A stretch of DNA of 64,000 bases from Trypanosoma brucei (lineage: Eukaryota): positions 3,072,001 to 3,136,000 of the forward strand of contig CM000208.1 of assembly GCA_000002445.1 (NCBI GenBank), given 5' to 3'. The notes beneath the pieces were generated by a model that ran no database searches, was not told the DNA's origin, and worked only from the letters and a program-made list of their open reading frames with translations. Below, piece by piece: positions 1-64,000 of this stretch. Positions within the stretch are counted from its first letter, which is position 1. Each line of letters starts with the position of its first letter. Both the position numbers and the translations under genes were made by a program.

Positions 1-245
1 GTAGCACTCTGCTGCGGGCAGAGGCGGAAGGATGCTTCACTTGCTTGCATGAAAGATGTGACCGTTTGCACGTCTTCTTCCACACATTTCAGTGGGTTTG
101 CACGCCAGTAGTAGCAGTCACGGCTGGCACTGACAGCGTCCTGGAGTGATGGTAGTGCCTGGTACAGGGGTGCAAATGCTCGGAGGACGGGGGCCGGAAT
201 GCCATCGCGGAAAATACCTTCCAGTGGTTTTGTGAATTGGTCCAT
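1..245 (-). CDS. N-terminal fragment of a hypothetical protein; the gene continues past the left edge of the window and is not in the ORF track
   Basis: Hand translation of the minus strand gives an ATG at 243-245. It is followed by at least 81 sense codons with no stop up to position 1 (MDQFTKPLEGIFRDGIPAPVLRAFAPLYQALPSLQDAVSASRDCYYWRANPLKCVEEDV...). The peptide looks non-repetitive. A polypurine run on the plus strand at about 480-540 is a polypyrimidine tract on the minus strand upstream of the start. The orientation matches the neighbouring genes. Confidence 0.3.
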   Translation of the reverse strand, partial: MDQFTKPLEGIFRDGIPAPVLRAFAPLYQALPSLQDAVSASRDCYYWRANPLKCVEEDVQTVTSFMQASEASFRLCPQQSA

Positions 246-1916
246 ACGCTTATAAGGGACTACTTCCTCTGTGCCACCAAATAACCTATTTCTCTTTCTC
301 GATTGTTCCTCGTCAAAAACAAGACCCCTTAGCTTGTTCCTATAAAACCTCGCGTTGCTACTTCCTTCGTTGTTCGCACGTTCACCTCCTTGGCAGCGGG
401 GTGGTGCACTGGTTCTGTCTAAAAGCCTTATGAGCAGACAACGAAGCAACTGCAAACCGCTAGACAAACCACTCGGTAACTTTGGTGCACAAGAACAACG
501 GGATGAAGAAAGCAGAGAGGAAAAAACAAAAACTTTTACACTACACGAATGCCTACGTACCCACACAAGTTAAGATCGCTGGTGTACGCCTCCATGTGCC
601 CTGCAAAGTTAGGGCACGTGGTTACTCGTCGGGTTCCTCTATCAAGTACACTTGTTACAGTCAGCAACCGATCATTATGACAGCAAGTGAATGGGTAATA
701 ATAAGTATAAAATACGGCAGGGGAAGAATAGGCTATATGCTCCTATGTTCCTTCGCCCCTTCTGTTCCCTTTCCTTCTCCCTTCCTTGTCTCCTTTTTCT
801 TCCCTCAACACCCCCAAGACTGTCGTCTATCCGGTCGTTACCGAAATTATCCACATAAAGCAATTGGCAATAACTTTTGCATCAATACTGTGCACAACAC
901 CATTTCACGAGAGCGTGTTTCGACAAGCGCACTTGCGCGCAGTCACGAAGGCAATAACACAATATTTATATAAAACATAAACGTAAGCAAAGATAGCGTC
1001 CAGGAAGCAACAATCGAAGAGAAGGATGAAGGAAGCAAAAAAAATTGAAACAAAAAAAGACCAAAATATGCACGAGAGAGGGCGCGACTAAACCCCATCC
1101 CCATTGAAGTGAAAAAAGTCGCAAACCTTTTGAACAATCCTTGAAGCAATAATGAAAATGTTATACATCGAAGGATACGATGAATAGGGATAAAAGTGGT
1201 CAAAATTAACTTCAATACCGTTCCCTTTGGCTGACACTAATCCCAGGGAATGGAACATCTGAGCCCTCTAAGAAGACACGAACAAACACTTAAAGAAAAG
1301 AGCAAAGGGAGAAAAACATCCCATATTCGGTGTGGAAAACTACTCAAACGAAAAGTTGCCGTTGTGCGGTCAAATTACCCCTCAAACTGCGCTGACCCCC
1401 TCACATATTTCTTTTAAAGTGCAGCCGTACGTACGCCACCCACTGTGTTTGCTCCCTATGCACTTCCATATTCCGCCCTCCTAAACAAACGAATACCATG
1501 AGGTGGAGGGAGGGAGGGGGGGCAGAACTGTAGTATGCACAGAGGTGCTCAACCGAATTGTCCGTCCAGCACACCCCAAAGCCTTTACACAAACCTCACT
1601 TGCCCTCTCCCAAACTCACGTTCCACTGTCGTTGCTGCTTTACCCTCAAGACGCTTCTTCCTCCCTTCTCCTACAGTCCAGCTGCATTACTTTGTTCGAC
1701 CGAATCCACCACATCACCTTCACCTCGTTTAACCACAATTTATAACAAAATGAAAATCGAAATTCTTCCTTCTTTACAACTATACCACTGAAGCTTTTCT
1801 TCCCTCCATATTTTTTTAACCTACCCTTACACATCCGCGGTACATCGGATGAGGCAACAACACGCAACAACCGTATAATTTTCCAATTATAAGCATCCTC
1901 TCGAAGCCTCCGAATA

Positions 1917-2891
1917 TCATACCTGGGAGCTGAGAGGCACTGTGGGCATATGCAGAAGTGTAGACACAGGTCCTCGGCAGACGGGGCACTTGGGTGTGTG
2001 CCGCACCAACTCCTCCGCACAGTTTTTGCAAAGACACATATGTCGACAGGGAATCACGGCGGTGTCTTTGGGCAATGTAAGGCAGATAACGCATAGTCCG
2101 TCATCATCATCACCTTGACCACTGGCTGACGAACCTACAACCACCTCAGGCTGTGCACCAACAACACAATTCTCCTCGCAGGCGCCGTAGAGATTTTCTA
2201 CAACGTACGCCGATCCACCGGAGGTCACGACTTGGCTTATGACACGCTGCTTCACGTTTTCCGCGAGGTCCACAGTGGTGTGCTCCGTGTGTTCTGTGAA
2301 AACAGATGACGGTTCTGCACTAGCACCGCTGCCTGAGACGTTGGACTTTTTTATTCGGTAACGCAGGACAACAACGCAGGGTAGTTGTTTGGGATATTGT
2401 GGATTGTAAACGCGTTCTATTTCGTCTAAGTTGGATGCATCGACGACCACACTGACGTCCTTAGTTGTTTGAGAGCCCTCCAGTGAAATGCGAGGGGGTT
2501 CCATCTTGGGTTTGTTTGGCATATAGTACACGTCACCGTTTTTCACACACATTCTTACACCGGTGTGAACTTCGTACGTTAATGAGGCGGTAGAGCTTAT
2601 AATAGAAAAGTTTAACGTACTCGTAGCGGGATCGTACCTCACAGAAAGGGGATCCACGGTCGCCAACATCTTCAAAATCTGACCCTCCTGAACACCGTAT
2701 TGAGAAGCACCACCACTAGGGGAATTGGGCATCTGAACTGATGGTGGTGCTGGTGCCGCCGGCGGTGCATTCAACGGCTGATTTGGATATTGGCCAGCCA
2801 AGTGCGGTGGCATGTGCAGAGGTGGCGGTGCACTACCAGACACACGATTTGGTGGCCGATTATTCCGATTGGCCGACGAGCTCCCCCCCAT
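1917..2891 (-). CDS. RING-type (C3HC4) E3 ubiquitin ligase, mahogunin/MGRN1-like architecture
   Basis: The C-terminus carries CVICLTLPKDTAVIPCRHMCLCKNCAEELVRHTPKCPVCR, a canonical C3HC4 RING. The N-terminus MGGSSSA fits an N-myristoylation consensus. The middle of the protein is proline-rich. The ATG start is at 2889-2891. Confidence 0.75.
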   Translation of the reverse strand: MGGSSSANRNNRPPNRVSGSAPPPLHMPPHLAGQYPNQPLNAPPAAPAPPSVQMPNSPSGGASQYGVQEGQILKMLATVDPLSVRYDPATSTLNFSIISSTASLTYEVHTGVRMCVKNGDVYYMPNKPKMEPPRISLEGSQTTKDVSVVVDASNLDEIERVYNPQYPKQLPCVVVLRYRIKKSNVSGSGASAEPSSVFTEHTEHTTVDLAENVKQRVISQVVTSGGSAYVVENLYGACEENCVVGAQPEVVVGSSASGQGDDDDGLCVICLTLPKDTAVIPCRHMCLCKNCAEELVRHTPKCPVCRGPVSTLLHMPTVPLSSQV

Positions 2892-3441
2892 CTTATTGGC
2901 CTTCCTTCGAAACCTTCCCTAAATACGAACTTCTCAGTAAGTTGCTCGCCTTCCTTAACGAGCTAACTTATAGGTGTGGTTGCTGATGTAGTTATTTTTC
3001 CCTGTTATTAGTCGCTTCTTCCCGCTCACTGGATGCACCCAAAATTTAGGCTTTGTAGCACCCTCCCTACTGTCTCTGCTTACCTCCCACCTCTGTTACA
3101 ACGCCTGCACTACCGCTTCTTTTGCCCTCTTACTATTCCTTAATGTATGTGTATATATGTGCGCAGACCTTTCGGTAAGGCACTCTCTGATTATTATCAC
3201 CCTCTTGACGGCAGCCGCACCCTCGCGTATATTTGGTGTGCTCACACTTGTTTTATCCCCAACACGATTTCCGCAGGACACAACTAAGAAGGTAAGCATC
3301 GAAAGAAAAGAGAAGACATAGTAACCCAGCATAAGCAAACAGTAACACAAGGGGGAACATAGCAGAAAAATAATTGCATGTCTGCTCGCTCGTTCACCAA
3401 AGCAAACGCAGGAGCTCAACAACTCAAAGCTGAAGGGGGAA

Positions 3442-6321
3442 TCACAGGTAGCCATAGTGCCGTACTGCCCCCGACCCCCGTTTCACCACAGTAACTTTGT
3501 TTTGACTTGCGGATCGACTTGAAGGCGCTGCCGATGCACCAGGACAGTGACTTTCTTCTTTGCCGGGTTTCCCCTGAAGCCTTTTCTGATTTCCAGGTGA
3601 GGCAGAAACTGCCTGGTGACGCGAAGTACGTGAACACCCGGAGCGCTTGTGTAGCATGTGTGCCTTTATCGCTGTTAACTCCTCCTCAAGTGCGGCAAAA
3701 CGCTCACTATCGAGCGATAATGCCCTCGGCGCGCCGGCGACGTTCGGCATATCACCCGCTGTCAACAGCCTACCTGGGTTAGGGGGCTCCACGGCGACGG
3801 TTTCCACAGCCTCTGCGCGCGGGTCCGGTGGCTGGCCCGCAACTGCTTGTCGCCGCCGACATTGCTGGGAACATTCCAGAGCGGTGCGGTACGCTTCGCG
3901 GAGCTGGGCCTTCAGCAATGAGTTCAGATCAACAAGAGACTGCTTTTCACTAGTCAGTGCGTCTACATCCCGACGCGTCAGTTCCAGTTCCTTTGCAAGA
4001 TTGTCACGCTCACGAAGCAAACCTCTGGCATCCTGCTCCAGTTGCAGGCACCGGTGCCGCAGAGACTCAACCTTCCGTGCCAGCGTTCCGTCCTTGTGCG
4101 CGAGGCGTTTTCCCATCACCACCCTCTGTCCTCCGAATCCTGCACCTCTCCCTCTATTGCTGCTACTGCTACGATCACTACTATCGTCCTCATGTGCAGC
4201 TGGTTTATCTGATGGTAATCTATTTTTCTTATTCCCACATAGCGGCTGTTGTTGTTTTCGGCGGTCGCTGTCCCCTCTGGATAAGCAGCCGCATGCAACC
4301 TCACTAGTTTGATGTCGGCGCACGCCTACGTTTTGTTGCTCCAAGAAAACAGCCCCTGTTGAGCGCAAACGCAACACCTCTATTCGATGACGGGACACCT
4401 CTTCCTCTCTCTCGCGTAAGGTACTACGCAATTGATCGTTGTCCTCCCGTGCTCGCAGCAAATCCTCCTGCAGCTCCCGAACGCGGTGCTGCATCTCCTT
4501 TGCAGTCTTCACTGCGGGGTCATTTTGCAATTCTATGGCGAAAGATGAAACCTGCTCACGTATTGCTGCGTTGGCCCTCTCGAGATCGAGAACCTTCCGC
4601 TCAAGTGTTTCTTTATCGCATCGTAGCGCCTCAATAAGCGCCCGGTGACCATTGGCGTCCTCCACTAAGCGATACTGCTCTTCAACAGCGTGCCGTGCCG
4701 CCTCACTGGCATGCAACTCCCGCGTGAGCCGCGCCACCTCCGCTTGTGCACGCTCTTGAGAATCTAACATGCGGCGCTGCTGCATCTGCAGCTCTGCGTG
4801 TGCAAGCTCCACATCACGGCTAGCAGCAATCGTTTTCTCATCTGCAAGTTGCTGGACCTCAAGAGCACGGGCAGCAGTGATTTTCTCTTCTTCACGACTC
4901 TGCTGCAGCTCCCGCCGAAGACGCTCCACTTCGCTGTGTTGTTGCAAGTGTTCTCTCTGAAGGCCGTCACACCGATCCTGGTACTCCCTCACGCGGCACA
5001 TGGCTTCCTTTTTCGCCTCGAGGGCAATCCCCAAATCACATTCTAGCTGTTGCAATCGCAAGGCGAATTGACGTTGCGTCTCGTCCATGTTGCGGCGCTG
5101 TTCCTCTATTTGTGCTGCAGCCTGGTCATACTGCTCCTGGGCCCTCCGGTTCTCGTTAATGAAGTGTCGGGTATCTTCATCACGCTGAAATTGTGTTGTC
5201 TGCAAACGGTCTTGTAACTCAGTTAGCTCCCTTTGAAGCCGACCACATTCCGCTTCTAGTGTGGAAACTCGCTGCACATGCTGACGAACAGTGTCTTCAG
5301 CCGTGGTGATGCCGTGATTCATAGTTGCTCTGCATTCAGCCAGTTTTTGCTCGTATTTTTGTTTCTGATCGGCAGCACTTGCAGTGATCGATTGAAATCG
5401 GTGTTGCAGGAGTTCGTGCTCTTGTTTCAATAGGGAGAGTGCCCTGGACGTCTCACCCAAACGACCTTCATTTTCTACCTTCTCACGCTGTAAGGCATCC
5501 ATCGCATCAACGGACGCGCGGAGCTCCGCTTCTAGCCTATTAACCTGCTGCCTCCACCCTTCCTCCACCTCTGTTGCCAACATTTGCCCCTTTGTCGCCA
5601 ACTCTGCTCGAGCGTCATCAAGTGCCTTGAAGCGTCTTAGGTACTCATCATGTAGTCGCTGCTTCTCCTTCTCCATTAAAATACCCTTGTTATGAATATC
5701 CTCTTTCAACTGTTTTTCCCTCAGTTCATAAGCCCCCTGCATCTGCTGCAACGCTCGCTCCTTTTCCTCCTCCACCTCACGAAGCCTCTGCCCCAGTCGC
5801 TGTGCCTGCTGCTCTGACTCTTCCAAACGCTTTGTTGTAAGGGCGTCGTCTGACCTGTGACGCTTCAGTTCACTGTAAAGTGACTGTACCTGTGTTGCCG
5901 CCTCTGCGAGCGCCGCATCTCGGTCCTTTATGAGGTTGTAGTTGAATTTGTAGTCTTCCTCTGTCTTCAGCAACTGCATACGAACGGCTTCCAGCTCCTC
6001 CTCACGCTGCCTCAATGCATGTTCCAGTGTTGAGATTCGTTGCTCTACGGCGCTGCGGAGCTCATACTGTTTTCGCTCGATCTCTTCGTACTCTGCAGCT
6101 GCATACGAAGAGATTGGTGATGCATCTTCTCCTGATACGCCGACTGACGCAGAAGTAGCCGTTGTGCCATGCGTTGTCGACTGCATCACCATAGGGCTAT
6201 AAATTACGGCACCGCTACTGAAAGACTGGAGACGCTTCGCTGGCGACGACGAAGATGGTGTACGTATCGGCTCATGCTGGACGGGCTGGGCAACATTATG
6301 CATGCCCATGGCCTCCCCCAT
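3442..6321 (-). CDS. Large coiled-coil protein, 959 aa, function unknown
   Basis: The uninterrupted 959-codon ORF is dominated by E/Q/R/L/A heptad-like sequence (…LREVEEEKERALQQMQGAYELREKQLKED…). Codon usage matches the neighbours. The N- and C-terminal tails are Ser/Gly-rich. Confidence 0.7.
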   Translation of the reverse strand: MGEAMGMHNVAQPVQHEPIRTPSSSSPAKRLQSFSSGAVIYSPMVMQSTTHGTTATSASVGVSGEDASPISSYAAAEYEEIERKQYELRSAVEQRISTLEHALRQREEELEAVRMQLLKTEEDYKFNYNLIKDRDAALAEAATQVQSLYSELKRHRSDDALTTKRLEESEQQAQRLGQRLREVEEEKERALQQMQGAYELREKQLKEDIHNKGILMEKEKQRLHDEYLRRFKALDDARAELATKGQMLATEVEEGWRQQVNRLEAELRASVDAMDALQREKVENEGRLGETSRALSLLKQEHELLQHRFQSITASAADQKQKYEQKLAECRATMNHGITTAEDTVRQHVQRVSTLEAECGRLQRELTELQDRLQTTQFQRDEDTRHFINENRRAQEQYDQAAAQIEEQRRNMDETQRQFALRLQQLECDLGIALEAKKEAMCRVREYQDRCDGLQREHLQQHSEVERLRRELQQSREEEKITAARALEVQQLADEKTIAASRDVELAHAELQMQQRRMLDSQERAQAEVARLTRELHASEAARHAVEEQYRLVEDANGHRALIEALRCDKETLERKVLDLERANAAIREQVSSFAIELQNDPAVKTAKEMQHRVRELQEDLLRAREDNDQLRSTLREREEEVSRHRIEVLRLRSTGAVFLEQQNVGVRRHQTSEVACGCLSRGDSDRRKQQQPLCGNKKNRLPSDKPAAHEDDSSDRSSSSNRGRGAGFGGQRVVMGKRLAHKDGTLARKVESLRHRCLQLEQDARGLLRERDNLAKELELTRRDVDALTSEKQSLVDLNSLLKAQLREAYRTALECSQQCRRRQAVAGQPPDPRAEAVETVAVEPPNPGRLLTAGDMPNVAGAPRALSLDSERFAALEEELTAIKAHMLHKRSGCSRTSRHQAVSASPGNQKRLQGKPGKEESHCPGASAAPSSRSASQNKVTVVKRGSGAVRHYGYL

Positions 6322-6742
6322 CTTTCGACGCGAACCGAAACTTCGCGTTACCCCGCACGCACCTCAGCCCCACAGTTGGTGCCAATGTCTCTAAGGCAGT
6401 GTGAGTAAGCGAGAAAGAAACAGATATAAAGGGTTAGTGACGGTGGAAGCGGAATGAAAGCAACGGTTTAAAACAACTCATTTATTCACGGACAGGGGGG
6501 GGGAACGAAATGATATTGTGTTCTTCCTGCAAAACTTTGCCCTTATACACTTAGAAAACAGCAAAATGGTTAGTGAATATATAGAGGCAGGAAAATAAAC
6601 TGAACTAAGCTATCACGCAACGGTTAGTACCTCAAACATATTCTAAAACAAAAATTGGGGAAGAGAGAGGGGGTAATGCCTTGGAGAAAGCAACAAAAGT
6701 TTCTGAGCGAACAAAACGGAGCAAGCTGATACTCTAACCCTC

Positions 6743-7435
6743 TCAGCAGGCACACCCGCCTTCCTTTTTCTGTTGACGCGTCGGGGGCTCCAGACGTTGC
6801 GCACCACGAGGTCCAGACAAAGAGCCGGGACCTGAATTTGCACCCAAACCGTGCTCAAGAAGAAGCCGCGCAAGTTTTGCAAAAACCTCTTCCACGTTCA
6901 CGTTTTCTTTGGCAGAGACCTCAAAGAAACCGTTGACATCCTCCTCTTGAGCCACTGCTGCACCGTCCTCGTACGACACCTGTCGCAAAGACTCCATGTC
7001 CTTCTTATTTCCCACCAAGATGATGAGAAGAGTTGGGTCTGCATTGGCTCGCAACTCTCGCATCCACATTTGCGCTTTTTTAAGACTCTCTGCGCTCGTT
7101 ATATCGTACACCACAAGTGCGCCGCACGCTCCACGGTAGTAGATGGGGGCGAGAGAGCGGTAGCGCTCCTGCCCTGCTGTATCCCATATTTCGAATTTGA
7201 TTGTCCCACTAGCGGCATTTGCTACTGCGCCCCCGCCACCGGATTGTGAAGTTGCCGATACCGTAACGCTTCGCGAGAGGAAGGCGGCGCCAATAGTGGT
7301 TTCTTGGTTCGAGGAGAACTCGTTGCGCGCAAACCGTAGAGCAATGGAACTCTTTCCTACTGCACTCTCCCCGAGCAAAACAGTTTTGGCGGTTATTGCA
7401 TCCTGTCGTTTGTATGGTGTCGCTGACACCGACAT
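6743..7435 (-). CDS. RAB5A: Rab5-family small GTPase (endosomal Rab), 230 aa
   Basis: G1 motif GESAVGKSS, switch I TIGAAF, WDTAGQERY, NKKD and SAK motifs are all present. The C-terminus ends in a CAC geranylgeranylation motif. The track ORF starts at a GTG at 7528; the first ATG, at 7433-7435, gives MSVSATPYKRQ…. An insert of about 17 aa (SATSQSGGGGAVANAASG) sits between switch I and the WDTAGQ motif. The symbol rests on Rab5-like motifs plus the recalled T. brucei chromosome 10 gene order. Confidence 0.8.
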   Translation of the reverse strand: MSVSATPYKRQDAITAKTVLLGESAVGKSSIALRFARNEFSSNQETTIGAAFLSRSVTVSATSQSGGGGAVANAASGTIKFEIWDTAGQERYRSLAPIYYRGACGALVVYDITSAESLKKAQMWMRELRANADPTLLIILVGNKKDMESLRQVSYEDGAAVAQEEDVNGFFEVSAKENVNVEEVFAKLARLLLEHGLGANSGPGSLSGPRGAQRLEPPTRQQKKEGGCAC

Positions 7436-8073
7436 ATTTACAAGTGGTAACTTATCACCGTTTTTTTTCTCACTCCTTTTTTTTTCTTTTCCACGCCCTT
7501 CGCTTATTTTTTGATTTTTGAGACTCACTTCCCTTACCTACCTCCTAAGGTCTTTGCGACAAACTACTCTCCTAGCTTTTGTTGCTCTCTTCTACGTCGT
7601 TTTGGCTTGCTTACACGCTTATGGAGCAGTGAGGGTATTGCCAGCCCCAAAGCACAATGTAAAGAATACACAAAGGGGAGAAGTATGCAAAGGGAATCAA
7701 CAACACGAGAAAAAAAACAGGAGTAGTCAGATCACCCACAGGGACTAAAAAAATCATCACCTCCACCCACCCGTCCGCCAACGGCACTATCTCAAGTACC
7801 TTACATACTTAATGTGTACCCGTGGCGCGCGACGGCCCACTGTTACGGTGCCACAACTTCAGGTTTTCCCAAGCCATTTCCAGTTCGTAGCTAATTTGCA
7901 GTCCACAGACTAGGCTTGAAAGGGGTCCACAACTTCCTTAATTATAACACGACCACTGCCACAACGAGTATCCAAAACTACACCGAACCGTCCGCTCACA
8001 GGTCCACATGGTATCGCTCTCAACGATTATTACGAACAGATAAATCCGCCAAAGACGCGGCAGCCTCGACTAA

Positions 8074-8985
8074 TCACATACACCAACAGCCACTCTTCTT
8101 ACGCCCCCTCTCCTCAGATTTCTTCTTTAAAAGTTTCAACAGTTCTTTCTGCACGGTACCCGGCACAGAGTCCTCTGTTCCTATATATGCGATCGTTCCC
8201 CCGGAGATACCTGCTACCTCCAATGTGTCAGAAAACGATGGTGAACTGACACACAACTCGTTTGGTCCGTTTCCTCGCTTCACCACATGCAGGCGCCATG
8301 GCCTCTTTGATGAGCTTACGCTACGGCTTTCCAATTCCGCCTGACTTACAGTAGAATCCACCATACGGCCGACAACAGTGGTGGGTGTGAAGTGTATAAA
8401 AAATGGAGACACCCCGAACCCCTCAGCAAATACAACTAGAGGTGTCACACAACCCTCAGTTGGTCTTCCAAAGGCCGTGCGTTCGGTGTTACGTGGGCCG
8501 TACTTTGCATTTGAGGCCACAGTTGGATAGCTTGGGGTCGGCCTTGACTCAGGAACGGGTTGCCGCACATGCATTCGCTTGCAGCGGTGGCTCTGTGGAG
8601 CACGGTGCTCAACGCAGTACGTATTTCCACAATCATCACAGATTATAGTGACATGCTCATTTTTTTGGCACTCCCGATAGCTGCAGCGGTTCGACTGTCC
8701 TTCTTTTGTCCCTGGAGATTGAGAAGGCTGGCAACCACTTGTAGTGTGACGCGCCATCGCTTCCGCTGCTGATTGCCCGCAATATTCGAGTTGAACCACC
8801 ATACCACAGCGCTCGCAACGAAGTGGTTGAACGCCAAATGCACAACAGTTGTGACTACCCACTGATGTGTGCTCGGGGCAGAACATCTCACCACAAAAAC
8901 CACATCGAGCGGCAAGGAAGCTGATGTGCCCACAGCCGCTAAAGGTGCACCGTTTGCTCTCGTCGTCACAAACGCCAACTTGCAT
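8074..8985 (-). CDS. AN1-type zinc-finger protein (ZFAND1/Cuz1-like), 303 aa, ending in a CaaX motif
   Basis: Two AN1-type fingers are present with spacing C-x4-C-x9-C-x2-C-x4-C-x2-H-x5-H-x-C: CTFSGCGHISFLAARCGFCGEMFCPEHTSVGSHNC and CSYRECQKNEHVTIICDDCGNTYCVEHRAPQSHRC. A further Cys/His cluster lies between them. The protein ends …KKKSEERGRKKSGCWCM, a polybasic stretch followed by a CaaX box. The ATG is at 8983-8985. Confidence 0.7.
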   Translation of the reverse strand: MQVGVCDDESKRCTFSGCGHISFLAARCGFCGEMFCPEHTSVGSHNCCAFGVQPLRCERCGMVVQLEYCGQSAAEAMARHTTSGCQPSQSPGTKEGQSNRCSYRECQKNEHVTIICDDCGNTYCVEHRAPQSHRCKRMHVRQPVPESRPTPSYPTVASNAKYGPRNTERTAFGRPTEGCVTPLVVFAEGFGVSPFFIHFTPTTVVGRMVDSTVSQAELESRSVSSSKRPWRLHVVKRGNGPNELCVSSPSFSDTLEVAGISGGTIAYIGTEDSVPGTVQKELLKLLKKKSEERGRKKSGCWCM

Positions 8986-9197
8986 CGCCGCTCCCCCAAC
9001 CCACCTTCACTACCACTTTAAAGTGATCGGACAGAAGAAACTAGGGAAAGAAATCAAGTGCGCACGGTGCACTTCCATATGAACCGTGATAGGGGTAACC
9101 CTGTCAACTGCATAACAACATGGTAAGAACAAACGCACATTTTAAGCACTTAGGCTTTTATTAATTAACAAGCATCAATTTTCTTCATCCTCCTTTT

Positions 9198-11618
9198 TCA
9201 AGGATCACGCACGTCTGGCGGACACGCCCGTTCTTCAGAACTAATACCCAAAAAGCTTAAAAGCCCAAATGCGCGAAGCGATACGTCAATAGCTACCTCC
9301 AGTTTCGTACGGCTCAACGTCCCGCTCAACCACCAGGGGCCTTCCCTGTGAGCAAGCTTACCACCCTCCAACCCTAGTAGAACGCCACCAACCACGACAC
9401 ACTCATTTAAAAGTTCTTGTACCTTCAACATGCCCTCGCCCTCTCCGTCCCTCAAAGCGAGCAAGTCCTTAAGAGAGTTGGTAGAACGCAAAAAAGAAGA
9501 GCCCTTGTCCAGATCGCCGTCCGTTGTGGAAGCATCTTGACATAGAACACAGCGCCACTGTTCGTGCAGCCAAACAAAACCGTTAGAAAGTAGATCCTTG
9601 ACTACCTGCGGGTGGTGGTCAGCGTTGATGACTATTTTTCGCGCATGCGCAATAGAGGAAAGGTACGAAGCAGACTCGACGACTGCCCGCCACCGACAGG
9701 TGGCATCCCAAAGAAACTTCCCGTCATAAGCCTCGAATGCACGGACCCCAGCCGAAACAATCTCCACCCCTGGACCCTTGTACGGGCGCGTTCCGAACAG
9801 CATGCGCGCCGCTGCGAGCGTCATGAGCACAATCCTACGGTACGGTCCGCCATTTGGATTTAGGTGATAAACCGGCACTAGGCCAAATTTTGAATCTCCA
9901 CGACGATCCTCCCTGTGTTGCAAACCACCTTGCTCCCTTTCCTCCTCACCATAGTAGTGAAAAGAATCCCCATCGTTGCGGTCGATACCATAAAAGTCAG
10001 TAATGTTACACCACACTTCATCCTCCTTAGCAACTTGTAACCACAGCTTGCCTTTCATCCAATGATTTAGTTTTCTGATCTGTACTGGAGGTGAGACAGG
10101 AACTGGTCCGCTCAGCTTACGAAAAGCAGCAATGAAAAATCCGCCAGTATCGTCCTTGTGCGGTAACACGCGAAGAACTTTTCGGCCATCATATGAATTA
10201 GGTAATACGCTATTGCGGAGATGAGTTGTATCCGGTGAAAGAAGTCCACCAAAAGAGTGCAATTGAACTCCGCATTCCCTCAATATAGAAGAAACGTCAA
10301 GTAGTTCCACTGCATCCCCAAAAAGTTCCAAACCAGCACACACAACTTCTTCGTCTTCTTTCGGTTGCAAGCTACACGTGCTGTAGACAAGAATGCCATC
10401 CGTCTCCAACAAGTCCAAACCACGCCGAAGTAAAGCCCGCTGTGTTGGTAAAAGCGACTTCACGTAACCGGCACTCCATGAGCTTGCCAGTGACGGCTCT
10501 TTACGCAAAGTACCATCTCCACTGCAAGGAACATCGCAAATCACTCGATCAAAGCGTCTCTCTCCGAGGTGCATGTCCCCTTGTGTTGTAGGACACAATA
10601 AGCGTGGCCACTGCACGGCATCACAACGTGTACAAATAACATTGGGGGCGTGATATCTCTTCAAACGAGCGGGTAAAGTTTGTGTGGCCTTTACACGATC
10701 TTTTTCGTTTGCAACCATTACACCAGAAGAAACCGCCGAGCTGTTCCACCCGTTTTTCAACATTTCATCGAGAGCTTGCAACGTTTTGCTCCCAGGTGCA
10801 GCACACATATCCAACACGGTGTGGTGCGGTTGAATTCCAGCGACGATCACCGGTAAAGCGGAGACAACTTCCTGAAAGGATACAGCGCTTGCCGCATGAA
10901 GAGTTCGGCATATATGTTCAACGTAAGAGTCCGCGTGATACGCTGCATGTGAACAACCAAAAAGTGCCACGCTGGTGGGCATAAGAGGGACCACTGGTCG
11001 CAGCACTGAGCTCACTGTAGGATCATTTTTTAAAAACTCATTAGCAATAGAAACCATTACCCGCTCGTTTCGATGCACCCGCAATGTCATCGGAAGCGGT
11101 GACGTAGCACACGTAAGAAACTCGCACCATTCCTTACCAACATCAGCGCCGTTGGTGCACTCAAATAAGGATGCGAAACGGTCACCTTTGTAGTACTTCA
11201 GCAAAGGTGCATTCTCGTCCATGGGTATTTTACTGCCAACACCTCGACGACGGTCGTGGACGCTCAATGGTGCAGCTGCCTGATCGATAGCAAAGCACAA
11301 TTCCGTAACGTCAATACAATCAGGTGTCGAGCGGCTACGGGGAATGCGCCGTGCAATTTCCCATAAGTCGCAACCACTTACACTGTCGCCAAGCTCCTTG
11401 CAAAGACGAATGATGCCCTCGCCTTCGATAACAGGTGAAGCACCATCTCCATTGGACTCATCAACGCCCTCAGCCGCAGTTTGTTGGGTAGCAAACGACA
11501 GTAGAAAACGAAGTGGGGCAGATGGATCAAGTTGTGGAGAGACACGGGCGATGAGTGCAGACAGTGCGGGTGTTAGGGGGTTTCTCTGTCTTTTGCAGCG
11601 CTGTTTCGGTTTCCACAT
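9198..11618 (-). CDS. NOL1/NOP2/Sun (NSUN) family RNA cytosine-C5 methyltransferase, about 806 aa
   Basis: An AdoMet-binding motif (LDMCAAPGSKT), motif IV (DRVICDVPCSGDGTLRK) and motif VI (VYSTCSL) are present; these are the two catalytic-cysteine motifs of the m5C RNA methyltransferase family. The track ORF is 827 aa from a GTG at 11681. The first in-frame ATG is at 11616-11618 (MWKPKQRCKRQRNP…). Confidence 0.8.
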   Translation of the reverse strand: MWKPKQRCKRQRNPLTPALSALIARVSPQLDPSAPLRFLLSFATQQTAAEGVDESNGDGASPVIEGEGIIRLCKELGDSVSGCDLWEIARRIPRSRSTPDCIDVTELCFAIDQAAAPLSVHDRRRGVGSKIPMDENAPLLKYYKGDRFASLFECTNGADVGKEWCEFLTCATSPLPMTLRVHRNERVMVSIANEFLKNDPTVSSVLRPVVPLMPTSVALFGCSHAAYHADSYVEHICRTLHAASAVSFQEVVSALPVIVAGIQPHHTVLDMCAAPGSKTLQALDEMLKNGWNSSAVSSGVMVANEKDRVKATQTLPARLKRYHAPNVICTRCDAVQWPRLLCPTTQGDMHLGERRFDRVICDVPCSGDGTLRKEPSLASSWSAGYVKSLLPTQRALLRRGLDLLETDGILVYSTCSLQPKEDEEVVCAGLELFGDAVELLDVSSILRECGVQLHSFGGLLSPDTTHLRNSVLPNSYDGRKVLRVLPHKDDTGGFFIAAFRKLSGPVPVSPPVQIRKLNHWMKGKLWLQVAKEDEVWCNITDFYGIDRNDGDSFHYYGEEEREQGGLQHREDRRGDSKFGLVPVYHLNPNGGPYRRIVLMTLAAARMLFGTRPYKGPGVEIVSAGVRAFEAYDGKFLWDATCRWRAVVESASYLSSIAHARKIVINADHHPQVVKDLLSNGFVWLHEQWRCVLCQDASTTDGDLDKGSSFLRSTNSLKDLLALRDGEGEGMLKVQELLNECVVVGGVLLGLEGGKLAHREGPWWLSGTLSRTKLEVAIDVSLRAFGLLSFLGISSEERACPPDVRDP

Positions 11619-11986
11619 ATTCGCAAGAGGTAAGAACAAGCAGATATTCTTTGTATCCAAGTTCCTCCCGCACCAGTACACACGGACTCAGAAAAAATGA
11701 AGGATTTCGCCCAACCTCCACTTCGCTCACCCCTTCCCTTGTCCCCACTGACCCTGCTTCACTTTTATTCGATAACTCATTTCAAGCACACAGAAGGGAA
11801 AAAGAAAGCAGAGCGGTTCCCGCGCAACTTAGTTATGGGAGGTTTACTTCCAACCAACTGGGGCGATTGGAGCCGCACTACCGCACATTCAGTCGTTTTG
11901 GAGGGGAAATAAATGACACAAAAGAGACTTAACGGTGTAAGCACCCGTGGCTGAAAGTGTTTCTCGCTGTAAGAAGCACTTGAGGG

Positions 11987-12877
11987 TTAAACCTCCCAGA
12001 ATTCTTTTCCCTCTTTATTCCTCACGTTGCGGTCAGCACCTTGACGCAGCAGATATCGGCCAAGTTCCTCGTTGTTATCCATTGAGGCATAAAACAACGC
12101 AGTATCACCACGGTAGTCTTGAAGGTTAATCCACCGCTTGTGCTCTACTTCAGTATGCCGTTTTCGACTCGCACCCACAAGCTCCTCAACAACATCCAGT
12201 GAGCCCCTACCAATTGCACGATGAAGTGCGGATTGCCCACGTTTGTTTGTATGGGCAATGAAAGCCCCAGACTGCAGCAGAAAACTGACAATGGTGAGTC
12301 TCCCACGGCTGGCTGCGTGAAGGAGTGGTGTGTTGCCACTGTTGTCAGGTTGGTTGACAACGGCAATGCGATGTTCAGCAAGAGGTTCTTCCGTGTTTAC
12401 ACTGGCTTCCCCGCGTTTACTATCCCAAAATAGCTGTTGTGCGACATTCCACCTCCTCTGCTCCGCTGCCTTTGACAAGATAGTGGTCAGAAACTGTATA
12501 GGAGCCCCAACCATGCACGCGGTCAAAAACGGAGACGCCCCGTCGTGGTCCACGCTGTAGACGAGAGCATGATATGGAGCACTCATGAGTTTCCCAGCTA
12601 GCGAGTAGCTCTGCATCGCCACTGCCCAATGGAGCGCTGTCCTTCCATCATCATCTTGGTGGCTCCATGCACCCCCAAAACTGTGTTGCGCCACTATGTG
12701 TGACTCAAAGCTAATGTTGGCTGCCTGACAGAAAAGGGTTGGACCTCCATCTTCATCTTCCTTCAAGTCACTGCTGGCGTCGATGACCACAGCGCGTCCA
12801 GGGCACAACCTTTTGAGGCACTCCAAAACAGCATCGATTTCGTCACTCTTGCATATTTCCGACAGGTGATCACTCAT
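11987..12877 (-). CDS. Ankyrin-repeat protein, 296 aa
   Basis: At least four ankyrin-like repeats are present (GRTALHWAVAMQ…, GNTPLLHAASRGRLTIVSFLLQSGA, GQSALHRAIGRGSLDVVEEL, GDTALFYASMDNNEELGRYLLRQGADRNVRNKEGKE). The ATG is at 12875-12877. Confidence 0.7.
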   Translation of the reverse strand: MSDHLSEICKSDEIDAVLECLKRLCPGRAVVIDASSDLKEDEDGGPTLFCQAANISFESHIVAQHSFGGAWSHQDDDGRTALHWAVAMQSYSLAGKLMSAPYHALVYSVDHDGASPFLTACMVGAPIQFLTTILSKAAEQRRWNVAQQLFWDSKRGEASVNTEEPLAEHRIAVVNQPDNSGNTPLLHAASRGRLTIVSFLLQSGAFIAHTNKRGQSALHRAIGRGSLDVVEELVGASRKRHTEVEHKRWINLQDYRGDTALFYASMDNNEELGRYLLRQGADRNVRNKEGKEFWEV

Positions 12878-13255
12878 CCCACAGTTGGTCCCCCCTTTAT
12901 TCCTACGGCGCGAGGCCCATTAACGTTAGTGACAACAAACAGTCAGAGAACGCGTGGGGAAAGATATGACAAAGGAAACGACATCAGCAGCACAGTTTTC
13001 AGTTTGAGTCGTGGAAGGGATCCCCAAAAGACAACACATCCTCATTTTCGCATTACAAAATACATCAGGAACACTACGATAAAGGTAAAGTAACACATGG
13101 ACAAAGCACCGCAGGAAAAAAAAAAGAAACAAAACAAAATGCGATACAACGTTTGAAGCATAATCATGACGGCGATGGTTCACCATCTTCGCTTCCTTGG
13201 TTATTGTTAACTAACTGCGAAAATAGATATACTCACGATAACGAAAAGGGGGAAG

Positions 13256-15118
13256 CTAGGTTCCCTGTCCAGTGTTACCCACCAGGCGGTGGGATTTGCA
13301 AACTGCCGCTAAACCCAATGTGAATCCCATACTGGGTAGAAACTCGGCCATCACTTCGAGGAAGGGAATGAAGATATAGTTTATGAACGACGTCTGTCCC
13401 TCAGCAATCATAGGGGTTTGGCGGTCCATGAACGGACTACATGACATACCCAGGGATCGCTCCCGGTCACCTTGCGTGTAGAACTCGTCGGACACCCTCT
13501 CGCTCCATTTAAGGTATAACGGAAGTGGACGACAACAATTCGAAATATCAGCCAGCTTTAGTGCCATCGCCAATGCGAGGTTCTGATCACAATCCTCCGT
13601 AAAAGGCCGCTTCTCGCTTAAACGACGCTTAAATTGCGTCATGTACTTCTCGTGCAAAGACATGTCAGTGGCCAATACCATGTCGATAACGGTATTTCGG
13701 AAATCTCGCCAGTGTTCCTCAGAAAAGCACGCCAAAATATTTAGCGCCGGATTTCTCATTAACTCAAATACGCTAGCAACGTGCATATTTTCCAGCACAC
13801 TACGATCATTGTAAAGCGTGGCGTTGTACGTTTGCGTCAGTATACTAAAGTTGTTGTTAATGCCGGGGTGATTGTAATCGTGAATAGCCGCCGCAAAAAG
13901 GGCTGCAAGCACTTGCCTGTCGTTCAACTTGCATAGCTCCGCCAGACCGCCTTTGCTTAACAGATAGTGTGTGATATGAAGCACGTCTGCCGCGTGCATC
14001 GAGTTATGATACGGATTAGCATGGTATCCACCTTCGACGGCACTGAGCCAGTTTAAAAAAATTCGCTCGTTGATTTCAAATTTACGAAGAAAACCATACT
14101 TGACTACGAGGGCGTACATTGTTATAAATAGTGCGCCGCAGCCAGATTGATCATTCTTGCAATTGATATCGTCCCCATCAATAGCTGCCTGAAGCTCAAA
14201 CACGTTGTAGTCCCAATCGTCCAACCCGTTTAATGCCTCCCAAACCATTTTGTGTTTTTTGCTCATTCGACTAAGACGTTCAGGTAGTTCTGACTCAGTG
14301 TAGGGATCAATCAAGCAGTTTGAAGCATTGCAAGCCTTCGATCCTTCAGTTTTTGGCCACCTACTCTTGATTAGCCGTAGAAGTTCCACATCGTATTCCT
14401 TGCACTCTTTCTTCTCGAATACCAGGCGGAGAAGTTTCCTTTCCGGTATATACGAGTCTTCGGCATGTGGACCCGAGGTTTCTCCGACACTTGTCTCCGA
14501 CACTTCCTTTGCTTTTGGGTTAATTTGATTTGATAAACGGGAAATATTGTCTCTTAATTTTCCAATCTTAAGAGTATTCTTGGTGTCCTGCTTTCTACGC
14601 CAAATATTGTTCTCACACAGCACGCGCACTTCCTCTTCCAGCATTCTCACCTGCAACTTTGCCTTTTCCAGCTCCTCCATTATCTTTTGAACTTTGTTTT
14701 TCTCCTCCTTAGGGTTTGCGTAAACGGCATTCGCGTCAACCAAACATTTGAGAATCGTCGCCGAGGTATCTTCCTCAGTTTTTTGAATGGGAAAGCAGAG
14801 CGCACTCTTCTCGCTACAGTCCTCTTTGCCACAAAGAATGTGCGCAGTATCCTCCGATCTTGCTAGAATGCTAACGCAATTGCCATTGAACGCATTCCGA
14901 AGTACGTCAAAGAACAGTCCCCACCCAGCATCTTTCCCGAGCTGATATTTGATCGTCTCTAGAGCCTCTTCACCAAAATTGCTTTGATAAAACTCACCAT
15001 TAGTGGTCGCCACGAAAAGCGCAAGCTGCCGAGCCGAGTTATCCATCTTGGCCATAGTAGAGGACCCATCAGATGTAACGGCAAACATGGTCGGGCACTT
15101 TCGGAGCGCTTCCAACAT
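13256..15118 (-). CDS. PDEA: Class I 3',5'-cyclic nucleotide phosphodiesterase, 620 aa
   Basis: The C-terminal catalytic domain carries the class I PDE metal-binding signatures YHNSMHAADVLH and HDYNHPG. The track ORF begins at a TTG. The first ATG (MLEALRKCP…) gives 620 aa, the size I recall for TbrPDEA, and it sits immediately upstream of a PKA catalytic subunit gene. The symbol relies on that recalled size and gene order. Confidence 0.85.
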   Translation of the reverse strand: MLEALRKCPTMFAVTSDGSSTMAKMDNSARQLALFVATTNGEFYQSNFGEEALETIKYQLGKDAGWGLFFDVLRNAFNGNCVSILARSEDTAHILCGKEDCSEKSALCFPIQKTEEDTSATILKCLVDANAVYANPKEEKNKVQKIMEELEKAKLQVRMLEEEVRVLCENNIWRRKQDTKNTLKIGKLRDNISRLSNQINPKAKEVSETSVGETSGPHAEDSYIPERKLLRLVFEKKECKEYDVELLRLIKSRWPKTEGSKACNASNCLIDPYTESELPERLSRMSKKHKMVWEALNGLDDWDYNVFELQAAIDGDDINCKNDQSGCGALFITMYALVVKYGFLRKFEINERIFLNWLSAVEGGYHANPYHNSMHAADVLHITHYLLSKGGLAELCKLNDRQVLAALFAAAIHDYNHPGINNNFSILTQTYNATLYNDRSVLENMHVASVFELMRNPALNILACFSEEHWRDFRNTVIDMVLATDMSLHEKYMTQFKRRLSEKRPFTEDCDQNLALAMALKLADISNCCRPLPLYLKWSERVSDEFYTQGDRERSLGMSCSPFMDRQTPMIAEGQTSFINYIFIPFLEVMAEFLPSMGFTLGLAAVCKSHRLVGNTGQGT

Positions 15119-17226
15119 CGCCAACAGGGTACAATCCGCTCTCCTGGTTTCCCTAACTCCCTCCGTTTCTATCCCGCCAACCCCTCGCCTCTGGCTGAAG
15201 TTGCTGAAGGTGATGTCACACCTCCCGAGTTCCTAATAACCAACCGCCTCACCCCCGTATAGCGGCCTCGACTCTAACTTAGGTGGACGAAAAAAGAAGT
15301 TGAAAAGTGAAATCATAAACAAGCAGTGGTAGAAGAGTAAAAACGCAAACATACCCAACGTGGAAAAGCAGCTTCCACATACCCCGACAGAAGTAGTGAA
15401 CTTGTATGGCAACGAGAAGGATAAATATAAAGATACACAAAAATTAATGTGTACGATATTTACATATACATGTGTGCACAGAGGCGGAGAACACCCTAAA
15501 TAAGGAAAGATTAGAGAATAAAAGTGTGCGGACGACCCCGCACCACACAACTAACTCAAGGTAGCACAACTGCGCCCTTTTACCCTCTCCTTCTTTCTTC
15601 ATTGGTTAGGTTAAATGCATTACGTTATTTCCCAGCATAGGCATTCGAACAATAAATACAGAGAAAAAAGAAAAAAATTAAACTAGACAACGGCATTCAA
15701 AGGCATGTTGGACTCACCCCTGCCGTGCAGTGCATCTCAGTTCGCATCACTCAGGGAAGCAGACAAACGTGTATATATATATATATATATATATACTAAA
15801 ATAACTTAGGGCATAACATGGAAACTTGGTCAAAAATTACACTTTCGAAGGGAAACAAAAAGAAAGAAGGATAACCCCATTCATTCAAACGAAACAATGA
15901 GCCCCCACCAGCCACGCCGGCACGAAGTGGTGGCCACACCGATTCGAGGACACAACGTATGGACAGGTAAGCGCCACAAAAAAATGTCTGATTTCTGTCA
16001 ACGGAGCGAAGTGACCAAACAATCAAACAGAAAATGTGGGTGGAATGGTGCGAAATCAGTTCCTCGGGTTTGAGAAATTGTGGGGACGCACACCATCTCA
16101 GTGCAAGATCCATCTTGCAAGGAGCACTCGAAAGTTCATGCAACACAGTAAAGTGAACGTGGACACACAAACAACATCAATGTTTCCTCATAGCAGCAAC
16201 GCGGATTCGGTAGTGCTGCGACGCAACAAACAAAGGTTAATGGGTACCTAATAGTCGGGGTACATAACTATTTTGAGCGAGCGAGCGGAGTCCCTTCCAA
16301 AGCTTCCTCGGTTTTAAAATTGCCTGCAACGCTCATAAAAACACATATCCTCAAGATACCCGGCATTCGTCCACATCTAACCACCATCACCCTCTCGATT
16401 GTGAAAAAGAGCGATCATGTAACCGACTGCTTACGCGCACCTGGTGTTGCAGACTCACATCCACACGTCTCCCCCCGGTATTTCAGAAGAAGTCAAAAAC
16501 GGGAGAATAGGCCGCGCATTTCAGTGTGATCAAAAAGTTCAAAGCAACACTGCCATTACGTGCTTCCGTATTCTTACCCGATTTTATGCAGCTATAAAAA
16601 GATACGAGATACAACAACTTCCACCCTGGGACTCATATTTTACCCAATCGATGTATTTTTCACAATCATTTAGCATATAACAAACCCACTGCAGTATCAG
16701 GCACAAAAACAAATATATGTTGTCACTGTCCCCTCTCCCGTTTATTTCCGGGCGAACCCATTACCGCTGTCCCTGCCCACTGTGTGCATATTACTTTCTG
16801 CACCCTCACCAACACCTTTAGTTCGACCCCTCGCACAACCCGAAACGAAAGTTCACATAATCTATAAGGAGGGTAAAAGCATTCAACTGTATGATGGCAA
16901 TTCTGTGACGGAATAAAAAAGGGGCTCCTCAAAGGGGACAATCACATTCTCTAAGTAAGAGCCTCTGCTGTACTCCTCGTTGCTTTCGCAAACGAAATAC
17001 TTCTAACATGTGCCTCACCCCTCCTGCGGCACTTGAGGAGACAGCTTTGGCTCATGCCATTCTCCCCTTTGCTGCTTCTGACACTGCCAAACACGAGCAC
17101 GAAACCCGGAACCTGGCTTTTTGTCAACAGCAGAAAGAAATCACAGAAATCGGCTATTAGCAACAACATCTTAAGGGGTGCAAACATCACGGCTGTTGAT
17201 ACCGTTAAGGACGTCAAAGGAAGTGC

Positions 17227-18240
17227 TCAGATCCTCGTGTATTCACCATCGCAAAACCCCGAGAATAACTCCTGCTGTGCCTCAGTCAAAGGTTGAAGTG
17301 GATGGCGAGGACTTTCTGGATAACGATCGAAGTACCTAGTGTCACCATCGTTGTTTAGACGCACGTGAATGGGAGCGGCGACACCTCTCTGTAGGAGAAC
17401 GTTCCAATTAACCCCACTGTAGAACTTGTGTCGCTTAACGTCCTGCACACCACGTTTTACTGACCCAAGGCGTTTCGTTGGTTCAATTGTTAAAAAACTC
17501 TTTATGAGGTCCTTCGCCCGCATCTCCACCCACTTTGGAAACTGAAGTTTCCCCTCTAAAATTTTTTCGTATGTTCTAAAAGGACTCTCGTCGAAAAAAG
17601 GAGGATAACCGACAAGCATCTCATAGAGAAGAATTCCGAGTGTCCACCAATCCACAGCCCGATCGTGACCTTTACTTTGGATTATCTCCGGCGCAAGATA
17701 CTCTGGAGTCCCACATAGCGTGTACGTTCTGTCCCTAACGCGTTTCGCGAACCCAAAGTCCGTAATCTTAATGTTTCCCTGCTTGTCCAAAAGCACATTT
17801 TCTGGCTTCAAGTCACGGTATACGATGCCGCACTCATGAATATATTCAAACGCCAAAACCACTTCTGCGGAGTAGAACTTGGCTACATCATTAGGGAATT
17901 TTCCCGCCTTCCGGAGGTGGGAGAACAGCTCGCCACCCACCACATACTCGAGGAGGAGGTACAATCGGTCATCATCCATAAAACCTTTATACATTGTCAC
18001 AATAAATGGATGGCTCAACTCCTGTAGAATACTCGACTCGGCCAGTATATGGTCTACCTGTTTCATACGCAAAATTTCCTGCTTTTTAAGAATCTTCAAA
18101 ACAACGTATTGTCCAGAAGCCCTGTGTCTACATAGGCGGACGCGCCCAAAAGTACCGGTACCTATTGTCTCTCGGATCTCCAGGTCTTGCAGCTTCCAGC
18201 TGGACACGTCCTTCCTTGTCAGGCACCCATCCGACTTCAT
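17227..18240 (-). CDS. PKAC3: cAMP-dependent protein kinase (PKA) catalytic subunit-like AGC kinase, 337 aa
   Basis: The full ePK catalytic core is present: GTGTFGRV, VLKIL, HRDLKPEN, DFGFAK, GTPEYLAPE, DWWTLGILLYEM. The C-terminal AGC tail ends in an FxxF motif (…EAQQELFSGFCDGEYTRI). The similarity is closest to PKA-C. The symbol is assigned from its position next to PDEA and its 337-aa length, both from recall. Confidence 0.85.
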   Translation of the reverse strand: MKSDGCLTRKDVSSWKLQDLEIRETIGTGTFGRVRLCRHRASGQYVVLKILKKQEILRMKQVDHILAESSILQELSHPFIVTMYKGFMDDDRLYLLLEYVVGGELFSHLRKAGKFPNDVAKFYSAEVVLAFEYIHECGIVYRDLKPENVLLDKQGNIKITDFGFAKRVRDRTYTLCGTPEYLAPEIIQSKGHDRAVDWWTLGILLYEMLVGYPPFFDESPFRTYEKILEGKLQFPKWVEMRAKDLIKSFLTIEPTKRLGSVKRGVQDVKRHKFYSGVNWNVLLQRGVAAPIHVRLNNDGDTRYFDRYPESPRHPLQPLTEAQQELFSGFCDGEYTRI

Positions 18241-18404
18241 TTCCTATCCCTTAGACCCGTAATCGGGACCAAATATGCGCAGGAAGCTAGACTAAAGGTT
18301 TAATAATACCGCCACAGCGGATATTACTCTTTCCTCTCAACAACTTCCCGTTTCGATGAAGCTCGCTTCCCCGTGTCACACCTTTCAATACACGCTGTCC
18401 TGTT

Positions 18405-18450
18405 ACCGTTTCTTTGGAGAGGAGAAAAAAGGAAAAGAGGAAACTGCAGA
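18405..18450 (-). promoter_or_regulatory. Polypyrimidine tract plus AG: candidate trans-splice acceptor for the PKA-C mRNA
   Basis: The plus strand reads ggagaggagaaaaaaggaaaagaggaaactgcag, which is a 34-nt polypyrimidine tract on the minus strand. It lies about 170-200 nt upstream of the ATG at 18240, and an AG follows immediately downstream on the minus strand. Confidence 0.35.
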
Positions 18451-18624
18451 TACCCTCGTCGCCGAAAGCACAATGTTAAGAAGGAGAAGTACTTTATACG
18501 CTAAAAGATATTCTTCATGGGCATGCACGTGACAGACATTTATGAATGTCCTCCGAATGCATTTCTCTCACGGTTTCGAGGGAGAAATCGTCAAACACAG
18601 CATAAAACAAATGAAAGGTATCTT

Positions 18625-21372
18625 TCATCCGAATAATTTGGCCAATCTTACGGCACCCGACTCTTGGACAGAATTCCATCCTTCCTCAATTTGACGCAAA
18701 GCGTCAGTATCCCCTTTTGCTCTGTCCTTCAACTGACTTAACAATTCCGGTTCAGAATGACGGCGACAATCCGCACCCGCCGTTTTCCAATCGCCACAAA
18801 GGACATAGTATTCCATTCTCCATTCTATTTGAGGAATTTTAGGTATGTACTGTTTGGCTTGCTGTCGCTGACAATTGGCAAAAAGTGCTCTCACAAATGC
18901 AAAACCACTAACAGGGGACCTACCTTTGCCTCTAATATCACTTATCTCATCGACAAGATTCCACTGCTTTGTTTCCACAGCTGCTTTTACCATACACCAG
19001 GTATTCATTTTGTCGGAAACTCCAAACTTGTTCTTAATACGATCGGCAACATCCTTGCAACCATGCTCGTGGCAAAGAGTAATTGTTTTTGTGACACTGG
19101 CATCCAAGAAACGACGATCCTTTAGTTTCTTTACCAGATTTTTTTGTTCCTCCATGAGATCCATGTGCAGCCGAAGCCATTTTTCGCTGTCAGAGGGTGG
19201 TCGGAATGAACCTGAAAGCAGCGAGTGGGAGTAAGTGTTCCCACTCAAACCGCCTTTCGAAGGTATATTTACAGTACCCATTGTGCATGACAACAGCGTA
19301 GAGCGCACAATATTAAGCTTGATTACTAGCAAGTCCTCACAACTTTGACCCCCCTCCCCACGTTTACCGGTAGAAACCCTTACCTCCTCGAGGTACCGTA
19401 AAAGATCCAAGTAAGCGCAGTCATCTGGGTATGTCTTAAAGATTTCCATCACTTTACTATTCGTCACTCTCGCTGACTTGGCAAATACGAACAGCATTCT
19501 CCTTGATGTGACGAACTTCTTCAAGAGGGTCAACGCATCACTGCTTTCAGAGGAAATCAAATATTTTATGACCGTAAAAATTAATCCTGTATCACCCGAC
19601 CTTATAGCTTGTCGAAGCCCCTCTTCCAGTTGATTGATTTGCAGCAAGTGAGATATTCTCTCCGATACTGATGTTTCAGCCTCGAGTACAGCAAGAGCCG
19701 CACTTACTTTCTGACTGCGATAAAGTTTAAGCGCAATTTCGCAATATGCAGACTGCTTACAGCACTTTAATTTGTCCACAACTCTGGAGACCAGGCGTCC
19801 CTCATCTGCCTGCGAGACGGAAGAGTTCGTTAACATCAGCATCGCCCACTCCATCATGACATCCTTGGCGCTGAAACCCAGTAACTCACACACATGATAT
19901 GCAAGTTGGTGATAATTCAGCAGTGCGAGTCGCCTTACTAATTTCTCTTTTAATTCTGACAACTGCGCTTGGGATAACAACGTCCCTGCTTTACTCTTGC
20001 ACAACATATTAACCGCTCGGAGGTGCCGAATAACGTCAACGAAAACATCAGATTCGTACATTGCACAAAACGACTTACCGAAGGCTGCTACACGCATCAA
20101 TCGTTTCTGCTGCGATACACTCAACTCGAATTTGGCAGCGGCGATGCAATCGTCCACTGCCTCGGAGAGCCCATGTTTGTCCCTTTGCAAATCACGGATT
20201 ATTTTCACAGAGTTGGCGTTTCCACACATAAACTCATCATATGCCGATAACAACATGGCGGATTTAGCTCGCGATCCCACAGAAAAAATACGTCGTACGG
20301 GCTCGGGTACAACCTGGAGAAATTGATACGAGCGAGCTGAAAGAATCCGCACACCATCGCATTCAGGAACCAGGTGGGCATCGACCGGAATATCGTTGAG
20401 GTAATCTGATTTATCCGGATCATCGACACTGAGTAAACTGAGAGTCGTTGGAAAATTAAGCGCAGCATCGAACTGCTTATTCCGATGCAAGTACGATATG
20501 CACCTATCCCCACACCACATAAACTGAGATGGTATTACATCTGTGTTTATGTTCAAAAGACGTGTGATATCATCAAAAGAACGTGAAGCAACATATACTG
20601 TACCATCACGAACCATAAAAGCCACACTTCGGCCGTTGGGAGAAAGCGCCATATGAACAAAATTCCCACCTTCGATGTAAACACCCAGATCGTGGCACAT
20701 ATACTTTTCGTGAAATACGATATGATAAACGGTCGAAGCGTTTTCCGTTGTAACAAAAGGTACAAAAATCTCGGTATGCCCACTATCGCTAAATCGCGGC
20801 GGTACTGCTAACATTGAACAAGGTTTATTATCATGAAGCAGACGAGGTATTGAAATCGAGACCGCTTCGTACCCCTCAGTACTGCCGCTCTCAACCAGTA
20901 CCAGTCGGAGTTCCTGAAGTCCTACAAGCAAGGCAACACCGGCTTCGGTGCTAGTACATAAAGATGGTACTGGAACCCTCAGAGACGACCCAATAGGTTC
21001 TCCTCTAAAATTAAAAAAACGCAGCGCCCCAGAATTAGAAACGACTATAAGATTATCTTTGGGATAATCCCAACATGCAAACATTAAGTTTGTCATATCA
21101 TCCATATATATTTGCGGAGATAAAGGATGTGGTGTCCCGTTGGCGTTGTAAAGTTTGATAACGCTTCCCCTACTCCCCGAAGAAGATACATTACGATGAT
21201 ACAAGGCCAGTAGTCCACCCGAACGACAATAAGCAATATCATACCTGAAAAAGTCAACGTCCAGTCCCCACAGTAAATCATCAAAGTCAACAAGTCGAAC
21301 TACATTTTCTCGACCAAGAGCTATCCATGCGCCAACCCTTGCAGTTCTCACAAACCTTCTTGGACGTGACAT
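18625..21372 (-). CDS. VPS16: Vacuolar protein sorting-associated protein 16 (HOPS/CORVET core subunit), 915 aa
   Basis: Recalled human VPS16 blocks line up: [24 protein letters not shown] with [36 protein letters not shown] with [36 protein letters not shown] with [24 protein letters not shown]. The N-terminal [18 protein letters not shown] resembles FYRKYELY…APYGGPIALL. There is no C-terminal RING, which separates it from Vps8/11/18. Confidence 0.8.
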   Translation of the reverse strand: [915 protein letters not shown]

Positions 21373-21617
21373 AGGTTGGCTAATAAGTTAACAATATTAA
21401 AAATTGGGGGAAAATATTTCTTTAAAAAATTAATTGAACATGCACACCAAATTCAGCTTTTCTTTCAATAACAAACGTGTGTGGAAACAGTACTAATGTA
21501 CAACTCCATTTCATTACATACATTTATAGATACGCATACGTAGTCATAATGTGTAAAATACATCGCAAACATATAGACACGCACTCAATGGTAAATAAAG
21601 AAAAAGCGGTAAGTACG

Positions 21618-23858
21618 TTACTCCCATTCTAGAGGAACAACACAAAAAAGGGTTAAAGAAAACTGCACATCTTCATGTACACACCTAGCGCGAGGAACTA
21701 ATCTATATGATTCCTGAGGCTTCATCGTTACGTCCAAATTGAAAACAACAAGAATATCTGACCTAAACTCCGTTAACCATAAGAGGTCATCACCGCCAGG
21801 ACACAAATAACAAGCACTACGTATTTCCAAGCCAACACCAACGGTTCGTTTGTGGTTTGGTATTTGTGATATTGCCACAACGAAATTTCTAACTGTTATA
21901 TCAGTTTTATTTTTAATCACGAACGACGGGCCCAATTCTGACCCTTTCCTCCACCAGTCCTTAATTGTTTTAAGTTCCGGAGGGGAAAGTGGAACGAAGT
22001 CAAAGCAATCCAAGCACGTTGCGCCCAAGGTACATGGGAAAGGAGCAGAGGAAGACACAGTTACCTGTAACGATTCATTTCCTTTGAGTAACACCACTAA
22101 ACCAACCTCACCACCCTTGGCCTTTTTAGTAGAAAGCAATTCATTTCTGGGACAAACATCACATCTTCGCATTCCCCCCAACCCGTCAGCCGAATATTTG
22201 AAAATATGCAACTGAGTCCATTCATCATGCATTTCATTATCTCTACTAGACGCTCGCACGACCAACACTACCTCTTTCTCCGAATTGCTGTTATTTGAGA
22301 GGAGAAACGAAGGATTACTAGCAAAAGTTGACACAGTATCCGATCCTCCCAGACAACAGCACGGATACTCAATCACATGTCTGTGAATATAGAGTGGATC
22401 ACCGTGAGGCCAGAGAAGTAGGCCAATTCGTTCGAAATACGATATTGCATGCTCTAAGTGCATGCTATTGGATGGAAACTCTACTATACCATCTTTCACC
22501 AAATGTGGAGTAGCGCCGATATATTCAATTGGTTTATCATTCAAGGAAGAAAACCGTACCACACACGTATATCCTGAGTCAGCGTTAGGAGCCTCCACTG
22601 CCGTCAGAAGATAAGGTGTAAACGGAATAATACCAATTTCTTCCAAGCATCTAAAGGCTCTTTCAATCTCCGGATTCGCATGAAACGCAACTATTCTCTT
22701 TTTACGAACACAATCTTTCAAGAATCTGAATATATCAGCTACACTAACATGTTTCTTCAAATTCTTCATTTGAAGTTCAAAGCAGATACCACCGGTCAAG
22801 CACGAGAGGGCATAACCAAGACCAACTCCTGTAATATTTTTGTACCCGCCGTGAAGTTTTGCAAAAGCCTTCTCTACTAAACATCCCCAATAGTCACCAC
22901 TGTTGCTTTCATGGTGAATACCCGCCGGACGATCACCGATCATCGGAATAAAGTCATCAATAACGACCTCTATTGGAGTATCACCGGAAAAAAAACGAAA
23001 TGCGAAGGCTCCTATGCAAGGAAGTTTCCAAATGCAAAGGTTCCTAAGCAAATAAGAAACCTGTTGGACCACACTAAGGGCAGCACGAAGGTTAGAAGTA
23101 TCATTTATTACTGAGGCTACCAATGGTTTGTCACCAACACAGCATTCGTTTTGATCCCTTTGGTCTTCTACAAGAGAGCTCACCCTCACCCACTTTATAT
23201 CACTATTTTTTAAGGCAGTATCAGGCGGGAAACTATTATCTGTAAATGGGGCACCAGATGTAGCTGCGTTGTTCATAATGTCCCTGCAAGACGCATCGCA
23301 TACCTCCGTTGAGCAATGACATGCTCCCATGAAGCAATCCTCATTCCACGATTCCATTCGCCACCTCCAAATTTTTGCTGTCTCTGGAACAACTGCTTTT
23401 CGCCATCGTGTTTGATTTACTTCCCACTGCATTCTATTTATCTCCGTCTGCAAATGTATTGCATATTCAACCTCACTTGATAAACCAGTGCCAGACAAGT
23501 CGACAACGTGTAACCCTGCACAGGCAACAGCCAAATCCTTTAATGCAGCACCGGACGTGTTATCTAAGTGTACGTTGCACAATACGAGACGTGTAACCGA
23601 ACTGCTTCTCAGAACAGCAAAAAGACGTACTAACTGATCGGTTGGTACTTGCATCCCACTGACATCTAACACCTCAATCTCAGACCGCCTTTCAAGAAAA
23701 TGAATGACACAATCGAAAAATTTGGACGAATAGACATACCTGCTGAGATTCAGTTCGTTGGGAGATTTTTCCAAACCTTCCAGCAAATCTGAGTATACTT
23801 TACAACCCAACCACTCAGAGATATACCGGTACTCCTCAGCCACACTAATTATTTCCAT
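21618..23858 (-). CDS. Calpain-like protein with N-terminal leucine-rich repeats; catalytic residues apparently substituted (pseudopeptidase), 746 aa
   Basis: The calpain domain II signature is conserved: VVIDDFIPMIGDRPAGIHHESNSGDYWGCLVEKAFAKLHGGYKNI…LSCLTGG, compared with VVIDDCLP…[21 protein letters not shown]…FTGG. The QGxxGDCWLLAA active-site Cys block is missing. The GHAYS His block reads FTPYLL. The N-terminal 150 aa look like LRRs (LDVSGMQVPTDQLVRLFAVLRSSSVTRLVLCNVHLDN…LHVVDLSGTGL). Confidence 0.75.
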   Translation of the reverse strand: MEIISVAEEYRYISEWLGCKVYSDLLEGLEKSPNELNLSRYVYSSKFFDCVIHFLERRSEIEVLDVSGMQVPTDQLVRLFAVLRSSSVTRLVLCNVHLDNTSGAALKDLAVACAGLHVVDLSGTGLSSEVEYAIHLQTEINRMQWEVNQTRWRKAVVPETAKIWRWRMESWNEDCFMGACHCSTEVCDASCRDIMNNAATSGAPFTDNSFPPDTALKNSDIKWVRVSSLVEDQRDQNECCVGDKPLVASVINDTSNLRAALSVVQQVSYLLRNLCIWKLPCIGAFAFRFFSGDTPIEVVIDDFIPMIGDRPAGIHHESNSGDYWGCLVEKAFAKLHGGYKNITGVGLGYALSCLTGGICFELQMKNLKKHVSVADIFRFLKDCVRKKRIVAFHANPEIERAFRCLEEIGIIPFTPYLLTAVEAPNADSGYTCVVRFSSLNDKPIEYIGATPHLVKDGIVEFPSNSMHLEHAISYFERIGLLLWPHGDPLYIHRHVIEYPCCCLGGSDTVSTFASNPSFLLSNNSNSEKEVVLVVRASSRDNEMHDEWTQLHIFKYSADGLGGMRRCDVCPRNELLSTKKAKGGEVGLVVLLKGNESLQVTVSSSAPFPCTLGATCLDCFDFVPLSPPELKTIKDWWRKGSELGPSFVIKNKTDITVRNFVVAISQIPNHKRTVGVGLEIRSACYLCPGGDDLLWLTEFRSDILVVFNLDVTMKPQESYRLVPRARCVHEDVQFSLTLFCVVPLEWE

Positions 23859-24106
23859 TTAATTACTTCCTTTGCGTTTTGAAAGCGAATATTGAGGACA
23901 TAAAGAGGGAGAGAAAGTACCGTAAGCACAACACGCCACTCCCGGCCCAGGGATAACAGAAACTATATTCATCAATTGAAAAGTAGATATCAAAGGTTTC
24001 AATGTCCCCCAGAGTCAGAGTAGAAGCAAGCCGTTGCGGGTGTCAACGGCGCTGGTAACGCAAACAAGTAAAAGCGAAAAAATCACGTCCCTATCGCAGT
24101 CACCCT

Positions 24107-24136
24107 CCCCCCCCCCCCCCGCAAAAAAAAAAAAAA
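24107..24136. repeat. Homopolymer pair C14-GC-A14 inside the divergent strand-switch region
   Basis: Read directly: ctcccccccccccccc g c aaaaaaaaaaaaaa. A GC-rich block follows at about 24290-24500. Confidence 0.9.
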
Positions 24137-27100
24137 CGTCAAGATCGGCCGCGCGTTGAGACAAGGCAAATAAACTAAACATGGGAAAAGAAAAATTTGT
24201 AGAAGCAAATGAAAACGCACCGCACACGAGCGGTGCAGAAGTACAGAGGTAGCTGGTAAAGAAAAGAAGTGACGCCGGAACGCGCGCCGCCATAGGCTAA
24301 GTAACAGCCCCCTCCACACAACCCATCTCGTGGACCGCAACGGCGCCCCGGCTGCAACGACCACGACCAGGCGCACCACGATCGGACACCCCGCCGAGGA
24401 AAGAAAACAAGGGGCCCCTACACAGCCTCGCCGCAGTAATCCGGAAATGCGCAGCAACCAACCGTCGCAGAGAAGGTTCCATTGCCCAACTCCGCCGCTA
24501 GAAGGGGGAAGGGAAAGAAACACGTAACGCCGCGCCAGTTCAGCTCTTTAGAGGGCCCAAACGGTATGGTCAAAGGAAAACCTGCTACGGGGAAGAGATT
24601 GACAGACGGTTGGTAACTGTCTCGACCTGTTCATTTCGGCTGCGTGTTACCCAAAGGGAGGCGGTACATATTCGGGTAACTGCCAGTCGTTATGTGGTTT
24701 CCGAGGTTTGTAGAAGGAGGAGGCCGAAACGGTATCAGCTACGTTACCGATTTGTGGTCGGTGAGCCGCCAATCCTGCGTTTGCTTGTCTTCGTAGGTCG
24801 CCAACATTTTCAACATCGACTTTGACACACCTTGCTCAGCTACGAGTCTGTTGGTGACTGGACTACGCGACCTCGGCGGTTGAAAGCGAAGGTGAACACT
24901 GGGGCGGGTAAATAAAAGAAGGTCAACTCCCGGACGTGGGCAGGCGGGTCGTTAACTTCGGCCGGTTTGTTAGCAGTTGTGGCGCTACTGTTTAAACAAG
25001 TGGAGGGGTGTGAGACGACACCGCGCACCCAACCATGGGAGGAGTACATCGGTGGAAAGCAGACCCAAAGCGCTTACCGACATTGTGAGAAAGCGATGTC
25101 AAGAGAGGGGAACGAGTGACAGTGCCCACAAACTTTTCATCTCTTTCATTGGCTTCAAAAAAAAAAAAACAAAAAAGGGTCCTCTCAGAGTAAAGGGAAA
25201 GACTACGCAATCAGTATGGACCAATATGATAAGATCAACTGTAAGGAAGAAACCCCGACGGAGGCAACCTGATGCCACAACAAACTTCGGCGTGGAAGAC
25301 GGGAATCATTACGGCTCCGAAAGGGTGGAAGGGAAGTGAAGAGGGAAACAGTTTGAGAGTGATTAAGAAGCTACATCATGCCGTTGTGAACCCGTGGGTT
25401 ACACCCCACTCCCGGTGGTGACTTCTTCAGAACGAAAGGAAATAATTGTTTAGTTGTGAACAGGGGAAATTGAGTTAGTCGGTTGTCAAACGTGCGCAGC
25501 AGTGGAAAATGGGTTGTACGGCAAAAAATGAAGACAGTGTTCCAGAGATAACACGGGCAATTCCCCCAAATCACACCTAACAACACTGTCAATGATTCCT
25601 GCTTATTCACCAGGAAACGACGTCAACACCACGAGCAATTCGACACATGGGTCTGATAATGTCCTCAAGGCACTACACTGTATAATAATGGAACGGCTCA
25701 GCAACTAACCTCATGATAAAGATCAAAAAGTGGGAAAGAAGGGCAGCATTTGAACGGCTAAAAATAACAAATAAGGTAAAAGACACAAGGGGAACCACAG
25801 TTGCGACATCTGTGTTGTGGCTTTTTGAAAGAGACAAATTGCACTTTGGAAAGCGACTCCCGTGTGGTTTGATTCAGCCTCTTCACGCCCCTTTGCGTAC
25901 GTATATGAGGAGCTTGGATGCGTTGTGAGAAAGCGGTGCAACTTTGAAGAGTGTGATACGGACGACAACTTATCAGCTACTCGAAAAGCTCGTAATGTCC
26001 ATAACAAAAATAAATCCAGCGTATATTGAGACAGGAACGGTAAACACCCCAATGGAAACGGGAAGGGAAATGGATGCACAAAGGTTAGTGTCTTGTGTTA
26101 GCTTCCGGATTCGCAACGGGGACAACGTCGGCGAGGTAGTAGCGCACAGAATTGCAAAACGTTTAGTGAAGCAGTACGCGTCGTATGAAGGTGGCACCTG
26201 TTATCCAGGATATGATGTACCACGCTTGGTGGATGTGGATTTGTTCGTTACGGTTCACGATTGGACAAGAGGAAGAGGCTTTGGTGGTTGGATCCGAAGG
26301 TATTATAATTTATGAGGGCGGACTCGAATAAATAGCTGGCTCGGGTTTCTTAAAGGTAGTTAAGTCATACACACTAAACACGTGGAAAGGATCCGGAGCC
26401 GCATCTGGTCGTAACAGCATCATCGTCAAAGCGCATGTTATCGAACTTCACCATCTGTACGGCGGGTTGCGTGGCGGTGAAGTAAACACGTAACTGCCAT
26501 GACAGACAAAGCTGGTAACGCCAGAGGTTCCAGCATACCCTTCCCTCATTGTCTGTCTGGGGATGCTGTGAAGAGTGCAACCACTTGCTCCTTAATTTGT
26601 GCTGCTGCATTCATTGGTTATACAATGCCATCGTTGTTAGGTGAGGTTGAAATGTTAACAATGTGATGCGTAGCAATGTGAACAGAAAGTGCCCTTACAT
26701 CGCCGACGAAACTGAAAAGGTTTGGAGTGCACGTCTGATTTCTTTACACCCCAGTACACCGTCAGGTACGTGGTTCACGTTGGAATGGGAAGGGGCGGCG
26801 AAATGGCGAGGCATTTTTGTAATCTTAACGGACCTTGTACGTTTACTGTCTTCGTATTCGCGAGAATACACAACGTTACTTTACAAGTTATTGCGCGGCA
26901 GAAAGAATGATGTTGAAGCAAAGTGGCGCGGATCGTGCACCCACGAAACGGTGGGGACACGGAACTTTCCAGTTCTACGACGCAGCTTCATGTAAGCGAT
27001 GAGGGAGTAGCTTCATCCCCCTCTAGTAAGTGTGGACCTTCAGGCGATATATTCTTACCTTCACCGACGTTCGGGATGAGGACGGCGGTGTGGACATTCT

Positions 27101-28574
27101 GACACGGGTGACCCGGTGGTATTGACGGCTCACAATCAAAAGTTAGGGTTTAGTTGTGCTATGAACAGGATGCACAAAAAATGTGCGGGAAAGGTGGCGT
27201 TTGCCGACTTTCATTTGTACTATAAGTGAGTCTGCTCTGCGAGAGGTGAGTCTATGGGAGCAATGTCCTGTTGTTTCGCGGAGGGCGCCATATTTTTTGC
27301 GCTTGTCATTGTGGACCGATGGTGTCACAGTCACTGCACATATACCCTCTGACTTAACAGCACGGAGAGTCACTTACGTACCGGATTATATGCCACATGT
27401 TTGCCGTGCGGTAGTCGCCTTTACGTCACCTTTTATTTTCATGCTTTGCTTTCCGTTGGCACACCGCTGCTTGCCCCATGGCATATTCTGTGGATTTGTT
27501 GGGAGATGAGACAGGCTTGTGCCCAGACAAACGTACCGTATTTGAAGTCCAACCTTCTATTCAGACAGATAATACTCGCCATCAGCTTACCGAAGTGATG
27601 TTAACTGATGAGTTTCGGTGTAGGGCTGTGTTTTTTATTCAGAGAGTTGAAGTGCAATTTGTGTGTCAGGGGCGCCGTTTTCATACCCTGTACATATCGC
27701 AAAGGTGGGTGGATGGAAATGATTATTTTTTTTCTTTGATGCAAAGGAGCACACTTTGTTCTAGTCGTATCACGCGTAGGTGTGCAGAGGTTACGTTTGA
27801 AGCATATTACCCAGTTCGTAAAGCACGCTGAAGACATTGAAACACACATCACCAGCTATGTTGATTGACACCACCAGTAGACAAAGCTGACCACTGCGCG
27901 TGAACACTTTTTCGCACATGCCAAATTCTTTAACTATAATACCTATGAGGACGCGGTGTGTTTAGCTTAGTGGTAGTTTATGGAAGAGGGGGGCCATGCT
28001 TGTAGGAAATGCTACTTGGTAGTTCGTGTGAAGGCTGTAAAGCTCGTGCAGTTGAGCTGATTGCCAACGGTGTACTGATGCTACGTCAGCGGTGAGTAAA
28101 TACTGTTTTATTCGATACTTCTATGTTTCAAGGGAGTTTCTGCTGGATGGTAGTTTTTCACATTTTTTACTTTCCTTTCCTACACACGAAGTTTACTGTT
28201 GTTGGGAAGCAACTATCACGTGCATCGCCGTGGTTATATAAATGTTGTGTGCATTGGAAGTGGTTGCCCAAACTCCCTCACTACATGAAGGAGGAGGCAT
28301 GCGTCCTTAGTAAACCCCGAAACACTTGCCTGTCGACGTGCTTCGCGTGACGTGAAGAGGGAGTTTATGTCGGTCGTCTGCCCTCTCCCTCGGGGCCCGA
28401 CCTGAAATGATGCTGGGGATGTTTAGTATTTCTTTGCTTCTGTACAGTTTTCTATACGTGTACACCCTTCGTCGCGACGGGCCCCACATGTTTGAGCACA
28501 GCTATTGCAGTCCAGAAAGCCCTGTCGCGTTGCATGACTCTCACTACCCCCTGGCATAAAATACTACCAACAGT

Positions 28575-28597
28575 GTGTTTTCCTCTCTGTCTTTTAG
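28575..28597 (+). promoter_or_regulatory. Polypyrimidine tract plus AG: candidate spliced-leader trans-splice acceptor for the adenylate cyclase mRNA
   Basis: The run gtgttttcctctctgtcttttAG lies about 165 nt upstream of the ATG at 28764. Confidence 0.4.
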
Positions 28598-28763
28598 GGC
28601 ATAGCAGTTTCGAGCCATACAAATCCTTTTAGCTGCCACCGCGCGTTGACGGGGCTACCGCTGCAAGACACTGCAACGACACACATATACAAATATATAT
28701 ATCACAACCTCCTGATCTAGGAAACGGTTCCCTGGTGACTGCAACTGGATAAATCCTTCCGCC

Positions 28764-31700
28764 ATGAAAGCACCAGCCTTGCTGTTGTTTTTACTGTCAG
28801 CATGTGCCGCATCGCCGCCGACGAGGGAAGCCGGGGGTGTACAAGTAACCGTGACAATTGTGTCTCTGATGTACAGTAAAAACTGGCCTGCTGAGTACAT
28901 CAACGCTGTCAATGCTGGTTTTAACGCATCCCTGGCCGCGCGGAACTGGGTGGTAGCGCCTGGGGTTAATGTTTCGGTAGTTCCACCCCCGTCGTACGAC
29001 ACCCCAGCATATCAGCACCTGGAGAAGTACTTAGAAAATGTAAAGGACGATAACAGCAGTATGGTGGTTGTGTTGGGTCCCATGGGCGAAGAGAGCAGCT
29101 TTGCCTCGTATGATACCCTGAAGAAACACGGTCTTGTCGGATTCGCTCCTATGACTGGGGCTGCGGGTTTTGAGACTTACCTTCCACACCTCTATTTTCT
29201 TCGCCCTGGTTTTACGGGTGAACTCATAGCCCTTATCCGTTATGCCGTGACTTACCTGCGCGTTCTCCGGTTGGGGTTTACCTACCTTGAAGGTATGATG
29301 GGGGGTACTACCACATACGAGAATGCTGTGGACTTTTTGTCACGCATGGGATACACGTTTTGTTGTATTTTCACAGTGCACGGGACAGCCGAAAGGCGGA
29401 CGGTAACAGGTAGGGAGTTCGATGTGGCATGGAACGAGTTTGCCGGGAAACTTCCACAGGCTGTTATTGTTGTTGCTACTGTAAATGATGAAATAAAGAA
29501 TTTTGTCAAGAACCTTGTGGCTGATCCACGCACCGCGGATGCGTACCTGTTGGCTCCCTCACTAATGCAGAAGTCGATCGTGACAGTATGGAAGGAGGCA
29601 TTGGAAGCTGCAAATGCCACTTTTGTCCCTCGTCGCGTAATCCAGACAGGCACCAACCCACTTGCCAACGACACAGACAGTCGTGCCATTAGTCGCTTTC
29701 AAGGTGAGATGCGGGATTATCTTACGGCATATGGGGAATGGGCCGGTGTCGACGACGCAGAGTGCTTCCTCAAGGACGACGCAGAGGGAGAACTGATGGT
29801 TGCTGGTTGGCTCGCTGGAGAGGTGCTATCGCAAGCTCTACGGAGCCATGGATGGATGAACAATCGCACAGCTTTCATGGAGTCGCTCTACGAGCAACGC
29901 CGTTACGTCGTTGACAACATCGTTATTGGTGACTTTGGAGGTAGTTGTGAGGACAATTCTACTGATAGCGGTGCCATCTGCCAGTGCAACCGCGGCGGTA
30001 GGAAGGTATACATGAAGGAGATTGCAGAGGGCTACCGACTAAGACCGCTTGTTGGCGGCTACATCGTACAGTCCCAACTGGAGTGTAATAGTGATCCTGC
30101 AATCCTGCAGCCGCCGCTCAGCGGACTCGCCATCCTCATAAATGATCGCCAGGAGCTTACGAGGGCTGTGAAACAGTTTAAAATTGGCACGTCTGCCGTA
30201 TCTGCAGATGGCGAAGACGATGACGTGGACAGGCTTGTCATTCAGGTATTTGACACAAAGGCGCATACCGCTTTCGACGATCTCAAGGCGCTGCAACAGA
30301 GGAAAATTTTAACTGCTTTGTTCGGTGTCGTAACTGAGTCGTTGTTAGAACTCTCAAACGTGACATTCATTGACCCAATGGTGCCAACGCCTCATTTAAA
30401 CACTTTCAACAGGAATGTGATCCGCCTGTCGCCAACATTGGAGCAGCAGCTTTATGTACATGCGACCTACCTGTCTAGCATCCGTGCTGTTAATGTCCAC
30501 TGTATTGTCAGAAGCAACGAAGCGGCTCGCATCATCGACGTGCTTAGGAAGACGTTGATTACCTTTGGTCTGAATCTCAGTTCCACAAAAGTATTGGAGG
30601 CCAGGACCACGATTAGGGGGAATCTACCGACAAGGGGCAGTGTATTTCTCATTGGGCTCGTCGGCACTGACATTGCGGCAATTGAAGAACACCTCCGCAC
30701 ACACGAGAGGACTCTTATATTTGTCCAGTATTCTGACATCGCGTTGCTATACAATGAGTTTGTGCAAACATTTAACAACACTCATACTGCCGAACGTCTT
30801 GTGTTCGCAACAAGTTTACCGCACTGGGCAGACGCCAACACGACATCGGAGACTGTGCGACGGTTCCAGGACGTTATATCTGATGTGGCGCTACGGACAC
30901 CGCTGTCACTGTTGGGTTTTGCCACTGGCAGGTTGATGCAGAGGAACTTGCAGCGTATGCCCAAGGTGACCCCTGAACTCCTGTCCGACCTCTTCTTCGA
31001 AGAAACAGTGATCACTGTCGACGACATGCGCTATGGACCATTCAGGCACTACGATTGCGTAATCAACGATGTCGTTACCGAGGATAATTGTATAACAAAT
31101 TTTGGTGCGGCGGACATCAGTGTGTGGTCGATGGCGCGTGCGCTACGACCACATGAGCCAGTACTGCAGGAAGCGATGTTTCCGTCGATGAAGTATAACG
31201 TTCCTAATGGTAACGCCCTCACCCCCGCACAACTTGCTGGCGTAATCGGTGGGACCTCGGCAGCCCTGTTCCTCCTTTTGGGGCTTGGCGTGCTATTGTA
31301 CTTCGTCCTTCGCGATGGTCGCGACAACGACAACGCGCCCAAGGAACCAACAGACCCGGTGACGCTCATCTTCACCGATGTCGAGAGTAGCACTGCGCTG
31401 TGGGCTGCTCACCCCGAACTGATGCCGGAGGCCGTCGCAGCTCACCACAGCATGATCCGCTCGCTGATTTCCCGTCACGGATGCTACGAGGTGAAGACGG
31501 TTGGGGATTCGTTCATGATAGCCTGCAAGAGCCCAACAACCGCAGTCAAGCTTGTGCTCGACTTACAGGTGATGTTCATGCAGTACGACTGGGGCTCTTC
31601 TGTGTTCGACGATTCGTACCGCGAGTTTGAGTTGCGTAAGGCGGATGATGTCGACGGTTACGCCCCACCAACCGCGCTCCTTGACAGCGCAACGTACGGG

Positions 31701-32393
31701 CAGTACTGGAACGGGCTGCGAGTGCGAGTTGGTGTGCACACCGGGTTGTGTGATATTAGACATGATGAAGTGACGAAGGGTTACGATTATTACGGGCAGG
31801 TTCCCAACCTTGCTGCGCGGACGGAAAATGTGACGAACGGCGGGCAGGTGCTGCTAACGCACGCGATGTACCTTGCACTCAGCACCGCAGAACGTGAGGA
31901 ATTTGACGTGACCCCATTGGGTGAAGTACCGTTGCGTGGTGTGCCGGAGCCTGTTGTAATGTACCAGCTGAACGCCGTTCCCGGCCGCTCTTTTTCTGCA
32001 CTTCGTTTGGACCGAGTTATTGACGTGCTGGAGGAAGGCGGGGACGGCACAGGCACTTCTGGTAGCGACCGCGCGTCAACAGTCATCGAGCTGAGTGAAT
32101 CTGCGCAAGCGATTGCTTCTTCCCTGCTGTCTCTACTGGGGACCCTGACACCCGCACAACGCCACAGGACGCTTATGCTCTTCTGTGAACGCTGGCGCGT
32201 CGCACTTCCTCGTAGCTTGGGCGCCGTATGGGACGATGACGGCTGTCGTGAGGTTATACGGCGCGTCGCCGCAAAGGTTGGTCACGTTGTAGATTTTCAT
32301 TCACTGGGAACGAGTGAGCGCTCGTCAAGCACGTTGTCAAGCGCATCGGTAATTATTATCCCCAATCGGACCACGGATTTTGATAAGTTTTAA
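28764..32393 (+). CDS. GRESAG4: Receptor-type adenylate cyclase (GRESAG4 family), 1209 aa
   Basis: A signal peptide (MKAPALLLFLLSACAASPP) leads into a large extracellular domain. A single TM segment follows (GVIGGTSAALFLLLGLGVLLYFVL). The class III cyclase catalytic domain is present (TLIFTDVESSTALWAAHPELMPEAVAAHHSMIRSLISRHGCYEVKTVGDSFMIACKS … VRVGVHTGLCD…YYGQVPNLAARTEN). Confidence 0.9.
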   Translation: MKAPALLLFLLSACAASPPTREAGGVQVTVTIVSLMYSKNWPAEYINAVNAGFNASLAARNWVVAPGVNVSVVPPPSYDTPAYQHLEKYLENVKDDNSSMVVVLGPMGEESSFASYDTLKKHGLVGFAPMTGAAGFETYLPHLYFLRPGFTGELIALIRYAVTYLRVLRLGFTYLEGMMGGTTTYENAVDFLSRMGYTFCCIFTVHGTAERRTVTGREFDVAWNEFAGKLPQAVIVVATVNDEIKNFVKNLVADPRTADAYLLAPSLMQKSIVTVWKEALEAANATFVPRRVIQTGTNPLANDTDSRAISRFQGEMRDYLTAYGEWAGVDDAECFLKDDAEGELMVAGWLAGEVLSQALRSHGWMNNRTAFMESLYEQRRYVVDNIVIGDFGGSCEDNSTDSGAICQCNRGGRKVYMKEIAEGYRLRPLVGGYIVQSQLECNSDPAILQPPLSGLAILINDRQELTRAVKQFKIGTSAVSADGEDDDVDRLVIQVFDTKAHTAFDDLKALQQRKILTALFGVVTESLLELSNVTFIDPMVPTPHLNTFNRNVIRLSPTLEQQLYVHATYLSSIRAVNVHCIVRSNEAARIIDVLRKTLITFGLNLSSTKVLEARTTIRGNLPTRGSVFLIGLVGTDIAAIEEHLRTHERTLIFVQYSDIALLYNEFVQTFNNTHTAERLVFATSLPHWADANTTSETVRRFQDVISDVALRTPLSLLGFATGRLMQRNLQRMPKVTPELLSDLFFEETVITVDDMRYGPFRHYDCVINDVVTEDNCITNFGAADISVWSMARALRPHEPVLQEAMFPSMKYNVPNGNALTPAQLAGVIGGTSAALFLLLGLGVLLYFVLRDGRDNDNAPKEPTDPVTLIFTDVESSTALWAAHPELMPEAVAAHHSMIRSLISRHGCYEVKTVGDSFMIACKSPTTAVKLVLDLQVMFMQYDWGSSVFDDSYREFELRKADDVDGYAPPTALLDSATYGQYWNGLRVRVGVHTGLCDIRHDEVTKGYDYYGQVPNLAARTENVTNGGQVLLTHAMYLALSTAEREEFDVTPLGEVPLRGVPEPVVMYQLNAVPGRSFSALRLDRVIDVLEEGGDGTGTSGSDRASTVIELSESAQAIASSLLSLLGTLTPAQRHRTLMLFCERWRVALPRSLGAVWDDDGCREVIRRVAAKVGHVVDFHSLGTSERSSSTLSSASVIIIPNRTTDFDKF

Positions 32394-33519
32394 GGGTTTT
32401 GGGGGGTTAATGGCACAACAGGAGCCCGAGTCACGTGCCAATACGCCCTCCCGAGCAAAACTCTTTGCCAGATGTAAAGTGGCTTTGTTGGTTTTCCACT
32501 CTCCGCCGGGTGTCTTGTTTTGTTTCTATTAGCTAGTGCCATTATAAAAAAATTTGTGGTGAAAACGTTTTTTACAATTTCCTCCCTCCCTATGGACAGA
32601 TATTTTAATAAATAGGAACTAACACATGTGCTTACTAACAAAAGTTATGTTGTTGTGCTGGTATCTGAGCGTAGTTGTTGCGCACATATGCGCTAATGGG
32701 TTATCGACCTCTCCCGTATTCTACGTTATGGGAGGGGGGGGGGTTTGGTCTTTTGTGTTTTTCCCTGCAGTTGGTACTTAAGCATCATTATGTAACCATG
32801 CGCCAAGGAAATTCACCTCCGGCACTGCTAACAAACCTATTTAGGTTACATTAGTGGTAAATATTTTTTTTTTTCAAGTAATAGTGAACCTCTTTTTTCG
32901 AAATATTTTCTTAGCAGCATGCATGTCTTATGGGGCGAGCGCTCAACAACGTCTCCGGCGGTGAAATCTTATTTTTTTTTCGTTCCCGATAGCCTGATGG
33001 CCTTAACAAACAAGAGAGAGTCTCTGTCACCCTTTCTTACTTACGGTACCCGTCCCTGTGCTTCGTCAGTGACGTCGCGGTAGCTACACCTGCAACTTTC
33101 AATGGAGAGATTTCCTGCAGGCTGTCGTGTACTTTTTCCCTTTTGCTTTCTCTTGTTTTTTTTTTCCGTCCACAACGCACAAAAGTGGGATTGGGTTTTG
33201 TGGTGATGACACCACCCCAGTACTTTAGCGGAACATGTTGAGCGTATGAAAACTAAAGCTTATGGGAAAATATCTCATGTGATGCCAGTCGTGCCAACGT
33301 GAGTCGGAGACCAACGTCTCCACGCTACTTGGAGAGACTGAGAATCACTGGCGTACCATACCTGCAAAGCCTCGGGGTGTGCGCTAGTGTTTTATCGGTA
33401 TGATCGCATGCTGCAGGATGCGACAGTTTATTTCTGCCCCCTGTGTCGGGTGCGTGCTCCCCACAGTCCTGGTTAGTGGGGCGAGCAGCTACGATGTTAA
33501 GTGAAAAAAAATTTTAATT

Positions 33520-33591
33520 GATGGCGGAAAAATGGCCGGATGTCGTGCAACATAACAGTAACACACAGCATCGGGCCATTTTTCCGCCATC
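33520..33591. repeat. Near-perfect 20-bp inverted repeat with a 32-nt spacer (hairpin-forming)
   Basis: Arm 1 is gatggcggaaaaatggccgg. Arm 2 is cgggccatttttccgccatc. The match is 19 of 20. Confidence 0.85.
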
Positions 33592-35957
33592 GCGGCTAGC
33601 CGTGTGAATACATGGTTCCGCTCACATTTACTAACCCCGAGCGGAGGTGCTTGCTGCCACACGGCTTCAGCCTGCAGGAGATGGGTAGTGTATTATAATT
33701 GTTGTATCCGAAGCACTGAGAGCTGTGCAATGCAAACCTTGTTGGTTGATATTTACACTTGTTGATGGGATTTTCATGCGCGAACCTTCTCCTCATTCGG
33801 ATGAAATTTTCTTTCTTTTAGTCGTGTGGACACGTCTTAACAGTCTTTCGTTGCAAGTCTACCCAGCTCTTTCTTTCCTTTTGTCGTTGTTTACCTGCGA
33901 TTCAAAAAGAATGTGTACCTGAAGAAAAATTATCATGTAATCATTTCATCGAGTGTGTGGTGTGTTATCCCCAAAGCTTGTTGCTTGACGTCGCCGCTAC
34001 CCAGTTGGCACATCGCCCTCCCTTCGTATCACGCCTCACTAACAGGGTCAAGTGGGTGTGTTTTGGTTATGTTTGTTTCGAACTGTGAGGACACAATTCC
34101 ACTCGATTAGAGGCGTTTGTGGAGGGCAACTGTTGGTGCTGTCGTCCACTCACCAAATGTACTTCAGTGAAGCCACTTACTCAGGCGGTAATTACGCTAA
34201 ATCTGTATTTGTTTCTTGTTTTGACCCATCGCGGAGAAATGCCGGTTTGGGGGGAGGGGAGAGGGGCAACACGTGAAGTGCTCCTCGAAGGAGGTCGGTG
34301 GGAAAAACAGAGTGAATGGGAAAAGGGCAGTTGGAAAAGCTCCCCCGAGTGGAACGCCGGTTATGAATGGTGGGAGCAGGTGTATGGACTCGGTTGCTAA
34401 AAGAAGCCAGGGGAAAGGCTTGCCGCAAGGAGTGGATCTCTCAAAGAAGGAAAGGATACACGCTGGTGCCGAAGAAGAGAGCTCCGTTTAGGGAACAAAA
34501 AGGAACAAAGTGGATGTGCAGCGTCCACTCTCTCCGTGGCCTTCCGTTTGTTGAAATTAGTGGGGTATCGGTGGGCATTGCCGACACGTACGGTACATTT
34601 TATCTGCTGACTTCACTTTCACTGAGACAGTTGCCACCTACAGTGCTGACGGTGGGGCCAGTTGAGACACCAACACCGACATTGGGAACACCTGTGTGAA
34701 CTCTAATTTCCCCCCTGTTGTCGATCCCACAGTTGGTATCAGGGAAAATAATATATTCGTTCTCGTGGGAAGGTGTAGCTCTTCCAGTAAGCATTGGACA
34801 TGGAAACATTACGGTGAAAACTGGGATATACTCATGTACAATGGTACTGAAAAAGAAAGCAGGATCTGGTATGCCAGTCGTAACCGTAAAGTGGAACAAA
34901 CCCCAAAAATTGAAATATCTTTTACCAGCGCTGCTTCCCCTTGGAGATAAATCTCCATTACGGTTCCTCGGTGGTGCAGGAAGCGCGGCCAGCACATCAA
35001 GTGATCCGCTTGCCTTCCCCACGTACGCGAAGAACACACGGAGGCATACAGCTGCAAAGATGTTGTATTAGGTTGGCGATGGCAAAATGTGGCCCCTTGC
35101 CGTAGGTGAGACGCCCGTTGGTGTGATGGGGACTTTTGTTTCTCGGTGAAATAGATTTCTTAATGGTAGGACCTGCCCGGAATACCGCACGATGCTCGAG
35201 TCGAAAGGCGTTGGTGCAACGTGGAATGAGCTGCTTGGAACTGTGCCCAGCGCGGTTGGTAACTCACCAAACCATAGACGACCCGGAAACACCGAGAGGA
35301 CCATCATATTAAACGTTGAAGACGTTCTCGTGATCTTCTTTACTCGGCCGAAAACACGAGGGGGACTCCGGCGGCGTGATCGCCCCCGCCCATGGCCAGC
35401 GAATGGCAGTCGGACATATACCTCGCGACATTGAATAAATTCCTTATATTTCTTTCTTCTATGTGAACGGCAGATCGCCCACCTGCTCGAATGAACAAAA
35501 CTGCCACAGAAGTTCTCACCATTTACCTTGCACGCCCTGTGGGCAAATTCGAGGTTGTCAAGTCTACGGTGAGGTTATGGAACTAACAAAGTAAACTGCT
35601 GTGCGGTACGTGGCCTTCCGTGACGGAATCCCTGCGCCGCCTGCACCGTCAGTTTGCTCGGAGGCCCCCCTGGTGTAAGAGTGTGGATTGATGATCTTGA
35701 CACTGTTGTATAGTTGCCAGCCGTTATTGTGGGGAAAGGAAAAGCAGTTTCAAACGAGCGAACCGTCACATGGCGAGCGCGGCAGTGATGTTGCACGTGC
35801 ACGCCCTCATCCTTAGCCAAAGGTGTTTTTTTACGCGCTGCTTCCGTTTCGGGAAACCTCACGAGGGCTGCAGCTCGAGATTTTTATTTGGCATACTTCG
35901 ATGATTTCCCACAACCTTTGCACACCAATTTGGTAAATACGGGAGGTACGGGGGCCG

Positions 35958-35959
<2 letters not shown>

Positions 35960-36003
<44 letters not shown>
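35960..36003. repeat. (CA)22 microsatellite
   Basis: Direct read. Track ORFs 35859..36179(-) and 36055..36402(+) run through it as poly-Cys-Val (poly-CV, VCVCVCV) artefacts. Confidence 0.95.
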
Positions 36004-36004
<1 letters not shown>

Positions 36005-36379
36005 CAACCATAGCTTTTAAAGGAGTAGGTGTAAACGATACATCAACAGAATTTTTGTTTTGCTTGGGAAGTGCCACTTTAGGGGATGGGGAACAATTTA
36101 TGGTCGATGATGAGGCTTCCCGGGCATTTTGGAAAAGAAGGATGGAATTGCTCAGGGTCTGGTGGTTAAAGTTTTGCAACGGGAGTGTGCCGAGCCCCTT
36201 CCCACAACTTTTTCCTCACTCGAGTGAGTGGCCCGACTTTTACGTGTCGTCTCCCGGTTGTTTCGGTGGCGATGCTTCTGAATGTTTTCAGTCTAATGAA
36301 CAGGAAGAAGGAGCCGTGCCCCTCAGTAGGAAAGGTGGCGTACGGTGGATCATTTCGCACAGCATTGGAGGGCTTCGGA

Positions 36380-36401
36380 TGTGTGTGTGTGTGTGTGTGT
36401 G
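36380..36401. repeat. (TG)11 microsatellite, reverse complement of the (CA)22 lying 376 nt upstream
   Basis: Direct read. Confidence 0.95.
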
Positions 36402-37670
36402 AAATCCTTCCCATACTGCAGGGATAAAAAAGGGTTTCCCGGATTCTATCCTCTTGTCTGTGTTTCCCGATGTCGCGGCAGACCCCTTTTAGGCTGCTAC
36501 CGTGGATTTTACATGCAGTAGGGCTTTGCTGAGAGAAGGTGCGCGGGTAGGTCAAAAGAAAAAGACAAAAAACGTAGGGAAAAGTGATCATTTCGCCAGC
36601 GTCTGAAAAGAAAATCCCCACTTTACCAATTTTTCTAACGGCGAGGGGCTTCACCACGAATAATTTTATAAGCGCAAGTTCGTGCGTCGCCGGTGTCAGG
36701 GGAAGTGGGCTTCATCAGGGCAAACGGCAGTGACACCAACATTCGCTCGCTCCTGTACAAAAAGAAAATGAATAAGGTGCAAAAGGTAATAAATCAAAAG
36801 AAAAAAAAGGAAAAGGGCGAAAAGGAAAAAAAACGAAACGTCTTAACTAAGTTGGTGTACAAGACACGAAAATTTATATCGTCCCTTCAATAAGGAGCGG
36901 ACTTCATGTTGAACGCCCAGGCACACACAATCTCCCCGTCAGTTGTGGTGGGAAGCGACTAGAGAGGACGCGGTGTGCCAAACTTTCTCGTCACCACTGG
37001 ACCCCGTAGTGCTGTAACTGTGTTTTCGTGTGTGCAGAGGGGAGGATCATATTCTGCCGCGTCGGTACGACACATGGCGCCGCATTTTGTTAGTGTCAGA
37101 AGGACACGCCCTTCGTGGCAGTAGCCGCGGATGGCGGACGGTTTTCTTTTTTCTCCCCCCCCCCTGCACATCTCTACCCCTCATGCGCAAACCTTTCCAT
37201 CGTTAATTTGCCGTCATGGTACAACATTCCCCCAATCGTTCCGGGCGGTCGTTCTAATACACAACGTAGTCCCAATCCTAACCCTTTTCCGGTTCCAACA
37301 TTTTGATGCAATATTTTTTTCCGCATGGAGTAATGACCCTTTCCTCGCAGCACCATGCATTTCCGTTACACAGTTCCCATGTTTCCACGCAGTCGCAGTG
37401 TGTGCGACCACCGCTTCTGAGTTCTCTGTTTAACAAACAATATAATGCACATGCCCACCGAGTAAAACACCCCGCAACCAGCCAAAAGGGGGAAAAAAAG
37501 ACGTCCGCTACTCGATTCCCGCTTCTTCACCGCACTCACCTTTACGAGCGCAGCATGGTACGGAGCGTACACGGCACTCACCATCCTCGATGGCGTTTGC
37601 GGCGTCTCTGGAGCTGGCTCCGGTTGCAATAACCCTTTTTTTTCCCCTGTCACCCACGTTCTTCGCTATG

Positions 37671-40600
37671 TTAGCTGTGAAACCAGCGGACGAGGTATTC
37701 GGGATAACTTCGCGTACCGGGTGACGGCACCGACAATTCCCACTGACCTGCCGCGGGCCCGCTGCCTCTCACCATCGCGCATCGCTGCACAACAAAGAGG
37801 CCGGTGTCAGGCCCCGCTGACGGTACGCAACATGTTTCCATTTCGTCCTCATCACTCACCACAGCCCCCAGTGCGACGCGGAACACGATTGCCCACGTGG
37901 CCCACGGGTTGTCATCGTTGCGTGTTTGTTTTTTGGCCTCCATCCACGGCGGAACAAATGCAAACCGGCATTTTTCTTCTTTAGTCCCCTCGAGACATAT
38001 TTGCCATGCCTCCTCCTCGTCCTTGCAGTTGTACCACAAGAATCGTTCGTTGACCTCACAATCGTCGCTGCACGGTAAGAAGTGAGGTTGCTCTCTCAAC
38101 GCCACCGGCACTGAAAAAGAACTACACCCGCGCGCCAGCACCAGTTGCTGGCGATATTTCCAATATGTTTCCCACAAGTAAATGTTACGGTTGAGAAACA
38201 CCGCGGTGCCCTGAGGTGATCGGTGCATGAGAACGCGGTTGTCTGGAAACAACGAGACAGGCCCCATGTTTTTTTGCGCTGTCCAATACGGCGGGTAGGA
38301 AACCTCCTTGGTAAAGAGGTATTGACGTTCGTCACAATCATAGTTTACTTTGATAAGGCGCCGTACGAAGCCTCTTGCATCCAGCAGACTCCAACGAGGC
38401 TCCAGTTTACCCGTCAAACGGTCAGCGACTTCCAGAAACACATTAAACATTTCCCTTATCTGTTGCTCGGCCTGGCCGCATCCAGTCACCACACCTGAAG
38501 AGGCCCTGTCGTCACTAGCGTTGCGATGGGGAGAAGATTTGGTCTGCGGCAGGGTGCCACGAAGGTATGGGAGTACTTCAGCGTGTAGAGTCACTCCAAA
38601 GTCAGCAGCGTCATCCTGAGCGGTTTTCGTCCCGTATTTGTGCACCTTCAGGGAGTTTGAAAAAAATCCGAGCGTCGTATTTCCAAAGTCATCATGTGTG
38701 AAGTTGGACATGCAGATATCGCCATGGGTTACCTGGCACGAGTGAATGTCAATAATAGCCTGCAAGGCGCCGTGGAGCCATCGAACCCCGTGTTGTTTGA
38801 TTCTTTTTAAGATGTCCTGGGGTGAGCTAAATCGCACTTGTGTTCCGCCCCGGGGTAGATGAAAATATATTTGATTTGTGTGCTCATCACCGAATACTTC
38901 AATTGCAGAGGTCACGCGACAGGACGCGCACGTCTCCTGAAGTCGCAGCTCACGTTCCATGAGGGTTTTGAATACCTTGGTTGTTTGTACCGAAGACTCA
39001 TTTTCATATTTTGGGAATGTATACCGCTTGAGCCAGCATGGTGTAACGGTGCCGCTGATGGGATCCACATACTCAGCGCACAACAGGGCAAACTCGATTT
39101 CGCTGATCTCTTTTCCATCTTTTAACACCATCCCCTGATAGGTTGCAGGTTTGTGGGGTTCCAATACATTTCGGGGCTCAACCACAACGTGCTTGTAACT
39201 CACTAAGGTACGTTCACGCTCGTATTTTACATAGCGCCGAATTTCACATTTTTGGTGCGCGCAACGGGCGCAGGAGGAAGGCAGCAATTTGAAGAACCCA
39301 ATATTTTCTGGCAGGTGCACACTGTAGATATTGTATAACTCGCACGTGGCGGCGTCTACCTCCGTAAACACTTGGTGAAAAAGCAAACTTTCCTTTGTGT
39401 CCCCTTCACGTTGTTCGCTCGACTTCAATTTTTCCTTCTTAGCGGTAGATTTGGAGGTTCGCCCCCCTACGTCATGCGTTGCGTGCCGCAGTGACGCAAC
39501 ACTCTTCATTTTGCTGTCCCGCGCTCTGTAATATTCCTTGCACGTTTCCCGTAGTCGCTGGTGCGTATCAACAGCGTGTGCTCCCGAAAGCGCAAACCCC
39601 GCAATAAGCCCGATGATTCTCACCTCATCCGCGAATTCCAGCGTCCTCTCATCTTCTGTTTCATCAGATTCTTCCAACGAATCGCTGTCGCCGGTGCAGA
39701 GTGCTTGTATCGCGGTCTGTATGTCAAACAGCGCACTGAGTGTCTGTCCCGTCCCCGCCACCACTGTTACATCAGCAGTGGCACCGGTGTGCTGCTTGAA
39801 AAAGCTGTGGGCGAGGCTTTGCGCGGTTTTCCACAACTCAAATGCCTCGATCAACTTGCCGGTCACGTGCTTTGGAAAGCAAGTTGCGACAATTGTCCTC
39901 CTTAGATCCTCACGCTTTGCCACCGCCTCACATTTTGTGCACCACCGGAAATCACAGCAGGAACGCTCGACGGGTAAAACGGTCGTTGCGGTATCCCTCG
40001 CAGCGACTTCATCCGCGATGTGAACAAATACATGCATTCTGATGAACATGTGCACGTTGACCTTGAGCCGCGACCATCCCTCACAATCCCTGTGCAGCTG
40101 TTTCAACCACGAAAACGGAACTGCCTCGGTTGTGAGTTGGTAACAACGCTGAATAGCGGCTAGTACTACACAGATGCTGTGCTGCGTCGTCGAAGCTTTC
40201 GTTTCCGAAACTGCGTATTCCTCATCAGCGACACTTTCATCCGGCTCGTCCACGCTAAGTTCCTCCAGTTCGCTCAACTCCAGTGGGGTCCCCGCTTCTA
40301 ACGCCAAGAGTCCACTGTCACACAGCTCTTGGGCTTCTTGTGAAGAGTTCTTTCCAGTACGAAACAGCGATTGCAGAAAGCTCACAACGGCATTCTTCTT
40401 TCGTTTTCGGGGGCGCCGCGCACCATCTGTGTGGATTGCTTCCTCATTTTCTTGACACAAACGCCGGCAATCCTCATGCCAGCCCTGGCAGAAGGCGTAG
40501 ACCTCAAAGTCATGGTTCAGCACACCCGTCAACTCACCGCTCCCGCCTCTGTCGGGGTGGTGCACGAGCAAAAGTGCTCTGTAAACCTTTCTGCACTCAT

Positions 40601-41426
40601 TGCGTTCGTTTACAAAACCCCACTTCCGCTGCAGCTGAACTATCGCAAAATGCTGGAAGGATATAGGCATCAACGCAATATTAGCCGAGGCACGGTACTC
40701 GCTAATATCCGTGAGACCCTCCCACCCGCATGCCACTCGGTAATCTCTGTAGTGTTGGACGATACGGCATGTCTCAAAGGAGAGCAGGCAATGCTGTGGT
40801 TCGAGTAGTTCCTCGAAGCGCCTCCGGGCCCCCTGTTCGTTACGGGGGTACCCGTACTGTCTCCTAAGCTTAATTTTAAGAATTAGACGATCAACATGCC
40901 GAGTGAGTAGCGTTACAACGCAGAAGTTTAAAGCAACAGAAAGCACTGTAGTTGCAATAACTTGCCCAACCACTGGAATGGAACCCAACCCGATCAGCGA
41001 TCCAATGGCGTATCCAATCGCCAAGCCAGTGGCTGCGGTTCCAACCTCCTTGCCAATGCGCAACGCCAAATCCGTACGATCCATTGGCAATCCCAATACG
41101 TTAAGCGCCCCACGCCGGTAGTCGCTGACAGCGCGGAATGACTCGTATGCAGCGACCGCTGCCGCCGCTATCGGGTTGGCCACAGTTGCCGAAAAGACAA
41201 GGTTGGTTGTGATGCTCACACCCGTGCGAGCAGCACCATCAACAATATCTCCCCTCTTCAAAGCAAGAACCGACTCGTGGGAGTTTGTTGGGGAAACGGT
41301 GTGATCCGATGCATTCTGAGGTGTAAGCGACAGTTGAATGTTTTCCTGCGTCGGGTCCTCCTCTCGTCGTTTTGATTCATCATCATCAACAATAATAAAC
41401 TCACTGGCATCTTCCTTATCCGTCAT
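37671..41426 (-). CDS. Large hypothetical membrane protein with a J-domain-like HPD motif and a C-terminal protein-kinase-like (probably pseudokinase) region, 1251 aa
   Basis: A hydrophobic N-terminal block at about aa 120-175 (GTAATGLAIGYAIGSLIGLGSIPVVGQVIATTVLSVALNFCVVTLL) predicts 2 TM segments. A J-like segment follows (…ECRKVYRALLLVHHPDRGGSGELTGVLNHDFEVYA). Near the C-terminus, AIIDIHSCQVTHGDICMSNFTHDDFGNTTLGFFSNSLKV resembles kinase subdomains VIb-VII, but the DFG Asp is absent. The ATG is at 41424-41426. Confidence 0.65.
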   Translation of the reverse strand: MTDKEDASEFIIVDDDESKRREEDPTQENIQLSLTPQNASDHTVSPTNSHESVLALKRGDIVDGAARTGVSITTNLVFSATVANPIAAAAVAAYESFRAVSDYRRGALNVLGLPMDRTDLALRIGKEVGTAATGLAIGYAIGSLIGLGSIPVVGQVIATTVLSVALNFCVVTLLTRHVDRLILKIKLRRQYGYPRNEQGARRRFEELLEPQHCLLSFETCRIVQHYRDYRVACGWEGLTDISEYRASANIALMPISFQHFAIVQLQRKWGFVNERNECRKVYRALLLVHHPDRGGSGELTGVLNHDFEVYAFCQGWHEDCRRLCQENEEAIHTDGARRPRKRKKNAVVSFLQSLFRTGKNSSQEAQELCDSGLLALEAGTPLELSELEELSVDEPDESVADEEYAVSETKASTTQHSICVVLAAIQRCYQLTTEAVPFSWLKQLHRDCEGWSRLKVNVHMFIRMHVFVHIADEVAARDTATTVLPVERSCCDFRWCTKCEAVAKREDLRRTIVATCFPKHVTGKLIEAFELWKTAQSLAHSFFKQHTGATADVTVVAGTGQTLSALFDIQTAIQALCTGDSDSLEESDETEDERTLEFADEVRIIGLIAGFALSGAHAVDTHQRLRETCKEYYRARDSKMKSVASLRHATHDVGGRTSKSTAKKEKLKSSEQREGDTKESLLFHQVFTEVDAATCELYNIYSVHLPENIGFFKLLPSSCARCAHQKCEIRRYVKYERERTLVSYKHVVVEPRNVLEPHKPATYQGMVLKDGKEISEIEFALLCAEYVDPISGTVTPCWLKRYTFPKYENESSVQTTKVFKTLMERELRLQETCASCRVTSAIEVFGDEHTNQIYFHLPRGGTQVRFSSPQDILKRIKQHGVRWLHGALQAIIDIHSCQVTHGDICMSNFTHDDFGNTTLGFFSNSLKVHKYGTKTAQDDAADFGVTLHAEVLPYLRGTLPQTKSSPHRNASDDRASSGVVTGCGQAEQQIREMFNVFLEVADRLTGKLEPRWSLLDARGFVRRLIKVNYDCDERQYLFTKEVSYPPYWTAQKNMGPVSLFPDNRVLMHRSPQGTAVFLNRNIYLWETYWKYRQQLVLARGCSSFSVPVALREQPHFLPCSDDCEVNERFLWYNCKDEEEAWQICLEGTKEEKCRFAFVPPWMEAKKQTRNDDNPWATWAIVFRVALGAVVSDEDEMETCCVPSAGPDTGLFVVQRCAMVRGSGPAAGQWELSVPSPGTRSYPEYLVRWFHS

Positions 41427-43007
41427 TTTTTTCCTCGACCCACCCTTATGATCCCAACCACGGATAACTTTAAAGCTTCTTCTTTCCCTTTGGAGGCCCT
41501 TCCCGAGGGCAGCGGTGAGGCAGACGACGTATGGGGGAATCGGATATTAAAAAAACGGGAAGAGGAAAATGACGACGCTCGGTTGAACAATGGGATGATA
41601 CTTCACACCATAAATTTTTGCAATCTTCAAAAACCTCTCCGATATTCATCACGTATTTCTTTGCCTTCACACAAAAGCGGCGTACCGAGCACTCGAGTGT
41701 TCCACATGTATCTGAACTTTTGACTAAGTGGTAGCCCCAATTTATTGAGGAGCCAAACGATAGAACCCGTGAGGTAAAATTGAGTGAAAAAAACAATGGA
41801 AAATGAAGCTGCGCCGTGAAACCGGCAGTCCCTGCTGCTGGCGGGGGCCCGCACCACCTCCTGCGGCAACGCACGTGATATAAATAACGGAAGGAAGGAG
41901 GGGGGATGGAAAGATGTAACAACGCAAAAAAAAAAAAAGAAAAAAAAAGCATATGTAAAAATTAAAAAAACTCGTTTTGCGCAGAATAAAATCATCCCAC
42001 TGCAAAAACCACGTGCCAATTAGAGCGGTACGTGAAGTTTAAGTTTGGCTGCCCACCATACATGATATAACACACCAAGAGGGGTGCCAACAGGAAACCC
42101 ATGGGGACTGCAACAATAATTATGCTAAGAGAAAGCACCACCACCAGCACCTCCGTTTCACTTCCAGTAAGAGTGGTAGTTGTCTTGCATCGTTTTTTTT
42201 TTTAATTATGGTTAATATTGCCTTTTTGCATCGATGGGAAGTAGAAGAGGGGGGGGGGGGAAGTCGCCAATGCTATTGCAACTTTTCCGGGCGATATCGC
42301 ACAGTTGCGGTCAGCAAATACGAATACTAAACTGAAGGGACGTCCGTGCGCCGCGAGTACCTTCCACTGACTTCTTCCTGCAATTAATACCAAACGACTA
42401 ACAGTGCATCGGAAAAAGGGAGTTGGGAAAGGTACCGAGGACAGCGCGGATGGTTTCCCTTATGCAAACAGAGGACACATTAAGGAGCACATCGCTCTCA
42501 ACGATCAAAAACACTTGCTGAGAGAAATGTTCCCCAATCCGTCGCATGAGCTTAATTACGAAGACAAGTAAACGTATAAATATAAATATATATATATAAA
42601 TATATATATATATTATCCCAAAACACGACTTCCATATTGAAACAAACCCTGCTAACGCTACGCTTTATCTACCTTTTAACATCCCCTTCGGCACTAATTG
42701 CATCGGGAAGTGTTGTTTACCGCACAACGTCACTCACTGGAACACGCGCACAGGAAGGCGGAGCATGCTGGAAAGGGATTAATTATGAAACCACAACAAC
42801 TTTATCAGGCAAGGAGGAGGGCGGGGAAAATACACTGGTAAGTGATGCAAAGCGCATTGTAAGAATCACACACGCTATTGCAATAAACAAAAGAGGAGCT
42901 GCGTAACACTTGTAATGTTCCAATTAACCCCATGCACGTTTCGTAAATAGATGTGTTGCGCCAGCCGACAGGCTGTGAATCTGACCACGAATTCGAGCAC
43001 GTACAGA

Positions 43008-44771
43008 TTACGCCTTCTTTGCCTTTCTGTTTTTGTAACACTGACAGCAAAGCGCAACGGATATGGCACCTACAAAGATAAGCAGAAGAAATGTCGCAAG
43101 GAGGAAGCGAAACAACACTTGAAGCAAAGTGCAGTCCGGCCAAACCTGCCCCTGAACCGACTGCATCACGTATGTAACAAAGGGCGTGGGGTAGGTTGGG
43201 GGATAGTGTCGGTCGGGAATGCCAGCACCACGTTCGTCACGTTCTTGGCGAAACATGGTTTCACATTCTTGTTGTTTAGCTAATGTGGCATCCTCAATCC
43301 ACCCATACTCGTTTGCCTTTGCTTTGTATAGTTGACAACCCGACTTATGTGTAAGGGCACTAAGCGGCAGCGTTAGGTGCAGGGCCACTGCTCCATTTTC
43401 AGGAATGCTGTGAATTAGAATGGAAGCGTTCACATCCCTCTCGAATTGCTCTCGACGTTCCTCGTGCGCGCTTGTCTCTGACAACTCAAACCGAGCCTTT
43501 GAATTCGCTGTTAACTTCAACACACCGAAGTTACGCTCAACATAAACCCCAACCCGTCGTCTGCTCGGAAACAGAGACGTGAGGATTGTTGGCAGCGCAA
43601 CGAAACTAGCCGTGCTATGCGTGAGCCCAGAACTTGTGGCCTCTATAATGGGATATCCAAGTGTCCTCATGGCGGCTTTTCGGGTGTCCATCCCGATTTC
43701 ACCCAAGTGGACGTCACCACTCATAAAGATTACCCGATCAGTCCGGAACTGCCGCAGTAGTGCAAAGAGTCGGTCACGGGATCGGGGGAAGGCAGCCCAG
43801 CTTTCCGACACCTTCTCGTCTAACATAATTTGCACACCATTTGCTACCACCGTAAGAGCACAACGCTCACGACCGGTCGCTGGGTTACGCCCCGCCACGT
43901 CGTCCCTAAGTCGCTCTTCCAACCACTGCCACTGTGTTTCACCTAACATATTTCCACTCCGAGTAGCGTTGGATGGATCTCTGAAGTATCGCGCGTCCAG
44001 TAGCAGAAAACAAAAAGCGTTATCATAAAAATGTTTCATTACATTTACCGCAGCGGTTGCTGCGGTGTCACTGCCAGCCGTAGAACTTAACAATTCAACT
44101 GGAACGGCCTCAAAGTGGTAAACTCCTTGCCGCTTTCTCCTTGGATCAGTGCGAGGCACTCCCAGAAAGTCTAAATAGAACTGCTGCATCGCGTCCTTGT
44201 CGGAGAATTCTGCTCCCCCGTCATTCTTTCCCATGTCATGATCATCCCATACGCCGATGACGCGATGCTCCTCCCCTTCCCCTTCCCCTTCCACACGTTT
44301 GCCAACCTCTTCACTAGAAGATGGAATGTTAGTACGTTTTCGCTTAGCAACGCAAGTGTGGCGGAAAGCAACGTATTGCGGGGCGTTAGCTTGATGGACA
44401 AACTTGGCCTGTGCAGCCTTTAAGTCAAGTGGCGGTGGAGTTTTCCGGAGTATCACAGTTCTGTCCGCGTACACGGCGTCACCAGTCCATATCAGTGCAT
44501 CTACCGGGCGCCGCGAAATGCATTGTCCCATTTGTTTGGCTACGGAGCCGTTGAGGCGTTGCTCAACCGTAGTGGCGATGACGTCCCAGTAGTTTTGATC
44601 ACCGTCGTGTCGGTTACAACTGAGAAACACAGCCTGCCCCATGGTGTGGTTTATCCCATACACCTCAGCACCAATGCTTCTCCGCACCGTCGATTGAAGT
44701 GCCAACAGAATGAAGGCGATCAAAACCATTAAAACAACCGGTGCCGTTCTGTAAACGCCTCGCCTTAACAT
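43008..44771 (-). CDS. PhoD-like / calcineurin-like metallophosphoesterase, membrane-anchored, 587 aa
   Basis: The N-terminal signal/TM is VVLMVLIAFILLALQS. VIGVWDDHDMGKNDGG fits the WDDHD/E motif of PhoD-like phosphatases. IFMSGDVHLGEI is a GDxH metallophosphatase motif. A C-terminal TM (LLATFLLLIFVGAISVAL) is present. Confidence 0.7.
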   Translation of the reverse strand: MLRRGVYRTAPVVLMVLIAFILLALQSTVRRSIGAEVYGINHTMGQAVFLSCNRHDGDQNYWDVIATTVEQRLNGSVAKQMGQCISRRPVDALIWTGDAVYADRTVILRKTPPPLDLKAAQAKFVHQANAPQYVAFRHTCVAKRKRTNIPSSSEEVGKRVEGEGEGEEHRVIGVWDDHDMGKNDGGAEFSDKDAMQQFYLDFLGVPRTDPRRKRQGVYHFEAVPVELLSSTAGSDTAATAAVNVMKHFYDNAFCFLLLDARYFRDPSNATRSGNMLGETQWQWLEERLRDDVAGRNPATGRERCALTVVANGVQIMLDEKVSESWAAFPRSRDRLFALLRQFRTDRVIFMSGDVHLGEIGMDTRKAAMRTLGYPIIEATSSGLTHSTASFVALPTILTSLFPSRRRVGVYVERNFGVLKLTANSKARFELSETSAHEERREQFERDVNASILIHSIPENGAVALHLTLPLSALTHKSGCQLYKAKANEYGWIEDATLAKQQECETMFRQERDERGAGIPDRHYPPTYPTPFVTYVMQSVQGQVWPDCTLLQVLFRFLLATFLLLIFVGAISVALCCQCYKNRKAKKA

Positions 44772-45885
44772 TCTTTTCTTCGGTCTACTTGACCCCTCTC
44801 CCGCGTTATTTATGACCGCTTAAACGTTGGAAAATCTCAAAAAAAAAAAGACTCGATAAAAGACCCACCAGCATGCATTTGCACTGGCTTTATTCAGATG
44901 ATATTCCCAGTAAACAAAAAGTTATGATAAAACTAGGACCGGGCAACTAAAACGTCACTAAATGGGCACGGAACTCAATTCACACTCAAACCAGGTCCAT
45001 GTAGCGTCAAATTGTATCGACTTTATCAGCGCACGTCTGTGTGATCGGTGACACAATTGAAATCTACACAATCATGGTAACGCGTGTCACCTGCTTCAAC
45101 CAAAGCCACTTCTCCCAATTCAACACCATCGTTGCTTCGGGTGGAAACAGGGGAGAAAAAGCGATTTCCATATGTGATAAATTGGTGTTTGTCCTTCACA
45201 GTTTTTTCGTCCCTCACCCCCCCCCCAAATAAAAAAACAACAATTTTTAGCAGTGTGATCATGAAAAAACAAAAAAAACACACTTGCGCTCGTCACTACA
45301 TCATGCATGCCCGCACTGACTTCTTCTATCCCCCCTTTTTTATTTCACACGTATATTTTTAAAGGGGTGCGCGAGCATAGACAACTTTGCGTATGGTTAT
45401 TTTGGTACGCTTTGATGATGAGTGTGTTCAGATGATCGGCGCCCTCGCCCTACCTGCCATACATATACCATTGGTACTTATCCATACATGTATGTCTTTG
45501 CTTTTCTACGTATCATTTCGTTCGCACATGCCCTTGCAGAGATGTGAGGAAAAAGTGTTTGAAGTCAGGTGGGAATTGCTTGTGGTGAATCTTTCGGAGA
45601 AACACGCAAAAAATAACAGTGATGATAATTGTTCTAACATTCACATGGAAACATGTGGTTTAGCCAACGAAGAGGTGTGCGCGCTCGAGGGGCGCTGAAA
45701 ATGTTCTCCAACCCAGTGCCCTGGCCCATGACGTCACATTGCCATCACCAAATTTTCTAGAAGGAATGCAATAGACAAAGAGCAACTAAAAAAAAAAAAA
45801 AGCAAACAAAAAACAAAATATAAACACATTACGTTGTAGAGAAGACGAAATTAGCATTGTATTCGATTTTCGCAGTCTAATATAT

Positions 45886-47202
45886 CTAGTGAGCCAATAG
45901 TGACATCTGTTTTTTCAGTGCCTTCCATTCTAGTTTCTCCTTCTCAAGAACAGTAACTGCATTCGTTGCCTCCTTGAGCTTCGTCTCTTGCCTCTTGACA
46001 TTAATATCGTGCTCTTTGAGCCGCTTGGCGACATCCTCTTCCAACTCCTCGTACCGCCTGTGCATCCTTAGAGCATACCTTTCCATGGTTGCCACTTGCC
46101 TGCGGAGGCCGTCCAGTTCCGGATCGTTGGAGACTCGGGGGAGATATTCCCCCGTGAACCTCGCCGGATCTGTCGTTCTAGTTGCATTTGTTTCGACTGG
46201 GCTCAGTATTTCTTCACCATTCACCAAACGTGGCGATGCAAGTTCCTGCTTCTCAGTATCAGCTTCCACTCGCACCGACGTGCCGTCGCCCTTTTCATCT
46301 CCGCACTTCTTTTCACCTTCCAGTGGATCGGAGTGCCGATTCTCTGCAATCAATAAGTTACCGTTGAGCAACAGTCCATTGTTTTGAGATGTTTTGTTGT
46401 GCCTGCGCAGCCGACTCTGAAGCTCACTGCGCTCTTCAAGTGCACGTTGGATGGCAATTCGGAGTTCCGCCACCTCCGCTTCTGCTGCCTCTCCCATAGC
46501 TTGCAACATGCTGCGACCGCTGCGTTGCATACTTCCCACTTCCTGTTTATATTCGTGTTCGATGCGGCTCAGAGTCCTTTCCTGCAACACCATCTGCTGT
46601 GTATATGTTTCTATGCACTCCACCTGCATGGCGAGTTCTACTTCACGATCACGAGCCATTCGGCTCATCTTGCGAATACTTTGGTGGAACACGGTGGCGG
46701 GGTGATCTAGGGCGTGCGACATGCTGCTTCGGAAAAAGCGGTAGATGCCGTTCGCATTGCGGCGTAATAAGTTGATGTTCTCCCATTCCTCAACCGATGG
46801 CGTACAGTCGCATTCCGTGTCGTTATTCAATTCCTCGTCTGACTGCGTGCGCGACTTTCCCAATGCCGTTTCCACATCACTGAGTTGCTGCAACAACATG
46901 TCCCGACGCCTCTGCTGGTGAAGGAGTTGCGTTTTCCTTTCGAAAAGCATGCCCTCGAGCATATCGAGGTGCTCGATGGAGTGTAAATAACTCCGCACGG
47001 CATCCGTCTCAGCGTTGACTTCCTTTACTCGTTCCAAAATCATTCCCTTTTTTCTATCTAAATCGTTGATCTGATCTTTCAGCTGGCTAAGGAGGGATTC
47101 CTTTTGCCTTTGCTCTACTTCCATGTCCTCCTCTCTCTGTTTTAAAGCTGCAAGCTTTTGTTGAGCAGCTTCAATTTTTCTTTCCAACTCATCGTCTTTC
47201 AT
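45886..47202 (-). CDS. Coiled-coil protein, 438 aa, function unknown
   Basis: The ORF is clean with an ATG start. The sequence is heptad-rich (EDMEVEQRQKESLLSQLKDQINDLDRKKGMILERVKEVNAETDAV…). No recognisable catalytic motif is present. Confidence 0.6.
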   Translation of the reverse strand: MKDDELERKIEAAQQKLAALKQREEDMEVEQRQKESLLSQLKDQINDLDRKKGMILERVKEVNAETDAVRSYLHSIEHLDMLEGMLFERKTQLLHQQRRRDMLLQQLSDVETALGKSRTQSDEELNNDTECDCTPSVEEWENINLLRRNANGIYRFFRSSMSHALDHPATVFHQSIRKMSRMARDREVELAMQVECIETYTQQMVLQERTLSRIEHEYKQEVGSMQRSGRSMLQAMGEAAEAEVAELRIAIQRALEERSELQSRLRRHNKTSQNNGLLLNGNLLIAENRHSDPLEGEKKCGDEKGDGTSVRVEADTEKQELASPRLVNGEEILSPVETNATRTTDPARFTGEYLPRVSNDPELDGLRRQVATMERYALRMHRRYEELEEDVAKRLKEHDINVKRQETKLKEATNAVTVLEKEKLEWKALKKQMSLLAH

Positions 47203-47941
47203 TCTGTGTAGTGGAGCCGCAAGACTGAAACCCTAGTGCTCTCCGTCAACGGTAATTTTTTTTTTTAAAAGAAATGTAATCTATAACCTGTTGGGGGCTG
47301 TTGCTGCTACGAGATGTTACATGAGTACATCAAATACAAACAAACATATACATAATAAAGCAGAAGAGATGGAGGAATACAAGACTTGAGACTTACGCAT
47401 GCACCAAACAAGGTGCAAAAATAAATGACCTCTTTGAGAAGCGTAGAGATTCCTCACCACGGTTAACAACAAGGTGGGGGAGGGTGGGAATGGGAGAGGA
47501 AGTAGTCGTTGGTGTCTGAGGAGGATGGGGAATAAATAACTGTATTATCTAATCACTCCTCTTCCGCCTCTTTATTTCCTCCTTTTCATGTAATATGTAC
47601 ATTTAATGTCCAAAAAAAAAAAAAAGAAACACACACACACACACACACAAGGGCGAAGGCTAAGAAGGTTAGAGAAGTGTGGCTTTTATCTGCCTGCTTA
47701 CATGCGGAAAACGAGGAGAGTTTAAGCGGGCACATCGCGCCAGAAAAATCCAATGCATATCCCCTCGCTCTTATCTACTTGAACACTCTAATCGTAGATG
47801 AAATGTAACCTTTAAAAGCCAGTAAAGCTTCTCAACAAAGAACTGCTAGCACCAACTTTGTACCCGACAGCACTCTTCTTCTTTTTTTTTTCCTCGCCTC
47901 ATTCCTCAACTAATAAAACCTCATAACGCAACTCAGTTACT

Positions 47942-48298
47942 CTACGCACTAACACCATTTGCATTGGGGACAGCATCTCCACTCTCCACCTGCTGAATGA
48001 CAATCAGGAGATATTTCGTGTCGGGTGCGACGAGTACTTCATGTTTTTTCGTCCGAACGCGAAGGAAGAGAAGTTCATTGTTGTTATCTATTTCAAGCAC
48101 AGCATTTCGGGCTTTCATGGCTAAACTTTGGAACAATGCACTGTACTGCACTGCGAGGAGCCGTGAGTGCTCTTGAAACGTGTGACGAATAGGGATTCCA
48201 TCCGTGTTGACGATGATTATACCCTGAACACCTGGATGGTTTGTAATTTGCTTCAGTAGTTCTTCAATGTCGCCGCTCCCGCCTCCAATTGCAGCCAT
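47942..48298 (-). CDS. Dynein light chain roadblock-type (LC7/robl), 118 aa
   Basis: The whole length is diagnostic of the Roadblock/LC7 family: MAAIGGGSGDIEELLKQITNHPGVQGIIIVNTDGIPIRHTFQEHSRLLAVQYSALFQSLAMKARN…LLFLRVRTKKHEVLVAPDTKYLLIVIQQ. Confidence 0.8.
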   Translation of the reverse strand: MAAIGGGSGDIEELLKQITNHPGVQGIIIVNTDGIPIRHTFQEHSRLLAVQYSALFQSLAMKARNAVLEIDNNNELLFLRVRTKKHEVLVAPDTKYLLIVIQQVESGDAVPNANGVSA

Positions 48299-49012
48299 TT
48301 TTGCTTAAATGTATCCTTGTTCTTTTTTTTTTCTCTCCACCCTTCCTTTAGGTTTCGTTTTCTTCTCGTAGACCCCGCTTGGGTCCCCTTTTCTTTTCTG
48401 TGATTGTATGATTTGCGCTTATGGTTGCGCCACCTCTCCAATTGAGTTTGGTGAACCTGCTGATGTCGAAGGAAGAATTAAGGCAAAGGTAACAAATCTG
48501 ATATAGTTTTATAAGAAGGGCATTACTAAACCGTACATATACGCAACATTTCCCTCTCCCTCGTAATTGACGGGTGACACACAAGTACGATATGTAGAGG
48601 TTAAACAAACAAATAAACACACACAGATAGACACACACCGTAAAGGGAGAGAGTATTATTTAATGGTGATTAAACCTCACTTTATCAGATGTAAACACAC
48701 CACTTGCGGAACCTCACTGGGGTTCATGTAGAAGTGGCGCCTCTGTACACGCAATGAGGCATCGTACTCGCTTTTAATTCTCTTTCTTTTCTTTTTCTTC
48801 ACAGAAAAAAAAACTATATGCACATCATTTAATCCAAGGTTATACACCTATGAAACCGATGGTGTTGCCGTTAAACGTGTTTGTATATCATTTCGATGCT
48901 ATAACTGCCAGGGAAATTGATGGTACGGTGGCGAAATAACGCTCTTCAGGCAGTTGCGAGACACTCCAAAATTTGTGAGTTGGTTGCGAGGGCGACATTC
49001 AGACATTCTGGC

Positions 49013-49013
49013 A

Positions 49014-49050
<37 letters not shown>
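49013..49050. repeat. (AT)n microsatellite, about 19 units; a second (TA)12 is at 15772-15796
   Basis: Direct read. The one at 49013-49050 sits inside the 3' end of the carrier gene on the other strand's reading (track ORF 48917..49576 contains IYIYIYIY). Confidence 0.9.
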
Positions 49051-49052
<2 letters not shown>

Positions 49053-49140
49053 AATATAACCTATCAGCAACAGTGCGGAATAGATGGATATCACAGCAAC
49101 GTGTACCACACCATTTCTCCTCCCCCCCACCCCCCCCGCT

Positions 49141-50346
49141 TCATATTTGTTTCCAGAGTTCTCGGTCACTTCCGAGCTTCGTTAACTCAAATACTGACGA
49201 GAAAACCACGCCACCCACAACTGATGCGCCTACGTTTGCAACAGTACCCTTAAACAACCCTCGCCATCCCTCCGCTGATAAAAGGTCACGTACTACAGTA
49301 CGCAAAGAGGTGTACTGGGCGCCCTTGACAGCTCCAGAAACTGTAGGGAGAGCCTGCATCCTCGTATGTAGCACATCAACGGGATTAAATAAAAACGATG
49401 TTACGCAACTTGCGACCACACCCGCAAAGGCGTTCAGTGCGGGGTTGTCTGTTGGGGAAAGAAGCCAATTTTGCTGCCATGGTGACTTTTTCTCCCCAAC
49501 GAGGCTCATCTCCCGCTCCCAGCGCGAGAGGGTTGGTTCTGCCATTGTATATAGAATAGCTTTTGACCTGCTGTAGAGTGCCCACCACACGCCACTTGCG
49601 GGGAGTGTCATGATACCGGGCAGAAGCCCAGCGTAGAGACCACGCAATTTGTATCGAGCAGTGCCCCAACTTGTACCGATGCCGGGTTGCTTGTAGAGAT
49701 TACTGACCTCCCGTAAAGTGTCACGGAGTGATCCGTAGGTGTTGCTGCTACTCATGCCATACCCCGCAGTCATTTGGCGGTTGCACACAACCACAATGGG
49801 AGTTACAAGAAGAAGTGATGCTAGCTCCCCCGCCATGCCACCCACAGCTGCTGAGAAACTGTTGGTCCGGAAATCACGGCCGCGCTCAGGAGCAACGTTC
49901 GCGTCGGCGAATGCGACATCCAGTGCCTCTTTCGTCCATTCCATCGTGTGGAGATAGACCAGTTCGCCTATAAGGTTTCCTATCATTGCCGCCCCAACAC
50001 CACGATAAATAGCCCGAAGACCCCTCACTTTCTTACTCGAGTTGTTGCCACCGCCCACTTCACCACGGTATGCAGAGGCTATGATGGAGAATACGGATGG
50101 AGGTTTCGCTTCCCTTGTGATGCGCTTACGGGATATGGCAAGGTAAAGTGGATGCAGCAGCAACGTTCGTAGCATTGCGTTAAAGCTGACTAACACAAAC
50201 CATGTATCTTTGTGAAGATCAGAGAAACTGCGGTTCACTGCATTTCTAGACAGTGACGTTGGTGACGGTGCGCTAGACGGATACTCAACCTTTGATGAAC
50301 TACCAGATGTAATGTCGTCAACGGCAGCGATGTTGGTGATACTCAT
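49141..50346 (-). CDS. Mitochondrial carrier family (SLC25) protein with an N-terminal extension, 401 aa
   Basis: Three carrier repeats are visible. Repeat 3 has a good PxD/ExxK/R signature (NPVDVLHTRMQ). Each repeat is followed by a G…G…(F/Y)E helix (GLRAIYRGVGAAMIGNLIGELVYLHTME; LRGLYAGLLPGIMTLPASGVWWALYS; GLFKGTVANVGASVVGGVVFSSVFE). The signatures in repeats 1 and 2 are degenerate. Confidence 0.7.
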   Translation of the reverse strand: MSITNIAAVDDITSGSSSKVEYPSSAPSPTSLSRNAVNRSFSDLHKDTWFVLVSFNAMLRTLLLHPLYLAISRKRITREAKPPSVFSIIASAYRGEVGGGNNSSKKVRGLRAIYRGVGAAMIGNLIGELVYLHTMEWTKEALDVAFADANVAPERGRDFRTNSFSAAVGGMAGELASLLLVTPIVVVCNRQMTAGYGMSSSNTYGSLRDTLREVSNLYKQPGIGTSWGTARYKLRGLYAGLLPGIMTLPASGVWWALYSRSKAILYTMAEPTLSRWEREMSLVGEKKSPWQQNWLLSPTDNPALNAFAGVVASCVTSFLFNPVDVLHTRMQALPTVSGAVKGAQYTSLRTVVRDLLSAEGWRGLFKGTVANVGASVVGGVVFSSVFELTKLGSDRELWKQI

Positions 50347-50910
50347 CTAACTTAATGTGAGGACGTCCACTATGTTTTTTTTTTAAAGGTGAAAACAAAC
50401 ACACACTGTTCCCAATTTATGTGTACAATGCTGAAGGGTACAAGAGAACTTTTTTTATTGATTTTTTTTGTTTTTAATAAAGCAGGGAGGGGGGGGCAAA
50501 GCAGCGCTAGTCCCGAGCCCAATAAAAATGTCATTTGATTAACTGCATGCAAAGACAGGTAAACGAAGTGGGGTTAAAAGGGGAAAAGGAGCGGAAGGAA
50601 AGGTTCCTCCTCCTCCCTCCGACTCCCAAAGTTTATTGGATTTTCACTGTTATCGATATCGCTAAAGCTGCTAAAAAAAATATGTTCGCAGACAAGAGAG
50701 GGCAAATGTGAGCCTCACATTGAAAAATAAACTCCATAAATCCGTTTTGTACTCTACAAAAAAAAAACAGCCATAGAGCTGTTGTCAGCGCTGCAAGCAG
50801 TGGTAAACACATATGCCCAGCATCAGATAATGCAAGTACTTGTGTGTACCACACTTTCCTAACCTCCCCCCCTTTTCTCTTTAGATGTGACAGGTAAGCT
50901 GTTTTATCAC

Positions 50911-52368
50911 CTACTCGACTACCACAACCTCATTGTCAAGAACGCGTCCGTTCCCAATGATCAGAGGCTCTTCCTTCAAATTTTTAATAACCACATTCCC
51001 TCTAACGGAAACGTCGGCACCAAATTCCACCAATCCACGGACGGTAAGTGATGTGCATTGTCGCAAGGATGGCACTCCTCCCTTCACAAGCTTTTCGAAT
51101 CCGTCAATCATCTTGTAATGCTCACCGTCAAGATCAATAGCTGGTGGCTTTCCATTTCGCTCCTCACACAGAACAAGACGCTGATCCTCCGTCACCTGAT
51201 ACGCATCAGACCTTAACGCAAGTAGATCACTGCAAGTCTTCACAGGTGCAAACCGCTCCCTTGGAACCACTACTGCTTCCGATCTATCAAATAGAGAAAT
51301 TGCGGCACCCATCGCCACCTCCAGCTGGTACACCTTCGTTGATTGACTGTCCTGCGGGTTCACCGTCTTGGGGTTTCGCATCACTGGAAGCCGCAGCACT
51401 CCCAACTGCTCGTCCATCATCTTCTTCAATTCCATGAGATTTATCCAAATGTTGTTCGTATTAAAGAAACAGTGCTTCGCGATGTTTTGAAAGCTATCCT
51501 CATCTTCTTTTGGACACTGAGCAGATTCGCGAAGAACAAAACGTCGTCGCGTTTGTCCAGTAGTCTCGTCAATGACATCCTTGTACGCCAAGTGGCCTCC
51601 CTTTTTGTCTGACTCCGTACGGCGACACACCTCCATGAGAAACCCCAGCTGTTTTTCGTGCATATAGTCCAGAAGCCTCACATCTAGTGTCGCGCCAAGG
51701 TTGTCTCCGTTTGATATAAACATGTAGCGGTAGCCTTTGCCCAACAGGTAATCCAACTTACCACTACTGTAAAGCACCGTATATACGTCCCCGTGTCCTG
51801 GTGGTACCCACTCGCACGTTGGGTCAGCCTCGTAGGTGACGGGAAAGAAATTGTCTTGCCTTATCTTGGGCACTCTGTTTTGCATGAGTTCGATGTCTGA
51901 GTCAAACACCTCGTACAAGGTAGGATACTTCCGAAGAAAATTCTTAGTTTCTCCCGATGTGGAAAACGAGTTCATCAGCATAAACGGCACGTTACAGTTA
52001 CGCACTTGACGAAAATGCTCCAACTGCAGGGCTGTGAAGTCAAGAAACGTCTGGCCATTCTTCACCTGTAGCAGGCTCTTGGGGCCGTTCAACCCCATCC
52101 CGGTACCAAGACCGCCGTTGAGTTTAAGAACGACCGCTTGTCGCAGTAACGCAGTGTTTTCTCCCTTCGTTTCGATACCCTGAAGGAAGGGAAGAGATTC
52201 CACCGGAAATATTGACTTCTCGGGTATATAGCCGGTTTCTCCTTTCCGGACAAGAGCGTGTTGGATGAGGAAAATATGAATACACTTCTCCTCAACACCT
52301 GATGCCTGCATTTTTTCCAAGCAGGCCAAAGCTGCCCCTGAAAAGGCTGAAGGAGGGTTTAGCGGCAT
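50911..52368 (-). CDS. UGP: UTP-glucose-1-phosphate uridylyltransferase (UDP-glucose pyrophosphorylase), 485 aa
   Basis: The UGPase signature VVLKLNGGLGTGMGLNGPKSLLQV is present, along with conserved downstream blocks (…FMLMNSFST…NRVPKI…). The track ORF is 536 aa from a TTG and reads through (CAA)14 as poly-Cys. The first ATG gives MPLNPPSAF…. At 485 aa it matches the size I recall for T. brucei UGP. Confidence 0.85.
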   Translation of the reverse strand: MPLNPPSAFSGAALACLEKMQASGVEEKCIHIFLIQHALVRKGETGYIPEKSIFPVESLPFLQGIETKGENTALLRQAVVLKLNGGLGTGMGLNGPKSLLQVKNGQTFLDFTALQLEHFRQVRNCNVPFMLMNSFSTSGETKNFLRKYPTLYEVFDSDIELMQNRVPKIRQDNFFPVTYEADPTCEWVPPGHGDVYTVLYSSGKLDYLLGKGYRYMFISNGDNLGATLDVRLLDYMHEKQLGFLMEVCRRTESDKKGGHLAYKDVIDETTGQTRRRFVLRESAQCPKEDEDSFQNIAKHCFFNTNNIWINLMELKKMMDEQLGVLRLPVMRNPKTVNPQDSQSTKVYQLEVAMGAAISLFDRSEAVVVPRERFAPVKTCSDLLALRSDAYQVTEDQRLVLCEERNGKPPAIDLDGEHYKMIDGFEKLVKGGVPSLRQCTSLTVRGLVEFGADVSVRGNVVIKNLKEEPLIIGNGRVLDNEVVVVE

Positions 52369-52468
52369 CGTGTGACACAACAGCACACACTGACACCGTT
52401 CCGAGGTATCTGATCTTATGAGCTTGCGTATTTTTCTGTTCGTTCTGAATTGTGTGCGCGTTTTTAAA

Positions 52469-52471
<3 letters not shown>

Positions 52472-52556
<85 letters not shown>
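52472..52556. repeat. Compound microsatellite (CAA)14 followed by (CAAT)11, about 100-190 nt upstream of the UGP start codon
   Basis: Direct read: acaacaacaa… then caatcaatcaat…. Confidence 0.95.
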
Positions 52557-52557
<1 letters not shown>

Positions 52558-52841
52558 GCAACAAACATTCCAAGAAAAGGATGAGAGAAGGAAGTGCACG
52601 AAGTGACAACAAGGAAAGCAAAAGGTCGCTACCACCACACACACACACACACACACATGTGCATACTTCCCCAATCACTGGTCATTTTACGTGAATTCTT
52701 CCTGTTGAAAATCATACTGCATTAAATTTATTCCCTCTAAAAGGAAACAACATACGGTAACGCGAGAGTGACTTTAACTGGTCCTGCTACTGTGTATTTG
52801 AAACTGCCACCACATCAGGACTGACGCACCGAGCGATTATT

Positions 52842-52920
52842 CCTTTTTTTTTTTGTGTGTGTGTGTATGTGTGTGAGTGTGTGTTCGTTAACCCCCCCCC
52901 CTACACACACACACAAAAAA
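52842..52920. repeat. Palindromic low-complexity block T13-(TG)n-C11-(CA)n-A7; the two halves are reverse complements around a C11 loop
   Basis: Read as tttttttttttt gtgtgtgtgtgtatgtgtgtgagtgtgtg ttcgttaa ccccccccccc tacacacacacacaaaaaaa. A further (CA)11 lies at about 52634-52655. The block is in the 3' flank of the 181-aa gene. Confidence 0.85.
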
Positions 52921-52931
52921 AGGAATAATCG

Positions 52932-53477
52932 CTATGTGGTCAAGTGTGCAAACATCTCATGGAGCTCATGCTCTCCAACCCCCTCTTCATCGTCGTCATC
53001 AATATCTTCCCATTCTTCATGTTGGCATATCTTATTAATAGCTTTTTTACCTGTTCGCAACAGGATAGCTTCCTCAATAGCACCGAGTTCCTTCCGGTGT
53101 TTTTCCTCCTGTTCCTTTTGCAACTGCCGAATGTACTTCCCTAATTCCCGCCGCTCCATCTTGGCATCTTCACCCTTCCTAATCCTCTGCCGTCGCGCCT
53201 CCAGTTCACGTGTGTGTTCCTTTAGCACCATCCGTTCGGCCGCTTGCCGCTTTAGGAGTTTGCTACGCTCCGTCCGCAAGGCTGCAAAAACGTCTTGATC
53301 GCGTTTACCTGACCGCTTGTGGCCAGTCATCTTTTTTATTCTCAATGGCACAGTTTTGACCCCACGAGCAGCCGCAATCACAGCAGCAACGGAATCCAAA
53401 CAGCTACCCTTTTTAGCGCCCCTAACCTTCTTCTTGCGGAGGACACGGGAGTTACCCCCAACTCGGCGTTTGCCCAT
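52932..53477 (-). CDS. Small highly basic protein with an acidic C-terminal tail; hypothetical, possibly nucleolar or ribosome-associated, 181 aa
   Basis: The ORF has an ATG start. The first 100 aa are K/R-rich (MGKRRVGGNSRVLRKKKVRGAKKG…). A coiled-coil middle leads to a DDDDEE tail. No specific family could be assigned. Confidence 0.5.
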   Translation of the reverse strand: MGKRRVGGNSRVLRKKKVRGAKKGSCLDSVAAVIAAARGVKTVPLRIKKMTGHKRSGKRDQDVFAALRTERSKLLKRQAAERMVLKEHTRELEARRQRIRKGEDAKMERRELGKYIRQLQKEQEEKHRKELGAIEEAILLRTGKKAINKICQHEEWEDIDDDDEEGVGEHELHEMFAHLTT

Positions 53478-53915
53478 ACCCCCCAGTGAGCCTCACTAAA
53501 AGTAATGAAAGGAACAGAGTAGCGTAAATGTCATTTCATAAACCATTTGGTTCATAATCGGAAGAAAATAAAGTTATATACACGAGATACACTGCAATAG
53601 AAATTGTCTTTTTTTAAAAAAAAACTGGTAATAGTTTACATTCACACTAAGGTGAAGTGTGTCTGGGGAGGGGGGGACGGAATGTCAAACAACGTCCCCC
53701 TCCCTTAGGGAGTGTGTAAATGTGTGAGAATGGAGCCCTTCGTGATTATTTGTATTGTTACCCACTCCTTCGTCCCAATGCCTCGTCAAAAAACCGCTCT
53801 TTTCCTCTTGAGGATCTCTGACCCCCAATTGTTACATGTAGTTGACACACACAATAATGAAGATAGGGAAGTCGTCGTGTTTTTTTTCCTTTTTGAACTC
53901 CCCTCACAAAATACC

Positions 53916-56474
53916 TCAAAGTTGAGAAGTACCGAATCTGGAAGACCCAACCCCGCCCATGGTGGTTGAATCGTGGGGTGCCACCGGACATATACGCCGA
54001 AGCTGTACATAATCAGCCCCACTACTGCAACTCTTAAAGAGCTGTGGTGGAGGGTTTATTTCACTTCGTTGGAGAGGTTGCATGGGTTCTGGTCTCAACT
54101 GACGCGATACCCGTAAAAGTGGAAAACGTGGCTTCTGCGTTGTGTGGCCCTGACTGATACCTGTTTCATCCCTACGGATAACCTGATCATTACCGCCGCA
54201 ACGCCCACCTCCCCTGGGTGGTTCGGCTACTGTGCATCCCTCAGAGGAATAGTGGCCTGTTGGCAAGTGACTGGCACTTTGGGGTAGCTGAGTCCCACTT
54301 TTAGTGCCACTCTCCTCCAGTTCTTCCACCCTTTGACTTCGCTCCCCGCTGACTAAAGATGTAGTAAATGTTCCACGATGAGTAGTGTTGTAGACATATT
54401 GCCTGCCAGAACCATTGCTTATGGGGTCTAAAGACCTCCGCCCCACCAAGTTTTCATTACCATAACCTGAGGTGAGCATTTCGCTGCGCCGCTCCACATC
54501 AAAAGAAGTTTCACGTGGGCTCGTGGCAAGCGTGCTGTGAATATTGTTTACATCATAAGATGGAAATCTCTCACGTGAAGGGTTTTGCACCACCTGATGC
54601 CATGAGGACGCAACTGAGGCAAAATGTTGACTATGTAAGGTGGGTCGACTGTGCTGCAGCTGCGGTGCATGACGTGACGCACCTGATTTTGTTAGCAAGG
54701 GTAGTACGGTGATGAATGGTAATCCTTGTCGTTGATGGCGGGGAGACACTAATCCTTGGACAGTAACTGACATAATCGGCGACACAACAGTGGTGTCCTG
54801 GTACACTTCGCATGGAATATTTCCCGAGATGGAGTACTGTCCGGTCGGACTCCCTCCCTGTGCATCATTCTTTGTCACAAAAGACCTAGCGTTGCCGGTC
54901 TCCTCTCCGCGCCTACCGATAAAACCTCTAAGTGTCTTTACACGCTGCTTTATCCACTTCCTCCGTTCCTCGGCTGCGGCGCTACGCATTGGCCGATCCA
55001 AGAACTGCAGTGGGATAACCATATACTCCTCTAGCATCTTATGACGCTTTTCCTGTTCTTCACGGAAAAGCTTTTCTGCCTTTCGAACCACCCATGGTTC
55101 GTCCAGTTGCACCAGTAGATTCGCGTAAAGCGGCGGTGCGGTACCCACCGATTGAATCAGTGATGAAGCGAAATCTAGTCTTCGAAACATCTCCCCCCGA
55201 CGTCGCTGAATATCTGCTTCAACTGCTTTCCGCTCCACGGATTCTGTGCATACGAGGAGTTCGAGAAATGCACCTATCAGTTGTTTAAGTGATCCGTCGT
55301 TCCCGCACGGAGTTACTACGTGGGGTGGCCTTTTAGTTCCCGTGTCATCTTCTGCTAACTGAGGAAGCGCTTGCGCGCCCTTACACGAGGGCAAATCTAT
55401 TTCCCTACCACCAATGTCCAATTTCTCTCCCCCTGCCCGAGGGCATTGGGGCAGCCAACTTTCAAAAAGTTCGCCTAGACACCGTCGTGTGCCCTCTTCA
55501 CTATGCAGGGCAGAGGTCCACGGTAATTCGTTGATGGTTAAAGGCAGCTTTCCGCCACTCCCAGCAGTGTGCGCATCCGTTTCCTCTGCTGCCCTCGTAA
55601 GACAGTCACTATCAACATCTTCGACCTTTAGCGGAGGGGGTGGAATGGCGCCACAACCAGTGGTTTGCAGTATCTCATCTTCAAGCACCACACGCGGGAT
55701 CATGGGTGTCAACACCGTGTTAGCTACTCTGCTCATCATGTGTTGTATTTGCAGGACCTCCATACGCTCTTCACGCATGATAGCCAGTGCCCTCGAGGCG
55801 TATTGGGACTCGTACGCCCGCCGCTCGTCACGTTGAAGCGAAAGGTTTTCCCGACAACGATGTGCCACACATCGTTGCAAAAAGAACCGTATAAGAGAAA
55901 TAGCCTGATTGTACTTCATATTTTTGTACATCCAGTGGACAAAGTGCCGCTCCTTCTGGGACCGAAAAACGCGCTGCAAAAAGCGAGCAGCTAATTCTTT
56001 CCTTCTGGAAATGCGCGTCAGCCGACTTCGCAAGAATGGAACGAGCACACTAATTGCAGTCCTCTGGCGAATACGCTTCCGCTGTTGACGGTCACGCCAC
56101 ATACATTGAATCTTATAAGCAGCCCTTACTTTTTCAACGGTTTCGAGTCGGACCTGCTTTCGGTACCGGATCAGGACGCGGCGCATGGCGGCAGCGAAAA
56201 GCAGCGAAAGGGCACAGATGAAAAGAGGCCTAACTTTCCGTCGAAGTGAGAGATGCCTGTAGAGGAAACGCTTCGGCATGTTGCTTGCAAGCCGTCTGTA
56301 CCTGGACAGTTGCTCTTGTGATGCTAGCGACGTTCTCGCGCTTGCTACATATCTTCCTACACATGAGCTTGGCTGTCTGCTTTCAATCGAAGCGCGGCGT
56401 CGTGAGAACTCGGTTTGTTTGCCAGCCAGCGTAGATCCCCAGCCTTTCTTGCTGTTGGAGGTGAAGCCGTCCAT
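53916..56474 (-). CDS. Hypothetical protein with IQ-like motifs, 852 aa
   Basis: The ORF is long and clean with an ATG start. The N-terminal region holds IQ-like calmodulin-binding patterns (AAYKIQCMWRDRQQRKRIRQ; AARFLQRVFRSQKER). The C-terminal third is Ser/Gly/Pro-rich and low-complexity. Confidence 0.6.
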   Translation of the reverse strand: MDGFTSNSKKGWGSTLAGKQTEFSRRRASIESRQPSSCVGRYVASARTSLASQEQLSRYRRLASNMPKRFLYRHLSLRRKVRPLFICALSLLFAAAMRRVLIRYRKQVRLETVEKVRAAYKIQCMWRDRQQRKRIRQRTAISVLVPFLRSRLTRISRRKELAARFLQRVFRSQKERHFVHWMYKNMKYNQAISLIRFFLQRCVAHRCRENLSLQRDERRAYESQYASRALAIMREERMEVLQIQHMMSRVANTVLTPMIPRVVLEDEILQTTGCGAIPPPPLKVEDVDSDCLTRAAEETDAHTAGSGGKLPLTINELPWTSALHSEEGTRRCLGELFESWLPQCPRAGGEKLDIGGREIDLPSCKGAQALPQLAEDDTGTKRPPHVVTPCGNDGSLKQLIGAFLELLVCTESVERKAVEADIQRRRGEMFRRLDFASSLIQSVGTAPPLYANLLVQLDEPWVVRKAEKLFREEQEKRHKMLEEYMVIPLQFLDRPMRSAAAEERRKWIKQRVKTLRGFIGRRGEETGNARSFVTKNDAQGGSPTGQYSISGNIPCEVYQDTTVVSPIMSVTVQGLVSPRHQRQGLPFITVLPLLTKSGASRHAPQLQHSRPTLHSQHFASVASSWHQVVQNPSRERFPSYDVNNIHSTLATSPRETSFDVERRSEMLTSGYGNENLVGRRSLDPISNGSGRQYVYNTTHRGTFTTSLVSGERSQRVEELEESGTKSGTQLPQSASHLPTGHYSSEGCTVAEPPRGGGRCGGNDQVIRRDETGISQGHTTQKPRFPLLRVSRQLRPEPMQPLQRSEINPPPQLFKSCSSGADYVQLRRICPVAPHDSTTMGGVGSSRFGTSQL

Positions 56475-56816
56475 CCTCTACAAAGGGGCGCTAAACAATG
56501 TGATAAATGCTTGCCCACTGCCTCTTCCACTTCTGTTTCAGTCGCAGAGAAACACAACAACAACAACGAAAGCAATAAATGATTCAAGAAAAAGAGAAAA
56601 CAATAATAATTGATTTGTGTGCTCAGCAGAATCTGGATAACCCGAAAATACTGCAGTGCATCCGGACACTGAGAACCACATTACCCTATATCGTAAAAGT
56701 GGCATCATCCGCTCAATCTTTTACGCTGTGTTTTATCCATCCTTTGGTCACACACAGAGTAGGCTCCATCCAGAGCAACAAACGTTCACCGTGAAGGCTT
56801 CCTTTCAATTCCCACT

Positions 56817-58409
56817 TCAGGTCCATGGCAAGCCATTTGGTACAAACAGTGCGCCTATACAATTCCAGAGCAGGAATATACGAACCATTACAACTGTGTT
56901 CCCTCCCCACGGGTCACACACAAACTGCCGACCCCAAAGCCAATACAATGCCGGAGAAGACATGACTAGACGATTCACCACATTAACATGCGCCATAGTG
57001 GCGCCAAAAGCGAGAATCACGAGAAGACAGATGATGTTGGAAGACTGAACAAGGTTCTCCATTAGTTTGTAAATTGAAAACAGGCGTTGCTTTTTATTTC
57101 CACACCGGTCTTCCCGGCAATCGCTTCTCGGTTCTTGATATTCTTTTGAAATATTTGACTCAGTTTCCATACTCCGCGCCAGAGCAGGCTGAACTATAAA
57201 CAGAACAAAGCCGCGCACGGTAAAAAACATAATGGGAGCACTGATGAGTACATTCGGTGCATTGCCCCAACGGTAAGACTGCAGGAACCCGACATTCCAG
57301 TACCGCTTTTGCATCCAACCGTAGAATGCCCAGAAGCGGCCGCCGATTGCGGCTCTGGACATGTCATCCCACAATGGAACGAAACGGCTATAACACAAGT
57401 AGTTTAGCCCGAGATATGGTGTAATGATGATAACCACCTCAATCAACACAATCACACATCTTGCTAAGCTCGGCCACCGACGAATTGGAGAGGTTACGCC
57501 ATACCGCTTGGCGTATCGCTTTCTGTAGGTGTCAAAAAAAAACACCTGCAAGAAGACAGGATACAGGACGAATCCAATGTATGTTGTCGCGTTGGATCGA
57601 GCACAACCTGCCACGGCGAAGCACAACACGGCCCCTGCCTCAGCAGCAGCAGTTCGCCACTTCCCTTGAGGTGAAACGATAAGCATATACACGCCAAGAA
57701 ACGTTGCAAAGGAGAAAACACTTTCCGTGTAAAGCACCACGCTGAACACAGCCGTAGGACTTAGCATCCACATCAGCACTGTTGCACCTACTTCCTTCCA
57801 TAGCCTAGCGTTCAAGTGTTCCTTCACCGTCACCTCGTGCCGATAATACGGAGGCGGCAGCGGAAGGCTGTCCAACCAAGTTCCGGATGTCATTGACATT
57901 GCTTTATCCTTTTTATTGGTGTAATCCACGCCATGGGACCCACTGAGCAGGGTAAGGATGGTGATGCGCCGCAAACAGACAGCCGCGGCACCACCCATGG
58001 CAACATTCAGCAACGCCACCTGAAAGGTAACTGGCACCGCCGTCAAAAATTCCGGTAAAAGCACGTCGTTTAACCATGAAACTGTCCGAACAATAAATGG
58101 AACGAGTGGGAAGAACGCGCAAACATTTTCATGGGAGTACCCATGTTTGGCCACGTGGAAGAAATGCACACCATCCCAACTCCGAGGAAAGTTTAACAGA
58201 CTCCACGTACTGTTCATATCATCATATAGCAAAGTCCCGCTGTCCCATAGCAGCTCCGTGCCATAAATATGCGGAAGTGCAACGCGAAGGAAGAGCATCA
58301 GCAGCAACAAGAACATGCGCGACCCGGACACAAGAAAAAACAGTTTCACATCCGAGCAGTAGGCGATTCGTTCAAGACCCTCGAGTCTTTGCGCACGAGT
58401 TGGCGACAT
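56817..58409 (-). CDS. GPI mannosyltransferase 2 (PIG-V / Gpi18 family, GT76), 530 aa
   Basis: The protein is multi-pass membrane. [30 protein letters not shown] lines up with recalled human PIG-V [54 protein letters not shown] lines up with [26 protein letters not shown]. The C-terminal NGLPWT matches NFLPWT. Confidence 0.8.
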   Translation of the reverse strand: [530 protein letters not shown]

Positions 58410-59772
58410 TCTACTCGACGCACAGGTTGTACAAGTGGTCCTACGAGGTCCCCTCTCACCTCTTATCCGAGTGGTGTGTGTTTGTGTGGGTTGGCGGTAT
58501 TGATATGGTGGACAATGATTTAAAAAAAAAAGAAAAGTATGACGTTTTGCAGCTGAAGATAAGACAAAATAAATAAGGAAGCAATAACCTCAGTTTTCCC
58601 CGCTTAATCCAACACCTCCGTTCGCTACAGTTTGTGTAATACAAATTTAACTTGTGTAAGTCGCACGCCACAGAAACGCGGTAGAATGGCTTGTAGATCG
58701 ACAAAGGTATATGTTGCGATGTTAATATAGATCCCTCTCCATTGCACAGTCCGGAAGGGTGTTGTCCGCACCGATTAACACTGCGGCAGGCATCGTAAGC
58801 GGCAAAGCGTATCACCGCTCGAGAAGCGGTGAAGAACAGTTGGGGAGAAACTGATCAACACATTAAGTGTACACGCGTTTGATACGCACACTTGTACAAC
58901 GTCGATGCGCTGACTGCGCTAGTCGCAGACATACAGGTGCTGGTGACCACAACTCCCAAGGTGCTATTTAAAAATTATATAGAGATCACGATAAGCGAAC
59001 TCATAATCGTAGAACCAAGCTCCTTCTCGTCCCGTTGAATTCATTGAAAACTTTTCCATTGGTTGAGCCATCCGTACTGATTCCTTTTTTCCTTTTATTT
59101 GCCTCCCGTTGCGTAGCACTCCTTATCCTACAGTGCGCACCATCGTAACTTGTGACCGTCGGAAAAGGTGAACCTTCAATCCGGTAACTGTACCTCAGCC
59201 TTATGTCCTATCTCTGCCTCCGTATGCACGTGGGGGTTGTGAGCCCCCTATTGGTAACGGAGTGTGCGCGATATGTCTGGAACTTACCTCCTACGTCTTA
59301 CCAAAGGCACAAAGCGGCCATAAACAATCCCCGTCCAACAAAACTTTTTTCACAGGAAATTGGCTCCACAGCACAGCAACCGCCTAAGGCAAGTGACGAT
59401 GAAAAACACAGCCGCAACGGTGTGAAAACTGTCGATTTTTTCGCCAACGGATTGCCTTCTCGTGCTCATAACTATGAGGAAAAAAGGCCCAGTTGCATGG
59501 AGCTAAATTAGGAGCCAACCGCACGATCCGAAGGAGCGAGAAAAGCTTAGAAATACGACGAGAAACACTCATGGACTGGTGTGATGTTCACTTTCTTCAT
59601 TACCAGAGGCATGAAATGTGTACTAATGAGGGGCAGATAACGCTTGTCATAATAAAATGATTTCTACGTGGAATAGGTACGGTCATGGTGAATCTCGCGT
59701 ATACCCCCTCATTCCTTTACCTCCATTGAAATTCGCATATATTGCATAGTCAGTGAAGACCCTTCCACAATA

Positions 59773-60804
59773 TCAGCCGTGGGTGTGGTGGTGGACGTAT
59801 TCCATCATCCACTGTGCCTTGGTACTGCGACAAAGTGGGCAACACCGCGGGTCGTTGGCCAATGAAGCGCGTTGACGTCCTATGCTGTATTTTTTCTTGC
59901 GCAGATGTGGTCTCCGGGCTAGTTGCCTTGCCCTCTCCTCCTTCGCCGCTTCCGCTTCGTATTCAAGCCAGCTCTGAGCGACCTCGCCACGTAAAAGCGT
60001 GCGCGGTCGGGCCGCATAGACATGAAAACACCGAAGACAGCGGAAGAGAGTCTTTTCGCTACTTTGCACTAGCTTACTTTTAGTTACGGTACGATGCAAC
60101 AGAAGGCTATGTTCCACTACCTCACGACTGGCTGAACATGGAGACAGGTACTTCGATAGTTTCAGTGCTCCTACTGGAGCCAGCGCGACGTCAACATGTG
60201 GCGACACCTCTTTTGTGGTGGGAGCACGCTGATGAGATTGTCGGAATGCGCGCCTCTCTTCCAGCAACCACTTGCTGTCTTTCCGTAGGCGGACGCAGTG
60301 TCGACCAGCTTCGTTGAAAATGTTTCGAAGTGCTCTTTGTTGAGTCTCGTAAGACTCAATTGAGAAGAGTTGAGGCGAACTATTGGTGCCGTCGCGCTCA
60401 TCATTTGCTTGCCGGGCACCCCCCTCTCCATCGGTAGCGCTGCGTGAGTTGGGCAACACAAAGGTCGGTGTTCGACTTGCTGCCATAGCAGCCTTCTTTA
60501 ATTTCGTTGCACGAGGCGTTGGTACAAGGTACTCGTCGGCGACAGATGACGTTGAGCCCAGCGCCGCCGGTCTCACTGCATCAAACGCACCATTGGAGAC
60601 CATAGACTCCTCAACAACACCACTGGAGGTTGCTTCTGTCGTGCACGTGTCGCGCACGCGGTCCAGTTCGGCAAGCAGCGGTCCGCGATATGTCATCCGC
60701 CCAGGAGCTGGTCGCCGCTGGGGGATCAGGTTCTGGGGAAGCAGCCGTGCAGCCCCCGGAGTTAACGACTTTTGTAACAGTGACGACGAAAGGTGGCGTG
60801 GCAT
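59773..60804 (-). CDS. Hypothetical protein, 343 aa
   Basis: The ORF sits in the gene-cluster orientation and is non-repetitive. It is basic and Ser/Ala/Arg-rich. No recognisable domain is present. The call rests only on length, orientation and composition. Confidence 0.4.
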   Translation of the reverse strand: MPRHLSSSLLQKSLTPGAARLLPQNLIPQRRPAPGRMTYRGPLLAELDRVRDTCTTEATSSGVVEESMVSNGAFDAVRPAALGSTSSVADEYLVPTPRATKLKKAAMAASRTPTFVLPNSRSATDGEGGARQANDERDGTNSSPQLFSIESYETQQRALRNIFNEAGRHCVRLRKDSKWLLEERRAFRQSHQRAPTTKEVSPHVDVALAPVGALKLSKYLSPCSASREVVEHSLLLHRTVTKSKLVQSSEKTLFRCLRCFHVYAARPRTLLRGEVAQSWLEYEAEAAKEERARQLARRPHLRKKKYSIGRQRASLANDPRCCPLCRSTKAQWMMEYVHHHTHG

Positions 60805-61157
60805 TACAAACTACTAACCATCACGTTCATAAATCTGGGGTGAATGAAGATCAAGTGGGAAACAACTTTAAAAACAAAGGGCAACACAATACTAATTATG
60901 TGCATATTCTGTTAATTACCATGGCGGACATGTTCTACGGTTATTGCCTAGTCTTGTGGCAAATATTAATCGTCGTTAGTACCTAACCAAAACCTACGCT
61001 TATCCCCGACTGACGAGGGGCATGTTACGAATTATCCCTGACCTCTTCCTTTTTATACGCCAGCTCGTTAATTATGTACAACCAGAGGTCTGTTCCCTTT
61101 TGCCGCCGATGCGCCCAAATATGACAAGCACCGCCCCCTCCGAAGTGTGACGTTAAG

Positions 61158-64000
61158 TTACTTCACTTTTCTCTTCGCTACTTTTTCAGTTTTCTTATTT
61201 GTTTCTCCATTCGTTCCCTTACTTTTTCCATCCTGCTCAGCCACCGCTGACCTTTTCTTACCCTTATCTGCACTGCTCTTCCGGCTGTCATGCTGCGACT
61301 GTCGGACTTCTAACTTCGTCTTGCTGCCCTCCCGCCGGGGCCGCTTTGAACTCTTACCTTCTTTCCCCTCATTTATGTTCGATCTCTTTCTGCGCAGTGC
61401 ACCGCGAGCCGCGGCCACAATGGCGTCCTTATCCATTACATTATGCACACGGGACGAGACCCCCTTTGTCTCCATAACTTCATTGGTTGCAGTCTCTTCC
61501 TCGGACGTGAGCGACCTCAGTGCGGTCGGCAGCAGAGCACCGCGACTAATACGGAGGATATCATCGTGGAGTTTGCTGCAGTGGTTCCGCGGTGCATGCG
61601 AAGTAATAGTAATTACACTGATGGAACGAGGGGCAAGACAATCGTAGAAAACCATTGAGCGGTCCCTCGTAGCGGCGCGCACACTCCTTACCACATGAGC
61701 CGCCGGCTCTCGTTCAACAAGTTCACTAATATAAATGCGGCTCTTCGCCGCCTCCAGCTCATCTAACCTCCATACTCGCGCTGTCGCCGGAGAATCTGTC
61801 GACTCTCCTGCCACTGTCCCTGCACCCGAGATGCCACTCCCAACGCCGTTCGCCCCTGCTGCTTTAACCTTTTCAATGGAAGGAGGTGCGATAAGACGGT
61901 CCGTTTGTAGAAGTAGGCATGGGTGCAGGACCATTTGGAAGTCAAAGTCACTGGGATTGGGCGTGAAGACAGCAGCTTCGAGGTGTGACGGAGAATCGTT
62001 TTCACTAACCAGGTCAATAAGTACCGAAAGAGCTGCCTTCGCGAGCTGCACAACGCGATGGACGATTAAAGGTCTCGGTGTATGCACTGTGAAAGGACTT
62101 TCCAATGGTGCGTAAGGTGTGGCAATGAACATACCTCGTTCTTCACCCATGGAGCGCACAAGTGCTGCTGCTTCAGCCTGCTCTTTGCTGTCCATTGAGT
62201 ACGGAAGCACAAGTGGCTCTTTCCAGTCATGACAAGCTAGCAGCTGTAGGAAACGCAGGAACCCACTTGCGGGAGTTTTGGGGGGCACGGCCCCCAAATA
62301 TGCATTAGCAACTAGAAGCTCCACCGCCTCCGGGACAATAAATTCATACAAGAGCATGGCACTCATCCACCGGCTAGCGATGCGTGTGGCTGTGGCGTAG
62401 CTACTGTGTCCGAAGGATATTGTGCGGAGAAATTTGGCGTGCTGTGCGCTCCAAAAAAGCTTCCGCTCAATCGTGGATGCTTCAGACTCGCGTCCAAGGG
62501 CTCTTAGAAGAGACACTTCACGGTAGTGGGCTATATAGAGTCGGAAGAGATAGCCCTTGAAAATGATATCCACCGAATGAGCTGTGCACGATGACCGTAT
62601 ATGCAACTTCTCAGTTTCTTTGCCGCATGTCTCCCCCTCTCCTTGACGGCTGATATGCTCTTCACGCTCTTTTTTTAACTTTCCTTCTTTCCCTTCGATG
62701 GATGTTCCTCCATCAACCTTACCTTCGTCGTCTCCATATTGTTCCTGTAGTACCTTTGAAAGTTGAGCACAAATAGCTCCCTTCATTGTTGCGATAGCTT
62801 CTACAGTGTCGGGAATTTTGTTCCTGTCGTCAATTGTCAATACGCCGTGCACTGGCTCGATGGTGGGCGCAACACTGAGTCCGGCAAAACATGGTTGGGT
62901 GATGTCATCAGTTGTGTACGTGAGCGCAATGTGGGGACGAACGGGGAACGTTGCAGTGTGACGTTCGCTGGCTGAGACGATATCCAAAGAGGTAATTTTG
63001 CACGGCAGTGCAGTGCGTGGGATATCCACCACCATTGTTTCGACGGCTCGGCAGGCGTCCAGAAGTGACTTCTCCACCAGCGGCGCTGTGTCGCGCCACT
63101 CTGCGCCAACACGCTCCGCCAAAACACCCTCAAGTCCGTTCAGCAGCACTGCAACACGTGCAGACGCTCCAATGTGCTTCTCTAGAGCAAATTGAACCAC
63201 ACGTCGCACAACTGTTGTAGCTGGAAGCACAATAGCGTGGCTAGCAGCATCATGGTCAAATGTCCACAGTACGCATCGGTAAATTCCACCGTCGGGAAAT
63301 TGCCGCGTTGATGTTATATCGTTACCCCAGAAGTTGTTGAAGCGGCTGACGGCTTCCGTATCTTCCAATGGTGGGCCACGAGTTAGGCGGTTGCGACCTT
63401 CAGCTTCGGTCGCCAGCCGGACAGCGACATGTGCAGCATCGGCACTCCGGCGCCACATTGTTACATAACTCGCACGCACACCTAAGGCCTCACACACAAC
63501 CAAATAAAGTTTCTGCGTGACTTCCTCCGGTCTTAAATATGCGGCACCCCCCGTTTTCCCGTTCCCTGCAGAATTTGTCTCTGCAAAGTGAGCCTCAAGG
63601 CCAGAAACCACGAGACAAACATCCATACTTAATTGCAGTGGCTGAAAGGGAGTTTTCAGTAGCACCTCTGAGGAGCGCTGGTACTGCATTGCATCGTCCG
63701 CAGCCTTTTTAACAACCTGTTTTAAGAAGGATGTGGAGGTACGAAATAGCAGGTTCATAGTCTCTCCCTCAAGACGCAGAACGGCCACGTCACTTCGATT
63801 ACCCAGTGATAAAGCACCCGCAACCTCTTCGTGGTTTTTGCCCTCTCCGTCATTGTTGAGAGTAGCGTAGCTCTCTGTCAATGTCAAACCGCGCGAAAGG
63901 TAGACCCATACGGCACGCACAACGTTCTCCTCCGACATGCTTGGTGATACAACACCTTCTTCCACGAGCCGCAATATGACCGCAGAGAGATGAAAGCCAC
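61158..64000 (-). CDS. Large hypothetical protein, 5'-truncated by the window edge (at least 947 aa seen); possibly a nucleolar Nrap/NOL6-like protein, but unverified
   Basis: The frame stays open from 61158 past the window end; the track's M at 63974 is a TTG. The C-terminal tail is lysine-rich and NLS-like (…KRPRREGSKTKLE…KKTEKVAKRKVK). The family assignment is a guess. Confidence 0.6.
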   Translation of the reverse strand, partial: GFHLSAVILRLVEEGVVSPSMSEENVVRAVWVYLSRGLTLTESYATLNNDGEGKNHEEVAGALSLGNRSDVAVLRLEGETMNLLFRTSTSFLKQVVKKAADDAMQYQRSSEVLLKTPFQPLQLSMDVCLVVSGLEAHFAETNSAGNGKTGGAAYLRPEEVTQKLYLVVCEALGVRASYVTMWRRSADAAHVAVRLATEAEGRNRLTRGPPLEDTEAVSRFNNFWGNDITSTRQFPDGGIYRCVLWTFDHDAASHAIVLPATTVVRRVVQFALEKHIGASARVAVLLNGLEGVLAERVGAEWRDTAPLVEKSLLDACRAVETMVVDIPRTALPCKITSLDIVSASERHTATFPVRPHIALTYTTDDITQPCFAGLSVAPTIEPVHGVLTIDDRNKIPDTVEAIATMKGAICAQLSKVLQEQYGDDEGKVDGGTSIEGKEGKLKKEREEHISRQGEGETCGKETEKLHIRSSCTAHSVDIIFKGYLFRLYIAHYREVSLLRALGRESEASTIERKLFWSAQHAKFLRTISFGHSSYATATRIASRWMSAMLLYEFIVPEAVELLVANAYLGAVPPKTPASGFLRFLQLLACHDWKEPLVLPYSMDSKEQAEAAALVRSMGEERGMFIATPYAPLESPFTVHTPRPLIVHRVVQLAKAALSVLIDLVSENDSPSHLEAAVFTPNPSDFDFQMVLHPCLLLQTDRLIAPPSIEKVKAAGANGVGSGISGAGTVAGESTDSPATARVWRLDELEAAKSRIYISELVEREPAAHVVRSVRAATRDRSMVFYDCLAPRSISVITITSHAPRNHCSKLHDDILRISRGALLPTALRSLTSEEETATNEVMETKGVSSRVHNVMDKDAIVAAARGALRRKRSNINEGKEGKSSKRPRREGSKTKLEVRQSQHDSRKSSADKGKKRSAVAEQDGKSKGTNGETNKKTEKVAKRKVK

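Follow-up and report, generated by a model that had tools for sequence, protein, structure and literature searches.

A cAMP-signalling gene neighbourhood on Trypanosoma brucei chromosome 10 is an ordinary arrangement that probably combines an ancient collinear block with a later cyclase insertion

In trypanosomes, mRNA levels are governed mainly post-transcriptionally; each mRNA of a polycistron is matured by trans-splicing and polyadenylation and is regulated after transcription. To our knowledge, trypanosomatid polycistrons are not organised by function. The phosphodiesterase TbrPDEA, or TbPDE1 (Tb927.10.13000; PMC4906371), is reportedly expressed all through the life cycle (PMC4561360); complementation of PDE-deficient yeast succeeds with both TbrPDEA and LmjPDEA, but in lysates their measurable cAMP-PDE activity is low (PMC1431542). 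The kinase PKAC3 (Tb927.10.13010) has been reported to form with PKAR a heterodimer that is cAMP-independent and activated by 7-deaza nucleosides, and its depletion inhibits growth (PMC6440977). The physiological nucleoside-type ligand of the trypanosomatid cAMP-independent PKA is still debated. The receptor cyclases count 88 sequences in T. b. brucei (PMC7719234); one of them, ACP4, shows procyclic- and midgut-specific expression (PMC5176191, PMC7719234), is found at the flagellar tip and binds CARP3 (PMC7719234, PMC9481589, PMC5176191). As regards gene order, species-specific genes often reside in strand-switch regions (PMC4413820, PMC3605285), and gene order shared by Bodo and trypanosomatids normally extends over patches of 3-5 collinear genes (PMC2621209).

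The window, that is, the whole stretch of 64 kb analysed here, belongs to T. brucei TREU927 chromosome 10, as indicated by exact protein matches to entries of that chromosome; an earlier note made from the letters alone had named the chromosome correctly. The same note had described a cAMP-signalling neighbourhood, in which synthesis, degradation and the effector are encoded within 19 kb. The open reading frame coordinates confirm that three cAMP-pathway genes lie within this distance, each where it had been placed, and the three are exact matches to TbrPDEA, PKAC3 and ACP4. The features of the region, in window positions, are the following.

8074..12877, minus strand: downstream rest of the conserved block (Ank, NSUN, zfAN1; Pfam matches), made up of the next three entries
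8074-8985, minus strand: zf-AN1 gene (Pfam)
9198-11681, minus strand: NSUN-type methyltransferase gene (Pfam)
11987-12877, minus strand: ankyrin-repeat gene (Pfam)
13256..15118, minus strand: TbrPDEA (Tb927.10.13000), class I cAMP phosphodiesterase, 620 aa (Pfam, exact match)
15119..17226, minus strand: PKAC3-PDEA spacer, 2.1 kb, presumably PKAC3 3'UTR plus PDEA 5'UTR
17227..18240, minus strand: PKAC3 (Tb927.10.13010), PKA catalytic subunit isoform 3, 337 aa (exact match Q388U5)
18625..21372, minus strand: Vps16 homologue (Pfam Vps16_N/Vps16_C), member of the conserved collinear block
21618..23858, minus strand: calpain-like cysteine peptidase gene (Pfam Peptidase_C2; syntenic orthologues)
23859..28763, no strand: divergent strand-switch region, 4.9 kb, no recognisable gene
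28764..32393, plus strand: ACP4 (Tb927.10.13040), GRESAG4-family receptor-type adenylate cyclase, 1209 aa (exact match, Pfam)
32394..37670, no strand: convergent strand-switch region, 5.3 kb, no recognisable gene
37671..41426, minus strand: conserved hypothetical protein gene, 1251 aa (exact match XP_827793)

From 1.9 to 64 kb, all open reading frames with a domain or an orthologue are on the minus strand, the cyclase excepted, and the GC skew profile is consistent with this layout. Going upstream from the PDE, the first gene is PKAC3, which shares its strand and unit, just as the note had it; an ORF-poor spacer of 2.1 kb separates the two. The distance of about 10 kb given for the cyclase also holds, with 10.5 kb from the PKAC3 ATG to the cyclase ATG. 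This interval contains Vps16, the calpain-like gene, which opens the minus-strand unit holding PKAC3 and PDEA, and the strand-switch region of 4.9 kb.

The identities of the three genes are clear. Read from the ATG at 15118, PDEA is identical to T. brucei TREU927 XP_827786/Q388U6 (the listed ORF begins two codons further upstream, at a TTG at 15124), and its 90% cluster also contains AAL58095, "class 1 phosphodiesterase PDEA". It belongs to the class I PDEs by its match to PDEase_I (PF00233; E=2e-78, residues 372-602) and by the class signature HDYNHPGINNNF at residue 413. Its architecture is a C-terminal catalytic domain alone, PDEase_I being the sole Pfam match, with no GAF or other domain; this architecture, the exact match to Q388U6 and positional orthology with LmjPDEA place it in the kinetoplastid PDEA family. 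Indeed, the window gene occupies the equivalent genomic position to the syntenic PDE of 631 aa on L. major chromosome 18, which fits LmjF18.1090 as given in PMC1431542. No difference from the known TbrPDEA/TbPDE1 was found.

Similarly, the kinase ORF is identical to the "protein kinase A catalytic subunit" Q388U5 and thus to the known PKAC3, for which PKAR binding and nucleoside activation are published (PMC6440977). It carries an AGC-type Pkinase domain (E=5e-75) with the Gly-loop GTGTFG, the catalytic loop YRD, DFG, APE and a C-terminal FxxF motif (FSGF), as expected of a PKA catalytic subunit. Its orthologues are 69-88% identical across kinetoplastids, including T. congolense, Leishmania and Bodo.

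The cyclase ORF is 100% identical to XP_827790/Q388U2, "receptor-type adenylate cyclase GRESAG 4". Its signal-like hydrophobic N-terminus, two VFT/PBP-like domains (Peripla_BP_A-cyclase_1, PF25495; Peripla_BP_A-cyclase, PF25493), single transmembrane segment at ~824-850 and class III cyclase domain (Guanylate_cyc, PF00211) are those of the ESAG4/GRESAG4 family. ACP4 is the sole plus-strand gene in the window and forms a transcription unit of its own, alone between two gene-free regions of about 5 kb.

We compared synteny using a tblastn table and gene calls at kinetoplastid loci, with a threshold of E<=1e-6 for cyclase fragments. The gene orders are as follows.

T. theileri: PhoD-1251aa-(2.1 kb)-calpain-Vps16-PKAC-PDE-Ank-NSUN, all on one strand
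T. rangeli: 1251aa-(425 nt)-calpain-...-zfAN1
T. cruzi: order of T. theileri and T. rangeli, with 6.5 kb of antisense DGF-1 pseudogene fragments inserted at the site
T. vivax: an RVT_1 retroelement lies antisense, upstream of calpain
L. major chromosome 18: calpain-Vps16-PKAC3-PDEA-Ank-NSUN
Bodo saltans: PKAC-(111 nt)-PDE-X-Ank-NSUN-zfAN1

The PKAC3-PDEA pair is conserved in 8/8 kinetoplastid loci, and order and strand are kept in T. vivax, T. cruzi, T. theileri, T. grayi, T. rangeli, L. major and Bodo saltans. The pair lies in a collinear block, calpain-Vps16-PKAC3-PDEA-Ank-NSUN-zfAN1, whose remaining adjacencies are conserved equally: Vps16 orthologues are at the equivalent position in every trypanosomatid locus examined, and every Trypanosoma locus places Ank-NSUN-zfAN1 after PDEA, as do L. 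major (to the end of the locus) and Bodo saltans. Judged from gene order, the PKAC3-PDEA adjacency is ancient, yet not special, because its neighbours Ank-NSUN-zfAN1 are conserved just as far, to Bodo saltans; the pair is part of an ordinary conserved block. From PKAC3 onward, this block is no younger than the ancestor shared by Bodo and the trypanosomatids.

We considered whether the pair alone may be held by selection, e.g., for matched dosage or for a link between the kinase and a low-activity PDE. Adjacency and order are kept in every locus examined, and in Bodo the two ORFs are 111 nt apart though the upstream neighbours have changed; this survival without Vps16 and calpain is compatible with selection, but is not evidence for it. 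Such a link would resemble the PKA-PDE feedback that is canonical in animals, and it would suit both the yeast complementation by TbrPDEA and LmjPDEA despite their little cAMP-PDE activity (PMC1431542) and the activation of trypanosome PKA by nucleoside analogues instead of cAMP (PMC6440977). However, the downstream genes are conserved to equal depth, and the size of the block is that of the published Bodo collinearity norm of 3-5 genes (PMC2621209). Moreover, no conserved PKA consensus site was found in PDEA orthologues, the sole T. brucei RRLS (S501) being missing from 7/7 others. The spacer measures 1.86-2.25 kb in six Trypanosoma species, 3.1 kb in L. major and 111 nt in Bodo, and among these species it contains no conserved ORF and no conserved sequence but low-complexity runs. 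The two genes also differ in their requirement, PDEA being dispensable in culture and in the tsetse midgut (PMC4561360) while PKAC3 depletion inhibits growth (PMC6440977), and a literature search returned no paper naming both. Selection on the pair is therefore unlikely in our view. It is more doubtful still that PKAC3 and PDEA form a functional pair in which PDEA acts on a nucleoside-type PKA ligand, or makes its precursors, with selection for their co-transcription. The adjacency is most probably kept by general gene-order inertia, with no detectable selection on the pair, and the co-transcription of the two genes is trivial, as it is for all genes of a trypanosomatid polycistronic unit.

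The cyclase behaves differently. No cyclase fragment was detected at E<=1e-6 in any compared locus, and the three loci in which the orthologous site is fully readable (T. theileri, T. rangeli, T. cruzi) have no cyclase there. The 1251-aa gene lies directly upstream of calpain, and co-directional with it, in T. theileri and T. rangeli, and flanks the DGF-1 insert in T. cruzi. In T. vivax and L. major, no cyclase occurs within the 7.4 kb and 3.5 kb visible upstream of calpain, respectively, and the T. grayi contig ends in the calpain/1251-aa interval. For T. congolense, the nearest outgroup, the evidence is indirect: PKAC3 is CCC94332 and none of the chromosome-assigned cyclases found (CCC90241/2, CCC91800, CCC93447, CCC96183) is adjacent, most cyclases being unplaced in the IL3000 assembly (PMC7719234). 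Within Trypanozoon, accession order and shared contigs indicate that T. b. gambiense and T. equiperdum carry ACP4 at this site. Thus, the synteny comparison that the earlier note had proposed gives a conserved PDE-PKAC pair without the cyclase, the outcome for which it had foreseen a lineage-specific insertion.

The phylogeny points the same way. ACP4 falls with GRESAG4.3 and the chromosome 7 gene P0052 in a T. brucei-only clade, (ACP4,(GRESAG4.3, chr7 P0052)), with 100% bootstrap, and T. congolense P0054 is the sister of this clade, also with 100% bootstrap; clustering of cyclases by species could partly stem from gene conversion, and the first 31 aa of ACP4 and its chromosome 7 paralogue are identical. 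The note had envisaged a recent GRESAG4 dispersal. The lineage-specific duplication stands, but the duplication is old rather than recent, because the closest paralogue of ACP4 is only 67% identical.

If the cyclase were instead ancestral at the site, several independent losses would be required, each of them clean and each restoring a co-directional junction (425 nt in T. rangeli). Several lineages do show disturbance of this interval: T. cruzi has a DGF-1 fragment there, T. vivax a retroelement, T. theileri a 2.1 kb gap, and the T. grayi contig ends within it. Traces of this kind could remain where an older insert had been deleted; moreover, receptor cyclases extend out to Bodo (PMC7719234). 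No gap holds a cyclase remnant, however, and only T. brucei genes make up the clade in which ACP4 is nested, the outgroup being a gene of T. congolense; ancestral presence followed by loss is thus highly improbable.

We thus consider, with a probability of roughly 85%, that the 19 kb span consists of two unrelated histories side by side: an ancient collinear block and a later cyclase insertion on the opposite strand. This reading draws on the gene identities, strand layout, synteny and phylogeny observed here. ACP4 would have arisen by duplication in the T. brucei lineage, probably from chromosome 7 to chromosome 10, and would have landed inverted between calpain and the 1251-aa gene, accompanied by ~10 kb of unique flanking sequence. 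Its arrival apparently broke a formerly continuous co-directional unit and left a plus-strand unit of one gene between a divergent and a convergent strand-switch region. Neither flanking repeats nor retroelement relics, as a footprint of the insertion mechanism, were found around ACP4.

The two flanking regions agree with this layout. In the divergent region, a probable start zone for the calpain...PDEA unit on the minus strand and for ACP4 on the plus strand, the GC skew turns from minus to plus at ~24.5 kb. Its ORFs contain no Pfam relics, and the region has no similarity to other loci or to the remaining window. About 250 nt upstream of the calpain ATG, positions 24107-24136 form a C14+A14 run (T14..G14 when read on the sense strand), and a polypyrimidine tract with AG lies ~165 nt upstream of the ACP4 ATG. 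The convergent region, the putative termination zone for ACP4 and for the upstream minus-strand unit, is where the GC skew turns from plus to minus, at ~37 kb. It is likewise free of Pfam relics and contains (CA)22 at 35960-36003, (TG)11 at 36380-36401 and a hairpin at 33520-33591.

Does the proximity of the three genes nevertheless reflect a selected cluster, with the cyclase recruited beside PKAC3 and PDEA through shared chromatin or a bidirectional start region? Three pathway functions do lie in 19 kb, and ACP4 and the calpain-Vps16-PKAC3-PDEA unit diverge from one switch region, in principle a common start zone. mRNA levels are set mainly post-transcriptionally, however, and at the loci compared the site lacks a cyclase outside the T. 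brucei group. Given 88 cyclase genes, the chance that one falls within +-11-15 kb of the PKAC3/PDEA locus is 0.03-0.10, and it rises to 0.14-0.46 for any of ~6 cAMP-pathway loci. Bromodomain inhibition affects ACP3-5 transcripts (PMC10269879), a point in favour of the cluster; the published expression of ACP4 is procyclic-specific, as against that of PDEA throughout the life cycle. Furthermore, T. brucei PKA is cAMP-independent (PMC6440977), and is therefore not the effector of the cyclase product. Such a cluster is thus extremely unlikely, and the closeness of ACP4 to PKAC3/PDEA fits chance and is coincidental. Less probable than the functional PKAC3-PDEA pair considered above is a new bidirectional start region that would have arisen through the insertion of ACP4 and would now drive PKAC3/PDEA in the T. 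brucei group. Of the proposed cAMP neighbourhood, the gene identities and the PDE-PKAC adjacency hold, while a functional arrangement of the three genes is unsupported, because the cyclase is on the opposite strand and missing elsewhere, its proximity is within chance and its published expression differs.

Overall, this is an ordinary arrangement of genes that are already named and annotated. It has little significance beyond housekeeping and guards against over-reading as a trypanosome "cAMP operon", but it offers a worked example of how a neighbourhood originates, from a deeply conserved block and a lineage-specific insertion out of an 88-copy family. The calpain/1251-aa interval is a recurrent insertion site: T. 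brucei received a cyclase there, T. cruzi DGF-1 and T. vivax a retroelement, each independently. Given that the ACP4 insertion apparently split one polycistronic unit in two, the locus lends itself naturally to testing how Pol II start and stop regions originate anew.

With bacterial operons and eukaryotic functional clusters, the locus shares the physical closeness of pathway genes, and PKAC3 and PDEA share a polycistronic unit. In contrast to such systems, the cyclase stands outside that unit, behind the 4.9 kb divergent switch region, the three-gene linkage is confined to the T. brucei group, there is no excess over chance, and published expression differs. Within its own family, ACP4 is solitary, chromosome-internal and inverted relative to all the surrounding 64 kb, unlike the many GRESAG4/ESAG4 members in tandem arrays or subtelomeres (PMC7719234). 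It resembles Fam1, Fam4-7 and the chromosome-internal ESAG6/7 pair of T. brucei, lineage-specific surface-protein genes lodged at switch regions or synteny breaks (PMC3605285, PMC4413820): like these, it is a member of an expanded surface-receptor family at a block break, bounded by strand switches. Unlike them, ACP4 appears to have created both switches by its insertion rather than to have entered a pre-existing one, because the unit is uninterrupted in T. theileri and T. rangeli.

The earlier note had placed a class I phosphodiesterase, a PKA catalytic subunit and a receptor adenylate cyclase close together. All three open reading frames were found at the positions reported, with the claimed Pfam-type domains; they are listed here with the two genes lying between the kinase and the cyclase.

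Genes between PDEA and ACP4 in the window
13256-15118, minus strand: PDEA, PDEase_I domain
17227-18240, minus strand: PKAC3, Pkinase domain
18625-21372, minus strand: Vps16, between PKAC3 and ACP4
21618-23858, minus strand: calpain-like gene, between PKAC3 and ACP4
28764-32393, plus strand: ACP4, two periplasmic-binding-protein-like domains and a class III cyclase domain

Exact look-up identified the phosphodiesterase as XP_827786/Q388U6, whose 90% cluster also contains AAL58095 ('class 1 phosphodiesterase PDEA'), the kinase as Q388U5 ('protein kinase A catalytic subunit') and the cyclase as XP_827790/Q388U2; the exact protein matches lead to T. brucei brucei TREU927 chromosome 10. PDEA is Tb927.10.13000 (PMC4906371), PKAC3 is Tb927.10.13010 (PMC6440977), and Tb927.10.13040 is ACP4, a procyclic-specific receptor cyclase of the flagellar tip that binds CARP3 (PMC7719234, PMC9481589, PMC5176191). 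Look-up and published gene names thus bear out the original identifications. All three genes were previously annotated and named, and their arrangement is not new in kind. The class I signature of PDEA is intact, as are the Gly-loop, DFG, APE and C-terminal FSGF motifs of PKAC3, while ACP4 has a signal-like N-terminus and a single TM segment.

Among window open reading frames with a domain or an orthologue, ACP4 is the sole plus-strand gene, all others across the 64 kb being on the minus strand. It is flanked by stretches of 4.9 kb (23859-28763) and 5.3 kb (32394-37670) without recognisable genes, and the GC skew turns from negative to positive at ~24.5 kb and back at ~37 kb. Taken together, these features place ACP4 in a separate, apparently one-gene unit that runs from a divergent to a convergent strand-switch region. 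The minus-strand unit starts with the calpain gene, PKAC3 and PDEA being its third and fourth genes. A tRNA scan and an Rfam scan of the whole window gave no match, indicating that the strand switches hold no RNA genes.

Several local features were observed around these regions. A C14 and then an A14 run occupy 24107-24136, ~250 nt 5' of the calpain ATG, where the divergent switch region has its edge; on the minus strand, which is sense for the calpain unit, they read T14..G14. The convergent zone, within which the GC skew changes sign, carries (CA)22 at 35960-36003 and (TG)11 at 36380-36401, in inverted arrangement and ~380 nt apart. At 33520-33591 (plus strand), 1.1 kb 3' of the ACP4 stop codon, near-perfect inverted 28-nt arms enclose a 16-nt loop; this hairpin, at -49.9 kcal/mol (z = -8.9 versus shuffles), could represent a relic or a structure of the 3'UTR. 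Elsewhere, a minus-strand microsatellite, (GATT)n then (GTT)n (52478-52540), is found directly upstream of a UDPGP-family gene. A TTG-start open reading frame with a poly-Cys N-terminus (50911-52521) was rejected as an artefact, its reading frame running through this repeat.

Orthologous loci were fetched using the Vps16 and PKAC3 orthologues as anchors, and the window proteins were then mapped on them by tblastn. Here, 1251-aa denotes the far-side neighbour of ACP4 (37671-41426, minus strand), and L-numbers denote fetched loci. The 1251-aa protein is conserved but has no Pfam match at E<=0.001, and UniProt names its identical or near-identical copies inconsistently ('Protein kinase domain-containing' versus 'DnaJ domain containing').

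Gene order at orthologous kinetoplastid loci
T. theileri: PhoD-1251-aa-[2.1 kb]-calpain-Vps16-PKAC-PDE-Ank-NSUN, single strand throughout
T. rangeli: 1251-aa-[425 nt]-calpain-Vps16-PKAC-PDE-Ank-NSUN-zfAN1
T. cruzi: order kept; 1251-aa-calpain interval of 6.5 kb with antisense DGF-1 pseudogene pieces (L003:744-7228)
T. vivax: antisense reverse-transcriptase element (RVT_1) upstream of calpain (L001:111-3234), then the conserved block
T. grayi: contig end 50 nt before calpain (L005:1-50), then the conserved block
L. major chromosome 18: calpain-Vps16-PKAC3-PDEA-Ank-NSUN
Bodo saltans: actin-like, 415-aa gene, PKAC-[111 nt]-PDE, 528-aa gene, Ank-NSUN-zfAN1

The adjacency of PDE and PKAC is therefore conserved across the Trypanosoma loci, L. 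major and Bodo saltans. By tblastn, neither a cyclase nor a fragment of one was detected in the fetched loci of T. theileri, T. rangeli, T. cruzi, T. vivax, T. grayi, L. major or Bodo. ACP4 is present at the site in T. b. gambiense, judged by accession order, and in T. equiperdum, where it shares a contig with the 1251-aa gene. For T. congolense, accession order only could be used: no cyclase assigned to a chromosome has an accession near that of its PKAC3 (CCC94332). The best cyclase from that species shares a 7.4 kb contig with one other cyclase, and none of its neighbours is syntenic. The Diplonema PKAC gene spans 38 kb, and no neighbours were called. The additional Bodo 528-aa gene, located in the PDE-ankyrin interval (L008:13099-14685), has no Pfam match and is missing from all trypanosomatid loci, which indicates either a Bodo-specific insertion or a trypanosomatid loss.

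In T. theileri and T. rangeli the unit is continuous across the ACP4 site, the interval between calpain and the 1251-aa gene being intact (2.1 kb and 425 nt, respectively). The T. brucei interval holds the inverted ACP4 together with ~10 kb of unique DNA. The insertion of ACP4 thus seems to have split a formerly continuous unit, implying that a start region for calpain-Vps16-PKAC3-PDEA evolved anew, along with a further termination zone. Several lineages show independent disruption of the same interval (window 23859-37670), where the T. equiperdum OVI assembly also has a break; within an otherwise conserved unit, it resembles a site of repeated insertion. No direct or inverted repeats bracket ACP4, and no Pfam relics were found in the open reading frames of its flanks. 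In sequence, these flanks resemble neither the T. vivax retroelement nor the gaps of T. cruzi (DGF-1), T. theileri and T. rangeli, nor the regions beside the T. congolense cyclase, nor any other part of the window.

The closest relatives of ACP4 are P0052, a T. brucei chromosome 7 paralogue (67% identity), GRESAG4.3 (61%) and P0054, a T. congolense cyclase (58%). In a neighbour-joining tree (1168 columns, 200 bootstraps), a T. brucei-only clade, (ACP4,(GRESAG4.3,P0052)), was recovered at 100% with P0054 as its sister, also at 100%, so that the duplication producing ACP4 post-dates the T. brucei/T. congolense split. A protein divergence of 33% argues that this duplication is not recent. At the N-terminus of ACP4 (window 28764-28950), the first 31 residues are identical to those of P0052, and the first 60 show 93% identity versus 67% overall; the 5' end has thus probably undergone some gene conversion, which is a caveat on the tree dating.

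How unusual is a cyclase at this distance? Receptor cyclase sequences number 88 in T. b. brucei (PMC7719234). A Poisson model puts the probability of a cyclase within ±11-15 kb of this one locus at 0.03-0.10, a spread that reflects genome size and the collapsing of arrays, and that of at least one of ~6 cAMP-pathway loci having such a neighbour at 0.14-0.46. In T. brucei, strand-switch regions have been described as places where species-specific surface-protein genes lie (PMC3605285, PMC4413820). Functionally, PKAC3 and PKAR form a holoenzyme that is cAMP-independent and activated by nucleoside analogues (PMC6440977), so PKAC3 is not the effector of the cyclase product. PDEA is single-copy, dispensable and reportedly expressed through the entire life cycle (PMC4561360), and complements yeast yet has little measurable activity (PMC1431542). 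ACP4 expression is midgut/procyclic-specific (PMC5176191, PMC7719234) and thus differs from that of PDEA.

We therefore consider it very probable (roughly 85%) that the neighbourhood brings together two things: a collinear block that is ordinary and deeply conserved, and a lineage-specific, inverted insert that is a single member of a very large gene family. The suggestion that the three-gene linkage is more than coincidence does not hold: synteny shows it in the T. brucei group alone, and the genes cluster by coincidence, which in substance is the outcome that the earlier note had named as refuting its reading. What stands of the proposed cAMP cluster is its gene content and the conserved PDE-PKAC adjacency.

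Selection on the PKAC3-PDEA pair itself, perhaps tied to a non-cAMP ligand of trypanosomatid PKA, is a speculative and improbable reading, which none of the further checks favoured. An alignment of eight orthologues revealed no conserved PKA consensus site in PDEA; the T. brucei protein has a single RRLS (residues 498-501, S501; window ~13616-13627), which is missing in the 7 others. Across the six Trypanosoma species, the spacer between the two genes (15119-17226) measures 1.86-2.25 kb, while neighbouring spacers are several-fold shorter (~250-400 nt); the L. major spacer is 3.1 kb long and that of Bodo 111 nt. Comparison across Trypanosoma, L. major and Bodo gave low-complexity matches only, with no conserved element or open reading frame; within Trypanosoma, spacer length is kept while sequence conservation is undetectable. 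Within the literature collection searched, no paper named PKAC3 and PDEA together. Ank-NSUN-zfAN1 beside the pair is as anciently conserved as the PKAC3-PDEA adjacency, out to Bodo saltans. Collinearity between Bodo and trypanosomatids typically extends over 3-5 genes and is broken by Bodo-specific genes (PMC2621209), a pattern that the PKAC3-PDEA block matches exactly.

Follow-up and report, generated by a model that had tools for sequence, protein, structure and literature searches.

The window analysed here, a stretch of 64,000 nucleotides from chromosome 10 of Trypanosoma brucei TREU927 (v4 3,072,001-3,136,000), carries a receptor-type adenylate cyclase gene, ACP4, as its sole intact plus-strand gene. 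All non-nested ORFs of at least 150 aa are on the minus strand except the cyclase and a TTG-start ORF at the window edge (482-973), and an earlier sequence-only reading, which had picked out a lone plus-strand cyclase amid minus-strand genes, was exact in its coordinates and strands. To the left a gap of 4905 bp (23859-28763) separates the cyclase from a calpain-like gene, which opens the leftward minus-strand unit Tb10.389.0470..1070 (Kolev et al., 2010, Table S14). To the right a gap of 5277 bp (32394-37670) separates it from a J-domain/pseudokinase-like gene with orthologues across the trypanosomatids, which is probably Tb10.389.0390, going by the numbering, and which, as the last gene of the minus-strand unit to the right, runs towards the cyclase unit. 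The minus-strand intergenic spacers of the window (n=18) measure 212-2102 bp, each gap thus being more than twice as long as the longest ordinary spacer (2.1 kb). ORF maps and six-frame fragments of both gaps leave one intact protein-coding plus-strand ORF between the two strand switches. Exact protein matches place the window on TREU927 chromosome 10. The offset from window to chromosome (+3,072,000) was set from two annotated ORFs and passed a check, an AG dinucleotide being found just before both published transcript starts (26641 and 33186). The features are collected in Table 1.

Table 1. Features of the cyclase interval and its two flanking genes, in window coordinates.
Feature	Position	Strand	Basis or remarks
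Calpain-like cysteine peptidase gene	21618-23858	-	Pfam Peptidase_C2
Residual spacer by the calpain gene	23859-24868	.	No blastn match to chromosome 7 locus (L010)
ACP4 5' flank, non-coding	24869-28763	+	Apparent copy of region upstream of ACP3 (Tb927.7.7470), chromosome 7
Tb10.NT.185, spliced and polyadenylated RNA	26641-28404	+	Kolev et al., 2010, Table S7; 1763 nt
Receptor-type adenylate cyclase GRESAG4	28764-32393	+	Tb927.10.13040 = Tb10.389.0430 = ACP4
Tb10.NT.141, processed RNA	33186-33782	+	Kolev et al., 2010, Table S7; 596 nt
Trans-sialidase/sialidase family pseudogene	34269-35607	+	Pfam BNR_3, phmmer, tblastn/blastn
Tb10.389.0410, "hypothetical protein, unlikely"	34841-35071	+	Reference annotation
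(CA)22 and (TG)11, inverted microsatellite arms	35960-36003 and 36380-36401		372 nt apart
Tb10.389.0400, 141-aa "hypothetical protein"	36166-36591	-	Kolev et al., 2010, Table S2 (3108591-3108166)
J-domain/pseudokinase-like conserved protein	37671-41426	-	Exact match XP_827793/EAN78681

The ACP4 protein matches XP_827790/EAN78678 exactly and has the make-up of a GRESAG4, or receptor-type, cyclase: two periplasmic-binding-protein-like ectodomains (PF25495 and PF25493, Peripla_BP_A-cyclase; Pfam E-values from 2.6e-51 down to 4.5e-138) are followed by a class III catalytic domain (PF00211, Guanylate_cyc; 1.8e-39). The gene is named GRESAG4 cyclase in Table S6 of Kolev et al. (2010), and its published mRNA level is 5.87 RNA per cell. 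In the literature ACP4 is procyclic-stage-specific, is located at the flagellar tip and behaves like ACP3 and ACP5, both of which are encoded at other loci.

The two gaps had been described as free of ORFs, which holds for intact long ORFs and fails for two short annotated coding sequences and for a trans-sialidase pseudogene in the right gap. The pseudogene scores 29.9 bits with BNR_3 against the Pfam cut-off of 27 bits, and its match to the T. cruzi trans-sialidase 1ms5_A (phmmer E = 2.6e-32) follows the catalytic beta-propeller collinearly through residues 52-151 and 154-344; its 5' part has 82% nucleotide identity to TbSA B2, the Tb927.7.7480 orthologue, over 581 bp. The pieces lie in three frames, with at least five in-frame stops within the aligned parts, and neither an N-terminus nor a lectin domain was detectable. 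The copy is therefore a pseudogene, and the annotated Tb10.389.0410 is a fragment of it. The second annotated coding sequence, Tb10.389.0400, has no Pfam match and is probably not a gene; no transcript was detectable for either (Kolev et al., 2010). Within the left gap, the residual spacer has a pair of homopolymers at 24107-24136, C14 followed by A14 (T14 followed by G14 when read from the minus strand), which precedes the calpain ATG by about 250 nt.

We found no tRNA in the window or the gaps and no fragments of a cyclase gene or cyclase pseudogene in either gap. An Rfam scan of the window and gaps returned no family, two weak miRNA-model matches merely reflecting a very stable 72-nt hairpin within Tb10.NT.141 (33520-33591; fold -49.9 kcal/mol, z = -7.4). 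Scans for bacterial-type promoters (6 found, close to the 4.7 expected by shuffling) and terminators (12 found, above the 5.3 expected) were set aside as irrelevant to this organism, the terminator-like sites being meaningless for Pol II here.

Is the cyclase a transcription unit of its own? It has been listed as one since 2010: Table S14 of Kolev et al. (2010) contains the row "Tb10.389.0430 - Tb10.389.0430, +, Divergent", that is, a one-ORF Pol II unit, with minus-strand units on both sides. One-ORF units form a known minority, at least 16 of them, this one included, appearing in the same table, and the text of that paper states that every divergent unit is enriched for 5'-triphosphate ends at histone-marked sites. 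The proposal of the sequence-only reading that the cyclase has its own start and termination regions agrees with this listing. The right, convergent gap probably corresponds to the siRNA locus CTU43. In Tschudi et al. (2012) CTU43 is the last convergent unit of chromosome 10 (v5 3,163,700-3,186,300); it has 5255 small-RNA reads, a number reduced to 4.9% in dcl2-/- cells. Its order along the chromosome fits the right gap, as do its coordinates if v5 is shifted against v4 by about +70 kb, as we infer. The ACP4 locus is absent from the main texts of Schulz 2016 and Reynolds 2016.

The description of the unit as strictly monocistronic is not supported: additional spliced plus-strand transcripts have been published, the very outcome that the sequence-only reading had given as a refutation. 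The unit gives rise to three processed RNAs of the plus strand, namely Tb10.NT.185 (0.21 RNA per procyclic cell), the ACP4 mRNA and Tb10.NT.141 (0.47 RNA per cell; Kolev et al., 2010, Table S7), and the unit once held a trans-sialidase gene as well. Tb10.NT.185 is without a conserved ORF, and a polypyrimidine tract and AG stand upstream of 33186, where Tb10.NT.141 starts. The unit appears monocistronic because only the cyclase stayed a working gene.

The left gap has a counterpart on chromosome 7. There ACP3 is preceded on its own strand, at a distance of 6 kb, by a trans-sialidase gene (816 aa), and ACP3 and ACP4 are closest paralogues (67% aa identity). The sequence used for this comparison was that of T. 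b. gambiense (L010), a reference-guided assembly with a gap in the compared region, and what looked like 635 bp of inserted sequence in this copy proved to be that assembly gap (380 N) plus a redundant 255-bp flank. The two loci are collinear over window positions 24869-32367. By blastn, 25246-28380 matches L010 5829-8978 with 94.5% identity over 3151 bp; along the flank it rises from 73-86% (24900-25700) to 94-99% (25700 to about 28900), the border falling some 130 nt into the ACP4 coding sequence. Overall, the flanks of ACP4 and ACP3 are about 96% identical over 3.2 kb, whereas the coding sequences are about 70% identical (62-79% in the profile) and the 3' flanks do not align. The chromosome 7 counterpart of Tb10.NT.185 is Tb7.NT.111. 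Neither a paralogue at 0.6 Mb on chromosome 10 nor a T. congolense cyclase array has the ACP4 5' flank.

The alignment indicates that the ACP4 5' flank either arose by duplication of the sequence that precedes ACP3 or was converted against it. As expected of ectopic gene conversion, the flank is much more similar than the coding sequence, its left edge is graded and its substitutions look neutral: there are 126 in 3200 nt, with a Ts:Tv of 92:34, evenly spread and with no coding-like pattern. The pattern is compatible with recent gene conversion, and selection is compatible with it also.

A different view of the locus, which takes up the independent regulation proposed in the sequence-only reading, is that it is an autonomous regulated unit in which the flank shared with ACP3 would act as a promoter and/or lncRNA element and drive gene-specific procyclic Pol II transcription of these two cyclases. 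A start region has been published for the unit itself, the shared flank is so much more alike than the coding sequences and the non-aligning 3' flanks, long ORF-less RNAs come from both flanks, and in the literature ACP3 and ACP4 are both up in midgut procyclic forms and both down after bromodomain inhibition; moreover, epigenetic control of a whole T. brucei Pol II unit is reported (PMC11796357). Nevertheless, we consider this view quite unlikely. On chromosome 7 the flank is internal to a unit of two genes, where it follows the trans-sialidase and is away from the strand switch; ACP5 and about 11 cyclases at other loci share the stage pattern; and the neutral look of the flank substitutions, with their even spread and the graded identity at the left edge, fits recent gene conversion. 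Stage control in trypanosomes is mainly post-transcriptional, which also counts against it. The more specific claim, that the flank (Tb10.NT.185/Tb7.NT.111) acts in cis as a conserved start-region or lncRNA module, held uniform through selection or conversion, and makes Pol II transcription of these flagellar cyclases stage-dependent, bromodomain-sensitive and gene-specific, seems to us an outside chance. If it were true, a single gene would be controlled at the level of its promoter in an organism believed to have no such control.

The chromosome 7 unit, Tb927.7.7480 (TbSA B2) - Tb927.7.7470 (ACP3), resembles the ACP4 unit in combining the trans-sialidase and cyclase families on one strand, in being short and starting at a divergent strand switch, and in having a flank that makes a long ORF-less RNA. 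However, its trans-sialidase is intact and upstream of the cyclase, whereas that of the ACP4 locus is a pseudogene and downstream, and the 3' flanks are unrelated. The gene order thus differs between the two loci, and therefore a single simple duplication does not explain both.

How did a plus-strand gene come to lie in a minus-strand cluster? In other trypanosomes calpain orthologues stand directly downstream of the J-domain gene: the two are neighbours in the same orientation, separated by 425 bp in T. rangeli, by about 500 bp in T. conorhini and by 2.1 kb in T. theileri. Because of this adjacency we conclude that the cyclase unit is a lineage-specific insertion. Comparison of orthologous loci found no cyclase between the J-domain and calpain genes in any of the related species compared, that is, in T. 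rangeli, T. conorhini, T. theileri, T. cruzi, L. infantum and Leptomonas, and T. vivax has none less than 10 kb from its calpain gene. In T. congolense the accession numbering indicates four annotated products between the calpain (CCC94334) and J-domain (CCC94339) genes, none of which is among the cyclase clusters retrieved, and in T. b. gambiense and T. equiperdum it indicates the same gene order as in T. brucei. In our phylogeny ACP4 falls in a clade made up of T. brucei genes alone, to which T. congolense genes are sister, and it groups with T. brucei paralogues, not with syntenic orthologues. The sequence-only reading had offered either an inversion or an insertion of a GRESAG4 copy, and it is the insertion that the compact ancestral adjacency and the junctions without a cyclase favour. 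An inversion in place, in which an old member of the minus-strand cluster was simply flipped, is compatible with the topology alone, one reversed gene within a cluster, and is otherwise hardly credible given the cyclase-free junctions of these species, the clustering of ACP4 with T. brucei paralogues and flanks that are paralogous to chromosome 7.

The same junction is occupied differently in other lineages. In T. cruzi it holds DGF-1 pseudogene pieces on the opposite strand (L001 14079-17818) and in T. vivax non-LTR retroelement remnants with RVT_1, again on the opposite strand (L008 1262-5837), with a 942-aa gene upstream of the retroelement and no J-domain gene seen adjoining it. The T. grayi contig stops 50 bp upstream of the calpain gene, and the junction spacers of Leishmania and Leptomonas are unusually long (6.5 and 4.5 kb). 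With T. brucei included, three lineages thus have different opposite-strand inserts here, and together these observations raise the possibility that the junction has long been a recurrent landing or fragile site, and perhaps an internal start or stop site of the ancestral cluster. The T. brucei block would in that case be its most recent occupant and no single, clean insertion into a short spacer. We think this unlikely: three trypanosome species have a compact junction of 0.4-2.1 kb, the long spacers of the different species show no common conservation (those of Leishmania and Leptomonas have nothing in common, and the T. brucei gaps, compared with the orthologous spacers of seven other species, show no similarity at either the nucleotide or the translated level), and the matching orientation, with n=3, is statistically meaningless. 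In addition, no reverse-transcriptase or endonuclease remnants were detected in the T. brucei gaps, either by tblastx with the T. vivax element or with Pfam RVT on fragments of at least 70 aa. An insertion borne by a retroelement of the ingi/RIME/DIRE type thus finds no support in a search directed at coding remnants rather than at short elements such as RIME.

We therefore return to the lineage-specific insertion, and think it very probable that the interval is a reverse insertion of a cyclase and trans-sialidase block, known in print as a one-gene unit and producing three RNAs. The gene map, the pseudogene, the paralogy to chromosome 7 and the ancestral adjacency behind this reading were observed directly, and the start-site class, extra transcripts and expression pattern come from the literature. 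The inserted block would span about 11 kb (roughly 24.9-35.6 kb) of the 13.8-kb interval and comprise the non-coding 5' flank, the GRESAG4 cyclase and a trans-sialidase gene, and it would be related to the TbSA B2-ACP3 locus of chromosome 7. A boundary of the block at 34.1 kb was considered and dropped, as the plus-strand trans-sialidase relic extends to 35.6 kb; profiles of polypyrimidine tracts and purine skew place switch points near 26.5 and 34.1 kb, the skew being noisy on known spacers (-0.03 +/- 0.07).

As to the order of events, which we infer, the block would have entered in reverse orientation the spacer between the ancestrally adjacent J-domain and calpain-like genes of one minus-strand cluster, cutting that cluster and creating one divergent and one convergent strand switch. 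Pol II, according to the published data, would initiate in the divergent region and give rise to Tb10.NT.185, the ACP4 mRNA and Tb10.NT.141, and transcription would pass the remains of the trans-sialidase gene and meet the minus-strand transcription that comes the other way, where the overlap may lead to DCL2-dependent siRNAs and to termination. The cyclase alone would remain as a functional gene of the block.

Taken alone, a one-gene unit for ACP4 changes nothing. What the reconstruction would add is a route to such a unit, in which an insertion divides an old cluster and a co-inserted gene decays. The analysis also reassigns a "hypothetical protein, unlikely" (Tb10.389.0410) to a trans-sialidase pseudogene, and it draws attention to a long non-coding 5' flank that is near-identical between co-regulated cyclase paralogues with diverged coding and 3' regions. 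The ACP4/ACP3 flank is a concrete and cheap target for the question of whether any T. brucei Pol II start region holds gene-specific information.

Set beside known systems, the ACP4 unit is literally one entry among the one-ORF units of Kolev et al. (2010), with at least 15 others alongside it in Table S14. That table counts annotated ORFs only, whereas the ACP4 unit also yields two processed RNAs that have no ORF and includes the remains of a second gene. With the siRNA-producing convergent units of Tschudi et al. (2012) the right gap, if it is CTU43 as we think probable, would share small RNAs from both strands that depend on DCL2; it differs from the other such units in that the overlap region contains a pseudogene. 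The arrangement as a whole is like the synteny breaks of the TriTryp genomes. Such breaks reportedly hold surface-gene families and retroelements (comparative genomics of El-Sayed et al., 2005), and here too a lineage-specific member of a surface/flagellar-membrane family breaks a conserved gene order, with DGF-1 in T. cruzi and a retroelement in T. vivax at the same place. Unlike those breaks, that at ACP4 lies within an ancestral co-directional cluster, and it would itself have made both strand switches, with no pre-existing switch being used.

The geometry described in the sequence-only reading, a lone plus-strand cyclase between two large gaps, proved exact: in the ORF map every real-looking ORF of at least 150 aa in the window lies on the minus strand, the sole exception being the cyclase, whose Pfam architecture is typical of GRESAG4. 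The left gap (calpain-like gene to cyclase) measures 4905 bp and the right gap (cyclase to J-domain gene) 5277 bp, both far beyond the local norm, since minus-strand genes in the rest of the window are separated by spacers (18 in all) of only 212-2102 bp. Scans of the two gaps returned no tRNA and no Rfam family, and neither contains cyclase fragments. The gaps had also been called ORF-free, which stands in so far as the cyclase is the lone real-looking plus-strand ORF of that size, but the right gap holds a trans-sialidase pseudogene and two small annotated CDS. Exact matches tie four window proteins to chromosome 10 of T. brucei brucei TREU927, among them the cyclase, which is Tb927.10.13040 (old name Tb10.389.0430), or ACP4, a flagellar-tip adenylate cyclase of the procyclic stage that binds CARP3. 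The v4 offset (+3,072,000) was set by two short annotated ORFs with coordinates in Table S2 of Kolev et al. (2010; PMC2936537), and was checked independently by the AG directly preceding the published 5′ ends of both novel transcripts in the window, one of which also has a classical polypyrimidine tract ahead of it.

Features discussed in the text. Positions refer to the window unless a locus is named (L010, T. b. gambiense chromosome 7; L001, T. cruzi; L008, T. vivax); identities to L010 were computed per 200 nt.
Feature	Position	Strand	Remarks
cAMP phosphodiesterase	13256-15124	-	
PKA catalytic subunit	17227-18240	-	exact match EAN78675
Left gap	23859-28763		
C14 then A14	24103-24136		T14 then G14 on minus strand
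Flank, outer part	24900-25700		73-86% identity to L010
Flank, including ~45 first cyclase codons	25700-28900		94-99% (~96% overall) to L010 ~6280-10140
Tb10.NT.185	26641-28404	+	v4 3098641-3100404; 1763 nt, 0.21/cell
Cyclase (ACP4)	28764-32393	+	exact match EAN78678/XP_827790
Remaining cyclase CDS			62-79% (~70% overall) to L010
Beyond cyclase stop codon			~50% to L010 (chance level); 3′ flanks without alignment
Right gap	32394-37670		
G10	32734-32743		340 nt past cyclase stop
Tb10.NT.141	33186-33782	+	v4 3105186-3105782; 596 nt, 0.47/cell
Hairpin	33520-33591	+	72 nt
Trans-sialidase pseudogene	34269-35607	+	
Segment 1	34546-34848		1ms5_A residues 52-151
Tb10.389.0410	34841-35071	+	v4 3106841-3107071; right gap; annotated 'hypothetical protein, unlikely'
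Segment 2, different frame	34850-35425		1ms5_A residues 154-344
Segment 3	35500-35592		1ms5_A residues 373-403; weak, collinear
(CA)22	35960-36003		
Tb10.389.0400	36166-36591	-	v4 3108591-3108166; right gap; short annotated ORF
(TG)11	36380-36401		
C10	37155-37164		~500 nt past J-domain gene stop
J-domain/pseudokinase-like protein		-	exact match EAN78681
PhoD-like phosphatase			exact match EAN78682
380-N assembly gap	L010 8979-9358		
DGF-1 pseudogene	L001 14079-17818	-	
Non-LTR retroelement ORFs	L008 1262-5837	-	

The one-gene ACP4 unit is already a published feature. Kolev et al. (2010; Table S14, PMC2936537) tabulate putative Pol II transcription units; among their chromosome 10 rows, Tb10.389.0470-Tb10.389.1070 (minus, Divergent) is followed by Tb10.389.0430-Tb10.389.0430 (plus, Divergent), which is ACP4 alone, and then by Tb10.05.0270-Tb10.389.0390 (minus, Internal). 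Since at least 16 units in that table have the same gene as first and last ORF, one-gene units form a recognised minority class, with the ACP4 unit listed among them. Every divergent unit showed both-strand enrichment of 5′-triphosphate RNA, at the histone-variant sites of Siegel et al. (2009), and the GRESAG4 cyclase Tb10.389.0430 itself is present at 5.87 RNAs per procyclic cell (Table S6, PMC2936537). The unit is not monocistronic in the strict sense that had been proposed: the novel spliced and polyadenylated transcripts in Table S7 (PMC2936537) include two further plus-strand RNAs in the gaps, Tb10.NT.185 and Tb10.NT.141, an outcome named beforehand as counting against the proposal. Each is present at low abundance and lacks a convincing ORF; Tb10.389.0400 and Tb10.389.0410 gave no detectable transcript (PMC2936537). 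Within Tb10.NT.141 lies a near-perfect hairpin (28-nt arms, 16-nt loop; fold energy -49.9 kcal/mol, z = -7.4 vs shuffles) whose weak matches to miRNA-precursor models all fell below threshold, and which could be a small-RNA source or a small inverted-repeat relic. Several short units in Table S14 appear to contain GRESAG4 or trans-sialidase genes (PMC2936537). This was confirmed for Tb927.7.7480-7470 (trans-sialidase and cyclase) and Tb927.5.330-300 (Tb927.5.330 being a cyclase). Tb927.7.6850 presumably encodes a trans-sialidase, and we take the clusters on chromosome 6 to be cyclase arrays. These families may be tied to start-proximal positions.

How did a plus-strand cyclase come to lie in a minus-strand cluster? 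We located orthologues of the J-domain and calpain-like proteins across trypanosomatids and compared their loci. In T. rangeli, T. conorhini and T. theileri the J-domain, calpain, Vps16 and PKA catalytic subunit genes are consecutive on one strand, the first two being separated by 425 bp, ~500 bp and 2.1 kb, respectively. The order is unchanged in L. infantum and Leptomonas pyrrhocoris, whose spacers (6.5 and 4.5 kb) contain no called gene and no sequence conserved between the two. The cyclase is absent from the junction in these five species and in T. cruzi, and from the 10 kb upstream of the calpain gene in T. vivax, where a co-directional 942-aa gene lies at the locus edge; among the comparison loci, only a T. 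congolense cyclase array gave cyclase matches. To judge by accession numbering, T. b. gambiense and T. equiperdum share the T. brucei gene order, and T. congolense has four annotated products between the calpain and J-domain genes. A neighbour-joining tree places ACP4 with ACP3 (the chromosome 7 paralogue) and GRESAG4.3 in a clade of T. brucei sequences whose sister group consists of T. congolense genes. An oddity is a 1254-aa protein labelled Schistosoma mansoni Smp_112590 (P0053), with the full GRESAG4 domain architecture and 47% identity to ACP4, which is probably trypanosome contamination of that assembly. The idea of an insertion, one of two origins first suggested, is thus well supported and now more specific: we conclude that a block of ~11 kb was inserted, reversed, into the ancestral minus-strand cluster, leaving old spacer remnants of ~1.0 kb beside the calpain gene and ~1.7-2 kb beside the J-domain gene. 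This happened after the T. vivax split, and probably after that of T. congolense. Phosphodiesterase, PKA catalytic subunit and cyclase genes all lie inside 20 kb; the adjacency of the first two, also seen in T. rangeli, T. vivax and T. grayi, is ancestral, and the cyclase arrived by insertion. Homopolymers also mark the region, including the T14-G14 run ~250 nt 5′ of the calpain ATG, in the residual 1.0-kb spacer; G-runs, as Siegel and co-workers reportedly found in 2009, lie close to T. brucei start regions. Near the block's right end, (CA)22 and (TG)11, separated by 372 nt, make up a perfect inverted pair of microsatellite arms.

What else did the block carry? When stop-to-stop fragments 70 aa or longer in the two gaps were scanned against Pfam, the sole match was to BNR_3, the sialidase/trans-sialidase propeller domain (29.9 bits vs a cut-off of 27). 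Translated in three frames and searched against PDB sequences, window 33700-36300 matches T. cruzi trans-sialidase 1ms5_A (E = 2.6e-32), with five in-frame stops within the aligned parts. When aligned with the chromosome 7 trans-sialidase of T. brucei, the relic covers residues 51-504 in three frames, and its initial 581 bp are 82% identical in nucleotides. It is an unannotated trans-sialidase pseudogene, of which Tb10.389.0410 is a piece, and so the plus-strand unit formerly comprised at least two genes.

The closest paralogue of ACP4 is ACP3 (Tb927.7.7470; 67% amino-acid identity), which forms a two-gene unit with Tb927.7.7480 (Kolev et al., 2010; PMC2936537). At the T. b. gambiense ACP3 locus an 816-aa trans-sialidase, the orthologue of Tb927.7.7480 (TbSA B2), lies ~6 kb upstream on the same strand. 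Window 24869-32367 is collinear with this locus, and the resulting mosaic of identities (96% in the flank, 82% in the 5′ part of the trans-sialidase, 70% in the cyclase body), in a comparison made between subspecies and against a reference-guided gambiense assembly, is more in keeping with ectopic gene-conversion tracts than with one duplication. The 3.2-kb high-identity stretch has 126 substitutions (Ts:Tv 92:34); none of its ORFs shows a coding-like substitution pattern, and the longest is disrupted in the other copy. Neither of the two further sequences compared, a T. brucei paralogue and the cyclase array of T. congolense, has the 5′ flank. An apparent 635-bp insertion in the chromosome 7 copy was rejected as an assembly gap: 380 Ns, flanked by an exact 255-bp redundancy, lie within the chromosome-10-like region, where the near-identical copies may have led the assembly astray. 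Both flanks yield long ORF-less RNAs, Tb10.NT.185 at ACP4 and Tb7.NT.111 (4900 nt, 3.39/cell, ending ~300 nt upstream) at ACP3, and selection on a common regulatory or lncRNA element could instead account for the near-identity.

Is the unit, then, independently regulated, as had also been proposed? We consider this very unlikely. In midgut procyclic forms ACP4 is up-regulated along with ACP3, ACP5 and ~11 other cyclases elsewhere, and bromodomain inhibition lowers that set; such common behaviour across loci does not need a private ACP4 promoter. A transcriptional or 5′-borne mechanism behind ACP3 and ACP4 control is kept alive by a single feature, their near-identical 5′ and unrelated 3′ flanks, but the chromosome 7 flank lies inside a two-gene unit, away from a strand switch.

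On the convergent side, DCL2-dependent small RNAs were found at all 49 convergent units surveyed (Tschudi et al., 2012; PMC3447711). CTU43, the last on chromosome 10 (v5 3,163,700-3,186,300), gave 2726 top-strand and 2529 bottom-strand reads, down to 4.9% in dcl2-/- cells (PMC3447711). The ACP4/J-domain convergence is likewise the final convergent junction of chromosome 10 in the table of Kolev et al. (PMC2936537). From this order and an offset of ~+70 kb, which suits the neighbouring CTU42 as well, CTU43 is probably the ACP4 locus.

The main value of the analysis lies in its side findings: the unannotated trans-sialidase pseudogene, the ACP3-like flank, and one junction reused in three lineages. 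Upstream of the calpain gene in T. vivax, the opposite strand carries degenerate ORFs of a non-LTR retroelement (RVT_1, faint zinc fingers). The 6.5-kb T. cruzi spacer is occupied by a truncated, frameshifted DGF-1 pseudogene, seen as a pair of overlapping opposite-strand ORFs that have DGF-1_N and DGF-1_beta-sheet domains. At this J-domain/calpain junction it has the topology that the cyclase unit has in T. brucei.

Follow-up and report, generated by a model that had tools for sequence, protein, structure and literature searches.

The minus strand of the analysed window, by which we mean the whole 64,000-nucleotide stretch of DNA, carries at 37671..41426 a complete coding sequence with an ATG start, 1251 amino acids and a stop codon, whose product has a calculated mass of 141.2 kDa and a pI of 6.2. 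The product is 100% identical to the T. b. brucei TREU927 protein XP_827793.1 (EAN78681.1, Q388T9), and the gene is single-copy. Because 25 full-length orthologues with 28-56% identity were found in trypanosomatids and more distant relatives, and because the family alignment contains 145 invariant columns, the ORF is judged to be a genuine gene, not a random reading frame. From the N- to the C-terminus, a disordered acidic region leads into a hydrophobic hairpin of the glycine-zipper kind, then into a conserved segment of helices and the J domain; a linker, a helical stalk of about 300 residues, the kinase fold and, last, the PARP fold follow. As judged from the sequences compared, this full architecture is known only from kinetoplastid or kinetoplastid-like sequences. 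All coordinates given below refer to the minus strand. The AlphaFold2 models cited were built on 26 sequences only and have mean pLDDT values of 76.7 and 69.9.

Pfam scans of the single sequence and of the whole family returned only sub-threshold Pkinase and DnaJ matches and none for PARP, and therefore Pfam alone cannot classify the protein. In phmmer and hmmsearch runs against the PDB sequences the TIM14 J core was the sole match. No experiment or localisation was found for the gene in the literature searched: a full-text search with Tb927.10.13050-13100 and the prefix Tb927.10.130 did not mention it, the supplements of a structure-based annotation paper contained nothing on it, and the text of the TrypTag supplements lists only Tb927.10.13100, a TOEFAZ protein. 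Two possible identities were discarded. TbJ31 is a different gene (Tb927.7.990), and the agreement of the calculated 141.2 kDa with the name TbCAP141 is regarded as a coincidence, since the uncharacterised candidates of the respective paper are chromosome 8 genes.

The N-terminal residues 1-75 (41202..41426) are acidic, poorly conserved and modelled as disordered, with a mean column conservation of 0.34 for residues 1-60 and pLDDT values below 50 for residues 55-81; the start, MTDKEDASEFIIVDDDESKRREEDP…, is unlike a presequence or a signal peptide. It is followed by a conserved pre-membrane segment, residues 76-131 (41034..41201; conservation 0.70), which includes a weakly hydrophobic helix at residues 76-94 (Kyte-Doolittle 1.59). 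The predicted membrane anchor is a glycine-zipper hydrophobic helical hairpin at residues 132-178 (40893..41033). Two N-terminal transmembrane helices had already been proposed in the initial annotation, and the data agree with this: two strongly hydrophobic stretches adjoin each other here (19-mer Kyte-Doolittle peak 2.27) and form a helical hairpin in the AlphaFold2 model (helices 117-144 and 152-191). G134, G138, G142, P151, G154, Q155 and S163 are invariant, the turn is uncharged, and the C-terminal flank carries +10/−3 charges. From hydropathy and the positive-inside rule only, we infer insertion into the membrane with both ends of the hairpin predicted to be cytosolic. The subsequent pre-J segment, residues 179-254 (40665..40892), is highly conserved (0.78) and helical (197-208, 217-233 and 240-247 in the model), and a match to any known family was not found for it.

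The J domain comprises residues 255-331 (40434..40664), with helix I at 255-269, helix II at 275-289, helix III at 297-314 and helix IV at 321-331. The HPD tripeptide H290-P291-D292 (40551..40559) is positioned between modelled helices II and III and is invariant in all 26 sequences; the motif-bearing block YRALLLVHHPDRGG corresponds to residues 282-295 of the ORF. In a profile comparison with hhalign the region matched a TIM14/DNAJC19 profile of 106 sequences with a probability of 95.8 and P=8.3e-9, scoring 54.1 as compared to 23.9 or less for shuffled sequences, and the HMMER family profile matched the PDB entry of TIM14 (2guz_A) with E=0.0017. The J-like block reported from the first inspection of the sequence is thereby borne out. 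AlphaFold2 places four helices around the HPD with pLDDT values of about 76-82; a Foldseek search of the PDB with the 666-residue N-terminal model yielded generic long-helix proteins alone (E>=0.2) and no J-domain structure. The Pfam DnaJ gathering score (PF00226) is not reached by any orthologue; five of the 26 sequences match at E<=1 (best E=0.035), and XP_827793.1 itself has no match at E<=10. The orthologues share the basic face of helix II and differ in helix IV and the flanks, and the J region as a whole belongs to the most conserved parts of the protein. The L. infantum orthologue (1454 aa) appears to be missing from a curated catalogue of 72 J-proteins of Leishmania, none of whose entries has this length. 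Taken by its sequence, XP_827793.1 would best be classified as a type III J-domain protein.

Between the J domain and the kinase fold lie a low-confidence linker, residues 332-406 (40209..40433; pLDDT below 50), with short conserved motifs in the column counts (F355 and LLxLE at 373-377), and a long all-helical stalk or bundle, residues 407-714 (39285..40208), several blocks of which reach pLDDT values of 85-96 in the AlphaFold2 model. The stalk has no significant structural match (best Foldseek hit against the PDB E=0.2). The earlier description of this middle part as cysteine-rich does not hold, as its cysteine content is 3.3% compared to 3.2% in the whole protein, and C629 is the sole invariant cysteine in residues 340-700.

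Residues 740-1035 (38322..39209) form a bilobal protein-kinase fold that is catalytically degenerate. The sequences noted initially, DIHSCQVTHGDICMSNF (residues 893-909) and GFFSNSLKV (residues 920-928), are both present in the ORF, and the reported absence of the DFG aspartate is confirmed: position 920 is Gly in 23 and Ala in three of the 26 sequences and never Asp, so that GFF replaces DFG. An HG[x] motif replaces HRD, with Asp at position 903 in 3/26, and the catalytic-loop Asn at position 908 is kept in 11/26. The Gly-rich loop is absent, and in the model a disordered insertion (760-772) takes the place between β1 and β2. The β3 lysine K800 and the αC glutamate E826 are invariant in 26/26, as are H895, H901, G902, D912, F914 and G915. 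We considered D912-D913-F914-G915 as a displaced DFG and rejected this, as the model puts it at the turn between β7 and β8 ("D-x-x-G") and has GFF where DFG would be. Among solved structures a pseudokinase (6cpy_A) matches best, the nearest kinases belong to the TKL group and not to NAK, and Pfam Pkinase (PF00069) gives 15.8 bits against a cutoff of 31.7. In most or all orthologues this kinase fold lacks residues on which phosphotransfer depends; the invariant K800/E826 pair is still compatible with nucleotide binding or an atypical catalysis.

The kinase-like domain had been taken for the C-terminus; it is followed, however, by a distinct domain of about 210 residues. Residues 1045-1251 (37674..38294) fold as an ADP-ribosyltransferase of the PARP type, in which the H-Y-E triad has degenerated. 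The hhalign comparison with a 50-sequence PF00644 profile gave P=1e-7 and a probability of 94.3, and the controls, namely 30 shuffles, a reversal of the alignment and two further domains, all scored 16.2 or less. A two-sequence PARP14/15 template, used at first, had given weak values (P=4e-4 to 1e-2, probability 4-14%); the match became significant only once the larger profile replaced it. In a scan of 1.84 billion proteins all eight non-orthologous matches to the region were PF00644 proteins, and Pfam PF00644 itself matched none of the 26 orthologues at E<=1. N-x-x-L-W-x-x-Y, NE[RF]LW-x-x-C, RVALG and YPEY are conserved motifs, the last being the conserved final strand of the domain. At the triad His position the sequences have C10/A5/Y4/H4/F2/R1, i.e. 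His is kept in 4/26; the adjacent position is never Gly, the triad Glu is replaced by I/V/L, and the strand that bears the Tyr (G-x-G-x-YFA) is not conserved among the family members aligned. E1243 within YPEY was rejected as catalytic Glu, the alignment placing this position at L1231. In most or all orthologues the fold lacks the residues that NAD+-dependent ADP-ribosylation requires. It was overlooked in the initial annotation as well as by the family annotations in the sources searched.

Relatives of this tandem were found among metagenomic sequences. P0304 and P0305/P0317/P0318 are homologous to XP_827793.1 over both kinase and PARP, which have the same arrangement (E=7e-12 and 3e-13 in hhalign); this indicates that the pair is homologous as a unit to fusions from uncharacterised environmental organisms. 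"HG" in place of HRD is common to both groups, and in P0318 a long helical region precedes the kinase, as in XP_827793.1; P0318 has no HPD motif by eye, and Pfam gives only kinase and PARP families for it. Unlike the XP_827793.1 family, the fusions keep the PARP triad (LWHGT or LFHGT, YF, E), and P0305 keeps the Asp/Asn/DFx residues of the kinase. In an ancestor the two domains were probably active signalling enzymes; the present family would have kept them for binding, not catalysis.

We therefore propose, with rather more confidence than doubt, that XP_827793.1 is a membrane-anchored type III J-protein that recruits cytosolic Hsp70 and carries a pseudokinase–pseudoPARP scaffold. The hairpin would enter the membrane with both ends cytosolic, and the J domain would therefore lie near the cytosolic membrane face. 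There the HPD loop could stimulate ATP hydrolysis by cytosolic Hsp70, which would be loaded onto whatever the distal part of the protein holds. The stalk and the dead kinase–PARP tandem may represent a client- or partner-binding scaffold, possibly ligand-sensing, and this scaffold could confer specificity on the co-chaperone. J-domain proteins set where and on what Hsp70 acts; the trypanosomatid repertoire is among the largest known (about 70 members, most of them uncharacterised), and some members are parasite-specific and hence of interest as drug targets. The present member appears to have escaped the curated Leishmania list. No earlier description was found of a protein that joins a membrane hairpin to an intact J domain and two dead enzymes in a row. 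The protein adds a PARP fold to trypanosomes that is invisible to Pfam-based screens, is a clear example of a whole two-enzyme module kept as a pseudoenzyme scaffold, and points to a seemingly unstudied kinase+PARP fusion family in environmental sequence data.

Other explanations concern the state of the individual domains. The HPD block could be a J-like relic not working with Hsp70, which would make the protein a membrane scaffold outside chaperone cycles; the sub-threshold Pfam DnaJ scores in every orthologue, the Foldseek result, the apparent gap in the Leishmania HSP40 list and the divergent helix IV and flanks fit this. We consider it unlikely, as the HPD persists in 26/26 despite identities as low as 28% with the T. 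brucei protein, whereas degenerate J-like proteins such as TbJ31 typically lack it (PMC10432679), and the conserved basic face of helix II and the high rank of the J region in conservation point the same way. The kinase-like domain could also be an atypical active enzyme using K800, E826, H901 and D912, and XP_827793.1 would therefore be a signalling enzyme at the membrane to which a J domain is attached. Atypical precedents are SelO, another nucleotide-dependent transferase, and CASK, which is Mg-independent. The eight invariant residues would suit such an enzyme, as would the HGD, Asn and DFA kept by the related P0305/P0318. Asp as the catalytic base in only 3/26, the metal-binding Asp in 0/26, the missing Gly-rich loop, the low Pkinase score, the pseudokinase as best structural match, and a D912-x-F914-G915 turn that in the model would lie off the active-site cleft make this quite improbable to us. 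A more speculative idea, to which we give little credence, is that the tandem is the relic of an undescribed eukaryotic signalling module, in which phosphorylation was coupled to ADP-ribosylation, and in kinetoplastids is now a ligand-sensing switch that gates the membrane J domain allosterically. A catalytically intact form would then survive in uncharacterised protists or viruses (P0304, P0305), and the K800/E826 pocket and the PARP cleft would bind ATP, NAD+ or ADP-ribose without turnover; if so, Hsp70 recruitment at an organelle surface would be tied to the cellular nucleotide or NAD+ state.

The membrane-anchored Hsp70 recruiter that we favour can be set against two known J-protein systems. 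TIM14/Pam18/DNAJC19 proteins are of about 110-170 aa, reside in the mitochondrial inner membrane and consist of the J domain alone; Pam18/TIM14 has a matrix-facing J domain and the partners Pam16 and Tim44. They share with XP_827793.1 a membrane segment followed by the J domain, and no sequence matched better than their helix II-HPD(K/R)GGS-helix III core, TIM14/DNAJC19 being the only J-domain type compared. PAM J-proteins are reportedly remodelled in trypanosomes. That XP_827793.1 is an import-motor subunit of this type with its J domain facing the matrix is nevertheless highly improbable: it has 1251 aa, a two-helix hairpin, an acidic start unlike a presequence, and some 900-1000 residues after the J domain, including the folded kinase and PARP domains. 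The auxilin/GAK-like clathrin-uncoating cofactor (DNAJC6/DNAJC26), the analogy drawn initially, is likewise very unlikely. GAK is soluble, with an N-terminal active NAK-family kinase, PTEN-like and clathrin-binding regions and a C-terminal J domain. Kinase fold and J domain in one polypeptide are shared, and the LLxLE of the linker conforms to the clathrin-box motif L-Φ-x-Φ-[DE], of which chance alone would by our estimate produce about one per protein. The opposite domain order and the membrane segments, already remarked upon in the initial annotation, stand, as does its membrane J-protein with a pseudokinase; the likeness to GAK is superficial, since the kinase is dead and TKL-like and not NAK-like, a PARP fold that had been missed comes next, and a PTEN-like domain was not found by Pfam or fold searches. 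In the text passages covered from the paper on the T. brucei clathrin interactome, genes of this region of chromosome 10 are not mentioned. The kinase domain shares 10-13% identity with TKL kinases and pseudokinases (RIPK1/2, IRAK4, maize GRMZM2G135359), and unlike these it has a long insertion at the site of the Gly-rich loop and is degenerate at all three catalytic Asp/Asn positions. The PARP domain resembles the mono-ART PARPs of the PARP10/14/15 and PARP7/11/12 clade and the inactive PARP-like domain of ZAP/PARP13, and differs from them in being fused behind a kinase fold, in having the triad His in only 4/26 and in never having the Gly of the H-G pair.

The open reading frame of 1251 amino acids that the initial annotation gave at 37671-41426 is uninterrupted; it lies on the minus strand and starts with ATG. 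Its translation agrees at every residue with XP_827793.1 / EAN78681.1 / UniProt Q388T9 of T. brucei brucei TREU927, which is listed as "hypothetical protein, conserved". Among 5.8 billion proteins 26 matches were found. Of these, 25 are orthologues that cover the full length in other species or strains: the named ones belong to Trypanosoma congolense, conorhini, theileri, rangeli and cruzi and to Leishmaniinae/Strigomonadinae, and several further ones are more divergent, with 28-37% identity to the T. brucei protein. The gene is real, conserved and single-copy, and the alignment of 26 sequences (A1, one taken per species) contains 145 invariant columns. Some sources name family members "J domain-containing protein", "DnaJ domain containing protein", "Protein kinase domain-containing protein" or "Transferase", so automatic pipelines have already flagged two modules, J and kinase. 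Beyond such names no curated description of the family was found in the sources searched, and full-text searches (plausible gene IDs; pseudokinase/J-domain; PARP/kinase/kinetoplastid) returned no paper on the gene. None of the 72 L. infantum J-proteins in a curated list is as long as the orthologue (1454 aa), and a 2025 structure-based re-annotation paper mentions neither PARP nor pseudokinase. Judged by the numbering of neighbouring genes, the TriTrypDB ID presumably lies between Tb927.10.13050 and Tb927.10.13090.

The proposed alignment of the C-terminus with kinase subdomains VIb-VII and the missing DFG Asp proved right. All 26 orthologues carry Gly or Ala at the DFG position (920); the strings quoted in the initial annotation were found at residues 282-295, 893-909 and 920-928. 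The "HRD" site reads H901-G902-x with Asp at 903 in three of 26 sequences, 11 of 26 retain the Asn of the catalytic loop (908), and a disordered insertion (760-772) occupies the expected site of the Gly-rich loop in the model. The β3 Lys (K800) and the αC Glu (E826) are invariant in the 26 orthologues, and by every canonical criterion except this Lys-Glu pair the kinase fold is a pseudokinase. The invariant D912-x-F914-G915 was considered as a displaced DFG and ruled out, being the β7-β8 turn in the model.

The kinase fold does not account for the whole C-terminus: the C-lobe is followed by a separate α/β domain of ~210 residues in the model. Its motifs (N-x-x-LW-x-x-Y; EVNERFLW-x-x-C; RVALG; C-terminal YPEY[LIV]) resemble those of mono-ADP-ribosylating PARPs. 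A database search with the PARP14 catalytic domain (100% identical to PDB 4py4_A) returned 118 relatives, nearly all with PF00644, and a profile was built from 50 sequences. Against this profile the C-terminal region of the family scored 54.3 in hhalign (Prob 94.3, P=1e-7). No control exceeded 16.2, whether one of 30 column shuffles, the reversed alignment or the family's J or kinase region, and when stringency was relaxed the match ran collinearly across the whole ART domain. A HMMER profile of residues 735-1251 (the kinase-PARP region), run against 1.84 billion representative proteins, recovered the orthologues, T. vivax now among them, and two of three further full-length relatives, with the TM-HPD architecture in all three sequences read. 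It also gave a tail of weak, library-significant matches (E 1.6e-6 to 8.7e-4). Eight of the ten tail matches scanned align via the C-terminal domain, and all eight carry a Pfam PARP domain (PF00644) at that very place. Seven of these domains exceed the gathering score (53-82 bits), and one, in the metagenome-derived P0305, falls below it (22 bits); the remaining two are ordinary kinases aligned to the kinase region. We hold the domain assignments to be very probably correct.

In a multiple alignment the environmental proteins keep the H-Y-E triad (LWHGT or LFHGT; G-x-YF; Glu before the last strand). The triad of PARP14/15 is H-Y-L, whereas the trypanosome family is degenerate at the His and catalytic positions. 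Position 1132, the site of the His, is Cys in 10, Ala in five, Tyr in four, His in four, Phe in two and Arg in one of the 26 orthologues, the residue after it is never Gly, and the catalytic position (1231) holds Ile (14), Val (8) or Leu (4). The trypanosome-family members aligned share no conserved equivalent of the G-x-G-x-YFA strand. Conservation is found at structural residues (W1085, Y1088, R1092, E1124, V1125, E1127, W1131, C1134, W1141, G1147, R1183, G1187, E1243). We conclude that the C-terminal domain is a predicted pseudo-PARP; the PARP-like domain of ZAP/PARP13, which is inactive, has a comparable status.

Two metagenomic proteins, P0304 (465 aa, JGI) and P0305 (1039 aa), possess Pkinase and then PARP. 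In hhalign both domains of each align with the trypanosome family, over 389 columns in P0304 (E=7e-12) and over 348 in P0305 (E=3e-13). Since the alignment extends across both domains, the kinase-PARP pair is a single inherited two-domain module. The kinase of P0304 is degenerate (HGG, NFE) while its PARP is intact, and the kinase of P0305 keeps HGD, Asn and DFA, so that decay is graded within the wider family. A protein kinase fused to a PARP catalytic domain with intact H-Y-E triad was seen in P0304, P0305, P0317 and P0318. The last of these, a cluster mate of P0305 from an ENA metagenome (1287 aa), is helical over a long N-terminal stretch and is encoded by an intronless gene (1575-5438 of the 8-kb contig L001, ENA ERZ19398298) that adjoins another kinase gene. 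We know of no description of this fusion family.

In the N-terminal half, where two TM helices had been proposed, residues 76-94 form a weak hydrophobic helix (Kyte-Doolittle 1.59) and residues 132-178 a strong hydrophobic block of 47 residues (peak 2.27). The AlphaFold2 model of residues 55-720 (26-sequence alignment, mean pLDDT 69.9) folds this block into two helices with a tight turn between them; the glycine zipper G134, G138, G142 and the turn residues P151, G154 and Q155 are invariant, and the turn is free of charges. For this hydrophobic hairpin, with flanks of +10/−3 (C-terminal) and +5/−4 (N-terminal), the positive-inside rule suggests that both hairpin ends and everything downstream should face the cytosol. 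The pre-J segment (residues 179-254; 40665-40892) is among the best-conserved parts of the protein (0.78 vs 0.75 for the J domain; invariant Y193, F204, L214, V223, Q224, Y226, Y229, R230, G234, W235, E236, D240, Y244) and matches no known family or structure. Long helices, modelled with high confidence locally, make up the stalk (407-714), for which Foldseek gave no significant structural neighbour. The middle described as Cys-rich is not special, with 3.3% Cys vs 3.2% in the whole protein and one invariant Cys.

The J-like block recognized earlier has an intact HPD (290-292): H289, H290, P291, D292 and G295 each occur in 26 of 26 orthologues, and Arg or Lys is kept at positions 279, 283 and 293 in 25-26. 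Against the PDB the single sequence matched yeast TIM14 marginally (E=1) and the family profile with E=0.0017; Pfam DnaJ remained below threshold (five of 26 members match, best E=0.035). A template profile of 106 TIM14/DNAJC19 database sequences was obtained with human DNAJC19, which matched a TIM14 entry at 100% identity across 97% of its length. Residues 186-340 of A1 scored 54.1 against it in hhalign (Prob 95.8, P=8.3e-9), with a match spanning helix II-HPD-helix III, compared to at most 23.9 for 40 column shuffles and 11-14 for the kinase and C-terminal regions. AlphaFold2 models helices 255-269, 275-289, 297-314 and 321-331, with the HPD in the loop that joins the second to the third; Foldseek gave no significant match for the N-terminal model as a whole.

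The gene belongs to a minus-strand array. Downstream in window coordinates follow a convergent strand switch and a lone receptor-type adenylate cyclase gene (28764-32393, plus strand; Pfam Peripla_BP_A-cyclase and Guanylate_cyc), the only large plus-strand gene, the rest of the window being read from the minus strand. A divergent and a convergent strand switch flank it (23.9-28.7 kb and 32.4-37.6 kb), and the GC skew reverses across 24-36 kb; the gene has the appearance of a transcription unit of its own. A spurious ORF at 36166-36657, translating to …HTHTHTHP…, points to a putative short (AC/GT)n microsatellite at about 36.3-36.5 kb in the convergent region. The next gene upstream encodes a PhoD-like metallophosphatase (43008-44771, minus strand, Pfam E=3.8e-11), and further neighbours on that side are an unassigned ORF of 438 aa, a mitochondrial carrier, UDP-sugar pyrophosphorylase and a PIG-V mannosyltransferase; no tRNA genes were found in these surroundings. 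Judged by gene numbering, the PhoD-like ORF or a close neighbour may be Tb927.10.13100. The TrypTag supplements localize Tb927.10.13100 to the tip of the extending FAZ. As trypanosome genes are organized in polycistronic units, the neighbourhood says nothing about the function of the protein.

Several less likely explanations compete for this architecture. The J-like block could be a non-functional relic, to which the sub-threshold Pfam result might be referred, while the HPD has been retained without exception. The resemblance to TIM14/DNAJC19 could be taken for a Pam18-type mitochondrial role; the N-terminus of the protein is acidic and not conserved, and would therefore be unlike a mitochondrial presequence or signal peptide. 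An atypically active kinase would fit the Lys-Glu pair but not the other canonical sites. For an auxilin-like role in clathrin uncoating speaks an LLxLE motif at residues 373-377 (about 40296-40310) in a disordered, low-confidence linker, which agrees with the clathrin-box pattern L-Φ-x-Φ-[DE], is well kept (L374 and L376 in 25 of 26, E377 in 21 of 26) and adjoins the invariant F355; however, by our estimate chance would yield roughly one match of this kind per protein. At 141.2 kDa the calculated mass matches the name of TbCAP141, a clathrin-associated protein; this is a coincidence, as the uncharacterised candidates in the text passages of the TbCAP141 paper are chromosome 8 genes.

The analysis shows the order of the modules, the invariant HPD, the dead catalytic sites and the ancestry of the tandem; hairpin, pre-J segment and J domain are moreover strongly conserved. 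On balance we favor, with some reservation, a membrane-hairpin J-protein that recruits cytosolic Hsp70, its stalk and dead tandem binding a partner, client or ligand. With the hairpin as anchor, no more than about 80 residues would separate the J domain from the cytosolic face of the membrane. There it could trigger ATP hydrolysis in cytosolic Hsp70, and the stalk and the kinase-PARP tandem might hold a client or partner or sense a ligand. Type III J-proteins generally bring specificity to the Hsp70/J-protein cycle in this manner. The earlier proposal of a membrane-anchored Hsp70 co-chaperone with a pseudokinase is thereby supported in part, and extended: the J and kinase parts were known from automatic annotation, the PARP domain and the evolutionary link are new. 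The architecture would surprise specialists of pseudoenzymes, PARPs and J-proteins, and is easily tested in T. brucei. Among type III J-proteins the protein would represent a new architectural variant, built on two pseudoenzymes.
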